A stretch of 64,000 bases of DNA from Moniliella sp. 'wahieum' (Eukaryota): assembly GCA_003971905.1 (NCBI GenBank), contig RSEE01000010.1, positions 186,001-250,000 of the forward strand, written 5' to 3'. The notes beneath the pieces are model-generated. The model was not told the DNA's origin. It worked only from the letters and a program-made list of their open reading frames with translations, and searched no databases. Below, one piece after another: positions 1 through 64,000 of the stretch. Each line of letters opens with the position of its first letter. The first letter of the stretch is position 1. The translations under genes were made by a program, and so were the position numbers.

Positions 1-647
1 TATTGATAGTAGATATAGCTGAGAAAGCCTGCAATGTTTGGCTTGGCACTGACTATAACACTGCGCAACAGGGAACGATACCATGCCTCTGGCAACCCAC
101 ATCAAGCCTATGCAGATGATGATCGTCGAAATGGCCATGTTTAATGAACCGCAATATTGTCGTCATATACACGAAACCCTGTGTCTCCTTTTCGATCGCG
201 TCTCGATGAGATCTGAGATCTGAGAGGCCGAGAGGTCCAAACGCCGAGAATGTGACGTTTGATCGAAGCAATGTGCGACTGGGTAGTGAGTCTTCGGAGG
301 ACCTCAGTCGTGCGCTTGTTCTAGAAGAGAGAGTTGCCAGAACTGGCCCCACATTATAACCACCAACACCTCTACGCAATATTGCTTGTTGGTTGTCGGC
401 ATTGAAAACAGAGCGCCACACACCCCACATTGCAAGTTGCTCACTCCACCTTCTCTCTCATCCTATTACCACTTGCTCTCTCCATTCTTGAGAGAGCCTA
501 ACAGTTTAGGAACAACGAACTTTCGGGCTTTTCTCCAACTCGCATTCGACGTTTCCGAAAAGACGAAGACGTTGAAGAGACTCTTTGGGACCGTGGTTAT
601 GACTTTTTGCCGCACACTGTCCCCTCTTTACTTTGCGGAACTCGAAT

Positions 648-2064
648 ATGCCCTTTTTGGATGGCAAAAAACTCGCTTGTCAGGCCTGCATCAGTGGCCA
701 TCGGAGCAACAAATGCGCCCATTCTGATCGCCAACTGTTCCAAATTCGCCCTCGAGGGAGGCCCTGTCGTGTCTGTCGCTTTTGCCGTGAATGCGCCAAA
801 ATGAAGGAGGAAGGGAAAGAAGGGGCGCCCACGGGACGATGCACCTGCCTTGACCTGCCGCCACCTCTTCATACAGTCCTTCCGTCTCTCGCCCGCCAGG
901 AACGAAAACGCCGAGAGGCTGCTGCAAGACGATCAAAGCAAGCTGGGACATCTACTTCCCTCATCGAGGCCGAAACCTCCCCTAGTGGAAGTTCGGCGGA
1001 CGGGTTTATCCCCTGTCCCATTGGTACCCCCGAACCTGTCGTCAGCATGGCGCAAACGTCCAACCTTTACATTCGTCGCCACACCCTTGATATCCCAAGA
1101 ATTGTATGGTGTACAGCGCCAACACACGCAGATGCTTATTCCTCGCCCCACGAATCAAGTGCCCCGCCGCCTCCGCTTCTTCGCCTGATGGTACCACCCG
1201 CCACCATCTGCACACAGCGAGTGACTCGGCTTTGATGGCGTCGACCCTACCCGAAATGCAGCCTCTGGCTCCTCTGCCTAGCACCAGCGCACTAGAAGCG
1301 GGGGTTGATTATCACCGCACCTTCAACCTGGAGCTGAACGACATGCCTGAGTTACCGAAATATCGACCATTTACCGTCTCCACTTCTTCATATCACGACT
1401 GTACCACATCTGCTTATTCGATCCACTCGCATCCCAACGTTTCTCACCTTAGTTTTTCGCATTCGAACCTTCCGCACTCAAGCCGCGACTATCGCATCAC
1501 GACCGGTGGGATGCCCGCCGTCATATCTTTTCCAAGCTCCAAAACACCATCACAAATAATGACTTTCCAGCCACCCCCTGACGAACAGCTCCGGCATAAC
1601 ACAGAGCAGAGCTTTCTCGCCGTCTCCGCGTTGAATTGGCAAAGCCCTCAAAGGGATCCAATTCTGCAAAGGTCATGGCAACAGGAAGGGTTCCCTCTCC
1701 TTCCTGACTTCCCCGAGATCGTCTGGCCTGCACCCCATCATATACCGCCTCCTCCTCTCTGTCCTGGCAGTTGACCCTGTTGGGAGCACCTCTTCCTTCC
1801 CCCAGTCTTTCGCCCAGCCTGAGGTCCCAGAGGGAAGCCTCCCCATTCCCCGCGGACCACTGTCCTTCTCTTCATCTCTTTCACAAGCATAGCCGCAGAG
1901 GTCCAAAAACCGTTGATCACCTACTGTTGCTACCCCCATCCTTTCAAAACTGCATCGATTTTCTCCTCTTTTGCATCTTGACACTTCCAGAAGAGCCCAT
2001 AGCCTTGATTTGGAAGACCCACCAGATGCGGTGTGATCGTATATGGTGTATGTTTCCTGCATAG
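648..2064 (+). CDS. Copper-fist DNA-binding transcription factor (Ace1/Mac1/Haa1/Cuf1 family); 3' end uncertain
   Basis: ATG at 648 gives MPFLDGKKLACQACISGHRSNKCAHSDRQLFQIRPRGRPCRVCRFCREC...RCTC, the copper-fist signature (CxxCxxGHRxxxCxH...GRP..CxxC...CxC). It continues as Ser/Pro-rich ORFs 1106-1774 and 1771-2064 through apparent frameshifts. Confidence 0.75.
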
Positions 2065-3988
2065 ACCAGAGACTGGTCCATTCCTTCCATTGGTAGCGTC
2101 GTTGGATGAGTGTACAAGTGTGTAGGGGACCCGCCACCTTTTTTGCATCGTGGAGCGTACGGGTATAGTAATCATCTTTCAATGAAATCCAACAGGCTTG
2201 ACTAACAGTGTAGAGCAGGTCACTTAAAAAGAAGATGAATAAGATTTGAGTAGACTAAGAAGGTGCAGGTGACTTAAGTGGACCGCACATCAAGCCAGTG
2301 AAAATCAGAATGTGCTACCATCAGACATGACCACAGGAGGCAAGCGCGTGCGGGGAGGAAAGGGACGTCAACACAATGTCGAGAATGCTATTAGAGGAAG
2401 TGGCCCGTTGGCGACGAAAATTCTTCTCTTTTCTATGGGACCGTGGGTGTGAGCCACATCACGGATGAGAGCTTCCAAAATAATTGCCTTCGCTGCCGTC
2501 ATCAACAGAGAACGTTGAATATCTCTATTCTATAAAGGAGACCCCCTTTTACCATGATAGATTACGATTATTGTAGGGGTTTCTCTCCACCAGTCTCTCT
2601 AGGGCGCCCTAACAATGGTTGAGTGCATGCCTATATAAAAACATCCTGAAAGGAAACTCTTCATTAAGTTCGTCTATCATGTGATGGGTGCTGGAACATC
2701 ACTGCGTCGATCTGTGCACTGATATATACATGATCCTAGCGTCAATGTTGACAACGATGATGGATGGGATCGCGATGACATATGATATGCATAGCGCATA
2801 GAAGGGAATGTAGACGGAGTCCCTCCTTCTACCGGTCGTTGCGACTGTTTATATGTGGATACTGATTATTACAGAGACGGTGGCTGCGGCTTGGTGCATG
2901 ACAACTACTTGCCATGGCGTGCTTTTGTGAACATTGAGATGGGATGTTCTGGAGTCCTGAGTCCTGTGTTATGGATTTTGGGCGATGTCGTCTCGCATAT
3001 GACACCAAATAAACCGCACAACCAACAATATTCAAAGAGAAGAGGAGAGATACAAAGATGAAAAAACGAAAGCCAACGCATATAACAACACATAACCTGT
3101 AATGTTTTGCGAGGGGGAGAGACAGAACCACCACAAAAGCAAACACAACTAACAGTGATTAACGATGACTGCGGGGGAATTAAGGAATCTGGTTCCGACG
3201 GATGCGCCAAGGCCATGTAGCTCGCCATGCTGTAACGGGATAGGCTTACTTCCGATTTCCCCTGATGCACCTGACGGTGGTACAAAAATGAACGGAGGTT
3301 GGGTTTTCAGTTATGGAAGAGTTGGCGTTCCACTGCCGAGGCTCTTGGCTTTTCAATGGTCAACGTTCAACTGTGTGTGTGTTTTTCTACGGCTAGTGCG
3401 TCCAGCTGTTAAACAGACAGCCGAGACAGACGGCCGAGACAGACGGCCGAGGTACATGGTCAGGGACACTGGGAGGCCGTTGGTTCGAGCCCACCATGGA
3501 AGGGTAACTTGAATACCTATTCTGGACGACCCTGCCAGCGCATTAGCGTGCTAGCCATCTTGTTCCCACAGTTGCTATAGTGAGTGACTAGTGACTGGCG
3601 CATTGCTGAGCCGCGCTGGCGCTGAAAGCTGAAAGCTGAAAACTGAAAACTGAAACGCCCAGTTGACTTGCACAGCTGCGGACGGTTCCCAGGGCGTACC
3701 CCCGGCGAGGGCTGTGTACCATACTTGGTCTCGATAATCGATCATCGGTAACCGGAAAGCGCTTGATCGATGATCAGCAGGAGAGGCGTGTAGCATGTGA
3801 CGCGCGTGACAGAGGAGGCGATGATGTCACGTGCATCATGACGCTGGTATCATACGCACCAGCGTCATGATGCATGATCTAGTTGCTCGAACTTGCACCT
3901 GGCTGGTTTGGGGGGGTGTTGTCGGCCCGCCCTTTCTCTTTCGTCTCACCACGAACTCCTCCCTAGTCGACTCTACTTTCTGGACGCC

Positions 3989-4565
3989 ATGTGCGACGAC
4001 ATCTTCTTCTGTATGTGGCACTTCTGCTCTCTGACCGCAGCTAACCCTTTCGCAAGGCATCCCCATTGTGTTTGGGTGCGATGAACACCTGAAACAGACC
4101 GACACCACTCCTCATGGTACGTCCCATTCACCGCCACCCATGTGTGGAACTAACTTCGCACTGTGCCTATCCTCCCCCCTTCCCCCCTCTCGTTTTCCCT
4201 TCTACAGTATGGTACGTTCTTCTAACCCATGTGCGGCCCGATGGTATTCGCCGTTTCTCCACTAACTCTGTCTCCCCTCTCAGTCCACGATGCCACAATG
4301 CTCAGGTCGTCTCCGCCCGGACACGGCGGTGGTTCACGCTCTGCTGGATTCCTCTGATTGTATGTATACTCATAGGATTGCGTGTCCTTCGTTCTAACTG
4401 CTTCACTAGCCTACGTCCTCGTCCAATATCTGGGTGTGTGGTATTTGCCAGTGGCGGGCCGACCAGAACGGGTCTTACCAGCCGCCGTTGGCCGGAGCCG
4501 GGGGGTACGGTGGCCCAGGCGGGCCGTATGGCGCCCCACAAGGGTACCCGCCACAGCAATACTGA
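3989..4565 (+). CDS. Small fungal zinc-ribbon protein (zinc_ribbon_15-like), 105 aa, 5 exons: 3989-4010, 4057-4116, 4208-4211, 4284-4359, 4410-4565
   Basis: Four introns with GTATGT/GTACGT donors, CTAAC branch sites and AG acceptors. The spliced 318-nt frame is open: MCDDIFFCIPIVFGCDEHLKQTDTTPHVCPRCHNAQVVSARTRRWFTLCWIPLIPTSSSNIWVCGICQWRADQNGSYQPPLAGAGGYGGPGGPYGAPQGYPPQQY*. It has two CxxC pairs around a WFxxxxIPxIP motif. Confidence 0.85.
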
Positions 4566-5081
4566 GAGGACCCACTGTTTCTTGCTTTCCAATGCCGATG
4601 TGTGCCAAGCTGTCAGCGCCGTGTGATCCTTTGCTTGTGGGGGACGGTGCTATGTGCACAGGATGCACACACCGCAACCAAGTTTCTTTGTACTGTGGAT
4701 GTATTTGCTGTTTCCCATCTCGTATTCCCTTGGCTGGCTGGTGGCTGCCCCTTGGCAGGGATTGAGCCGCAGCCTGCGATCTGCCAGTGTCTGCCCGCAC
4801 GCATGCCCTAGGTGGTGCGCACGTCGAGCGACATGGCGCAGGCCCCAACAGATGCGTCTAAGCGAGCAACAAAATAATGGCGAAAATAACAGAAAACCCA
4901 TATTGGATCGAGGCGGCAGGCGACAGCTGACATCAGCGCATCATCCATCATGCTCATGCACCGGCACGCATCCCACCCCGCCACCGACCACCTGCCCGGT
5001 GGGCGGCGCCTGACGCCCTCAGGCAGCTTATCACCACAACTCAAGCCCCCGCCACCACCACCCGCCACCACTGCCACACCC

Positions 5082-6623
5082 ATGAGCGAGAAGCGCGGTC
5101 CTCCACTGCCCGTCGAAGAGGGCGTGCTTCTGTGAGCAGCCCTTGCTCCACGCCCCCACGATGAGCTGAGGCGCGCCCTGCTCACCCACCAGCGGCTGAC
5201 GGAACAAGAGTTCCGCCACTGTCATCATATCCTCGCCCCTCTGCGTCCGGGTAAGCACACCACGCCAGCGCCTGTCGCTGCGCGGACCAAGCATGCTCGC
5301 CATCACGCACCCGACCCAGCTGCGTCTCCCGATGTGTCGAGGAAACAGATGAAGATGCGCGCGCGCGGCTGCGGCCGCAGCTGAGCGGCGCGCTCGGACC
5401 GCCCAGGCCCGGGCGCTGGCCCCAACAGTCAACCCCAAGCTCACCCCCGAGGCCCGCAGCAGGCACGGCGGCTGTTACTGTGCGTACGACTTGAATCGTC
5501 TGAAGGAATTACGGAAAAAGGTATGCCCGTTCCCCCGTATTTGCCCCAGTGGAATCCTACTAACCCAACGCAGCTGGAGCCCCTTGCGCGACACATGGGG
5601 TCGACAGTGGATGCGACCCAGGAGCGGGTACTGCATTTGGAGGAACTACACACAATCCTCGAACGGGCTCCGAGCTCGCGATCCGTTCTGGTCCCAGCGC
5701 CTAAGGCGGACAACGAAGACGGGATCAGGATAACGATGGGACGATCCTGGCGAAGCGTTTGAGAATTGGACGTCCCAACGGCTGGATCGTATGCTTGTCG
5801 ACTACCTCCTGCGACAAAAATATCCGCGTACTGCAGCACATCTCGCCCAAACGCGGCACATTGAGCCGCTGGTGGACCGGGAGTTGTTCGGAGAAATGGA
5901 TGCGGTGGAAGCCACACTGGCCCCAGGTGCACAAACCTGCCAGTTGCGCTGCCGCTCTGGCCTGGTGGTTGAGAATAAGCCGCGCTGAGGAAGGCCAAGT
6001 CAACGCTCGAGTTTGAACTACGTCTGCAGGAATACATTGAGTTGGTGCGAGTGCGCACACCAGCGTCGCTCGAACAAGCAATCCAGTATGCCCGCAAACA
6101 TCTTGTCCCGTACACGGAGGAGAGGCGTTGCGGACGACAGTGTTCCGTGCGCTGGGCCTGCTGGCGTGCGACCCCGCCTCCCATGTCAATATGTACCCCG
6201 AGTTTGGCCCCGAGCGATGGGGCGGCGCTACGGAGCAAGTTCCGCGCCAGGCGTGGAGATTCACTCGCTTCCTCCGCAAGCCAGCTTGCATTTGGCCCTC
6301 AGTGCAGGATTGAGTGCGCTCAAGCTGCCGGACTGTTATTAATGACCCCAACCCTGACTGCCCGACGTGCGCTCAGGACAAGTTGGGCCGGCTGGCGCAG
6401 GAGGTGCCGTGGTCTCACCATGTCAACTCGACGCTCATATGCCGATTGACGGGCAAGGTGATGAACGATGATGACCCCCCGCTTGTCCTGCCCAATGGGC
6501 GAGTCTACTCCACCTCAGGACTGGAGGAGTTGGCCCGCTCCAGTATCACGCGCGAGGTGGTGGACCCGGCCACGGGCGATAAGTTTGCGTTGCAACGAGG
6601 CACGCAAGATGTTTATCTCCTAA
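5082..6623 (+). CDS. FYV10: GID/CTLH E3 ligase subunit Fyv10/Gid9 (MAEA homologue), frameshifted in this assembly
   Basis: N-terminal EQPLLHAPHDELRR; LisH-like LDRMLVDYLLRQKY; CTLH/CRA-like STLEFELRLQEYIELVR; C-terminal degenerate RING CPTC...LAQEVPWSHHVNSTLICRLTGKVMNDDDPPLVLPNGRVYS, ending RKMFIS* (TAA 6621-6623). Confidence 0.85.
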
Positions 6624-8241
6624 GCACAATGGTTGCTTGGTTTCGGAGCTTGTGTATCCTATTCTGTACAGGAAACGTATGAGCTCCCTTTCGCGGCCAT
6701 GCGGGACCAGTTTGGTCATTGCTCGCGCTCAGCGCGTTGAACGCAATAGATGTTGCATGTACCTTTGTCCGTTGGATTGGGTAGGCCACTGGTGGGCATG
6801 GCTGCGCTCACGCGCGCGACATTCACTCTGTAGCATGTCCGCCCATAAAGTTTACTGCACAGATAGTCCACCACTTACATTTTGCCTCCTCTACTTACTG
6901 CACCACAGCTTGTTTTTATCTCGGGGACTTGCGAGATCAGCCGTTTAGCTTTAGCACGTTTGGGGAGGGGGGGCTGTGGACAAGGGCCTATATGATCGGA
7001 TGGTTAGGCGTTTTACCGTACCTTCACTGTCACCGGTGTCACTTTCTGATCAGAGTGCAACCTGTAACTTGCGTCCTCGAATACCCGGCCGACGGGGAGG
7101 AGCGCTAGTTTAATGATGTTGGGCAAACTCCTTAATCAGAGGGAAATAAGGGTAAAGCTGTCAAGATGAAGATGCGGGTCGTTACCGGCGCTACCCTACT
7201 AGGAAAAACATGCGGAACTTGTACGACAGGCAGCGACAGGAACTAACGGACGGAGGAAAAGGAAGACATCAGCACGAAGTGCTTAGTGTCGCTTACTGTG
7301 TACTACTACTGGTATACTGATCCCATTGGTATCTGGCGCAGAGCTGAGTAGTCTTTGTTTATCTTTGGATCTGCGGGCCTTACCAAGACCGTTTTTTATT
7401 TATCAGGAGGTGGTGAAAACGAGAGGCCAACATAACTTATACCACCCACACATTATAGCCTATTAGTATCAACACCAGCGACAGCAAAGCCCTTCTGCTT
7501 CCCTGGCTGAACCTACTAATCAATGTAGATCAGATAACTGAACCTACATAGCAGTACAGTATGTGAAGACTGTTGAACCTAAGCAGATTGAGGTGAGTCT
7601 CCGCTCCGCACGGTATACCGCTCCACGCACAGCATGTGCAAGTGTGGTGCCATGTCGGCTTGAGCACATCATGGCTTGCACCCGGACCCCGTGCAAGTTG
7701 GTGCATTGCATAGGCAGTGCGGGAGCGCATTCTGCAGCTCGTGCGCTCCATGCCACAACAGCATCCACAACAAGCCAACTGTGAGCAAGAGGACTGGGAC
7801 GAAACGCGGGAGAGGCAATGGCACTGACTACCGCGTGGTGTGGGGCCCTGGAGCAATCGGAGGATCAGGAATGGAGGTGGACCACACGCTGCACGAGTCG
7901 GGAACGCAGGAGGTGCAGACCGCGGATCGGTGGTACATGAGAGCATGGCCACGCCTTTTGGAACGGAACGCTGGGAGAAGGAGCGCTTCGGCTGCTGGAA
8001 CAAGTAGAATGCGACAAAACGCCAAGTACCAAGAATGCACCCAAGAACCGTTTTCCCTTTTGGTTTTGAGAACGCGAGGAGGATACTATGCCATCAAGTC
8101 AACGGGCAAGATGCTTGGGAACTGAAAGGAATTAACTACGGAGTGTCATTGGAGATGGTTCACCGCTCGGATGTCTACCACGTTCATCCTATCCAAACGC
8201 GCTATACCTCGAGTATGGGAACGGATGACGGCCGCCAGAAG

Positions 8242-8289
8242 GTCCTGATTTCCTGGCAATTCCCCGTCCTGATTTCCTGGCAATTCCCC
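8242..8289. repeat. Perfect 24-bp tandem duplication (GTCCTGATTTCCTGGCAATTCCCC x2)
   Basis: Read directly from the sequence. Confidence 0.9.
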
Positions 8290-9544
8290 TGGTTCCCTAA
8301 ATGGGGTTGACGCTACCAAGCAACACGTGACACAACGCCGGATAAACAGGCTCAGCGCATTGAGCTCAGCCGCCCAACCAGAGTGCACAGTCTTCGGTTA
8401 GCCACAGACAAGGGAAGTATTCAATGCTAAGAGGGTACGTGAGATCGTGAGAGCTGTGGGAAGGAGCTGTTGAGAAGATGCAAGTTGTGAAGAACCTTTT
8501 TTCATCAACGGCAGTTGAGATCGATGAGAGAGAAGTCTGACATTATTGACATGTGGCCACATGTCTCGATGGCCAAGTGAGAGTGTCGTTCATTGTGTCC
8601 ACACACCCAAAAAGCTTCCAATGACTGACTATTGTGGTGGCTGGATGGCTCATCGACCCATCGGCATCTCCTCTAAGATCAAAAAAAGCATATTAGAACC
8701 ATCCATAAGATAGAGGAGCCATTCTTACTTAGCTCTCGTTCTGTTGTCCGCCTCTGTGGTCTTTAACCGCGCACAATCGCCATCTTGAATAAGGTATTCC
8801 CCTGGGCACATAGCTACATCGGAAGCCACATATCACGAAAAGCGCATATGCCCCCAAAAAGAACAGCCTCTTAGAGGCGTCATGCCCGCGGCATGCATGG
8901 AGACGCGATTGACGAGACATTGACGAACTTGTTGCGACGATGTCTGGCTTTACCGATCCTGGTGCACTTCCAGCCTGAGTGCGTGAGCCTCAGGCCTCAA
9001 GCTGAGGTCTCACTAGTCCCGAGGCACCGCAAGCTCCGAAGATTGCTGGTGCGCGCGTAGCGGCGTAAGCCAAAAGGACTTCTCCTGTAGCCCTCGTCCT
9101 GCTTCCTATAATACCACGAACGCTTATCTCTCGCCCGCGATCGGTCGCCTACGCTATACTCAGGTTCCAAACGCTTCAGTCTGAAGATCCTTTGCGGCCT
9201 CTATAGCCGGGTGGACCAGGACGTTCCTACAAACTACGTGGACGTTTGACGTTTGGTGGCTACGATTGACAATAAATCTTCGAACGTCTCGAAGGTTGGG
9301 TATGTTGAACATCGCGACAGCGCGTAGCGCGTAAAATCTTGAAGGCGGCATATCTGGCGTCAATTTCAAATAGCCGCCACATTGGTAACACGGCGACGAG
9401 GGAGCGCAGGGTTGGGTGCCGGTGGGGAGGGCGAGGCTTGGCGAGGCCTGCCGAGACCCAACAAAGGCCACCTGCCACATGCACGCGCACCATCCTCAGC
9501 ACTGTGTAACTACCTGATCGTTCTGATCCTTACCGCCTGAGCGT

Positions 9545-10370
9545 GAATTCAGTGTTCGACATTCAGCTTCAGAACGTTCAACGTTGAGTTCAAGGTTGAA
9601 ACGTTTAGCCCTATTAAACGTTCAACGTACTCAACGCTCTCGGCCTCAGTGCGGCAATGGAAAAGGGGGACTTGCCATGATGCATGACTTGCTTCCCAGA
9701 TCTCGGACCTCATATTCTCAGAGCTAAACTATTGTCAAGGGAGGAAGCGGTGGAGATGCAATCGGGGGAAGGCAGCCTGGACTGAGGCCTGAGGGGCAGA
9801 ACAGAGGTGGAATAACGGAGTCGCCTCGCGCAACAGTAGTTGTACATATTAGTCCAAGTAGTACTTACAGTACAGCGGATGCGATGTATGTGGCACCCGA
9901 ACCACCGGACCTGGGACACCCGCATCCGCACCCGACCCGCCCGTAATTTGCGGGTGAGGTTTCCAAATAAGATAGTCATGCCCACGATGAAGAGTGCGCG
10001 CGGGATAGCCAGTAAGGCCTAAGGTTACATCTGTTACATGTTCTACCGCGTACCTGTAACGCTTTTAACGCGTATTGCATAACGCGTAACGCGTAACGAG
10101 TAAAGCTAGTAACTAGTAACCATTTGACGATAATCGATAATCTCCGATGGGTCACACGTATCAATGGCATCTGATGGGGAAAAGGGGATCTTCCGAGCAT
10201 ATATATCTGTTGGAGTGTGGGCTTGTGTGACGCGTGACGCGTGACACATAGGTGACATGCGACCACCGATCACCCGTTAAATACTAACGTACCGACGTAA
10301 GGTGACCTGTGATGCATGTGATGGTCAGCCGCTGCGATAAACGCTACGCGGTAACCGGTAACCGGCGTCC
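9545..10370. repeat. Mosaic of 7-bp-period palindromic micro-repeats (ACGT, TGCA, GGCC, CATG, CGCG, CTAG, TCGA, CCGG cores)
   Basis: For example AACGTTCAACGTTGA 9573, TAACGCGTAACGCGTAACG 10080, GTGACGCGTGACGCGTGAC 10227, CGGTAACCGGTAACCGG 10349. Confidence 0.85.
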
Positions 10371-10492
10371 GTGTCCCCAGGCTCAGGCCAGGGCCGCAGG
10401 CTTCTCGCCATCCTCGCCCAACAATCGCACCGCAGCAGCTATGCATCGCAGGTATGTAATCACCCTTGCCGCGTCTCTTCAGCGGCTTGAAG

Positions 10493-11335
10493 TGTCCCGG
10501 GCTGCGGCGGACCCAAGATGGTCCGACCCAAGCTAAGGCCCGCCTGCTCCGCACATGCCAAGTAGAGCGTGCACCGCAGGCCAATCAAGTGTTGACGGTT
10601 GGCTAAATTAAGTACCGTGGCCCGAAGGGTCATGCTCCGTGCGACAATAGTCGCCCCCCGCCCAAGTCCAAGTCGGCCGGCCTAAATAAGGCCACCGAGC
10701 TTCCAGTGCCGTGGCGGCATCTGCCGTCCCGTCCCCGTTCCGCTTCCTTTCTCGGTCGCGCCTGTGGCGACCAACCCCGCTTTTGACATGTCTTCCTTTC
10801 TACACCCCCTCTTGTATCCGTTTCCCTTTTGATCCTGCCTGTACCCCTGGTTGATGGGGATCTTTTCCCCCACCTTCCATTCTCGTCATCCTCTCGTCTC
10901 CACTTTCGTCCCTTTCCCGCCTATCCTGTCCGACTCCTGCCCGTTTTCCAGCCAATTGATCCAGTACAGGCAGCTCCTCTTGTTAGCGTCCGACATCTCC
11001 TCCGACCTCGTCCTCCAGCCCTTCGTCGTCCAATCGCGCGAGCCCTCCTTCGGTTGCGGCGATTCCCAGTCTCAGTTGAGGCAGTGTTTGTCCCCCTCTG
11101 CCTCCTCCCGTCCCTAAGTCCCGGAGGCTTCAGACACGTTACTACGGCCCAAGCCGGTGCAGACGCAGCCTTGCCACACGTGCAGCCGCCCCACCAAGGC
11201 CTCTCCTCGTCCCTAGCTCCGCTCGGACCACCAACCAGCCTAATCCCGAAACTACCGTGAGTCGACCTACCGTCGCCTAAGGGATCGTACCCCGAAAAAC
11301 CCTAGGGCGGCCCTTGGCGGCGCCCGCCCGTGACA
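10493..11335 (+). mobile_element. Solo-LTR-like element, 843 bp, copy 1 (probably Ty3/Gypsy-derived)
   Basis: Ends TGTCCCGGGC...GCCCGTGACA; exact 5-bp target duplication TGAAG at 10488-10492 and 11336-11340; homologous along its length to the reverse complement of 24329-25193; no transposase or RT motifs. Confidence 0.85.
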
Positions 11336-13755
11336 TGAAGCTCTTGAAGGTTGAGCTTTTGAGCTGGTTGTTGACGTTGTTGAACTGAAAAGCTGGAAGG
11401 CGCCAAAGCTTTGAAGCTTGAAGCTTGGCTGGTGCCGCTGGTGGCCGACGTTGTTCGATCTAGAAGCTAGAAACGGAGAACTTTTGAGAAACAAGAACAG
11501 GGCAATAGTTTGTTACATTTTGACCAAATGAGAGCGCACCGCTTAATTCAATGTTTACCGTTACCGTTACCGGCTTTAAGTTTTAAGGCTTTGAGCTTAC
11601 CGGTTACCCGTCACGCGTCACACGTTATGCATCGTGTATTTGTCGCTTGTTAGATCTAGATGTTCTGCAATGTCGTGCACCATGGATGATCGATGGGCGA
11701 TGCATGATGATTAATCGGATGATTCAGGGTGCGTGCACGAGATGGGGGGACTGGAGTGAACGTGGACCAGATGAGAACGCTTTTTGATGTGTTTTGACAT
11801 TGACCTTGATACCACTCAAGGCCACAGGAAAGCCCAGCAATCGCCGGCTGACTGCTCACTATCGTCCAATAACAAGGAAGGCGATGCATCAGAGCATGAG
11901 AGAGCGACACCGTGCGTCGAGGCTTTTTTCTGCAAGTTTTGGTTGAGTTTTATATACCTAACCAAGGATGACAAGCATCATGAGGCGTATGATGAGAGAT
12001 TGATGAGAGAGGGGACTAGCTGCCAGTGTGGCGTATGGTACCTGGGGTGCACAGAATCGTAGCATTATATGGGGGGGCTGCTGTTAGTGGGGCGATGCAG
12101 CCTATATCATTTGAGTCAGCCCAAAAAGAGAGGTACCGAAAGGCGGGTGGAACACTGCTCACCCACACCAGTCGACACTAGCCCAGGCCCCAAGGCAGAA
12201 GCCCTTGTGCACCTACATTAGCAACAGAAGCATCAGAAGTATCAGAAGAGTCAGATCTCTAATTTCAGAAGATCTCTCGGAGACGCTCAGTACTCAGTGA
12301 GTCCGAAGCTCTGTACTCGGTATGAGTATACGTGGCCACCCGGTCAGTGTTGGGCAACACACTGCCACGCCATCTGCGCTGCATCGCACACACACACACG
12401 CGGGGTTAATAGAAAACGTATAGTGCGTTTTTCGTACGTTAAAACGTGCGTTCCTACGTTCGGTATAGTACACTCACTCACTGTGTTTCTGGTTTCTCGC
12501 TCCTAGGTTGCTAGTTACGCGTTACGCGTTACGCGTTGCGGAAGATGGGGAGTAGTGCGTTACGCGTTACGTGTTACATGTTGCTAGCTAAGCGCTAAGC
12601 GCTAACTCCTACATCTTCCCGCCTGCATCATGCATCATGCATCATGCATCATGCATCCTATTGGATCACCAATGATCGATGCTATCGATTTGATGCAAAC
12701 GTGCAAACCCAGTGCACTGCCCTCTGCGGGCGGCTTGCGACATGGTGGCAAGAGGACGTGAGGCCATGTAACGGAGTTACTAGCTCGTGACTAGTGACTA
12801 GTGACTAGTGCTTGTGACAGTGGCGCGTGACGTGTGATGCGTGACGGGGAGACAGACAGTGTAGGCTATCCGATGCATGATGTGTGCATGTGAGCATGAT
12901 GCATGATGGCGTTGTGTGCTGCGTGTTGCTGGTGTTGCTGCGTGTTGGCCGACTGTGTGCGGCGAGACCCTGTAGGGGCGTGGGGATCCCTGGGGACCGG
13001 GGCGCAGCGTGATTGATGATTGATGGCCGGTGCGGCCGGTGATGGGCCGATGATGGGACGGTGATGAAGCGGTGATGGTTTATCGATTATCGAAAGGATG
13101 CTTGGCCTAGGGCCTAGCGGGGCGATAGTCGATAGCCCCATCTGACCATCTAGTCATCTCGTCATCTCGTCATCTAGCCATCTAGCCATCTAGTCATCAG
13201 TCATCCAGTTACTAGTCATCTCGTCCCAGGCGCGATGCGGCGTGCTGCTGAAAGCCCTTGCGCTTCGAGCGCCGAAATCTCACCGGCTGCAACTGCGGCG
13301 ATGGGTGGGGAGTGGGGTTTTCAGGCCCTCCCCAGTCAGCGCACCAGCGCGGGGCGGGCGCGGGCCCTGAGCCAGAAGCCTGTTATAAAAATTGCCAACC
13401 ATCGTCCCTCGACAAGGGTGGTGTGCGAGCATCTGGGCCCAGGCCCCAGGCGCAGGTCTCGGATCCCGTCGCACCTCACCACTCTCTCAGGATGAGCACT
13501 TTGTAGCAACCGTGCGGCGCCAGGCTGCTTCCAGTTGCTGGTGGCCAGTGACCGGGACCGGTGACCGCACGGTACCGCCTAACCGCCTTACCGCGCGCCC
13601 AGGCCTTAAGCGCTAATCCTTAGGCTTACCGGTCTACCGCGCCCGGTTGCGTTACATGTTCCCGGGCATCGGTTACCGGATACGGGTTACGTGGTACGGC
13701 AACGACGAGTCGAGTGATCATCGATCAGCCGATCAGCCGATCATCGATCACCACA
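11336..13755. repeat. Large intergenic field of 7-bp-period palindromic micro-repeats
   Basis: TGAAGCTTGAAGCTT 11412; (GTTACGC)3 12514; (GCTAAGC)2+ 12587; (TGCATCA)4+ 12624-12657; (GTGACTA)3 12787; GATCATCGATCA near 13716 and 13739. Confidence 0.85.
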
Positions 13756-14207
13756 GTATTAGTCGCTGTCTCGCTGGTTATACCACAGCCCCCCCATTCC
13801 CCCCCTTCGAAACTAACCCCACCCTACCGCAATACAAGTGCTCACAGCGTGTCCATCTCAGTCTCAGGCGACCGCTGCGAAGAGCACAAGCCTCTCACCC
13901 ACCATTTCTCTGGCACTACCATCTTTTCCCGCCCCGCCTGCCCTCTCCCCACGGTCATCTTCTTGGTTTCTCCCCACCTTCTTGCTTCCCGCTAATCTCT
14001 CTCACCATTCAGCTGCGTCTCTCAGGCCTCAAACTCACATACGCCCACACTTTCCCACCCGCTTCGCATCTGCCTAGGCAATCGCCGCTCTTCCGCTCGC
14101 CGGTCCGCTATCAGCCACGCCCCTTTTCTATAGCCTTTTTCATCCCTCCCTAAACCCGTCTCACCGCCCTCCCTTTACTGCTTCATCTCTTCTGAGCTAC
14201 CGTTTTC

Positions 14208-15725
14208 ATGGACATGGCCTACGCCCGCCCATCCCCTTCCGTCCGCCTCTCTGTACCTCCAGGCGGCTCTACCGCTTGGTCCGACCGCAGTGTTGCCAGC
14301 ACCGCCAGTACCGGCACCCGGGCCTCCCGCAGCTCCACTGTCGAATCCACCGCAACCCTGGATGAAGAGGAGTGCCCCCTCTCTCCCCCGCCCTGCTTTA
14401 GCCCAACCTCGGCAGTTGACTCCTACTCCTCCACCCCCAAGGCAGCCGCGACCTTGACCCCGGTCCCGGCCCCGCCCCCGGCCCTGATCCCGACCCCGAC
14501 CACGACCTTCTCCAACCGCAAGAACAACGTACCACCCCCTTGATGCGTAGTGCCCGCACTACGTCCCTCGATCCTCACAGTCTCACTATCTTCCCCATTC
14601 CCGAGGCGGATCGGAGTGAACCACTAAGCGTGCCCAACCGAGCAACCATCCTGCGGTCAAGCCAATCGGTTTCTTCCCCTGGGTCTCGGATCGCGTCGTC
14701 GAAGGCCTGCTCCGTTGCTAAAGGTTCCCACTGAGGGACCGCATGTCAGTGGGTCGACCAGTGTCGCTGAACCCACACGTTCCCACCTCACCGTATCCAA
14801 GGAGCTGTCCCGCCAAGAAGTGCTGGACAGCATTGACTGGCTTCGAGGTGAAGTGCATATCCTCGGGACCGAATCGGACCTACCGGACGAAGACCTGGGT
14901 GTCTCCTTGGATCGGCTGGAAGAGGGCATGCGTGCCCAGTACCGCGGTCGTTCTTCTGCTGGGCCGGGGTTGCGCTCGAGTCTGAGCCAAGGCAGTCTCC
15001 GTCCTTCGCGCAAGGATGAACCGCTTCCCTTTGCGTCCCGTGGTCGCGGCCGCGTGACCGATTCTTTCTCGCAACGGGGCAAGGCGGCAAAAGAGTTGCT
15101 GCACTCGGACCTGCTGGCTCAGTGGCTCGAGGCCTCGGCAGATGGTGGTTGCCCGCCCCTTCTCAGGGACTGAGGACCACGCCCACCGCCGATTCTGGCA
15201 ACTTGTCCCCTTCCCATCCCGACTCCCCTACCGTGCCCGACCACATCTCCCCCTCGCCTCCCTCATCCCTCCGGCCGCAACACGAATCTCTGCCTCTGTC
15301 TCCACCTCCCCCAGCGTGCTGGAACCTTCGCAACCGACTCGGTCCCTCGACTCTGAGAGGACGTCGAACGTGATGTCGAGAACGGTGCGGAAAATGCTGC
15401 TGCATCGGAAAGGAGTGTGCCTCCTGGTTCGGCACCAGCGTCTGTGCAGGCCCCCGTTCTGCCGGGCCCGACATACGACCAAGCCCCCCCAACGCCCAGT
15501 CGCAAGCTGCATCACCGAGCCAGCGAATCGATCCTTCGTCGCAGCAAGGAGGCCACTCCGTTGCGCCAATTGTCCCCCGGCAACTTTTCTACCTGGCAAG
15601 GGCAGGGGCCCGGGCCAACCGCATCCCCCGACGTGCCTACCGTATTGGGCGGTTCGGCTGGCCTGCTCCCCCCTCGTCACGCTTCCTCCTCCTCCCTTCG
15701 CACCGTGTTTCGCCGTGGCCGTTAA
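14208..15725 (+). CDS. Ser/Pro-rich hypothetical protein, split by several apparent frameshifts
   Basis: Chain of abutting + strand ORFs (14208-14543, 14540-14734, 14715-15173, 15122-15373, 15417-15725) of similar low-complexity composition, after a pyrimidine-rich leader. No recognisable domain. Confidence 0.55.
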
Positions 15726-16451
15726 ATCTCATGCCATCTCCTTCGCCTTTCCCTTCTGTCCCTGTCCCTTTTCCCACCCCTACACTGCCCTTGGTTCTTT
15801 TTGCGCTGCTACTATCCATCATACCCATTTCCCATTTCCCATCTCCCAGAGGCTCGACCATCAGAGACATAAGAGATGTAGGTGACAGAGCCGAGTCTGG
15901 TTCTGGTTTTCTTAGCAAATGGGTATGGCCAAGACATGAGAGCGGTCAGGCCGGTCACCTCTACAAGCTCGTTTTTGTTGGTCTGTCTCTCCGACCGCTT
16001 GCTCCGTCGTTCGCACAAGTTGGGGTTGTGATTTCGTTCCTATCGACTGTTGTGTACATCCTCCGCTCTGGCTGAATGGTGGCGTTTGAGGCCCTGCTTC
16101 CTCGCTGACGTGCATGGCCCCATCAAGCTTCCCCTGTCCGTTCCTTTAGCCCAGCTGTGACGACGCTACTTTCTCTCATCTTGGTTTCATCACACAGCGT
16201 TGATCTCTTAGCATGATGGATCGTATTCCCGAATATTCCGGCATGAATTGCCACTTGCACCCAAAGATGGGTGAGACGGACTGGAAATCCCGATTTGCAG
16301 AGGGAAATCTCTAGTATGTCTTAAGATTCGTCCAAACGTATGTGCCGTGTTGATGGCTATGTTGCCAGAGACACACAGCAGGTATGATAGCGATCCCATC
16401 GCTTTTTGTTTGGGTGGGCAAGATTCCCTAGGGTCACCGGCACCGCGTGAC

Positions 16452-16841
16452 TTAGTAAAAGTAACCGAGGATCTTGCCGCCTGCATGCTTGCGACGCGCC
16501 TCTTCGTGGCCCATAATACCCGCCGAGGTGGTGAGAACAATAAAGCCGAACGACCGTGCCGGCAGCAAGTTCTCAACCCAGTTCTCCACCTGGCCCAGTT
16601 GGACGTTGAAGCGGGGCGAGATGACACCGCACTTGTTGACGCGGCCGTTGAGCTGAATCACGATCTTGCCGCTCCGGTGGTCATCCACTTCCTCAAATTC
16701 GCCAATGTACCCGTGCTTCTGCATAACCTGCAAGAACTTGATGATAACCTTGGACGAGGGCCGGATCAGCACCTGGCGCTTCCCGCGGCGCTCGGCATTG
16801 ACGATGGCATTGAGGCAGTCGTTCAGAACGGAGACACGCAT
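16452..16841 (-). CDS. RPS22: 40S ribosomal protein uS8 (S22/S15a)
   Basis: [50 protein letters not shown]...[14 protein letters not shown]. An 85-nt 5'-UTR intron (16926-16842; GTACGT...CTAAC...CAG) ends directly at the ATG. Confidence 0.97.
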
Positions 16842-17216
16842 CTGCCCAAGAAGAGAGTTAGACGCGAGGGAAAAGGGCGGGAGGGGCGGCGGGGCGGCGG
16901 CAGGCACCTGGGAGAAAGGGACGTACGTTGGGGACGAGCTGGACGGCGTTTGGATCGGACTTGAAGCTTGAACCAGCAATTCCACCGCCCACTTCCTTCG
17001 CGGCCTTCCTGACAGAAAGGGGTGTCGAGTGAAACCGTCAAATTTCCAGAGGTAGGGTTACAACAATGCTGCGGCAAGTATTCGGCCTAGCACCATGTCT
17101 CTCTAGTGCCAGGCGCAATGACGGGTGTGGTGAACATTTCATCGTGCGCCGCTGGCAAGCAGGCTTGGCCTTCGCAGGCGCGCTGGGCGAGCGGTCAACT
17201 CCACCACCAAAGCAAA

Positions 17217-17707
17217 ATGGGTCGTGTTCGCACCAAGACGACGAAGCGCGCAGCACGGGTGCTCATTGAGAAGTACTACCCCAAGCTCAATGCGAACGAC
17301 TTCCACACCAACAAGCGTGTGTTGGACGAGGTGGCGATTGTGCCCTCGAAGCGTCTGCGCAACAAGATTGCCGGTTTCACCACCCACCTGATGAAGCGCA
17401 TTGCCAAGGGCCCCGTCCGTGGCATCTCGTTCAAGCTTCAGGAGGAGGAGCGTGAGCGCAAGGTATGTATTTGCTCGTCCTCATTGTGGATGTGGATTGG
17501 TACTAACGCTTGGCACAGGACCAATACGTCCCTGAGGTCTCGGCTCTCGACACGGAGGCCAATGGTGGTCTCGAGGTCGACCCGGACACCAAGGCCATGC
17601 TCGGCGAGATTGGCTTTGCCTCGCTCCCGGTTACCGTTGGTGCGCCCATCACCTCGGCTCAGCCCGAGCGCCGTGGTCGCAACGTTCCTGGTGCTGGCCG
17701 TCGCTAA
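17217..17707 (+). CDS. RPS17: 40S ribosomal protein eS17; exons 17217-17462 and 17519-17707
   Basis: [24 protein letters not shown]...[48 protein letters not shown]; intron GTATGT...CTAAC...CAG. Confidence 0.97.
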
Positions 17708-17909
17708 GTCCCTTTAATGGGCGGCGGCTGTGGCACATGACCCCTGCAAAACAGGCCCTAACCTCTAGTGTTGGGGCTTGACTCGAATCCTATGTATGGG
17801 ATCATCGATCACTATGCTATGTTTGTAGGTTTGGGGTGGAAGGTGATGTTTTGAGGAAAAAAAAGTACGGGTAGATGCAGAAGAGCAAGTAAGAAGTGAT
17901 GGAGAGGAA

Positions 17910-19058
17910 TTAGGCGTTGAAGAGTTGGATATTGGAAGCTTCCTCAGCAATGGTCAGGTCGATCGAATCGCCAAAGTAAGAAGGATCAGCTTCGCTGAGA
18001 GCCTGGATGCCTTGCATTTGCCCATCCCGGTCGCCCAGGACATGGCACAAATACGCTGCAGGTGCAATAAAAGCCCGGTCGCTGTAATCTTCCAAAGGCT
18101 TGGCGTCCCTCGCCCGCAGACCGGCCGGCACATCGGGCCACTGACGTAGGCCACGATAGGACGGTGCATGGTTTGCAAGAGAGGGAGGATACGCTGGTCA
18201 CCACTTACGGTGTAATAGCTGGAGAGACGCCAGGCAGTGCGGCATGCGTTCCACCCACAATCACCGTCTCGGTCAGACTCGAGCAGCTTTCCCCGTGGCG
18301 CAGACCAGCGGCCATTGTAGTTGGTGAGAAAGTCAGGCAACAGGACGTAACCCTCGGGCAAAAGACTGAGTGCCGCCTGGAGCGTTGACTCGAGCACCCA
18401 CTGCCACCGCGCCCGCTCGTTAGGGTCCTGTACCACCCGGTGAAACAGGAGGAAAGCAGAGAGAATAAAGTCGCTGCTCCGAGTGGAGTTGTAAAGCTTG
18501 ACGTTATCACTGTCGTCTTGGTTGGCCCAGTCGCCCAGCAAAGGGGTGCCGAGGGACGGATGGATGTTGTACCGGAGAATAGCACTGGCAAGCAAGTTGC
18601 CCTCAGTCCAGTAGGCCTGATTCGGGAACATGGGCGAGTCAGAGAAACGCTTGCCGGCAAGGAAGAGAGCGGTTGCGATATCAATATCTGGAAGACAAGG
18701 TTAGTGGACAACTGGGTTGGCAACTGCGGCCGAAACCGAAACGTCCGAGGGAATGGGCTCACCTCCATCGGTCGCATTGTCCGTCGCATCCTCCTCGACG
18801 TAGATCTCACCCGAGCCGCGCTGGCGCACCTGCCACTTCATAAGCCCATGCTCGTTCTTGAATTGGAGAAAGAAGCGCAAGAGCTGGTCAAAATCTTGCT
18901 GGTTGTGTGGTACACACGCTGATCAGCATCGCGTAGCCGTGCGCTTCCGAGCAAGTAATTGCATCCCATTTTCGCGCGCTGCCATTGTAAAAGCAGTAGT
19001 TGCCGAACGGCGAGGCACGCAGGTAGCGCTGACGCCAATCTACATAGCGTGCTTCCAT
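17910..19058 (-). CDS. Glycoside hydrolase family 8 (chitosanase/endoglucanase-like), no signal peptide, one intron (18762-18688), frameshifted in this assembly
   Basis: gccaccATGG start. GH8 motifs TCSEAHGYAML (catalytic Glu), GLMKWQ, NATDGDIDIA (split by the intron), TRSSDF, WNACRTAWRL and C-terminal YFGDSIDL. Confidence 0.85.
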
Positions 19059-19422
19059 GGTGGCGAAGGGTGGTGGGCCTGAGGATGGCCAGGCGCAAGC
19101 GGATCGGCGGGGGGGTTGGGTGGCCCGCCCGCCGTTGCTCAGCTGCGCCGCTCAGCTGAGCGCGCACAGCCAGCGTCCATACCCACCGGTGCCTGCCACG
19201 TGGCGCCAACCACCGTGCACGGCCTCATAGCCGGCGTCGCATCGGCGTTTCCACATCCATTTTGCTTTGCATTTCTTTTTCGGTCGCTTATTTTTTTTTG
19301 TTCGAGTCAGCTGCATCGCTTCGCCACCGCCACCGCCCGTCTGCTGCCGCTTGCCAGCCAGCTTCGCTGTCCTCTTGTCGGCCCTGTGTCCGTCTTGCCC
19401 GCCTCGACACTGCTAGCCCATC

Positions 19423-22400
19423 ATGGCCGACGACTCGGTTCCCCATCTCCTGGCCTCACTCACCCGGTTTTCGAATGAGGCCAAGCCCATTGTGCGTGCC
19501 TCAACGTACGCCGCCTACCCTGATGGCACCGGCGGCCGCGCCGACGTGGACGCTGCCGGTCTGAAGCTGCCAGACGAGCTTCGTGCTGCTGCCCTCGTTG
19601 ACGTTGCGCGAAAAGGGGGGCATGTCCTTGAATCGTGGAAGGTGTTAGAGCACGCGTACCGCTCGCATGCCGACTCGGTATACAAGGCTGTCGGCCCTCG
19701 TGCCGACATCCCCACCCTGGCTCGGGGCTTTTTACCGAGGAAGGTCCGCAGGAGGCACGGATTGTGGCGAGGGGCTACGACAAGTTCTTCAACGTCAATG
19801 AAATGCCGTGGACACGGGTACGATTTTTTCCTTCGCTCTTCCCCAAGTGGCATTGACTGACATGCAACCACCACAGACGAAGCCTGCAGCGCTATACCGC
19901 CCCCCCTTATTACCTCACCTTCAAGGAGAACGGCTGCATCATCTTTGTTGCAGCTCTCACCCCACCGAACTGGTCGTCACGTCTAAGCACGGGCTGGGCA
20001 CTCAACTCCAGTCTCGCCTCTGCCTCCACCCCCGGCCCAACGGATGAAGAGGAAGCCTCACCCGACTTTTCAAGGCGGACTTGCGGTGTCCCATGCCCAG
20101 AAGGGTTCCGAGTGGCTTGACCGCCACCTCGCGCTGGCTAAGCGGACACGCGCTGACCTCGCACAAGAGTTGTGGGCAAGGAAGGAGACGGCCATCTCGA
20201 GTTGTGTGATGATGCGTTTGAGGAACACGTGCTTGCCTACGACCGGGAACATGCTGGCCTCTACCTCCACGGCCTCAATACCAATACTGTCCAATTCGCT
20301 ACGTCCGCCAGCGGAAGTGGATGCGTTTGCACGCCAGTGGGGGTTTCACCCCACGCGCTTCCTCACCCTCCCTTCGTTCCCTGCAATGCAGGAAGTTGTC
20401 GCCCGTGTAGCCAAAGACGGTATGTGGGAGGGTCAACCGATTGAAGGGTTTGTGGTTCGGACAACCATCCCCTTTACGGCCCCTAGCATTGAAGAAGCTC
20501 TTGCCGCCGCCCCCGAAGCGGTGGTACGCCCGCCCTATGAGCGGGGCCAAACATGGTTCTACAAGGTTAAGTTTGATGAGCCGTACCTCATGTACCGTGA
20601 CTGGCGCGAACTGGCCCGTCGGATGCTTGCGGACCAACAGTCCTGGGCCCAAGAATACGGAGATGATGCTCTCCGTTTTGTCCAAACAGGAGGGAGGCAC
20701 TCGCTACGATCCCATCCTGTCACTGCCCAGGGCCTCGAGCATGCTCATGTCGAGGTTGAGCCCCCCAAACCCCCTTCGGCGGGAGTAGCTGGGGAAACTG
20801 GAGGCCTGTCTCGGAAGGCCGCTAAGCGACAGGCTCGTGCTCGATGGAACGCGGCCCAGCGTCTGCATCAGCACACTGAGACCGGTGGAACCTCTCCCAA
20901 CGAAGCCAAGCCTAAAACACGCAGGCCGGAAACACTCCTCTTCCTGGATTGGTGCTTTGACCAGCTCTGGGGTTCTGCGGATGGCCGCCTTCCCCATCCC
21001 GAATTGTTCACCCAGTTCAACCAGGGAAAGGGCATCATTCATCTCCGTGACGAGTTCTTGGCTTATTGCGATTCCCCCGAAGGCAAAAGCCGCTTGCAGC
21101 CCCTCCTTCCTGCGCCCGAATTGGCGCAGGAAGAGTCTTATTCCAAGGTAGCCGCCCAGGCTGTGGAGCCCGCCGGACCTTTTACGCATACACTTATTGT
21201 CCCCATCTCTGTCCCGGGATCGGGAAAGACGACGCTGGCACGTGCATTGGGTGAGCTGTACCCTTTGGGCCATCCCCAGTCGGACTTACTTCGGGGAAAG
21301 AAGTCCAAGGCGGCCCAGTTCTTAGCCTTGGTCCTGGAAGAACTTAAAACGCATAAAATTGTCTTTGCTGATCGCAACAACCACCTTTTCAAGCACCGCT
21401 CTGAGCTTATCGATCTGGTCCACCAATTCGAACAGCATGGTTGGGCTTTGGACTTCGCCTCAACCCAACCACAGAAGAAAGGTAAAAAGTGCAACCTGCA
21501 CCTACTCCAGCGGTGGAGGGACCTAAGCCGCGTGTCCGCCTTGTTGCCCTTCATTGGACCTTTGGCACCCTGCGCCACTGGGAGATCAAGCAGTTGATTT
21601 CCTCTCGCGTATTTGGCTCGGGGACAGAACCACCCGACGCTCAAGCCGACGTGACCTCTCCCAAAGGCCAAGTGGAGCACGAGAGGATTATCTCCATGTT
21701 CCTAAATCAACGTGAGGAATTCAAGCCCCGTGTTCAGCCACTCGTACCTGGCTTGGGGGTGGGAGAGACCGACCCCTCGGTTCAACGAGACCCCGATTGG
21801 GCTGATGCCATTTTCCACGATGTGATCCCCCTGAACATCAATTCGCCGCTGGAAGAGAATTTGGACACGCTTCTCCAATTGCTGCATTCGATTGATCCTT
21901 CCTTCTCTCTCCCTCTGAAGGAGAACGGATCGCGGCGCTGCTCTCATGCTCATCAAGCTGCTTTGGCAGATAAGGATGCGCTGGCCTCCGAAGCTACACC
22001 GCCGCCCGCCCAACAAAAGAAGAAGAGCATGCGCCCCCGGTACTTCGGGATCAACTTCCATGACATGGACTTGCCAACCTTTGTTCCTCCCCTGCTCCCT
22101 GCCGATGGCAAGAAGTTCTTCGCCGACATCCAATCGCAAGGTAAGATGGTGAGTGAACACCATGTGACTCTGGTGCACCGCATTCATGTGCAGAAGGACG
22201 AGGAAGCGATTCGGTACGCTGAGAAGAAAGGACTTCCCCCCCCCGACGCGAAGGGGAGCAAAGCGTGGGCTCAGTTCCTCTCTACACTCGAGTCTTCGCT
22301 ACCCCGGAGAACCAGTTTCCCGCGCTAGAAGGATTTGAGGTGGACGTCACAGGGATTTTGTGGTCGAAGCGTGTGATGACTTTCATCGTAGGGGACATCC

Positions 22401-22605
22401 GTCACGCCACCTACCCTTGGCGCGCCAACCTTCCCTCGGACTGGGTGCCACACGTCACCATTGGCACGGCGAACGAGAAGATTGCTCCGGTGAGGCGCGC
22501 GCTTTGGCGGCTGCTTACCCTGACCACTTGCCCGCTGGCACGAAGATGGCCAAGTTCGCACATCCTATTACGCTACAGGGCCAATTGGAGGGCATGATTG
22601 CGTAG
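19423..22605 (+). CDS. TRL1: Fungal trifunctional tRNA ligase (ligase, kinase, cyclic phosphodiesterase); intron 19818-19876; frameshifted in this assembly
   Basis: [21 protein letters not shown], motif [35 protein letters not shown]-loop [10 protein letters not shown] and ADRNNH; two 2H motifs HHVTL and PHVTIGT. Confidence 0.93.
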
Positions 22606-24328
22606 CCAAGAACGAAACGAACTGTGAACACCAACTAGGGGCCACGGCTGTTTAAGAATTATAATCCGTCGCACACTTCTCCTTCAGCTTCAGCAGCTGC
22701 GAGTGTTGTAAAAGAGTATAAAACGCCCTAGTCAGGAGCGTTCCATCAACAGGCGCGACGGCCCCAGTTTTAGATGGGGCCGTGGGCATCATGTCCTTTT
22801 GTGGTTGGCGTGGAGCAGGATAGGTGCAGCTGGTGGAGCCCGTAACCCCTGATATTCCATTGTAACCCCTTTGCCGCGGGAACTCAAGGTTATGCAAGGC
22901 TGGTATGCCCGGTTCAGATCGTACTTAGTGTGAAACTCCTCTGATCGTAAACGCACATGCGAATAGTGTTATGGGCAGGCCCCGGCGGCGGACTGGAGCC
23001 CGACCCATAACTTGGGAGCGCTTTCCTTTGGAGGAGGACAGGCCATTCACAGTTAAATTGATCGAGCCTGAACACTGCTAGCAGATCCGAACGGCGCTAA
23101 AGACGAGCTCTTAGTGGCACTGGCATATGATACCTCTCAATCGGGACGTAGGTTCGCATATGGCAAAAGGCTGCCAATATTAAGTACCGGAACAAGCAGG
23201 ACCAGCGTGCCTGTAGTCTGTTGTCCTGAAGGGTTGGCCAGAGGTTGACGCACAAAGATAGGGTAGGACAGGTCCTGTCTGACGGAACAACTCAACTATA
23301 GGCTTGTAGGATCCCGCAAGATCACAAAGGTAGGAGACTGAGAGCTGGAGATCGACGGCAATGGATGCCCGGTCAAAAGGATACTGAAAGTCAAAAGGTG
23401 GTCCCTGGAAGCAGGTCTGAGGGACTTTTGGCGAACGAAAAGGAACAGGGGAGTTGCCTGATGATCGATGATCATCAACTAACGATGGATTAACAAAGGA
23501 TATTGTACAAGGACAAAAGACGAAGAAAGGAAAAGACGAAATGTCATAGTTTGGCTGATCTCCTCGCTCCATGTCTAATTTCTTCGTCCCGAGCGTCTCT
23601 CGCACCTTCTCTGCTCTTCCGCTTTGCACCATGTCCTCTGCTCTTACTTTTTCCCCACGGACGATTGCTACATCCCTTGGCCTAATCCCGACTCTACTGG
23701 TCTCCCTCATTGCCTTATCCCCGATTGTGACACACGAAATGTAGTGAACGAAGGCGACGAAGTAGAAAAGGAAAAAACGAAATGACCCGCTACGGGGAAA
23801 TGCACATGGGCCAAGACGATCACAAGGGTCATATATCATGTATCATACAGGCAGGATCTATTAGGGATAGACAACGCACGAAGAAAAGGGAAACGAATCG
23901 AGATCAGTGCCACCCCGAAAGTAACACAGACCAAGTATAGAAAAAGGTTCCCCCACTCAGCCAGGAACGAGAGCCTCAATAAAATCAGAAATGTCCAATG
24001 TAAAGGGCAGGCTCTCCGCCCTGAGCTAGAAACGTAGAATGAATGAGGGGAGAATCTCACAACGAAAACGAAACGCTCAGATCAGGAAACTGGTGTCTTA
24101 CTTAGAGCTCATTTGCGCTCAAAACCAAAGACGAAAAATAATATTGAAGTAGGATAAAACCAGGGACTCAAAACGCTCACGATGCACGGATCACCTCAAT
24201 CATCTCAGCCGCACAAAAGGGACTTTTGATCATTGATTCTAGTTAATAGATTGATGGAAACATAAATGCTCCATTTGGATATAATGGAGTGCATGGGTTT
24301 TTTAACGTGGGTTCAGACAAACCATCTT

Positions 24329-25193
24329 TGTCACGGGCGGCGCCGCCACGGGCCCGCCCTGGGGTTTTTTGGGGTACAATCCCTTAGGCGACGGTAGGTC
24401 GACTCACGGTAGTTTCGGGCTTGGGCTGGTTGGTGAATCCGAGCAGAGCTAGGGACGAGGAGAGGCCTTTGGTGAGGCGGCTGCATGTGTGGCAAGGCTG
24501 CGTCTGCACCGGCTTGGGCGTCACTGTCTGAAGCCACCGGGACTTAGGGACGGGAGGAGGCAACGGCGGACAAACACTGCCTTGACTGAGACTGGAAATC
24601 GACGCGGCCAGAGGAGGGCTCGCGCGACTGGACTGGCGGGTTTTGCTGGAGGAGAAGTCGGACGCTAACAAAGCAAGCTGCCTGTACTGTGGATCAATTG
24701 GCTGAAAACGGGCAGGAGTCGGACAGGATAGGCGAGAGGGTAGACAAGGGGGTTGAGACGAGAGATTGACGAGAGGGTTGAGACGAGAGTGGGGACGAGA
24801 ATGGAAGGTGGGGGAAAGATCCCCATCAACCAGGGTACAGGCAGGATCAAAAGGGAAACGGATACAAGAGGGGGGTGTAGAAAGGAAGACATGTCAAAGC
24901 GAGGTTGGTCGCCACAGGCGCGACCGAGAAAGGAAACGGAAACGGGGACGGGACGGAAGACGCCGCCACGGGACTGGAAGCTCGGTGGGCCTTATTACTT
25001 AGGCCGGCCGACTTGGGCTTGGGCGGGGGCGACTATTGTCGCACGGAGCATTATGGCCCTTCGGCCACGATACTTAATTAGCCAACCATCATCACACTTG
25101 GTTGGCCTTCGGAGTAAGCTCTACTGGACATGTGCGGAGCAGGCGGGCCTTAGCTTCGGTCGGACCATCTCGAGTCCGCCGCAGCCCGTGACA
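24329..25193 (-). mobile_element. Solo-LTR-like element, 865 bp, copy 2 (inverted relative to copy 1)
   Basis: Perfect 10-bp terminal inverted repeat TGTCACGGGC...GCCCGTGACA; exact target duplication ATCTT at 24324-24328 and 25194-25198. Confidence 0.88.
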
Positions 25194-25601
25194 ATCTTAG
25201 CTTTGAGAGCCTTGACGTAGACGTAGCCTAGGCAAGGGAGACAAGGGGAGAGGATGAACTCGGCTGGGATCGCCCAATCGCCGTCGCTCGTAACACGCAT
25301 TAGGGAGGTCGATGGACTATATGCACTGCGCGTTCTTTATTTGACCCCCAGGAGCCATCCAAGAGTCATCACATATGTCCATGTCATAGAGGGCAAATAG
25401 GGCAGCGTGGTCAAGACACATTAGTATAATAGTGACTAGCGAGGGATTATCGATTATTACGAGTTGTTATACTGTGTGAGAGGACCGGCGCATCCCGATG
25501 GAGAAGAGCGCTTTTACATTATGGTCCTTTCTTGTAAGTTACACCCAAAAAAGAGCCTTGCTCACAAAAAGGGCTATGTCTACGGCTAGTAGGCCAATAT
25601 A

Positions 25602-25759
25602 ATGCTTACCCTTCCTCTCTCCTCTGGATCACACGTCCATTTCATTGACAGAGCTTAAGGCTGGGACAGGGGAACGCTACGTCTAAACCTAACCGTTCAT
25701 CTTGCGGGGTTACTTGGGGCGCCACTAAGGTCATATGCTTACCCTTCCTCTCTCCTCTG
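25602..25759. repeat. 25-bp direct repeat ATGCTTACCCTTCCTCTCTCCTCTG at 25602 and 25735
   Basis: Two exact copies 133 bp apart. Confidence 0.85.
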
Positions 25760-27416
25760 TGTATTTGATGCAGTTCTAACAAAATGATGGTAGGTGGGAG
25801 ACGCCTCCAAAAGCACAGGGAAATGAAACACTGAAGAAACAATGGGCACATCATCATATGTAGACTCGCAAATGGATGAGTGACCGCCGCATCGTGGTGG
25901 AAGCCCACTGCACTCTTAGGACGTGCTGGTGATGAGGCTGCACACACTGGCGTGAAGACTGTCATCGGAGAGAGAGGAGAGGTTGGCCGCCCACTCAGTA
26001 ACTGAGCGTTTTTGATGGTTGTGAGAAGTTCAGGCACGTTCAGATATGATGTTGCAACCGGCGAGAGATGCACGATGGTTAACGCTGAAGAGGTTTAGCG
26101 TTTAACGTACGTTTAACACTTATTAACGTTTAGGCCTTAGGACGTTATGAGAGGGGCTTGTCGAGCGCACATGAAAACCTTGAACAAAGACCGAGGTTAA
26201 GAACATATTGAACGAACGCGTGTATGTACATTGAATTGAGACTCATACTCAATCTTCGATGGTGGAACACAAAACGCGGCCTCTGTAAGCTGTATCGGTT
26301 ATCCACTTCCAGCTACTGAATATTGATTGAAACATCATGTCGAAGCAAAGAGAAGGGAATGATTAATGAAGGGGAAAAGGGAGAAAAGTGAGAAGGTAGA
26401 AATGACATCTTGTGAGAGCAACACAGGATGCATATGGGCGCGTGGCTTGGCCATATGGCGTATCATATCACATGCAATCACACAGCACTAACCACTAGTC
26501 GGTCACAGTCACATGTCACACTCACTAGGCAACGGCAGCATTGTTTAATTTAAGGTGGCCTGAGGCCCTCAGAGCCATGGGAGTGGGCCGCTAGCCTGAG
26601 CGCCCACGCATATCATGCGCCATGCTGAGGCTACTGAGGCACCCCGTGCGAACATCGAGTGCACCGAGCCGAACGTGCAGACTGGTGCCGGCGGGATAGA
26701 GACATGCGAGACCCTGCGACACCTCATACTGAAACTGCGGGAGAATTTTGTCACAGGTCACCGGTCACTGATCGATGATGGATGGTCATCGTTCACCTGC
26801 CTATCACAAGATCACACGAACCACGCCGCGTCGAATTTAAGCTTTAAGCTTTACGCGTTACGCCTGCATAAGCTTTGTTTAAATGTCCGCTGTCACATAC
26901 ATCGCAATGTGACATGCAGGATGCATGGCAAGGAGGGGCAGTATAGATGTAGCCTCAGGCCGCAGGCAGCGCCTGGCCACCGCTGCTCAGTATGTCTCAG
27001 AACTCAGTTCCAGATCACTTTGCCTGGTTTGCAATGCTGTGGTCTTTACATGCATTACACGTGACGCATTACTGTCGCCTTTCGTGACAAGCCTGCCAGT
27101 ATTCCTACGAGATCTGATATCTCTGGGATCTGAGCAGTGATAATACACACAGGGAAAAGTGCTAGGGGTGCAATCATTAATCATGACTGCATGACGGAAG
27201 CAGGCGATGAATATTGAATGTTTTGGCCTCACAACGTGGGGGGGAAAGCACCTCGAGAGGGGGCGCAAAGCCTGATGCACAAGTCCTTTGTAATGATCCT
27301 GGTTCCCCAGCCATGTCCTTGGTGCAGTTGCGCAACAGTAGTGAAGGGAAAACAGGAGCTGGGTTGAACGTTGAACCTTGAAACGTTGAACATTGACGTT
27401 AAACCCACTGACTGAG

Positions 27417-27603
27417 GAAGAGAAGAAGAAGAAGAAGAAGAAGAACGAAGAAGAAGAAAAAAGAAGAAGAAGCGAAGAAGAAGAAGAAGAAGAAGAGAAG
27501 AAGAAACGAAGAGAAGAATGAAAGAAGAAGAAGAAGAAGAAGAAGAAGAAGAAGATAAGAGAAGACGAAGAGAAGAAGAAAGAAGAAGAAAAGAAGAAGA
27601 AGA
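27417..27603. repeat. Imperfect (GAA)n polypurine microsatellite, ~190 bp
   Basis: Near-continuous GAA units with a few interruptions. Confidence 0.95.
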
Positions 27604-28386
27604 TGGGACCTATTATAGGTCACAGAGGATGAGGGACACCGGCATGTGGTGCCGCATTAGTATAAGAATCAGAGTGATCTCGGAGGTGCATGGCTGGTTG
27701 CTCAACACTTTTGGTCCATGGGGCCTTTGTTTAGTAGCATCTCGTCTTCGCTTCTCCCGGATACCATCCTCAGGATTGCAGTGGCGAGGGGGGAAGAAGA
27801 GACGGGGTCACACAACGAGAGCCCTCTGAGCGCTAGGCTCATATGCTCCCTTTGACTCCTCACTGTGCCTCTCTCCGTCCCGCTCCCCGAATATACCAAA
27901 AACATTAACTCTGACACGTTACCACATTTCACAAACCGACGCTGCCTCCGCATTCAGCGGAGTAGGTCTCACCTGGTCCCGTCCGGGTGGGTTAATTGTT
28001 CAGGGGCACAGACGCTATACTCCGGTTGGACGCAAATGACGGGATTCAGAAGGTCCAGGTCTGCTGTGTTGAGCTAAGTGGCTCATGATTTGGCCAATGT
28101 CCCTTCAGCTCCTCCTCAGGCCTAGGAGTTCCGCTGTTTCCCTCTCCTGTTTCCCTCCTTGCCCCGCTTAGCCCCTGATGGCGACTCGCTGCTTGACGTT
28201 CCTCTGTAAGCATTGCTGGTTGCACACCACCACCCCACCACCAGTGCGATTGCATCACCCTCGAGGACCATCAGGACTCCAGGTCTCATCATGCTGGCAG
28301 CGTCATTGGCCTTCTGATTAGTAGAACGAGCTTTCTTTGTTAGTGTGAAGATACTGTAACATTGCGTTAAAGATGACCTTTCACAA

Positions 28387-28480
28387 GCTTCAATGGGTTA
28401 GTGTATACTACATCGTTGCCATACTGGCCCCGTGCCTGTAAAACGTCGATGTGACAGGGGTTCGATTCCCCTTTGAAGCA
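28387..28480 (+). tRNA. tRNA-Gly(GCC) with a 24-nt intron (28422-28445)
   Basis: Acceptor stem GCTTCAA/TTGAAGC plus A73; anticodon stem CATCG/CGATG with loop TT-GCC-A^T; intron at the canonical 37/38 position, containing TGGC complementary to the anticodon; T arm AGGGG-TTCGATT-CCCCT. The D loop reads AGTGTA, one G short of the invariant GG (possible sequencing deletion). Confidence 0.9.
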
Positions 28481-28486
28481 TTTTTT
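28481..28486 (+). terminator. RNA polymerase III terminator (T6)
   Basis: TTTTTT immediately after the tRNA discriminator base. Confidence 0.85.
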
Positions 28487-29181
28487 GCTTTTGTTGCCGA
28501 TGAGCGAGCCCAAAAAGCTTAGAACGTTTCGTTGTCCCTGGTGAAACTGGTGAAGCTACTGCAATGAAGTTTTGCAAATGGGATGACAACAGTTGATATG
28601 ATATGGACCGAATTAGGGTTACAAATACGTTTCCTGTTCTCGTCGTTATCGCGTTGGCCATGCAACCTAACTCGATCTGATAGATAATGGGGGACCCGCT
28701 AAGTATGTGCGGATTGCATCCGCAGCCACAGTGCCGCGGCGCTTTTGTGCCGAGCGGTTTGCCGCGGACGACTGGGTACGGCGTCACGCATCTGGCATGG
28801 TGCCCTATCATGGGCCGGCGGACATAGTGTGTTGGGGTGGACCAGGTAGTGGACCTTGGGAGGAGGCACAAAAGAGAGATCGAAGAGAGAGAGAGAGGGA
28901 CTGCTGTGTTGAAGGGTTCAAGGTTGCTAAGCGAAGAGTTCGACAGCCAGCGGGTGGAGACTGACTATCTTAGCCTGCGTGAATGGGGCGTGGTGGCGCT
29001 TCCGCAGGCTGTGGAAGCGTGGAAACATAGAAGCTGCTGCTGGTGGCCAAAAGTGCCTGACCTAATGCGCACCCGTAACTCAGGCTTTAGGGTAACTCAG
29101 GACTCAGATTCAGGCCTAAGGGCCTCAGGTGAAGCCTCAGGCTGAGGCCCTACGACATTATGCATTAATAGGCTTCGACTT

Positions 29182-29341
29182 TGTTGACATCCGTCCTAGG
29201 ACCGCGCGGACCCTGAGTCACGTGAGTCAGCTTTCATTCCTTCCGAGCTCGCACCAGTCTTCTGGACGAGTCAGTCGCAGAAGCTTCTTAGTCCAATACG
29301 ACGTTCAGTGCTCACATTCTGTGGTAGTAGCGAGGCCGACA
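29182..29341 (+). repeat. 5' LTR (160 bp)
   Basis: TGTTGACATCC...GAGGCCGACA; identical by eye to 34081-34240. Confidence 0.97.
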
Positions 29342-29395
29342 GAGTTACATCCTTATCTGCTCATCCCTGAGCTGGCCAAAACTACACCCACAACC

Positions 29396-30643
29396 ATGGG
29401 CGCCAACGCTAACACCGATCTCTCGGTCAGCGACACCACAATGGTGAACAAGCGCGATTACTGGACACCAACCGGTCGCGATCCGCCACCGATTGGCACC
29501 GACAACGAGGAACTCATGATGCTTTGCGCCGAAGCGCACCTGTGGTTCAAGAAGACGAACGACATCGATGTCGTTAAAGAGAAGATCAACAGAGCTATAC
29601 ACGACAGAGCCGAGTGGCTTGGATGGAAGGACGAACCTACGTCTATCACGACAAACTGGGTTCGACGGGCTACGAATTTTGTGGTGCAAAACATCCACCA
29701 AATGGAAACTCAACCCAACGCAACTTTGGGGGCACCTACAGGCGCAGCCTCGCGACCCGAGTACGACCTTTACAGATCACTACGCGAGTCTCCCACCAAG
29801 AATATCAAGTGGCCTGATCTGAACAAAGACCCGTCCGCCTACAGCGCTTGGGAAGACGAATTTCTCTTCGCGATAACAGATGCCCACCCCCACGCAAGCG
29901 ACGTCGTCCAGAATGGTCGCAGCTCCCGCTACTTCACCGAGGACCTCGACAGACGCTTGCACAACCTTCTTAGGGAAGCCATGCCGTCAACCCTCTTCCG
30001 GACGATCCGCACCCACCACGAAATATCATGCACCCAGGACACGCTGAACATGCTGCGTCAGCGGTATGGATATACGCCTACCGCAAACAGAGGGCCTCTA
30101 CTCATTCGCTACTTTTCGGCCGACCAAGGAAACCGATCGGGTCGAGACTACCTCGACTACATGGAAGAGATCAGTGCAAGCCTGACGCGAGCGGGCATCC
30201 CACTTACGGAAGAGCAGGAACGCACTGGGATCCTACTCGGCTTACGCGACATGAGCATTCGCCAGCGTGAAGAGCGCTCGAGTCTAGACAAGTTACGGCA
30301 GGCCGTGATGGACATACCAGCCGCCACGTATCCCGGTGGAGAAAGGAAGAGAAACGGAGGCAAGCCGGTCAACGGAGGAACGCCTTGGACTCGACCCGAC
30401 AGCGGGGGACGACCCACCAGCGGGGGAAAAAACTCCAGCGGGGGCAAAGCCGGCGACGACAACCTCGCGGACACAAAGACCAAGGGGCAAGACCGCACCA
30501 ACCAACCCTGGCGCAGCGCGACGTCTAATAAACCTGTTGTCCCTCCGCGCAACCCAGGCCGAGCCAACGCTCACGTCGCTCAGAGAGCGAGCTCTCCCGA
30601 GTCTGAAGTGATTGACGTTGATGCGGGCACAGCTGACTACTAG
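29396..30643 (+). CDS. gag: Retrotransposon Gag (415 aa, no CCHC knuckle), ends at an in-frame TAG
   Basis: accATGG 55 nt after the 5' LTR; predicted helical core (YSAWEDEF...LRQRYG...YLDYME..ILLGL) followed by a basic Gly-rich tail. Confidence 0.85.
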   Translation: MGANANTDLSVSDTTMVNKRDYWTPTGRDPPPIGTDNEELMMLCAEAHLWFKKTNDIDVVKEKINRAIHDRAEWLGWKDEPTSITTNWVRRATNFVVQNIHQMETQPNATLGAPTGAASRPEYDLYRSLRESPTKNIKWPDLNKDPSAYSAWEDEFLFAITDAHPHASDVVQNGRSSRYFTEDLDRRLHNLLREAMPSTLFRTIRTHHEISCTQDTLNMLRQRYGYTPTANRGPLLIRYFSADQGNRSGRDYLDYMEEISASLTRAGIPLTEEQERTGILLGLRDMSIRQREERSSLDKLRQAVMDIPAATYPGGERKRNGGKPVNGGTPWTRPDSGGRPTSGGKNSSGGKAGDDNLADTKTKGQDRTNQPWRSATSNKPVVPPRNPGRANAHVAQRASSPESEVIDVDAGTADY

Positions 30644-33600
30644 GAACTCGGGGGCGAAATGCGAATCATCCGGGCATTATATGACAGTGGGGCATTCCCA
30701 TCCATTTGGAAAGACAAATCCGTCTTCACATCCATGACCCCTTGCGACGACGAGATAGAGGTTGCTAACGGGACACATGTAAAGGCGGAAGGACGAGGCA
30801 CGGCCACAATCCGTATCCGATGCTTAGGAGGACACCAAATGGAGATAAAACTCCCCAACAGCCTATACATGCCCCGTTTCAGCCGAAATCTCGTCAGTGT
30901 AGCACACCTGTCGAACACCGGAATCGCATCATACTTCGCCCCACACCAGAAGGGTATCTGGCTTGGTAACCCAGGATCCACCCTACGAAAAGTAACCGGC
31001 AGTGACTATCAATTCACGATCTTACACAACCCGCGAACGCCACCCACACCCCTGCGGGCCATGGCGACCAAACCGATCAAACCGGCCGACCCACCCTCAA
31101 CCCCAAACTCCCTCGCAGCATCCCTGGCCCTGGACCACGTCTCTAAAGCCCACAAACGCTGGAACCACGCAGCCATCGACCTCCTCCCCTGGCTTACACG
31201 ATCGGAAACCGCAGGCCTCCGCGTCACAGCCAAGCATATCTCCCTCTGTCGTTCAGAGTGGGATTGCCCAACATGCGCGGTGGCACTAGCGACAGCATCG
31301 CCCCATCCGAGCCGGGACCGCCTCCGATCCAAAAGACCTTTCGAGGTCCTCCACGTCGACGTAGTAGACCTCCCCCGGGTAACCGGCATGGGGCACGGAT
31401 ACGCCCTCGTCGCCGTTGATGACTTCACGCGGTACGTCTTCACCACAGCGATCCCGACAAAGGGCGCTGCAACGAAGGAACTGCGGAACCTCATATTGCG
31501 GGAGCAACGCTACGGCCCGGACAGACTGCTGCGGACTTTGCGCACGGACAACGCCCCCGAATTGACAAGCGCACTGCAACCTTTTCTGGACGAGCAAGGC
31601 ATCACGTCAGAACGGACAATCCCGGGGCAGAGTGCTAGCAACGGTGTGGCTGAGCGTGCCATCCGAACCATAACGACTCGTGCAAGGCAGTTGCTCTTGG
31701 GTACAGGTCTTCCGACGTCGGACTGGTGGGAACACAGCCTCCACGCTGCGTGCTTCACCCAAAACCAAATGCCACTCAAAACATCCGGGGAAGACAACAA
31801 ATCGCGATTTGAGCGATACAAAGGCCACGCATACTCGTTACCGATGCAACCCTTTGGCCGCGTTGCATACCTCCATCTGCCCGAGTCACGCCGCGAGCAC
31901 AAGCTCAGCGCGCGGGCAGAGGAAGGTATGCTGGTAGGATACCACCATCAGCGCGGATCAAAGGGATGGCTCTTCGCCACATACCAACCATCCCTGGGTA
32001 CCTTCACCTACCGCTGGTCGAAACCGTACAAATGGGGCAACGCCATCTACCCCCATCTCCACCCCGACCACTTCCCACCCGACATCTCCAAATCACCTCA
32101 AATTAAAATCGACAGTGAAAAAGACGCTAACCCTACTCCGCCAGCCGCGGCAGCACCCATGCCCCGAACCGCCGCCACACCCCAGACACCCGCTCCCACC
32201 ACCACCCCCCCTCCGCGCCGCTACCCCCTCCGCCAGCGCACCACCCGCACCTCCCTCGACCTGCACACACTCCCAATCGCTGACGACCCCACCGACACGA
32301 CCTACCATGCTCGTGCTGCAGCCGCCACGCCCCACTGCGCCGCACCAGAGATCGGCATCGCCCGCCCCCTACCTGACACATCCGCCCCCCCGTTTGCCGA
32401 CACAGTTCAACCTCCCGAATACGCCGCCATGACTGCTCTCAGCGCACCCATCCACCCGGACACGGTTCAGCTCACCAAGGATGGCGTACCCCTCGCTCCC
32501 AAGACGCTCAAGGGTCTCGAGACTCACCCCTCCTTTGCCATGGTCAAGCAGGCTATGGCCGACGAGGTGGCCACACTCGCGCGATACGGCACCTACGAGG
32601 CTACGTACCCACCACCGGGTGCACAAATCCTCATAGGACTATGGCGCATCACCACAAAGACGGACGCCGAGGGCCGGTTCCTGCGCCACCGCGCGCGCTT
32701 TGTCGCGGGCGGACACCAACAATCGGCCGAGACTTGGGGCCAGACGTTCGCACCATCGGTGCGCACACCTGCCATCCTGACCCTCGTCGTGCTGGCCGAG
32801 AAGTATAAGTTTGGCCTCTTCTCGGCGGACGTCAATGCAGCGTACCTGAACGCCCCCCTCGAAGAAGCAGTCTACATCCGCCCACCCCCCTACTTCCCCG
32901 AAGCGGGTGGTCGCGTGTGGCGTCTCAAGAAGAGTCTATACGGGCTACATCAGAGCGGAGCAAACTGGGCACGATACATCCGGAACCTGCTGCGTGACAA
33001 GCTCGGCTTCACGCAAAGCTTGACCGAGCCCTGCTTGTTCGTGCGCGCTGCACCACCGGGTGAGCAGATCCTCCTGGCGGTCCACACCGACGATCTGCTC
33101 CTCGCATGCAAGTCACACCAAAAGTACGAGGAGTTTATGGCCGAGATAAACACACACATTGATGTTCGTGGTAACGGTCCCCTTCACTACCACCTGGGAT
33201 GCCAATACGATCGGATCGGTGGGGAGCTGTACCTGAGCCAACCAAAGTTCATCGAGGAAGTGGTGGCAAAGCACCACATCAAAGCCCCGTGGATCCGGAC
33301 TCTCCCACATCCCGTACGGATGATACCGCCCCGTGCCGACCCTGAACCCCCATCCCTCCCAGCCTTGCGCAAGGCATATCAGGGGAAGATCGGATCGGGA
33401 CTGTGGGCTGCACGAATGGGCCGGCCTGACTCCCTCTTCGCTATCACGGCCCTCAGCAGAGCCGCTGCCGACCCATCGCAGCAGCATCATCAAGCAGTCG
33501 ATGACTTCCTTCGCTACCTGTACCATACTCGAGGAAAGGGCCTGAGGTTGACCCCAACATCAGATGCACCGGCCATTGCGCTGTATACAGATTCCGACTT

Positions 33601-34086
33601 GGCGGGAGATCCCATCCAGGCACGCTCCACATCTGGATGCCTACTGATGGTGTACGGTGTGCCGGTGTCGTGGCGATCCATTCTTCAGCCGAAGAGCGTT
33701 ACCAGTACCGCCGCCGCCGAATATACGGCAGGATATGATGGACTGGTTGACGCCAACTATGTCAAGAACATCATGATCGAGCTTGGGGCCATCGGCGAGG
33801 GTACACCCATTCATTGGTATTGCGACAATAAGTCTGTCGTCGATCTCGCCCACAAATTTGGCAGCACCGGCAAGCTCCGAGAGCTGAAGATCCGGTACCA
33901 CAATGTACGGCAACACGTGGACTCGGGCGAGGCCATACTTGTACACATCCCCGGCGAAAGGAACCCAGCGGACGTCCTCACCAAGCCTCTCGGCCGTCCC
34001 GCCCTGACAAGCCATCTTGCTCAACTCCGCGTCGAGGAGATGGATCCAGTCCACATGACTGGGCCCTCCGGTCAGCGGGGTGTTGA
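30644..34086 (+). CDS. pol: Retrotransposon Pol (protease, integrase, reverse transcriptase, RNase H); as assembled the frame stays open through the 3' LTR to 34549
   Basis: PR LYDSGA; IN HKRWNH..CPTC, LHVD, VDDFTRY, RTDN, NGVAER; RT RARFVAGG, DVNAAYL, LKKSLYGLHQSG, HTDD; RH YTDSD, AEY, CDNKS, NPADVLTKPL. The end given assumes one G is missing from the G run at 34077-34080. Confidence 0.93.
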
Positions 34087-34240
34087 CATCCGTCCTAGGA
34101 CCGCGCGGACCCTGAGTCACGTGAGTCAGCTTTCATTCCTTCCGAGCTCGCACCAGTCTTCTGGACGAGTCAGTCGCAGAAGCTTCTTAGTCCAATACGA
34201 CGTTCAGTGCTCACATTCTGTGGTAGTAGCGAGGCCGACA
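34081..34240 (+). repeat. 3' LTR (160 bp)
   Basis: Identical to the 5' LTR; preceded by a short purine-rich tract AGCGGGG. Confidence 0.97.
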
Positions 34241-34245
34241 GACTT

Positions 34246-34815
34246 GATTAAGTTCAAGCTGTTGCGTTCAAGCTCCACACGAGGTTCACGTTTGAAGAGC
34301 TTCAAGACTGTTCAAACTCAGAGCTTCAGCGCTTCAAGCTGTCTTCAGTTGTACTCAGTACTCCGTATAGGCTTCAGCGCCTCAGCCTCAGCAGCCTGGC
34401 AACACGTGAGGCGTGACGGGTGGATATGGCGCGTGAATATGAATCTTGAAGGCAGCACATTGTCCTGGCGTGGGAGGGGGGACGTGCGACTTGTGCGGCG
34501 GGTGCGGCTTGACAGCCTCTGGAGGGTCCCAGCCTGCCCCAGCGAGTGAGGCAGACTCTGGTAGACTGTAGACCAGGGTAGAATAGGGTAGACTGTAGGA
34601 GGGTGTGTGTGATGCGGATGTACGTCGTCTCGGCCAACAAGGGGGATCATTGCGATCATCGATCTTCGAGTGCGACCAGCGGTCAGCACGTCAGTTCGGA
34701 CCCCCGATCAGTGATCATCGATCATCGATCACTAGTCACTCTGGTCACTTGTCACTAGTCACTAGTCACTGTGCGGACTTCTCCGATCTGAGATCCAAGG
34801 GCCTGAGAGGCTGAG
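34246..34815. repeat. Palindromic micro-repeat mosaic (AGCT, GTAC, TCGA, CTAG, GATC, GGCC cores)
   Basis: TTCAAGCT repeats 34253-34340; GTACTCAGTACTC 34351; TGATCATCGATCATCGATCACTAGTCA 34712; GTCACTAGTCACTAGTCAC 34751. Confidence 0.85.
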
Positions 34816-35406
34816 GACCCCCGAATTAGACGGTCTTTTCAGGAAAGCGGCTGCGGCCTGCTGCGCCCCTGTGCCGATGGGCGCTGGGGCAGTGTGTATA
34901 CTTGCCTTGCTTTCAAAATATGAACTTCCTGTTTGGGCTCCTTGGCCTTTCCTAGTCCCCTTCGGCGTTGGACATCGGAGATCATCGATGCCCTCCATCA
35001 CCGGATCACCACGCACCGGATACCAGCACCTGATCGGATGCTAAGGCCTCTGCGGCGCTGCTGTGTCGGACTGCACAGCTCACAGCTACATGTCACAGCC
35101 CCTCTGTCCCACCTCCAGATAGCACAGCCAGCCACTGCCCACCACGACACAGCGCCCAGTGCAGCACAGACATTCTCCAAGCCTCTTGTTCACCAAGCCA
35201 AGTCCTGGGTTTTACTGTTGCCCCTATACTGATGCCAAGCCCATCGGTATACTCCTGCTTTCCATCCCGCCTGCTGCCTCCTTGGGCCTTCACCTTGACG
35301 GCCTGCGCTCGGTCCGCCCTGTCCTGCTTGGTCTTGTCCCTTTCCCTCTCCCTCCCCCTCTCCACCTCCACCTCCACCTCCATTGCCACCATTACCTCCA
35401 TCTACC

Positions 35407-38400
35407 ATGACCACTACCGTCTCGTCTTCACCGCGTCCGCCTCATCCACCCCCTCCGCTCGCCCGCCGCACTGGCCTTTCTGGCTTCTGGCGCAAGCTCA
35501 TTTCTCCAGGGGAACCCCGCACTGTGTCTGCCCTGTCCCTTCTACACCTGCTGCCCCTACTCCGGCCATTTCTCATCGTTACAGTCGTCTTGCCCTCTTC
35601 CGAAAGCGTACGAACACGCCCGGACCTGCATCATCCTTGCCTGCGTCTTCCCCTTCCACCTCGGGCAAACTCGCCCCCTCACCGCCCCAACCAGCTCCTT
35701 TACGCCGCTCTTCCTCATGCACCCCTTCCTCTCGGCTCGGAACATTCACCTCCACCCTGCCAGAGCGCCCCCACTCGTCTCTTTCAATTCAACCGCCCGC
35801 GTCGGTGGGCCAAAGCTATTTTCCCCCACTTTCCGCGAGCGAAAAATCTGTCGTCCGTTTGCCTCGGTCAACAAGCGAGAGTTATCTCCCTGAATTGGTC
35901 TTCAGCGCACCTTTGGTTTCTTCTGACCTGCGCCACACAGGTTCGGTGAAGGAACAAGAGGGTCTTCTATACTCTCCGCGTTCGACCGCCGTTACTGGCA
36001 ACAATCAACCGGCGCCCCTGCCCTCCTATACAGGCAGTCCTGCTGCTGCACTGTCTAACAAGACCATGAGCAGTGATTTGCCCGAGACCAGCTCAAATGA
36101 GCTCACAAGCGCAACCAACTTCACCTCTCCCCAGTCCGTCTCGTCTGGTCTTGAAGAACCAGAGTCACCTCCACCCTCGCCTCTGTTCCAAACCAGTCCG
36201 TCAGTCACACTTCATCAGGCATCTAGCCCGGTCATTGCCTCTACCGTCCCTTCCGAGTCGGCATCAACGAAAGATTCAATTCGGTGCGGGTCGCTCAACT
36301 CTGCCAAGGTGGCGTCCCAAGACCGATGGGCACCTAAGCCTTTGGGACCCTTTTCGCCTGACACCGTTCCGGGGCGAGAGAACGCATTGCCAGCCATCGC
36401 ATGGGCGACGATTGAACTGGCTCTACCCAAGTTCCGCCAAGCTACCCAGCGTCTAGAGGCCGGGGGCCGCTCATTTGAGAGGGCCAAACTTTTACGTCTC
36501 GTACTCCAGTCCTTCCTGCGCATGGAGCAAGAACGACCGCTGGTTCGCCCCGATCTACCATCTGCACCCTCCACTCCCCAGAGCAAGCCGGTGAGTCTGT
36601 CTGAATTTACTTCGAGCGAACCTCCCTCGCCCGTCGTATCAGCCATGGTCATTTCGCCGATCGTGCCTTCGCCACCGACCCCTACCGCCTGTTGGGCAAG
36701 CAAGCCCGTGCTGCCCCACACCGTCCAAGCAGCGTTCGTCTGATCAGGATTTCCAACGGTACAATGACCCACGTTCCCGCCGTGCTTTGCTCCTCGACTG
36801 GATTTCCGAACTAATGCGGTCCGTCAAGACAGCCCAAATGGCAGCGGACCGTATGGCAATGTTGGAGAGCATCAACCTTCTATTCGAGGCCCGCAATCTG
36901 AGCATGGATGCCCTCCAAAGTCCAGAGGTAGAACCAGCGGAGCGGGAGCGATTCGACGACATGCTCTACTTCTGCTTGGAATATGCCGTCGGCGAGTTGA
37001 ATCACAAGGGTGTCTATCACACCAACCTTGTCTTTGGTGGACGGCTCCTCTCTCTGGCTTTGGTGCGCATCCCAGGTGTGGCAAACAAACTTCTTGGTGC
37101 TCTTCCCATCTCGCGTGCCGTGCTCGATCGCGTAGCCGAGGAAACAAAGTGGAAGGAGCTTTGCCCTTCTGGCGCAACATGGGAGGAGTTCCTGGCGTTT
37201 TTCCCAGAGCACTTACATGCAATCTGCTTTGATGATGCCCGCTCCTACCTCTCGCGCGTGAACCCTACTCGCCGTCCAAAAGGTCTTGAGGAGAACGGGA
37301 TGGACAACACCTCGAACCGGCCCATGGTATACTTGGTTCAGCACAAGGGCCAAGGAATCGCCATGGAAGGAAACTGGCTCCGTCGATTCAAATCGGACGA
37401 CTCGGAGGTAATCTTTTCCTTTTTGCGCAATGTTCATCGTCAAATTGATCGGTTGGTGCGCAATAACCTCCCTTCTGAATGCCATTCCCTTTTATTTGGC
37501 GCCCCGGGACTTGCCCACGTTACCGCCTCGATTCACCAAAAGAGCCTTTCGTTGGTTCACCGATCACTCACATCTGTTACCAAGCAAGTATCTGGTGGAG
37601 CCTTGTGAGTACCTTGTCTCATGTCATGCTCACATTCATCAACCGTTGTATGCTAACACATTATTCTCTTCAGTAACCCTGCGGGTGAAACAGCCAATGT
37701 TCTCCTTGGTAGCACCACAGGCAAACCCAAACACCTTGTGACTGCCACGAACCATTGCGTCTCAGCGGTGGTTGACGCTGTCACCTTCGAGATTTGTTAC
37801 CATCGAACCAACAAGCGTCTTCTGTTCTCTTTCTCCCCAGTATCCAGTGGCACATTTCCCTCCTCATCAAGCGTACTTCGCTGCATGATGTTCAAAGTGT
37901 GTTTTGTCTTTTGGATTGGCTTGACACCCTGATGGAAGCGCTGGCTAAGCTGCGCTTGCCAATTGCCCACGTTGTCGATGTGGACTTTATCATCTCTGTT
38001 ATCCGTCGCATTCTGCTTGAGACTGACCACATCGTGACGCTGATGCGGACAATCTCCTTTTGCTACACCAACTTTGCCATGTTCATGTCCACCCCTGTCC
38101 ACCGTCGCAGCCTGGTGGACGAAACGCTGCTTTCTAGAGAAATCTTTACTAAACTTCTCCTTTCTTGGTCGCCTACTATCCGTGCATATTTTCTCCATGT
38201 GCTCGTCTACCGCTTTGGTCACCTTACCGACTTCGTGTTGCCTCCGGACGACCTAGAAGGCCATTCAACCCAGCACATTGTCATCCTTTTCCACCGTCGG
38301 CTTGAAGAGGTGCGGGAACGGTACCAGCAGCTTCGTGATGAGGCGGGCCCATGCAGTTCCTCGTCCAGTTCCGATTCTGGCCCGGTTGCCGACCTTACCC

Positions 38401-39362
38401 GCATCCATCCTATCAAGTCGGCCTCGGACGAGCAGCTGCTGTTCCCTGAAGATGAACCATCGGAACGCCCCAGCACGCCCTTGCCCAAAATGGAGGCGAC
38501 CTGGTCGTCCAAATCTGATAAAATCTTGGGTATCGATCGTTCTCAATCCGTCCCGCGTCGCCGCCGGTCTAGCTGGTTGCTTGGTCTACGAAAAATGTCA
38601 GGAATGGAGGCATCAGGCGATGCTGTCCTTGCCTCTCCTGGTGAGGACAATGGGGGACGCTCAACGCCTACGCCTACGCCTACGCCTCCACGGTCTGACC
38701 AGCAGTACCCGAGCACACTTTCCGACACTGGCCTTCGGCGCTCCAAGTCCTTCTCCTCCAGCTCTAGCCTGCCCGTGCCCCCGATGCACGCAATGGGGCA
38801 CGCTTTCTCGTCCGAAGAACACCTTGCGGAAAATGCTGCGTTTGACCTGCAATCCGAACCTGTCTCCTTGCCCTCGCCCTCACCCTCGCCTACCCACCAC
38901 CGTTCCCTTCGCCCTGCTACCGCCAGCAGCGCCTTCCTTCACCGGGCGAGTTTGGTCCCTGGGCCCGCAGCACGCTTGCTTCCTTCCGGCCCTGCACCCA
39001 CCTCAACTCCCACCTTGTCGCGTTGCAGCTCCCCTGTCCTCCCTTCCTATCCCGGTTTGGACGGTACGGAGGAAGGCTTTGATCGGCGGCTGCAACCGTA
39101 CGCGGTGCAGGTGCTACGCGAGTATGAACAGACCGTTCTTGTACGTTCAATTGTTAACTGCTTTGGTGTGCTTGTTGGGCAGCTGAATCGCTCCCCCCAT
39201 CAAGCACGTGCGTTCATGTGTGTTCATGGTACTGACCCGCCTTTTCCCTCTCGTCAGGAACACGATGCTTTCCTCGCCACGCTCCCGTCGACCAATGCAG
39301 AGACGTCAATCGACGTACCGTTGCTCACTGTTTCCTGGCCGGCTGTGTGGCAGGGGGAATAA
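35407..39362 (+). CDS. DUF1765 / UPF0592 (YDL073W-like) protein; probable introns ~37605-37673 and 39141-39258; frameshifted in this assembly
   Basis: Ser/Pro-rich N-terminus; conserved-looking core GVYHTNLVFGGRLLSLALVRIPGVA, GNWLRRFKSDDSE, LLSWSPTIRAYFLHVLVYRF. The family call is from recalled motif similarity. Start codon uncertain. Confidence 0.7.
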
Positions 39363-40100
39363 TGATCCTTCTCCGTACTTTTTCTTTCCCTTCAGGCTTC
39401 CCCTGTGGTTCCTCTCTGTCATCGATCTCATCTCGATTCTTCTTTGGTTTTGAATCCTGGGCATCTTTTACGTCTTCTCCACCACCGCACACATCTCGCA
39501 CTTTCTCCTGGACCGTCGTGCCATCCGCATCTATTGATCTTGTACACACCGCAATCATCGAAATCATCAGAGCATCAGACCACATATCCATCAAATAGAA
39601 ACCGCGTTCCTGCCAACTGCGCCCGCTGGATTATCGATTACGGGAGAGGCAAGGGGTCGATCGTACCTATGTGAGAGTAAACTGTTGCCGTAGTAATATC
39701 CTCAACACACCACTGATGGTCGCACTCATTCGACCGTTATCCTTTGATGCTGCTGATATTGAGGTCTCCGGATTTTACTACAAGACGAGCTGCGAAGCAG
39801 CCTTCCAACAAAGCGGAGGCCCGAAGGCAAGTGTCTCGCCCCGGTAGATCACAGGCTTCTACGAGTCGGATCGCATCACGACTGCAGTGCTGACTGTCGT
39901 CGTTCAGTCCACCCATTGGCGCAACGAATGAGCTGCATGCATTATGCATCTCAAGAACAAACAGCCCTTCACGAGGGGGGATATCGATCAAAAAAAGCAG
40001 ATGAAAACGCAGCAGGTAACGTAGAAAATGGTGAAAACTCTTGAGCCCATACTGTATTGTATGTATGCCCCAAACGCCGATAGAAAGCAGGAAGTGACAA

Positions 40101-43100
40101 TCAAAGGTAGAGGCACGGACTAGTGGCTACTGTCCGTATTTTCTGGAGATTGAGCTGACACAATGACGTGCGGGAGGCCCACTGATTCGCCGGGGGAGTC
40201 GTGACCGGGCTAGTGGCCATGCGGGGCACGCGGTGGGGTGCTTGAGCGGCTAGGAGCGGGTGGTGATGGTTTGCATGGCCATGGCCATGGCTATGACCAT
40301 GACCATGACCACGGTGAGTAGACGTATGGAGCCCAAGCAAATGGGAAGAGTTGGAGGGATGAGGGTCCCCCGTTTCACGAATGGGACTGGACGAGGGAGA
40401 TTCAGCCAGCGCCTCGCCGTGACCACTGACGGGGCTGGTGGAGGAGCCAAGGACCATGCCGTAGATGCTATTGGTCCATTCGCTTGCTGCGGCCGACAAG
40501 TGTTCTGCCAAGCCGGCCAGCAGCTTGGAGATCGGCGGTTGTCCGGATCCGCTCTCGCTGGTGGTGTGAAGAACCAGTGTCGGTAGAGAACCAAGTGGAG
40601 GACCAGGAGAGGGAAGATCGGCCGCGCTGATGTCCGCGGAGCGACGCGGTGGCTGGCGAGTCTGTTGTGCTTTCCCCGCGCCGCCGATGGCAGTAAAGAA
40701 CTGGCTCGAGAGACGATGCGAGGAACGGCGTGCATGGGGCGAACGCGAATTAGGCGATCCGGGCGACGTACTGCGCTGATACGGCGCCAGTAGGTCCATT
40801 GCTACTCCGGGCGCGTTGAGTGCAAACTCTTGGAGGTTTCCCATCCGTTCCGCCAAGTCGGATGCGATGCCTGTCACTGAGGAAGTCATCGACTCGGTCC
40901 AGCTCAGATCTCCTGAGGGCTGATCGCCTATGCCCATCGTGGGTTCGGCAAATGCCCGGACCGTATCAGCAGCCGCGACAGGCTGGGAATGAACCAAGAC
41001 CCAGTACGGTATCGCGGGTCTCGGACCCCCCTTCGACCAAAGGAGCCCCGGCAGCCGCAGTGGCTGCGGCCGCCGCGGCGGAGGCGGCAGCTACGGCAGC
41101 TGCAGGGTCCGTCTCATCGAGTGTAGGGGAAGGTGCCGGGTCCGCACCAGGGACAATGTACGTCGTACCCTCGAGATGGTTCGCCACGGCCGGGTCGCCA
41201 TACAAGGCAAGCCAGTCGGCGGCCTTGAGGGCTTCAGAAGATTTACGCTCCACCTCATCGACCGATGCACCTGCCTGCATCTCAGCAATTTCACGCTCGA
41301 GGGTTCCAACGCATGAAATCCGGCCCACCACATGGCGGATGAGATGGCCATCTTTTTGACGATAGAGCCATGTGACCTTACCCTGGCCGTCAAGGGTGCC
41401 GTTGCGATGGTAAATTGTCTGTCCACGAACGTAAGGCTCGAGGTCAAACTGGGCCACCCGCAGCTGCTTGGCAATCATAGCCCGCTTGTTGAGAACGGCC
41501 AAATCCTTCCCTTCTGAATCAATCCACAGTCGCGTCGCCTCCTCGTACTCAGCCGCCAAACCAGTGTATACCGCCTTGGCCTGGGCGTAGCCCTCTTTGT
41601 CATCCAACAAGCTGTTCTCCCCTGGGATAGGCTCGAGGAACTGGAAGCCATTGTCCACGTTACCTCCCAAGGCTGCGAGAAGACGCCCAGGGGGGACAAC
41701 CTCGGCACAGTCCCTGGCTGAAGAAGAGAATATAATCTTGGACCGTACGACCGGATCAAGCATGGGTGCAATCCCTTTCCAAATGCCCGAGAAGAGCCAA
41801 GGAGCGTTGTGGACAAAAAGGGTACCGAGACACTCAGGGTAAAACGACTCGAAGCACTTGATGATGAATCCCACCGTGTTCCAGTCCACTGAAAACAAAT
41901 GTTAGTCTCTGTATATGTGGGGAAATGGATGAAATACGGGCGAGAGAAAGAAGGAAAAGTGGAGGGCATGACGTACTCGACTTTAATCCGAATCCGGTCA
42001 GGTCAAAGAACAAAGTCGCTTTCTCTTGTGGTGGTGACATGAGCAGCGCGGAATGTCTCCATTGCATACACGACATATTTTTCCATGGTCTCGGGGGGCT
42101 GGGCCGAGGTGATGTGCTTGGCAACATGAATGTAACAGATAGGTTGTTGAGTCATCGAAGTGCCCTTGGCATAGGTTTTAGCCACCCGTTGCTGATCGAG
42201 AAACTTGTCGTACACGGCCGCGTTGCCCAAGTCACCGCCTCGGACGAGAGCCTCCACATCATAATCCATCCGCCACTTGATGCAATCAATTGCCATCACC
42301 AAAGCATCGGAAACAACCCATTTGCGAGCACGAAGGAAGCGCAGGAAGAGAGAGTCCGGATGATCCATCTTGATAAACTCCCAAATATGCTCAACGGCCG
42401 TGGTCCCATAAGCATCAACGAGGGAGGCGAGAACAGGTTTTACCTCTTCGATAACCGCGTTGCCGCTAGGGTCATCGCTGGGCCCTGCATCGGCCACCGA
42501 TGTGGATGAAGACGAAGACTCAACATAGCGCTTGCACGCAAAGTAGGCGGCCCACAAGTCTCGGAGGTGTTGTTTTTGTTCCTCGGTCAAGTTGCCTACC
42601 GATCCTGGAGAAGCAGACGCTTCCTCCTGCCCCACTTCAAGTGCCATTGCCCCCCCAATCTTACGATACGGCTTGCCGGGAAGACGGCGGGCAGATGATC
42701 CACTTGTTGGCTTCTTTTCTCCTCCCGCCACAGGCGTGTTCGCAACAGTGTTAGTGCCGGTGGCGGTGGCATCCCCGTATCATCAGGCATCTCAGACAAA
42801 GCAGAGGCAAATGAGTCCGTCGACTTGACGCTAACGGTTGAGTCGCGTCGAATTGCAACGGGACGAGCCAGAGGCGGTGGACTGGTGGGGGCTGTTGGTG
42901 TCGTGGCAGCGACAGCGGTAGAGGAGAATGCTCCCGATAGGTTGGGCATACTCCGCTCAGAGGGCAGAGCAGGAGCAGAATGGGAATCAGCCTCATTATG
43001 TAGCGGGGGAGCCGAGTGGTCTCGAGGGGGGGATACTTCATCAGGAATGTGAACATGATCCGCCCCCTCTATCGTTACTGCGAGCTCCACGGAACCATAG

Positions 43101-44774
43101 AGGGCGACCCAATCTTGGTCTTGTATCGCCTTGCGGGTCTTAGCTTCAGCCTCATCCACCGTCAAGCCCAACTGCTCCACATCGTTCACCTCCCGACGTA
43201 ACGTGGGAGCCGCATACGCCCGCCCACACACCTGTCGCAAGACCGACCCATCTGGCTGGGGATATAACCAAGTAACCAACCCCCGTCGATCGATCACTCC
43301 TGTGCGGTCAAACGAGGTCTTAGGTCGATAGTACGGTTCCATGTCCCAATGCGCCACGCGGATCTTTTTGGCCAACAGCCTCCTCCGAGCCAAGATCGGA
43401 GCGTCTTCCACCGAGGTAGTGGAAGTGGCACACCACTCCTTTGTGGCAGCCAAAAAGGCAAGCCATGCATCGTCACGCTTGGCCAGCAACGAGGCGTACG
43501 TCTCCGTGTCCTCCACCAACGAGTCATCACCGGGTTGAGGATGAGGATATTGGTAAGTGAATTGAGCCTTGCCGCCCAGGCTGGCGATAAAGCGGTCGAT
43601 CGGGATGACCTGCGCGGCATCGGCGGGCTTCTTGATAAAATTGACCTTGGCGCGTACAACTGGATCGAGCATTGGCGCGAGGCCCTTCCATATGCCATTG
43701 AAAACCCAAGGAGCATCCAGAACATAGAGCGTACCCAGACTCTCGGGATAGTACTTCTCCAGAATAGACAAAACATAGCTTAGGGTCGCCCAATCCATGT
43801 TCCTTAGCGCAGTAGGGAATGTCAGTATGCGCGCAAACTTCTACCACAGATAGACAACTTACTTGAAGCCAAACCCGTCTAGGGAGAAGAGCAGCGACAC
43901 CTTGTCAGCCGGCGGCATCATAACTAGCCGAAAGGATTCCACCGCAAACTGGATGTACTTTTGCATCGTCTCCTCGGGTTGTCCGCTGCCGAGATGCTTT
44001 TTGACAATGATGTACGTGACAGGCTGCTCAGAGACGGTAGACCCTATGCAAATGCCTTGCCTGAGGCGGCTTGGTCGGCAAAGTTGGGCAGCGCTTGCGC
44101 AGTTTTCGCCTCACCAGCACGGATCAAGGACTACCAGTATGGTGGTAAGCGCAAGCCTCCCACATTCAAGAAAAACAACATACCTCCAGATCATTGTCGA
44201 GACGCCATTTGAGAGTACCAGTTAGCATATTGAGCGCGGCCTGAACCTCCCACTTGCGGGCGCGCAGGAAACGGCAGAAAAGGGAATCAGGATCGTCCAT
44301 TTTGGCCAGATCCCACAGGGCCCGCTCTACTTCCGGACCTGAGTAGGCCGCTAGGAGCGCATCGACCATCTCTGAGGCCGAAGAAGCACCAGGGGTTTCC
44401 GTTGCGGCCCCTGCCTTGGTTGGTGTGGTGGGGTTTGAAACAGCAGCATTAGGGACAACAGGAGAGGAGGGCGACGGGGAGTGAGGGGGAGCCACGGGCG
44501 AGTTGGAAGAGGATGAAGGGAGGAGGTGGGATTGGTCGGCAGATGCGCGATCGAACATCGCATGCCATGCCGACCACATGTCGCGCAGAAGGGCGAGCTG
44601 GGTGGGCGAAAGGTTGCCTGAATGCACCATGACACAGAGGAAGGGTCAATGCCAGCGGCTCACTAGCGCAAGCACAGGAGGAGTAGGGGGATGCAGAGTA
44701 GCAGACAACAGCGTACCAGGATAGCCAGGCGCCGGAGCCTGCATTAAGTTGGGGATCTCCTTCGGCGTCGACAT
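40101..44774 (-). CDS. Sec14/CRAL-TRIO lipid-transfer protein (Csr1-like) with two tandem modules; introns 44716-44618, 44183-44131, 43862-43803, 41976-41889
   Basis: Module 1: GNLSPTQ..KMDDPDSLFCRFLRARKW..GFGFKNMDW..YPESLGTLYVLDAPWVFNGIWKGLAPMLDPVVRAKVNF. Module 2: GNLTEEQ..KMDHPDSLFLRFLRARKW..GFGLKSMDW..YPECLGTLFVHNAPWLFSGIWKGIAPMLDPVVRSKIIF. One gene versus two is not certain. Confidence 0.8.
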
Positions 44775-47700
44775 GGCTGCGAAGCCGTTGGGAACGGGCA
44801 AGAGGGGAAGAAGCGGCGGCGGGCGGTCGAGTGGTGACGCCGAGGGTGGCGTGGCGTTGAGGCGCTGAAGCGCGGAGGTTGGGGCAAGGCGGTCTGGTGA
44901 ACGTTCAGTTGAACGTTCATGTTCATGTCCAATGTTCAATTCAACGAGCAGGTCAATGCGCAGGCCATGATCAGAGACAGTGCGCAGGCGCGAGCCACAC
45001 GGCCTGCAGTTTCAATTTCACGCTCGTCCATGCGCCAAGCGTGTGATACGAGCAGACCCCGATGCCAAGCGATAATCGAGCTCAAAAGCAAGGTGGTCAG
45101 CCGGTCGGATCAGATGATTGATAGGGATTGATTGCTAGTGGAGCCCAAGTAGAGAGAAGCGGAGAGGAGGAGGGAGTGGAAGGAAATGGGAGGGAGTCGG
45201 AAGAGTATGAAGACGAAGCTATCTTGGATCCATCCGACGCTTACAGGAGGCGCATCTGTTGACCTCTTGTCGTTACCATGTGCGGCCAAGCGCTGCTCGA
45301 GGTGAAGTGACATCATGCACCATGCATCATGTGTGATCTGCGGTGATGTTTTTCTGACGTGGCGTGTCCGACTCCATGTGATGCGCCACCGCCGCCTTGA
45401 TGATTTGATTTCTTTCGACCACCATTTCCTTGTGCTGCTCTGTGAGCTCCTCCTGGGTATTAATAGCATTAGCTGCCGCTCATCCTGGGGGTAATAGCAT
45501 CAGCTGCCAGACTTCCGCCCAGGTGGAGTCAGCGAATGATGGAAGTGGCTAGGAACGTTATAGGGTCCAGCTAATGATTAATGACACGCAGCAGTGCACT
45601 GTGGACGGTCTGTATATATAGTGTCCCAACATGTGATTCGAAGACAAAGACGAGACACATCATGCATGGCAGGCAGGCAGGGCCGGATGGGCGAACAGAG
45701 AATATACAGACCAAGCGGGACACAGCGATGGGAACCAAAAAACAGAAAAGGTGTCCCTCGTCAAGCGCGTCAGGTAACCATCCAGCGGCAGGAAAACGCA
45801 CCCGAAGCAGCTTGTGGGCAACACAAAAGAGGGTATAGAGGAAATGGGAGGGGGAAAGCAGACGCGACATGGGAACACAACAGTGAAACTCTTCGCTACG
45901 TATTAATGATCAAGTCTGGAGGGTAGCAGGAATGGGGGATATAGGTCGCGAGCAGTCCGAATCCGAGTCAATGGCCGAGGAAAGCGCGGTGCGGCCAACT
46001 CGGAGCATTCAACTCGCATGCTCCGCACCATAGCACGCGGATCCTTGGGCAGGTCAGATCTGGCGAAAGCAGCGGCCCGCCGCTGCTGCTGCTGCGGGTG
46101 ACAAGGAGCTTCGACTGTACGCAAGCCCGTGGCTGCCGATCTCGACAGCACCCATAGACGATAAAGGTGTTAGTCCAGTAGGAAGGGAGCGAGTCCCGCC
46201 CTCCGATATTGAAGCTGCCCGCGCCTCCCTCTGTCTTCGAGCCGCCGCCGCAGCAGCAGCAATCGACGCACGCTGCTCTGTCTTATCCGAGGAAGACAAC
46301 GAGGAAGAAGTGTGGAACCAGGATTGGGCGATACGACGGTCAATACCCCAAACGAGGAGGAGAGTCATGATCTGGGTTAATCAAGTATGACTGAGGATTA
46401 TGCGCAATCCTAGCGTCTTGTCCGTGGGAGTAGCAGGAAGAATCCATGTTTCCGTAATCGTGCCGCTGAGCTTGAGCTTGAGACAGTCCCCATGTACTCA
46501 TAGGAGCGTTGTGCTCCTGTGGACAAGCAATGGACGAGGCAGCCTGGTGGGCGTAAGACTCAAGTGAGGGTTTGCACCGACGTGCTCTGAAAATGTCCTG
46601 AAAGCATGTCCGGTCGGTATGGTCAGATATACTCTCCTACAGCCTCTGTCTGCGCGCTCAGAGAGCCCAGTACACCCAGCTACTCAGTATATGAAGTAGT
46701 CTATACTCGCCTCGCAACACGGTCCATAGCCTTTCTGCGGAAATTAGCCAAGACTCAAGAAACGCACCGCCCACCACTGGTCGCTTCTCGCTCACCCCGC
46801 GTTTCCTCTTCTTGACAGCTCGTAGCCACCCAATTACAAAGTGTTGCACATTATTGGACCATTGATGAAGCCCCTCTGGCTCCCGCCATTCGGTTGCGAA
46901 TGTGTATATACGAACCATATGGCCACTGGGCCTGTGGCTCTGCGTTTGGGTCTTCCTGTTCGGGGTATCACCACGGATTGTCCGCCGTTCCATGAATTTT
47001 ATGGCCGTCGATGTATACCACCTTTCGGGTTACCCCTCAGCCTCCATGTTCCCTGTTCCCTATTCCCTCCCTGCTTCCCTGCTTCCCTGAAGGGATTATA
47101 GTATGGTCCATCTCCTTCTCTTATCTATCAAACTCTCCTGTGTTCTATTACTCTCAGTATTCCATAGTATATACGCTTTGCTTTTCTTACTACGGTCGCC
47201 GTTTCTCTTCTTCCTTCGCATGACCTATAATGTTCTTTGAGGGTGTAGGCATATCTGGAATGGAGGCACCCTACCATTTGAAGCTCAGATCTAGAGTAAC
47301 ACATATCAGACTATTCCCTAGCGGAGTAATATGTCTCGGTGCGCACCAATTGGAGGACATCACACGTCAAGGTCCCGTAATGGGAAAGCACTGCTACACG
47401 TCTTAGCACATGTTGATGCCCCCTGGACGGGAGAGCAAGAGTTCACCTATATGCACAGTCGACCAAACAGTCGACCAAAAATCTACATTCTGGAGAGAGA
47501 TACATCAAGTCTAACATCAGATTATCATTAGTTCTCCAATCCTACGACAGAGGACGTGGATTCGATGGTTGCGGTCGGCACGTACTGTGAACAAAAGGTG
47601 GCCACCATTTTTACTGTGTGGGCATAAACTACTAGTGGTCCAAACCCCTCAGCCTTTGTTATGCCACCGTCGTGGCTCCGGTCTGATGAGGACTGGAGTC

Positions 47701-48289
47701 CGGATGGTCCTCTCGATGGTGATGCCATCGCACTGGTGGAGGTGATGGTCTAAGCCAACCCGCAACGCCTACGGAGGAACATCAAGCAGCGAGTTCGCCA
47801 CCAGCAGGGCCTAAGCTGCGGAACAAGGAAAACAGAAGGAGAGAGAAAACAACAGGTGTACTCCTATAGGCCTGAGGATGAACTCATGGGACATTATTGG
47901 CCAAAAAGCACAAGCCACCCGGTGGCTCAACACCGTCTCATGAAAGGTCTGTGGGATCAGCTACCAGTCGCTCTCTCGATTCCCCATCTTCATTGTCCAT
48001 GTTGCCGCTATAGAATCACTAGATGCGCTTATCGCGGGGTCGGGTGGCCAACACACGCGGGACCGTTGACCGTGTGTGGTGCGTTTTTTTTTTCTTGCAA
48101 AAGCCCGCAGGAACCCGAAGGTATATTGGGTGGTGAGCCCCTACAAAGAGTAGGGCAATGCTATGGCGAGATGGTGGTGTTGGTTGAGATCAACTTTAGC
48201 TTCAAGCTGCCTCCCTGGCATCTGGAGGAGAGAGAGGGGTTCAAAACACACAATCAAGTGATGTATATACACGTGTAGGCTGTGGAGGT

Positions 48290-48905
48290 CATCGTCATCG
48301 ATCATCGGCGTCTTTCAACGTTCAACGTATCTGAGATCTGATGAGTCTCAGATCCTCCGTACTGTTGCCGGACACGGGCATGACATGCATGACATGCACT
48401 GCTGCGCCAATGTCCCTGCGGGCCACGCCAGCGCACTAGCCACGCTCAGATCAGAGGCTATTATTGCCCTGGCTTGCGACGTGCGCCAGTGCGGGAGAAG
48501 CAGAGACCCCCCAGCGGCTGGTAGAATCAGCGTCAGCGCTGCGCAGACGACCGGCATGGTCCCGGCCATGTGCATGTCACATGTCACATGTCCAGCAGTC
48601 GGGCGTATAAGCACTAAGCGTTTCAAAAATGGAGCCACTAAGGATCATCAATCACCGATCAGATCTCAGATCATCGATCAATCAAACCGACGGACTGTCC
48701 AGGTCCCTTAGCTGATTTTCAGAGCATGGGGGCACTCTGTTGCGTGCCAGGTCTGGTCCCATTCGTGGATGCTCCGATTTCAGAGACGACATCGCGGTGT
48801 CACTTGTCACTTCTGCCTCGGTGCCGGACGGCGCCTTGAGCGCTGGGCGCCGCTTGAGCGCTGCTTGCGCCTTCAACTGGAAGGTCAAGCTTGAGCTTGA
48901 GCCAT
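48290..48905. repeat. Palindromic micro-repeat mosaic upstream of ADH
   Basis: TCATCGATCA, TCAACGTTCAACGT, TGAGATCTGA, ATGTCACATGTCACATGT, TCAGATCTCAGATCATCGATCA, TTGAGCGCT x2, TCAAGCTTGAGCTTGA. Confidence 0.8.
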
Positions 48906-49512
48906 GTGGGCTGTGGGCTGTGGGCTGTGGGCAGCAGCTATCCAGGTGCTGTTCCAGGCTATTCCTCGGTTTCGGAGCCTCAAGCCCTCAGGCAGGCTTG
49001 AGAAGTCTCAGCCTGCCAATACTGTCAGGATACTATCGGCATTGTGCATTGCACATCTATGGTTTGGATCTGAGCCCGGCACACGGTTTGCCTGGTGGGA
49101 TATGAGCGCATGGGCATCATCCTTCCCTCATGCATTCTTGCCTCATTAATCTTGGAACCTTCCCCTCCTGCCGTTGTCCCGCCCCGTGCCTGGTCCCTTG
49201 GCATCGATACATCCAGCAGCGCCGACAGGGACGGAGGCCGAGTCCGACCGCAACAAGCACTTGCTCTGTCTCATCAAATTGGACCACTCTCCCGCTGCAG
49301 GCTTCACATTCAGACCTCAGGCTCGGGCCTCAGATCTCTCGGCATCAGATCTCTTCAGAGGTGTCGCATTCCATCATCTCGCAGTCCCTCTGCCCACCAC
49401 ACCACACGAATGGATGAAGCTTGAAGGCAGCAGTGTGGTTGACATTGAGACAAAATGGTGCGTGCCTACGCACGGACCCAACATCTAACCGGCTGGGTTC
49501 TGTTGCTTGCTC

Positions 49513-49521
49513 TATATATAT
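49513..49521 (+). promoter_or_regulatory. Putative TATA box of the ADH gene
   Basis: TATATATAT about 100 bp upstream of the ATG, followed by a CT-rich leader. Confidence 0.55.
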
Positions 49522-49619
49522 CGCGACGTTTCCATCCTCGCTACCCTCTCTCTTCCCAGCAGCTTTGCTACCTCCTCTTCCACCACTACTTTCCCCTTTC
49601 CTTTCCAACCTTTTTCACC

Positions 49620-50775
49620 ATGGCCGACATTCGCGAGCAGCAGCTCGAGGTCCCCACCTCGGCCACCAAGGCTGTCTTTGACAAAGTCGGTGGTCCCATC
49701 AAGTTCGTCACGTACGACCCCAGCAAGATCGAGCTCAAGCCAGGCGAGGTGCTGGTGCGCATTACCTACACTGGTGTCTGCCACACGTACGTCCTTTCTT
49801 CTTATCCAGGTTCTCTGAGGAATACGAGCTAACATGGATATTAGTGACTTGCATGCCATGCTCGGCGACTGGCCCTTGCCTACCAAACTCGAAGCGACGG
49901 GAGAGCCGCTGGTCGGCGGCCACGAGGGCGCAGGTGTAGTGGTCAAACTTGGCACGGGCTCGGAAGAGTGGATCCAAAAGGGAGCTCGTGTGGGCATCAA
50001 GTGGGTCGCCTCGGCCTGCCTTAACTGCGATTACTGCCGTGTGGGCTTTGAGCCGAACTGCATTCACCTCGAGAACTCGGGGTACACGGTCGATGGCACG
50101 TTCCAGCAGTACGTTGTGGCGCCTGCCAAGTACGTCACGCCCATCCCCGACTCTCTTGCTCTGATTGACGCTGCGCCTATCCTATGCGCTGGCGTGACAA
50201 TCTACCGTGCTCTTCTCGAGGCCCACTTGGCCGTCGGCGACTGGGTTGTCCTGCCCGGTGCCGGTGGAGGACTGGGCCACTTGGGTGTGCAGTACGCTGC
50301 CGCGATGGGCTTCCGCGTGATTGGGATTGACACGGGCGCCGAGAAGAAGGCGCTGGTGGAGCAGCTCGGGGCTGATGCGTGGATTGACTTCCGCGAATGC
50401 AAGGATATTGTGGCTGAGGTGAAGCGGATCACTGGCGGGCTCGGTGCCCACGCTTCCGTCGTGGCTGCTGCGTCGGAAGCGGCTTACACGCAAGGTTTGG
50501 CCTACCTGCGCCCGCGCGGCACCTTGGTCGCCGTCGGCATGCCTCCCGGCACCTTCATCAAGGCTGATGTGTTCGACACGACCGTCACTGCCAAGCGGAT
50601 CGTCGGTTCCATCGTGGGCAACCGGGAAGATGCCATCGAAGCTCTCCGTCTTGCCGAGCGGGGTAAGGTTAAGGTCATTTACCACACCCGTGGCCTGTCT
50701 CAGCTCAACGAGGTGTACGCCGAGATGCACGAGGGCAAGCTCGCCGGCCGTATTGTCCTCGATGTCGACAAGTAA
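49620..50775 (+). CDS. ADH: Zinc-dependent alcohol dehydrogenase (yeast Adh1-type MDR); exons 49620-49786 and 49845-50775
   Basis: GVCHT|DLHA, GHEGAG, structural zinc CLNCDYC..C, APILCAGVT, GAGGGLG, C-terminal GRIVLD; canonical 58-nt intron. Confidence 0.95.
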
Positions 50776-52498
50776 ACTCGCTCACCCCCTATACGAAAAC
50801 CTATGTTTTCCAATACCCCCCTTCTCGTATTATCAATGAAAATGATGTCGTGCTTCCTCACACAATGTAATGTAGTCCCGGAGTTTGCAAAAGGCTTTTA
50901 CTGGTTGGGGGACGCTTCCACAATGAATGAAGTAGTTGAAGGCTCTTTCTCAGCTGTCAAGAACATACAGATCGATAGGCAATACCCGCCGGCAGCAGTG
51001 TTTATATATGGAGGGCGATTTGCAGCTGGAAGAACATTTTTCCGAATTATCAGGAAACAGAGAGCAGGGCTGCCAGGATAGAGCACTTGCCCCCGCTTCT
51101 GTCATACTGTGCTGGAAGGAGAGAACCGTCTTCAAAAGGGAGAGGTAGATTACACCACAGTTTCGCGACATATATGTTGCTTCGGTAGACCGAGAGACCA
51201 ATCAGGAAAAAGACTGAAAACCCCTCGAGAGACTTTAATTGTTACATTGCGCAATCTTTTTGTTGTATGAGAAACATCTCAACTTTCTCGAGAGAGAGAA
51301 GAGAAAGAACCTACTTGGCTAGATGTGGGAATTTTACCAGTTGACATTATAGTGAGAGAGGAAACGCGGTGAGGAGTATCTCTCGCTGTGGTGTTATAGA
51401 TCTTAGAGGTGGTTTTCATGCACACTGCGGTCGACTACCGCATATACTAATCCACTCGCGCTGATTCTGATGGAGACGAATGATTAATGGGGCGGTGGGC
51501 GAACTGGAGCAAACGCCAGATGAGCGCCTGTGGACCAGGCCGGTGGACAAGCGTTTTCCTCTCTGTCCCTCTGTGTTGAGAGGGTTTACGCGGTTTACGA
51601 CCGGCATCGAGCGGATTTTAACATTTCATCACTCCCTGGTCGGAAGACGTGCTCATAACGTATGCTGCTCTGCAGAACACGCGAAGGAGACGGCGGCGGC
51701 AGCGAAAGCGCTAAAGAAAGCTAGTCCCTACTGACTAGCGACTAGTGAAGCTTGAAGCTTGAAGGTAGTAAACGCGTGAACCAAGTCACTAGACATCATG
51801 CATCATGCATCACTGGTCAGTTGAACACGTAGCATCCGTTCAACGTTCAACTGAACGTTCAGTAACATCGCAATGCAACTTTCCCAGGCTCCTCTGCCCA
51901 GGCGCCCCGGCACGCCACCACTCCTGACATGCATGATGCATGCATGACATGGCGACGACGATTAACGAAAACGATTAACGATGGCGCATCTGACGCACGT
52001 GACGAAACCGATACGAGGGCTCGACGTGCTCGCTACATAATTGGATGTGGCACGGGGGCACTGTCTGCTCTACCGGTGCAAATTAGACCGAGACAGTGAG
52101 AATACCGTGTGGCTGGATGTCGCGTGCCCCCAAGAGAACTTCACCATTTGGGGGTGGCCTTGGAAGCCCCACAAGACAAGCGGGAGAGCTCCCGAGCCCT
52201 CAGATCCGCATAGGTATACGAGGTATACGTTCAATACGTTCAGCGAGCACGGCATCTTGGCATCCGGTAGTTGACACGCCACGATAGTACTACCAGACCA
52301 TTATCTGTTTGAAAGAAGGTTAGCCTCACGCTGTTACCAAACTCATCGAGCAGCGGTGCTGATAAGGAGTTCTTCCCAAGCACTGGACATCCCTTTTATA
52401 TAGTAGCCCCCTTATTTCGCCATTCAAATCCCACGTTGGACCGTTGAACATCTCTCACCTTTTGCATCGCCACCACCAAGACTTGTATTACCCACAAC

Positions 52499-53425
52499 AT
52501 GCACCTCTCTGTCCTGGCCGACGCGGACGGAATTCCCAAGGGCTACTCGAATGGGAGTGTGAACCCGCCTTTTCTCGAAGCTGTCCTTGATGAGACGCCC
52601 AAACCGATCCTTGCCCGGCTCCCATGGGGGTACCAAGGGGGCGGGTGGGCCGAAGAGGAAGAAGGGTACGAGTCGGAGCCTGAGGAATCAACGGACACTA
52701 CTGCGCCTAGTGACGAGGAGATCTCTACACCAATAAAGGAAGAGTTTGGGCACATTGCTGTGCAGCCTCAAGGCTACCTCATCCATCGTTCCAGACAAGG
52801 CGTGTTGTACACTCGGTCCCGCTTACCGCACCTGGGACCGACCCATGCTCAAGCGACACATGCCTTGTGGCAGGCGCTTCACGCATTCCGTCCCATCGTC
52901 CCCCCCAACCAGGTTGCCGCAGGATTTTGGAAGTCCCTCGCACCAGATACGAACGGAACCAGTACGCTCGACCATCTCCGCCGCTCATTCAACTGGAGCC
53001 AGTTGCGACTTCCGCCAGAAGCAGAGGGAACATGGTATGGTGTGGCTTTCCGTTCTGCCCGTTCTCGTTCACCCGTATCCGCCATCAATCAGGAGGACGC
53101 ACTTGAGGCTGTCACCGCAGCCAAAGTGACGGCGCAGTTGTACGCCGCCGACCGGGCAGCGCACGAAGAAGCGGTCGAGGCAGGAGGGTTGATCTTGTAC
53201 TGGTACGCAGTTCCAACTGATCAAGGGGAGAACTTAGCTACTTGTATTTGGACCGACCGGGCATCGGCCCGTGCTGCCTCGCGACTCCCCGCTCATCGGC
53301 AAGCCACGGCGGTGGCCGCACAGGCGTTCGCCTCCTTTGCCATTACCCGTTATGCCGTCCACAAGCGTCCGGGTGAGATGGGGGTGAGAGTTGAGGCATG
53401 GACCGAGGAGCAGACTCAGTCTTGA
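52499..53425 (+). CDS. UPF0643-like fungal protein; the true start may lie upstream (~51980)
   Basis: C-terminal WYGVAFRS..LYAADRAAHEEAVEAGGLILYWY..NLATCIW..R..A..AS..PAH matches the family as recalled. Protein-like frameshifted segments lie at 51981-52490. Confidence 0.7.
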   Translation: MHLSVLADADGIPKGYSNGSVNPPFLEAVLDETPKPILARLPWGYQGGGWAEEEEGYESEPEESTDTTAPSDEEISTPIKEEFGHIAVQPQGYLIHRSRQGVLYTRSRLPHLGPTHAQATHALWQALHAFRPIVPPNQVAAGFWKSLAPDTNGTSTLDHLRRSFNWSQLRLPPEAEGTWYGVAFRSARSRSPVSAINQEDALEAVTAAKVTAQLYAADRAAHEEAVEAGGLILYWYAVPTDQGENLATCIWTDRASARAASRLPAHRQATAVAAQAFASFAITRYAVHKRPGEMGVRVEAWTEEQTQS

Positions 53426-54757
53426 AAAGCATCCTTTCTTGATACCCTAGACCCACTCTGTAGGCTGATCGCCGGGGGTATTTTCAGGAAACGTCGTTCT
53501 CAGATTCTCAGATCTGAGCCTCAGATCTCCGATTTCACCTGTCACCGCTTGGGTATATTCGTTGCGGGCACAGTCGATCACTAATCCTTGCTCTCTCTCC
53601 CTGCGTCCCACCCTCCGAGTATCCTCAGTATTACTGAGCTCAGTGGATACTGTGACTACTACGTGACCGGGTGACCTCACTAAGTACTCTATTCCCTTAA
53701 GCATGTGGTCGGGCAGCTGTCCCATGTCCTCCCGCAAGCCCAGAGTTGGGGTGGTTTGCAATCACTATTCAATGTGCACGCGTACATACCACCGCGTTCG
53801 AAATTGCCTCTTTCAGTTGCAGGCGAAAATGGCAGCCGGTACATCCACACAGAGGAATCCTGGATTTCGGGTTTCGTTTTCTGTTGTCTTTTCTCCCCCA
53901 ATAACTCACTAGCCACTAGTTCCGCTAGGAGCTCTACTACGATGGCCTTGGGTGTGGTTGTCTACTTGCGACGGCGTCCAACCGGTCTAGATGGGCACAC
54001 GTGTGTCCGTGTGGATCGAGGGTGTCACAGAGAGTGCGAGCCCAGGTACTCTGCTGCCCAGAACTTGCACCGATGATCGATCGAGATGATTGATGAGCGC
54101 CAAGTCACGTGGGCTGTGACATGCAGACGTGTGTGACCATGTGACATGTGACAGAAAACGGCGGTCAGGAGATGGTGTGTGCCAGTGCCTGCAGCATCCG
54201 GCGTGGCAGTCACCGGTCACCTCTATTACATTCGCATGTGCCAAGTGCCGGCGAACGCAGGCGGGCACTGCGCAGCAGTCAGGCTGACTATGCTGCATTC
54301 GCCGCACTAACCGGTAACCCTTGCATCCCGCATGTGGATCATGCATGGCAGATCACAGCTCACCGGCCATCCCGCATCGGCATGCTGCATGCCGCCCGCC
54401 ACCTGCGGCAGCCTCCCAGCGGGCGGGCTGGCACGCCTCGCGCAGTGGCAGTGTGGGACACACACTGCCCGCGCACTGGGTGGTCGGAGTTGGTACGTAC
54501 CACTTGCCCCCTGCGTCGCCCTGCTGCAGGCTGCGGCTGGCCTTGGCTGCTGGGCCCTCGCAGGCTAGGCCTAGCTCAGCTCAGCGACTCCGGGTTGCGT
54601 CCTCCCGTGCGCGTTCAACGTTCAACGTTCAGGGGGCCCAGCCGCCGCTCCACCAGCACCACCACCGCCGCCTCAGACGCCGCCGCGGCCACCCCCACCC
54701 CCACCCCCACCGTCTCTGCTGCGCCGGCACTGGACCGCGCCGCGTCCTGGCTGTGTC

Positions 54758-57700
54758 ATGGCGTCTGCCACTCTGCCTGCTGCTCCTGCGCCGCCCGCGC
54801 CCGCCTCCCTGCCCGCCCTCGACGCGGCAGCTGCCAGCGCCTTCATCGACCACCTCGTCCAACTCACCTCCTCCCTCGCTGCTTCCTCTGGCTCCCCCAC
54901 AGCCACCGCCAGACCATCTGCCACTGCCTCTGCTTCTGCGTCGACCGCATGGCCCCGCTTTGCTCCGCCGGATCATCCCCGCGACAGCCGCACCGAGGTT
55001 GTCGAGAACAACATCCACGCCCTCTATGCCCGTCTGCTCGCTGCCGAGGCCGCCCAACCTTCTGGTGCGCCTGCGGCCATCGTCACCACCGCACTTTCTT
55101 CGCCGCACGGCACGGCCAACAACCCCTCTAACATCGTGCCTTCGCCCACCTCTTCAGTGGGCGCTGGATCCAAGCCGACTACTTCGGCCTCATCCTCCTT
55201 GCCTCGCCGCCTCTCTTCTCGCACTACATCGCGGGACACTTTGATCCCAACTTCCTCCTCCACCATGGCTACGGGTGGGATGACCAGCCATGTATCGTCC
55301 CCGACGGTCATTGGGGCCAGCCCGTTGGTATCCTCCAGTACCAGTGGTCTACGTTGCAAATCGTGTGGCCGTCCGTTATCGTCGGGCCTGCCTTACTCTG
55401 TATCCCGTGCTCCGCCTCAGAGCGAAGAGTTCCCCCTTTCGTACCCCCTTGGAATGGGGCCGGATGGCACACCCGTCCTACTGGCCGGCGGTGTGCGTCG
55501 GCGGAAACGACGCACTCGCTCTAGCAATACGCGTGATGGCGACTCGGAGCTCGATCCCAGTGGCGGGGCAGAAGACGATACGTCACGTCATTTGGACGAG
55601 TACGAGTGGGAGTACGATCTTCCTCGTCCTGCCTCGTCCAACTCGGTCGGGCCTATCTCGAGTACATCGGCCGCACAGCGCAGGAAACGTAGGTCTGACA
55701 GTACCTGGTCCGCTGGTCCAGGGTCTAGTGCTGGCTTATCCGCTGCCGCGGCGCTGCGCCGGACCGTCACCCCGATCTCAACACATGCTACTACGGGGGA
55801 GGAAGAACGGGAAGGAGGAGGTGGTCTGTCAGATTCGGCGTCCCATTCCACCTTGTCGGACTTGGACGAAGATGGTGACCTGATCGCGGATCCGATTGAA
55901 GCGTTTGGCGCTTTTGAGCGGTACTCGGATGAGTCGGGATTGTCGGCGCAAGAAGAACTGCGACTGCTCAAGGCACAGGTGCAAGACATTGCTCGGGTGT
56001 GCAAGGTATGTATTTTCCATCTTCTCGTCGCATGCACGTGTGTTAACTTGGTCCCTCCTTTCCAGGCTGTCGCTTTTGGTGATCTCTCCCAACACATCAC
56101 TGTCCCGGTTCAAGGCCATGTGATGGTCGAGTTGAAGGACATTATCAACCAGATGGTGGACACTCTATCTGAATTTGCCACCGATGTGACTCGCGTATCG
56201 CTGGAAGTCGGTACGGAAGGGAAACTGGGCGGCCAAGTGCAAACGGTCGGCGTTCAAGGCCGATGGAAGGAACTCAAGGGCGTGGTGAACAAATTAGCTA
56301 TGAATCTGACTGAGCAAGTACGCGGGGTAGCAACAGTGACCAAAGCTGTTGCTCGCGGCGACCTATCCAAAAAGATTGAGGTTGAGGCCGATGGAGAGAT
56401 TCTGGAGCTCAAGGTGACGATCAATGTGATGGTGGACCAACTGCGTCACTTTGCCAATGAGGTGACACGAGTGTCTCGTGAGGTTGGCTCCAAAGGTCAA
56501 CTGGGCGGACAAGCCTACGTACCTGGTGTGCAAGGTGTGTGGAAAGAGTTGACGATCAATGTGAACCGTATGTGTTCCAACTTGACGGAACAAGTGCGAT
56601 CGATCGGGATGGTGACGACCGCTGTGGCCCGGGGAGACCTGACCCGGATCATTGACATTGAGGCGGAGGGAGAGATGTTGACGCTCAAGGAGACGGTCAA
56701 CTCGATGGTGGCCCAACTGCGCGTGTTTGCGTCGGAAGTGGTGCGCATGTCGATGGAGGTCGGGACCTACGGCAAGCTGGGGGGGCAAGCGCATGTTCCC
56801 AAAGCCGAAGGAACCTGGAAAGATTTGACGGAAAGCGTCAACAAGATGGCAGACAACTTGACGTCCCAAGTGCGCGAGATTGCCCAGGTGACCAAATGTG
56901 TGGCCGAGGGGGTCCTGACGCAGTACATCAACGTCGATGCCAAAGGTGAGATTCTCGATCTCAAGCTCACTGTCAACAACATGGTCCGGCAACTCAAGAC
57001 GTTGTCCGATGAGATCATCCGCGTCTCGGTCGAAGTCGGTACCGAGGGCCAGCTTGGTGGCCAGGCGAACATTTTGGGTGTCAAGGGCCAGTGGCAAGTT
57101 TTGTCCGATGCAGTCAATGTGATGGCGTTCAATCTAACGTCGCAAGTGCGATCGATTGCTGAGGTCACCACGGCTGTCGCACGTGGGGACCTTAGCAAGA
57201 CGATCAATGCTGAGGCGCGTGGGGAGATTCGCGATCTAAAGCTCACTGTCAATGCCATGGTCAAGTTCCTGCGCACCTTCTCAACCGAAGTGACGCGCGT
57301 GGCCCGTGAAGTGGGAACGGAGGGTCGCTTGGGTGGCTATGCGACTGTCTCGGGTGTCGGAGGGACGTGGAAAGACCTGACCGAGTCGGTCAACACAATG
57401 GCCGGAAACCTGACGTTACAAGTACGCACCATTGCGCATGCCACTACGGCTGTCGCGCGTGGCGATTTGTCCCAGAAGGTCACCATCTCTGTTTCGGGGG
57501 AGATGTTGGACTTGGTGAACACGATCAACAATATGATTGACCAGCTGTCGTTCTTTGCTTCGGAAGTGACCCGTGTCGCTCGTGAGGTCGGCACCGAAGG
57601 TCGATTGGGTGGACGTGCACAAAAAGGACGCCAAGGGCAAATGGGCCGAGATCACGGACAATGTGAACCAGATGGCAGGCAACTTGACGTCGCAGGTGCG

Positions 57701-60036
57701 TGCGTTTGCTCAAATCACAGCCGCTGCGACCGATGGCGACTTTTCTCGGTTTGTCACGGTGGAAGCGTCAGGAGAGATGGACTCGCTCAAGACCAAAATC
57801 AACCAGATGGTGTTCAGTCTGCGCGACTCGATTCAGAAGAATACCGCGGCAAGGGAAGCGGCCGAGCTGGCGAATCGGTCCAAGTCGGAGTTCTTGGCCA
57901 ACATGTCCCATGAAATTCGGACTCCCATGAACGGCATTATTGGCATGACAGCCTTGACCCTCGAAACGGATCTGACGCGCAACCAGAAGGAGAACTTATT
58001 GACGGTCTCGAGCCTGGCAGGGAATCTGTTGGCGATTATCGACGACATTTTGGATATTTCCAAGATTGAGGCCGGCCGGATGACTGTTGAGGAGATCCCA
58101 TTCTCTCTCCGTGGCATTGTGTTTACCATTCTCAAGACGCTTTCCGTGCGGGCGACGCAAAAGAAGTTGAATCTGTTGTATGAAGTGGCGCGCAACTGTC
58201 CCGATGCATTGATTGGAGATGCTCTGCGGCTGAAACAGATCATCACCAACCTCATTGGCAATGCGGTCAAGTTTACCGAAGCAGGCGGCCACGTCTCGCT
58301 GAAATGTCGGTTGGCAGAGATGATTAGCGAGGACGAGTGCAAGCTCGAATTTTGTGCTTCGGATTCGGGCATTGGGATCAAGCCCGAAAAACTCGACTTG
58401 ATCTTTGATACGTTTTGCCAGGCCGATGGCTCCACAACACGCAAGTATGGTGGCACAGGCTTGGGGCTTAGCATTTCCCGCCGACTTGTGAATCTGATGG
58501 GGGGTGACCTTTGGGTCGAATCCGAGTACGGTAAGGGCTCCAACTTCTACTTTACTATGGTCGTCAAGCTCGACCACCGTCTTCGCGATCCGCAGATCCT
58601 GGCTCAGAAAGTCAAGCCTTATCGCGGCCGTCACATTTTCTTCCTCGATACGCTCCACGACCCAACGGGGGTGGAAAAGATGCTGGTTGACCTGGGCTTC
58701 AAGCCGATCACGTGTCATTCGGTAGAAGAAGCGCGTGCGATGACCTTCTCTTCCGACCAGGCCGGGTCCAGACGACGAATTGGCGTGGGCGCAGGGGCCA
58801 GTGTAGGAACGATGCCGTCGGATTCGTTGCAGAGCACTGGTCCTTCCCAGAACCAGAACTACTTTTCCTACGACTCGGAGTACGATCCGCGCTACTCGTC
58901 CGGCTACGATCCTCGCTACTCGTCCGGTTTCGGTCGGTACTCTTCTGGCTACGGCTGGTCGGGGGGGTACGATATATCGGAATACGGCGCGGGAGCTCCA
59001 CCTGCGCCTGCGGTGCCCCCTGCGTCAGGAACTGAGGTGGGGAGCTTGCCCGGTACGCCTGTGGCTGCGGACTGCTCTGTTTCTACCGTCGCCAAACGAT
59101 CTACAGACGGGAACAAAAAGAAGACAGATGCGCTGCCGCGGATCGACGTGATCCTCATCGATTCCATTGCGGCGGTGGAAGAACTGAGGACAGTGGAACA
59201 TCTTCGGTACATTCCACTCAACCTACTCACTCCCCAGGTAGAGACGCTGAACATGACCTACTGCCTGGACCAAGGTATCGCTTCCTGTTCCACCACGCCG
59301 ATGGAGCCGGGCGACCTGTTCCTCACGCTCCTTCCCTCCTTGGAGTCCTCAACCATTGCGCCTGTTGAGGGGGGCTCAGAGACGTCGTACGACATTCTGC
59401 TGGCAGAGGACAATGTGGTGAACCAGAAGCTTGCTTGCAAGATCCTCCAAAACCAAGGGCATCAGATTGATGTGGTGTCGAACGGTGCGGAGGGCGGTGG
59501 CGGCGCGGCAGGGCGCTAAACAGTTTGATGTGATCCTGATGGATGTTTCGATGCCTGTCATGGGCGGCATCGACGCGACGACGGCAATCCGGGCATGGGA
59601 GGCGGAAACAAAGCAACCTCCCGTTCCAATTGTGGCTCTGACGGCACATGCGATGTTGGGTGATAAAGGTGCGTACTCCCATCCATCCATCCATCCATCC
59701 ATCCAAGATGATCGATGACTGGCCGTGTTTGTCAGTCTCAATGGCGTACGAGTGGGAACTGACCTTGGCTTGTGGGCAGAAAAATGTTTGGAGGCTGGGA
59801 TGAACGCGTACGTGTCCAAGCCCATCCGGAAACGCGAGTTGGGCGCAACGCTTCATTCTCTTTTGGCAGGCAAGAAGGCTGCTGCAGCAGCAGCGGCGCG
59901 GGGGATTACGGCCGGGGTCGGCCCGGCCGGGTCGGTATCAGCAACCCTGTCCAAGGCACTCAACTCGACGGCAGTGTCTGAAGCGGTCGCAATGGCGGCG
60001 ACGACGGCATTGTCGTCCAACCCATCTGCGCTATAA
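54758..60036 (+). CDS. NIK1: Group III hybrid histidine kinase (Nik1/Os-1/Tco1 type); introns 56006-56065 and 59669-59779; two apparent frameshifts (~57620, ~59490)
   Basis: Six full ~92-aa HAMP repeats (VARGDL..EVGTEG.LGG..W..L...VN.MA.NLT.QVR) plus a truncated seventh; H-box [17 protein letters not shown]1, F and G2 boxes ([28 protein letters not shown]); receiver AEDN...LMDVSMP...LTAHA...SKP. Confidence 0.95.
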
Positions 60037-61304
60037 GGTGCAGGAGTCCAAGATGGAGAGGGGGTTGAACGTTGACCGTTGACCGTTGATGGCATTTGTT
60101 TGTTTGCTGGTGTTTTGTGCGCTTGTTGTACTGCTCTTGTGCTTGCTCGCTTCTTGCTGTGGCATGTGACATGTGACATGGGATCTGGGGCCCGGAGGCC
60201 CCACCGGTTTGGTTTGGTATCTGCCCGCCCACACTGTCTGTCCAGACCCTGATGGGGCCGCGCCCGCGTGGGCCCCCCTCTGGACTTGGCCTCTCCTCAA
60301 CCGCATCTGCCCCGACCGCAGTGGGGAGGCTATGTACTATGTACTTGTACCCCTGCTCCCGCTCCCGCAAGGCGGGGTGGCGGCATGTCTATCGTGCCTT
60401 GCTGGTTACCGGTTCTGACGCACTCTGTCGATGGGCCCCTGGGACGTTTTGTTGCGACGCACCTGGTCGTATATGAAGATGATGACCGTGTATAATGGAG
60501 TTCTACCAGGGCTGGCTGGCTTTTGCCTTTGCCTGGGCGTGGGTGTGGGTGGTATAGATGGGAGACGGTGCAGAAGCACTGGTAGTTGTTTTGCTGTGCG
60601 TTCTGTGTATCGCCAAGTCGCTTGTCGATTGGGCCTTCGCAGATGGGCGATGCGGGGATGTCACGTGCACGGGCGGGACCCGGCACTCGCTTTCACCCGT
60701 TCCGTCCGCACTGCGGCTGCCCCCGGCCTGGGCCTCGGCGGCGCCCGGGACTGGGCAGCCGGGCCGGGGCCAGCCGGGGCGTGGCGCATGCATGCAGCAT
60801 GCAGCATGGGGCGCAAGGGAGCGCACAACGCATGCATGCACTCTGCAGGGGGCAGCGTCGCGCTCCGCCCAGCCGCCGGGCGCACGCAGGGACACGGGCG
60901 CCATGCCCGCGTGGCAGATGCACGAACGCATGTCGTCCGCCTGGGCCCGGTTGTGAGCGCAGAGTGGGCTCGTGCGGGGAAGACAGCCCCCGTCCGCCAC
61001 GCCCGGCTGGGGGCTGGGGCAGCGCGGGGCCAGCGCGGGGGCAGTGTGCGCCTGCCCGGGGCGGCTCCGTGCGTCCGGTCCGTGCGCCTGGGCGCTGCCC
61101 GCTTGCGCCGCCCTGCCCCCGCCTGCTTGCCGCACGGCGCTGCCCTCGGCTGGCGCGCTGCCACGCTCCCACACCGCCCCCCAGCCCAGTCAAAACCCCC
61201 GCTCTGCCCTGGCTTCGTTCGTCTTCCGCTCTCGTCTTCTCCCCCACCACCACCACCCCCCCGACTCCCACTTCCACTTCCACCCCCCCCCCACCACCAC
61301 AGCC

Positions 61305-62378
61305 ATGGGCATCCTCGATATTGTTCCCGCCGGTGTCGTCCAGGGCAAGGACGTGTACAAGGTGCTTGACTATGCGCGTGAGCACCACTTTGCCATTCCT
61401 GCGTTCAACGTCACCTCTTCCAGCACCGCCGTCGCTGTCCTCGAGGCCGCCCGCGACTCCAAGGCGCCCGTCATGATCCAAGTGTCCAACGGTGGCGCTG
61501 CCTACTGGGCCGGCAAGGGCGTGGACAACAAGCAGCAGAAGGCTTCGATTGAGGGGGCGGTGGCGGCGGCCCACTTTGTGCGCCAGATTGCGCCGCTGTA
61601 CGGCGTGCCGGTGATTATGCACTCGGACCACTGTGCCAAGAAGCTGCTGCCGTGGTTTGACGGTATGCTCGAGGCGGACAAGGCCTACTTCAAGCAGAAC
61701 GGCATCCCGCTCTTTTCGTCGCACATGCTCGACTTGTCGGAGGAGTCGAAGGAGGAGAACATCCAGACGTGCAAAAAGTACCTCAAGGAGATGGCCCCGC
61801 TCGGCATTTGGCTTGAGATGGAGTTTGGCATCACGGGTGGCGAGGAGGATGGTGTGAACAATGAGGGCGCTGCCAAGGAGAAGCTCTTTACCGCCCCCGA
61901 GGACATTTGGGACATTTACCGTGAATTCTCGGAGATCACGCCCAACTTTTCCATTGCCGCTGCGTTTGGTAACTGCCACGGCTCGTACCAGGTGGGCAGC
62001 GTTGTGCTCCGCCCTGACATTTTGCGTGACCACCAAGAGTACGTCAAGAAGCAAACGGGCTCTACCAAGGAGAACCCTGTCTTCCTTGTCTTCCACGGCG
62101 GCTCGGGCTCCACCAAGGAGGAGATCCACACGGCCGTCAAAATGGAGTGGTCAAGATGAACGTGGACACGGACACGCAGTATGCGTACCTCGAAGGCATC
62201 CGCGACTATGTGAACAAGAAGAAGGACTACCTTTCGCAGCAGGTTGGCAACCCCGAGGGGCCCGACAAGCCCAACAAGAAGTACTATGACCCGCGTGTGG
62301 GTGCGCGAGGGTGAGAAGACCATGTCGAAGCGTGTGACTGAGGCGTTCGAGGACCTTGGTACGGTCAACCAGCTCTAA
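61305..62378 (+). CDS. FBA1: Fructose-1,6-bisphosphate aldolase class II, intronless; two apparent small deletions (~62140, ~62297)
   Basis: FAIPAFNVTSSST, HSDHCAKKLLPWFDGML, SSHMLDLSEE, EMEFGITGGEEDGV, FGNCHG, VFHGGSGS, KMNVDTDTQYAY, NKKYYDPR. Confidence 0.96.
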
Positions 62379-63545
62379 GGTGCGATTCATTGGCAATGGC
62401 CTGTGACATGTGACATGTGACACATGACATGTGATCGTGCCGTGGGTCGTCTTGCCCGTGTTACCAAGGCCCCCTAGCTCAATGCATGCATCTCTCAATT
62501 GTCCTTTGTTGCTCAACTCACCCCCTGGACGGGAACGTCATCTTCGACGTTTAAATAGGCCATAGGGCAACCCTTGCTGGTTGAGCGGGCCCACTGGCCA
62601 GTCAAAACTCACTCAGAACACAGAACTTCAGGGGCCGCGGCTTGCGCTTTAAGCTTAACCGGTAACCGGTAACCATTGACCAGCTTGACCGGCCGTTGAA
62701 ATACATGTAGGGCCTATACGCTTAGGACGGGAACGCCTCGCCCTTAAACTCTTAAATTGCTTGCACTTCCCCTCTGCACGGAACGGAACGCATGAACGTC
62801 CTGAACGCACGGCACGAGCGCCGCCGATGGTGTGTGCTTCCATGCGGATATCAGGGTTGATCATTGATCAGGAGTTGGGTTGTTACATGTTACAAGCTGA
62901 GACCCGAGGCTCGGGCCCGAAGACACGAGTTGTTTCGATGAGCCCTCTCCGCAACCGCTTGCGTGTAATGTGTAACGTGTACGGGACACAAAACGTATCT
63001 CAGATCTCAAGTCTACAGCGGGCGATGCTCGATGCAGTCTTTGGCAAATCAAAACGTATCCTGGCAGTGGCACGACGAGAGGGAAGATCGGTGATCCGTG
63101 ATCCGTGATCCGTGATCAATGATCAGTGATCGATAATGAGATCCTGCTTAGGCAGAGAGGAGGGCAACGACAAAAAGACAGAGACAACAAGAGCACAAAG
63201 CCACCACACAGCACACACCACACAGCAAGGGATGGTCTGCCAACGACCGAGGGCAGGGTGCGCCACGACTGGTAAGAGGTTGGAACGTGTCAGGGCGAGG
63301 GCGAGCGATAAGGAAGACAGAGCAGGTATCAGATCGCAGATCGCAGGGGGCACACAGGACCGGCACTTCTGGCACGACGACGCACGACGCACGACGCACG
63401 ACGCGGACGCGGGACGAGGCAAGGTACGCAAGGTACCGAGACCAAGCAAGATAACTGGTACCTGGTGCCCGGTACCTGGTAACTGGTAAGGTAAGGCGCA
63501 AGGCGGGATGGCAGGGCAAGACGCAAGACGCACGCAGCCAATCGA

Positions 63546-64000
63546 TTATACGCGGGAAGCTTGGGGTGGTTTGTGGATCGATTCTGGGGCCGGATGGTCG
63601 CGTAACCGATGAGCAAACTTAGCTTTAGCCTTGAGCTGCAGGCGCATCGGGACTGCTTGCGCTTGCGCTTGCATTTCCATCTCGTCCTTCTCCACAGCGA
63701 CGACGCTCGAGGTGGAAGGGGTGGGACTGGATGCGATGATGGGGCTCGAGGAAACGCTGGGTTGAGGCTCGGTACTTCCAGTCAGGGGTACGGGTACGGG
63801 TTCGGGGACAAGTTCTTCGTCAATGTCGCGAATCGCAGGCCAGGTAGTTAGCTTGGGCTCGGAGCTGGGTGATGCTGTGGGTACCGGGTCCGAGGTAGCC
63901 AGTACTTCGCTCACGTCCTCGTCCGATTCCGGCCGCAAAAGCGCATGCGTCTCAAGTGCGCGCGGGATAATCGGACCAAGGTCAATGTCCGATTCGGGTT
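63546..64000 (-). CDS. 3' end of a hypothetical acidic/Pro-rich protein running off the window edge
   Basis: The frame is open from the window end (PESDIDLGPIIPRALETHALLRPESDEDV...) to TAA at 63546. Confidence 0.45.
   Translation of the reverse strand, partial: PESDIDLGPIIPRALETHALLRPESDEDVSEVLATSDPVPTASPSSEPKLTTWPAIRDIDEELVPEPVPVPLTGSTEPQPSVSSSPIIASSPTPSTSSVVAVEKDEMEMQAQAQAVPMRLQLKAKAKFAHRLRDHPAPESIHKPPQASRV

Follow-up and report, generated by a model that had tools for sequence, protein, structure and literature searches.

What process writes a rule, rather than a sequence, into non-coding DNA is the question raised by the window analyzed here, a 64-kb stretch of a basidiomycete contig, Ustilaginomycotina-like judging from its Trl1 hits, in which a T-N-A triplet followed by a 4-bp palindrome recurs with a period of 7. 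The original prediction placed this motif at gene boundaries between 3579 and 63130, a range outside which one more array is found at 207-225, and proposed three candidate origins, namely scars of hairpin or fold-back repair, repair of 4-nt self-complementary cuts, and selected sites for a dimeric factor.

The seven-base rule in the window

The seven-base repeat is confirmed as real and strong. Autocorrelation over the whole window gives an identity of 0.2765 at lag 7, compared with 0.2649, 0.2691, and 0.2643 at lags 4, 5, and 8, respectively. Perfect tracts of at least two copies occur in the window at periods 5 (n = 88), 6 (n = 62), 7 (n = 59), and 8 (n = 10), and 33 of the 59 period-7 tracts fit the T-N-A plus palindrome grammar as first described, where 2.2% are expected from composition. 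Reverse-complement symmetry is present in 36 of the 59 (10.7% expected), and no excess of symmetry was found in tracts of periods 4, 5, 6, and 8. The Markov comparison suggested in the original prediction, run on the window, gave 105 TNA-N4-TNA 10-mers with a palindromic N4 against 8.4, 8.0, and 18.9 expected under order-1, order-3, and order-5 models, and 161 with a non-palindromic N4 against 144, 114, and 103.

Fifteen cores are used, comprising all 12 G/C-containing palindromic tetramers and TTAA, as had been claimed, together with ATAT and TATA; AATT is absent among the TNA-pal4-TNA 10-mers of the window. The GTAC example cited at about 34351 proved only partial, its second spacer being TCC, and a clean GTAC unit is located at 12287. 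These 10-mers form 85 chains in 64 kb, 69 containing one, 12 two, and 4 three of them, with copies arranged head-to-tail in variable number and the longest perfect array reaching 34 nt.

Anatomy of the unit

The two T-N-A triplets of a unit are direct repeats, N being identical in 91 of the 105 10-mers and complementary in 7; at the sites at about 9578 and 53508 of the original list, N is complementary rather than equal. Same-N TNA-palindrome-TNA is enriched solely at a spacer of 4 (91 observed vs 1.85 expected), the counts being 18 vs 9.2 at spacer 2, 1 vs 0.7 at spacer 6, and 2 vs 0.2 at spacer 8, and same-N TNA pairs in non-ORF DNA peak only at spacers 4 (125) and 11 (65). An asymmetric 12-mer, xyTNA-y'x'-xyTNA, is the elementary product; array length follows 5 + 7n, and the distribution of tract lengths has peaks at 12-13 and 19-20 nt.

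Among the 157 12-mers of the form xyTNA-??-xyTNA on both strands, the spacer is the reverse complement of xy in 111, that of NA in 4, and another dinucleotide in 42. The center of such 12-mers is T.A in 111 of 170, compared with C.G in 3, G.C in 2, and A.T in none. The T.A center is obligatory, so the stability of a hairpin is not what selects it. T and A are the sole fixed letters of the unit, the remaining positions being free, and the reconstructed target is symmetric, with a purine at -2 and a pyrimidine at +2 in 48 of 72 each; N is C or G in 53 of the 72. Single units (n = 56) have flank extensions of the types (2,0) in 9, (0,2) in 7, and (1,1) in 0, and the extensions at array edges are (0,2) in 13, (2,0) in 12, and (1,1) in 1. 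Odd palindromes of the form xyTNAy'x' that stand alone show no enrichment (139 outside tracts vs 185 simulated for the whole sequence), which indicates that palindrome and duplication arise jointly. A new core may begin at a shared T-N-A, and the previously noticed core switch between neighboring patches is indeed seen, for instance from TCGA to CTAG at a shared TCA (34713..34770).

The earlier reading had overlooked the T-N-A direct repeats, the asymmetric 12-mer, the 5 + 7n arrays, and the obligatory T.A.

Location outside open reading frames

The ORF mask, a crude one made without gene models, consisted of stop-to-stop ORFs of at least 150 aa and left 23,667 bp of non-ORF DNA. In this part, the lag-7 peak anticipated for non-coding DNA is present, with an identity of 0.296 against about 0.262, and ORF-covered DNA has no lag-7 peak. 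Under the same crude mask, the motif occurs 3.4 times per kb outside ORFs and 0.62 times per kb where ORFs cover the DNA, and the retroelement at 29182-34245 contains no motif. Motifs are spread across many intergenic regions of the window and also occupy a likely 3'-3' gap at 62375-63150.

The intergenic location, a nearly invariant T-N-A amid otherwise variable positions, and the weak symmetric R..Y preference would suit selected cis-elements, that is, site arrays for a dimeric protein reading T-N-A every 7 bp, some of whose cores are perhaps known boxes such as ACGCGT. This third candidate is nevertheless very improbable, since a TNA reader needs neither a palindromic core nor one copied from the flank and does not predict the one-sided flank match, 15 different cores are used, units decay like neutral DNA, and the likely 3'-3' gap is filled as well. 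An assembly or base-calling artefact is hardly credible, because errors would not give a flank-templated, T.A-specific, exactly 7-bp grammar avoiding ORFs.

Replication slippage and lineage specificity

Ordinary microsatellites, in which chance proto-repeats grow by replication slippage and self-complementary units are favored via slipped-strand hairpins, provide an improbable account of the heptamers. Base-composition arithmetic predicts about 0.4 chance xyTNA-y'x'-xyTNA 12-mers on both strands, against 111 observed positions falling in 72 same-N chains. Slippage cannot make such seeds, in agreement with the original argument that a symmetry held constant while the core varies is not accounted for by slippage, and it leaves unexplained the T.A-only center, the absence of fully palindromic period-6 and period-8 repeats, the one-sided flank match, and the absence of the signal in the 637 kb compared from other fungi. 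Slippage is largely refuted as the source from which the units originate. With regard to growth, arrays of 3 to 5 units accord with slippage, and the long arrays, which exceed the prediction from random re-hits, together with arrays of non-canonical periods 8 and 11 on mutated units adjoining canonical ones, suggest that slippage probably contributes.

In the 637 kb of other fungi, comprising 80 loci, 34 palindromic and 469 non-palindromic cases were counted (6.8%, with 6.25% expected by chance; 0.053 per kb), whereas the same count in the window gave 91 and 86 (1.42 per kb). The T-N-A heptamer signal is lineage-specific.

A proposed templated 7-bp duplication via hairpin ends

As far as the arrays record their own history, the heptamers are shown to result from a single, very specific alteration of the sequence that recurs in non-coding DNA. 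At a target xy-TNA-qr, the deduced change would add exactly 7 bp, giving xyTNA-y'x'-xyTNA-qr or its mirror xy-TNAqr-r'q'-TNAqr, that is, a direct duplication of T-N-A plus 2 flanking nucleotides, between the copies of which stand 2 nucleotides forming the inverted complement of those 2. From such a change the period of 7 and the two dyad axes follow automatically, as does the 4-bp palindrome, whatever its sequence.

The main reading, to which a probability of about 0.4 is assigned, is that in each event a 7-bp target nnTNAnn was duplicated and 2 nt at the junction were replaced by an inverted copy of the neighboring 2 nt. The resemblance of this inverted copy to P nucleotides from hairpin-capped ends would point to the footprint of a hairpin-type cut-and-paste enzyme. 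When simulated, a replacement model of this kind most often produced tracts of 12-13 nt, chiefly of the types (2,0) and (0,2), whereas plain 7-bp duplication most often produced 14-nt tracts, chiefly (2,2); the window is closer to the former.

In the proposed sequence of steps, a symmetric, dimeric enzyme would read T-N-A, weakly favoring R-T-S-A-Y, and cut the strands 7 bp apart, staggered cuts at targets being characteristic of DDE transposases. The ends would be sealed into covalent hairpins of the kind formed at the donor flanks of hAT, MULE, Transib, and RAG elements, and opening at least 2 nt off the tip would leave 4-nt self-complementary overhangs. One overhang would be retained and the other lost, so that P nucleotides templated by one target copy would take the place of 2 nt of the other and the period of 7 would be preserved. 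Because each event makes a second T-N-A target, arrays would grow by re-hits, together with slippage on the 5-nt repeat, and an event at an array edge would write a new core from the unique flank, producing a core switch at a shared T-N-A with N unchanged. Units would later decay by point mutation, the central CpG apparently fastest, and coding DNA would be spared, since adding 7 bp there causes a frameshift. A cut-and-paste element that duplicates 7 bp of its target, and leaves these units as excision footprints, would be the most economical source.

The earlier interpretation stands in holding slippage insufficient and in its candidate of hairpin-type scars, which fit best of the three given that the spacer is the reverse complement of xy in 111 of 157 12-mers, as P nucleotides look; its dimeric-factor sites are not supported, and its 4-nt self-complementary ends survive only as an intermediate of the hairpin route; plain fill-in alone would give a period of 4, not 7.

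Comparison with known systems

Flank hairpins are formed in hAT, Transib, MULE, and RAG reactions, the Muta1 hairpin of 43 + 43 nt having an even tip (PMC5499845), and Ac/Ds excision in a fungus leaves P-nucleotide footprints, with 28 different ones among 128 excisions (PMC5873905). As in the footprints of hAT (Ac/Ds), MULE (Muta1), and Transib and in V(D)J P nucleotides, the target duplication in the window is retained as a direct repeat, and a short palindromic insertion is copied from the adjoining flank with nucleotides lost on the other side (PMC5873905, PMC5499845). Unlike those footprints, the outcome in the window is almost invariant (period 7, full 4-bp palindrome), the density is enormous, and no element was seen in the window; the palindrome is also even, whereas hAT footprints are centered on a single complemented base. 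The hairpins of hAT elements (Hermes) have an odd tip, and no even palindrome is therefore expected from hAT-type ends.

A 7-bp stagger is shared with the basidiomycete elements hAT7 (Pucciniales) and Kyakuja (Laccaria), compared here by their 7-bp TSDs (PMC12730594), and with Galileo/1360 of the P superfamily; the Galileo TSD, with the odd-palindromic consensus GTANTAC, is likewise centered on N but with A-N-T in place of the T-N-A of the window (PMC4168063). None of these elements is reported to leave heptamer arrays. A T-N-A at the center of a symmetric target is also found in IS5 and PIF/Harbinger elements, with their 3-bp TNA or TWA duplication, and in the Tn10 hotspot GCTNAGC. A PIF/Harbinger-type footprint was rejected as a candidate, as a 3-bp duplication with remnants of the element's terminal nucleotides would give one or few flank-independent cores, and 15 flank-copied cores were found.

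Hairpin-prone microsatellites, REP-like sequences, and Fusarium mitochondrial palindromes (PMC7218506) are similarly short, intergenic, capable of folding back, and variable in copy number, but those families are sequence-defined, whereas what the window heptamers share is a rule, in which the core is free, T.A is obligatory, and the origin is flank-templated. A sequence-defined REP-like family, which requires a shared consensus, was also discarded, as only T and A are fixed in the window.

Uniformity of the products and source of the activity

Known excision footprints vary far more than the products in the window, which counts against the hairpin-footprint reading. Neither period-6 and period-8 products nor single-P-nucleotide products (13 observed vs about 17 expected) are enriched, and products keeping both overhangs (TNA-pal4-pal4-TNA) number only 4. 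The density of 85 chains per 64 kb is extreme for excision scars, and random re-hits predict fewer long arrays than are present (19-nt tracts, 0.11 observed vs 0.03 simulated). No element bounded by terminal inverted repeats and flanked by a duplication of 7 bp (or 8 bp) was found within the 64-kb window, and no transposase domain was found in 55 ORFs of at least 150 aa or in 59 of the 192 listed ORFs of 90-149 aa, chosen from poorly annotated regions; the only mobile-element domains in the ORFs examined are those of the copia-type retroelement.

The constant outcome of one overhang kept and one lost is without explanation in the hairpin model.

The same templated 7-bp insertion might arise without a transposon and would then represent a lineage-specific host mutational signature. 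Its maker could be an endogenous T-N-A-specific nuclease, a transposase domesticated by the host, or template switching, by a polymerase or during end joining, where open intergenic chromatin breaks. Such an origin, although somewhat less probable than the hairpin footprint, would accord with the failure to find a transposon or transposase in the window, the very high density over many intergenic regions, and the chance-level counts at the 80 other fungal loci, and the very uniform products with exact length compensation suggest one coupled reaction rather than independent end processing. Against it, we know of no enzyme with this T-N-A 7-bp templated-insertion behavior, and the product could not be derived on paper from a 3-nt staggered TNA cut, a 5-bp duplication, or intra- or interstrand template switching, the second step always failing; the sole working route found uses transposase-type hairpin ends.

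No description of the T-N-A plus 4-bp palindrome rule was found in the literature searched. Tentatively, this fungal lineage may possess a previously undescribed enzyme-driven mutational process writing exact 7-bp palindrome-cored insertions throughout intergenic DNA, its source being perhaps a domesticated or hyperactive hairpin-forming transposase or a new T-N-A nuclease. If true, such a process would seed its own microsatellite class and reshape promoters and terminators genome-wide.

Catalogue of arrays

The arrays of the window and its richest block are collected in Table 1. In the run at 12557..12605, the core changes are CpG-type transitions, followed by a core switch.

Table 1. Heptamer arrays of the window, with the list from which each was taken (P, perfect tracts; C, chains).
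Position	Feature	List
207..225	TGA+GATC array, 19 nt (5+7x2)	P
3583..3596	TGA+CTAG, 14 nt	P
8975..13755	Richest block; two non-ORF stretches with 13 and 18 TNA-pal4-TNA 10-mers (4.9 and 7.6 per kb)	
10080..10098	TAA+CGCG array, 19 nt	P, C
10106..10120	TAA+CTAG, 15 nt	P
10128..10142	TAA+TCGA, 15 nt	P
10227..10245	TGA+CGCG array, 19 nt; sole symmetric-frame 19-mer	P
10349..10365	TAA+CCGG, 17 nt	P
11411..11427	TGA+AGCT, 17 nt	P
12514..12537	TTA+CGCG array, 24 nt	P
12557..12605	Phased run TTA-CGCG-TTA-CGTG-TTA-CATG-TTG-CTAG, then TAA-GCGC x2	P
12624..12657	TCA+TGCA array, 34 nt; longest perfect array	P
12787..12846	TGA+CTAG x3, then degenerate GTGAC-phased heptamers	P
12894..12908	TGA+TGCA, 15 nt	P
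13080..13093	TTA+TCGA, 14 nt	P
23460..23473	TGA+TCGA, 14 nt	P
26123..26139	TTA-ACGT-TTA-GGCC-TTA; core switch at shared TTA, flank GG matches new core	C
26836..26860	TTA+AGCT x2, then TTA-CGCG-TTA; flank CG matches new core	P, C
27363..27376	TGA+ACGT, 14 nt	P
34713..34770	TCA+TCGA x2, to TCA-CTAG at shared TCA, then TCA+CTAG x2	P, C
48314..48328	TCA+ACGT, 15 nt	P
48573..48592	TCA+CATG, 20 nt	P
48659..48680	TCA+GATC, then TCA-TCGA-TCA	P, C
51746..51764	TGA+AGCT array, 19 nt	P
51794..51812	TCA+TGCA array, 19 nt	P
51837..51861	TCA+ACGT, then TGA-ACGT-TCA (complementary N)	P, C
51929..51942	TGA+TGCA, 14 nt	P
53508..53517	TCAGATCTGA, left flank TC; fits 4-inverted-nucleotide variant (N complementary)	C
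54138..54153	TGA+CATG, 16 nt	P
54612..54631	TCA+ACGT array, 20 nt	P
60163..60180	TGA+CATG, 18 nt	P
62402..62434	TGA+CATG array, one unit mutated	P, C
62649..62674	TTA-AGCT-TAA, then TAA+CCGG x2	P, C
62881..62894	TTA+CATG, 14 nt	P

Reality and Distribution of the Period-7 Rule

Dozens of period-7 arrays were detected in the window by Tandem Repeats Finder, and the base identity at lag 7 over the whole window (0.2765) exceeds that at lags 4, 5, and 8 (0.2643-0.2691), in agreement with the lag-7 peak that had been anticipated. In DNA outside open reading frames (ORFs) of at least 150 aa, which constitute a crude, ORF-based coding mask, this identity rises to 0.296 against approximately 0.262, while autocorrelation of the ORF-covered DNA of the window displays the 3-base coding periodicity only, with no lag-7 peak. 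Perfect tracts of at least two copies number 59 at period 7, 62 at period 6, and 10 at period 8. The rule of T-N-A followed by a 4-bp palindrome fits 33 of the 59 period-7 tracts, where composition predicts 2.2%, and reverse-complement symmetry is present in 36 of them (10.7% expected), with T and A surrounding the center in 33 of these 36. This excess of symmetry is restricted to period 7, as window tracts of periods 4, 5, 6, and 8 match expectation.

The decisive comparison concerns the 10-mer TNA-N4-TNA, which occurs in the window 105 times with a palindromic N4, against 8.4, 8.0, and 18.9 expected from Markov backgrounds of order 1, 3, and 5, respectively, whereas the form with a nonpalindromic N4 is only mildly raised (161 versus 103-144). 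All such window counts refer to a single 64-kb window. The original prediction that all 12 G/C-containing palindromic tetramers serve as cores holds, and TTAA, ATAT, and TATA are used in addition. The density of the motif is 3.4/kb outside ORFs and 0.62/kb in ORF-covered DNA, where several of the ORFs look spurious; originally the heptamers had gone unnoticed in coding sequences and in the retroelement, and the count is indeed zero in the 5-kb retroelement, while ORF-covered DNA proves sparse rather than empty. That the heptamers are selected binding sites is considered unlikely.

An empirical control was provided by 80 loci of other fungi around Trl1 genes, comprising 637,482 bp. Among 10-mers in which both TNA share the same N, 34 are palindromic and 469 nonpalindromic in these loci, i.e., 6.8% compared with 6.25% by chance, versus 91 and 86 in the window. 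Since the control loci lie at chance and the window far above it, the grammar is lineage-specific and not a by-product of counting. The top value among the 80 loci, 7 of 36 such 10-mers palindromic in a metagenome locus (L035, GC 0.40), was judged not significant after multiple testing across the loci. The heptamer observation is real, and an artefact is an improbable explanation of it.

Anatomy of the Unit

The two TNA around a core are direct repeats, with N identical in 91 of the 105 palindromic 10-mers and complementary in 7. Same-N TNA-palindrome-TNA is enriched at a 4-bp spacer only (91 versus 1.85 expected), no enrichment being seen in the window at spacers of 2, 6, 8, and 10 bp, and same-N TNA pairs in non-ORF DNA peak at spacers 4 and 11 only. 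Of the 170 12-mers on both strands that read ab-cde-b'a'-ab-cde (primes denoting complements), c and e are T and A in 111, C and G in 3, G and C in 2, and A and T in 0. Hairpin stability is ruled out as the selector, because it would favor G/C, whereas the center is T and A. The flank supplies the core: of the 157 12-mers of the form xyTNA-??-xyTNA, 111 have the reverse complement of xy as their middle 2 nt, 4 have that of NA, and 42 have neither.

The elementary unit is asymmetric. When the nucleotides of periodic match extending to the left and right are written as a pair, the one-sided extensions of single 10-mers (n = 56) are (2,0) in 9 and (0,2) in 7, with (1,1) in 0, and the edges over all rule-obeying tracts are (0,2) in 13, (2,0) in 12, and (1,1) in 1. 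The lengths of these tracts peak at 12-13 and 19-20 nt, i.e., 5+7n, and 7 of the 8 rule-obeying 19-mers have a whole xyTNA or TNAqr at both ends. Outside tracts, the window shows no enrichment of isolated odd palindromes xyTNAy'x'; therefore, palindrome and duplication were made together in one step. Where the core switches within a chain, it does so at a shared TNA with N retained, and the switched core consists of 2 nt of unique flank and their inverted complement, as at 34715-34738, 26123-26139, and 26837-26860.

The Event and Its Proposed Mechanism

These patterns define an event in which a site xy-TNA-qr is lengthened by exactly 7 bp to either xyTNA-y'x'-xyTNA-qr or xy-TNAqr-r'q'-TNAqr; in equivalent terms, a 7-bp target nnTNAnn is duplicated, and the 2 nt that adjoin the junction in one copy give way to an inverted copy of the 2 nt across from them. 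Simulated on random sequence, this replacement rule recovered both the mode at 12-13 nt and the (2,0)/(0,2) pattern, whereas simulated plain 7-bp duplication gave a mode of 14 nt and (2,2) flanks. Plain 7-bp duplication of existing palindromic targets was rejected, as in simulation it predicts that same mode and those flanks, unlike the data, and also a surplus of isolated palindromes, which is absent here. The reconstructed targets carry a purine at -2 in 48 of 72, a pyrimidine at +2 in 48 of 72, and C/G at N in 53 of 72, a weak symmetric preference such as would be expected of a dimeric enzyme.

To our knowledge, the only established chemistry for short inverted flank copies is the off-tip opening of a covalently closed hairpin, which yields P nucleotides. 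Hairpins on flanking DNA are formed on cutting by hAT, Transib, MULE, and RAG enzymes, and the Muta1 hairpin comprises the two 43-nt strands, which makes its tip even (PMC5499845). In the proposed mechanism, both flanks of a 7-bp duplication would end in even-tipped hairpins, whose opening 2 nt off the tip would leave a 4-nt self-complementary overhang on each end; retention of one overhang and loss of the other would yield precisely the pair of products observed and leave the period unchanged. Opening at 3 nt would give the identical sequence, owing to the symmetry of T and A, and opening at 4 nt would give the rare complementary-N class, to which TCTCAGATCTGA, the 10-mer at 53508 with the left flank TC before it, is an exact fit.

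The interpretation of the heptamers as transposon-type excision scars is assigned a probability of roughly 0.4. No convincing inverted termini with bordering duplications of 7 bp, 8 bp, or TNA emerged from a scan of the 64-kb window, and no transposase domain was identified by Pfam in its 55 long ORFs (at least 150 aa) or in 59 of its 192 ORFs of 90-149 aa. Rather than a spectrum of footprints, one geometry occurs nearly alone in the window: one-P-nucleotide products are not enriched, products keeping both overhangs number only 4, and the TNA spacing counts do not rise above background at periods 6 and 8. The loss on one side always equals the gain on the other, which the excision-scar model leaves unexplained and which hints at a coupled reaction. 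With 85 chains of 10-mers in 64 kb, heptamer events would be among the leading contributors of indels to the genome. The lack of an element, the uniform products, the exact match of loss and gain, the high density, and the long arrays limit the scar reading to this probability and give a transposon-independent enzyme or repair route, yielding the identical product, a tentative place beside it. The chance that the heptamers mark an undescribed mutational mechanism is real, although below even.

Several other routes were worked through on paper and rejected. Flank hairpins at a 3-bp TNA duplication give the wrong product, with TN' beside TNA; a 5-bp duplication with P nucleotides leaves the one-sidedness unexplained, and its rc(NA) spacer occurs in just 4 of 157; odd-tip hAT hairpins would produce odd junction palindromes; and in fold-back or interstrand template switching, the second xyTNA cannot be re-primed. 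Repair of 4-nt staggered, self-complementary cuts, a candidate of the original prediction, fails likewise, since plain fill-in yields period 4.

Comparison with Known Systems

The grammar works in the manner of P-nucleotide footprints, at a symmetric 7-bp target, and does not qualify as a sequence-defined repeat family. In a fungus, Ac/Ds excision footprints carry P nucleotides, and 28 types were reported among 128 excisions (PMC5873905); that spectrum is varied, whereas the heptamer products are near-uniform and the scans of the window returned no matching resident element. Elements with 7-bp duplications in Basidiomycota include hAT7 in rusts and Kyakuja in Laccaria (PMC12730594), and the supplement of that study supplies hAT7 consensus sequences without target sequences. 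Galileo makes a 7-bp duplication at an odd-palindromic target with the consensus GTANTAC (PMC4168063). Consistent with the expectation that the rule was undescribed, a search of full-text literature, with figures and some supplements outside its scope, found no description of it, and the text of a Tilletia genome paper does not mention simple repeats.

If the proposal is true, a large share of the intergenic DNA here is written by one precise break-and-repair reaction, the rules of which are directly legible from the genome, and this basidiomycete would offer a natural archive of how hairpins are opened and ends joined. The reaction would in addition create microsatellites de novo, not merely expand existing ones, and supply fast-evolving variation beside genes that could serve as strain markers. 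The question of which enzyme cuts T-N-A with a 7-bp stagger becomes testable.

Decay, Slippage, and Irregular Arrays

Nonpalindromic cores look like decayed palindromes, with the outer pair kept and the inner broken in 34 versus the reverse in 13, and many are one transition away from a CpG-centered core, suggesting CpG transitions as the main decay route. A core series CGCG, CGTG, CATG lies at 12557-12582, a possible sign that cytosines are methylated, or CpG sites hypermutable, in this fungus.

Long arrays are commoner in the window than random re-hits produce in simulation, so slippage or local hot spots are also at work. Slippage probably helps array growth, although the grammar does not qualify as a slippage-born microsatellite, and slippage alone is an unlikely origin. 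The period-11 and period-8 arrays resemble heptamer units enlarged by 1-4 bases and later amplified, which suggests slippage acting on top of the primary event. A patch at 29080-29150 contains many odd palindromes of the types CC-TNA-GG and GC-TNA-GC (CCTCAGG, CCTAAGG), lacks a clean period of 7 bp, and may be an old, scrambled array.

Genomic Setting

Features located in the window
Feature	Coordinates	Strand	Basis
Period-11 and period-8 arrays, also around TGA or TCA (GGCCGGTGATG, CATCTAGT, CGATCAGC)	13034-13078, 13147-13225, 13722-13743		
Fungal tRNA ligase Trl1	19987-22328		Pfam
Copia-type LTR retroelement	29120-34549; LTRs 29182-29346, 34081-34245		RVT_2, rve, Pol_BBD (Pfam)
Two Sec14-like (CRAL/TRIO) genes, tandem paralogues	40966-44904	-	Pfam
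Nik1-type HAMP hybrid histidine kinase	54575-59519		Pfam
Ribosomal proteins S8, S17e			Pfam
Class-II aldolase			Pfam
Copper-fist factor			Pfam

The window is eukaryotic, with the Pfam domains tabulated above. A protein search with the HAMP histidine kinase was dominated by matches to its repeats and yielded no taxonomic placement. The best named matches of a Trl1 fragment in a protein search are Ustilaginomycotina (Meira, Exobasidium, Malassezia, Violaceomyces) at 37-48% identity, and the top match outside named species reaches 65%; these matches place the window only loosely near Ustilaginomycotina, and with identities that low it therefore represents a basidiomycete without a close named relative in the collections searched. 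The histidine kinase is split over overlapping ORFs in different frames (54575-57913 and 57570-59519), for which an intron, a frameshift, or an assembly error is possible. The LTRs of the retroelement, 165 nt each, are 99% identical, indicating a young insertion; the element sits within a heptamer-rich intergenic region and is itself free of the motif. A long, impure GAA/AAG microsatellite of about 65 triplets, at 27417-27603, adjoins heptamer units.
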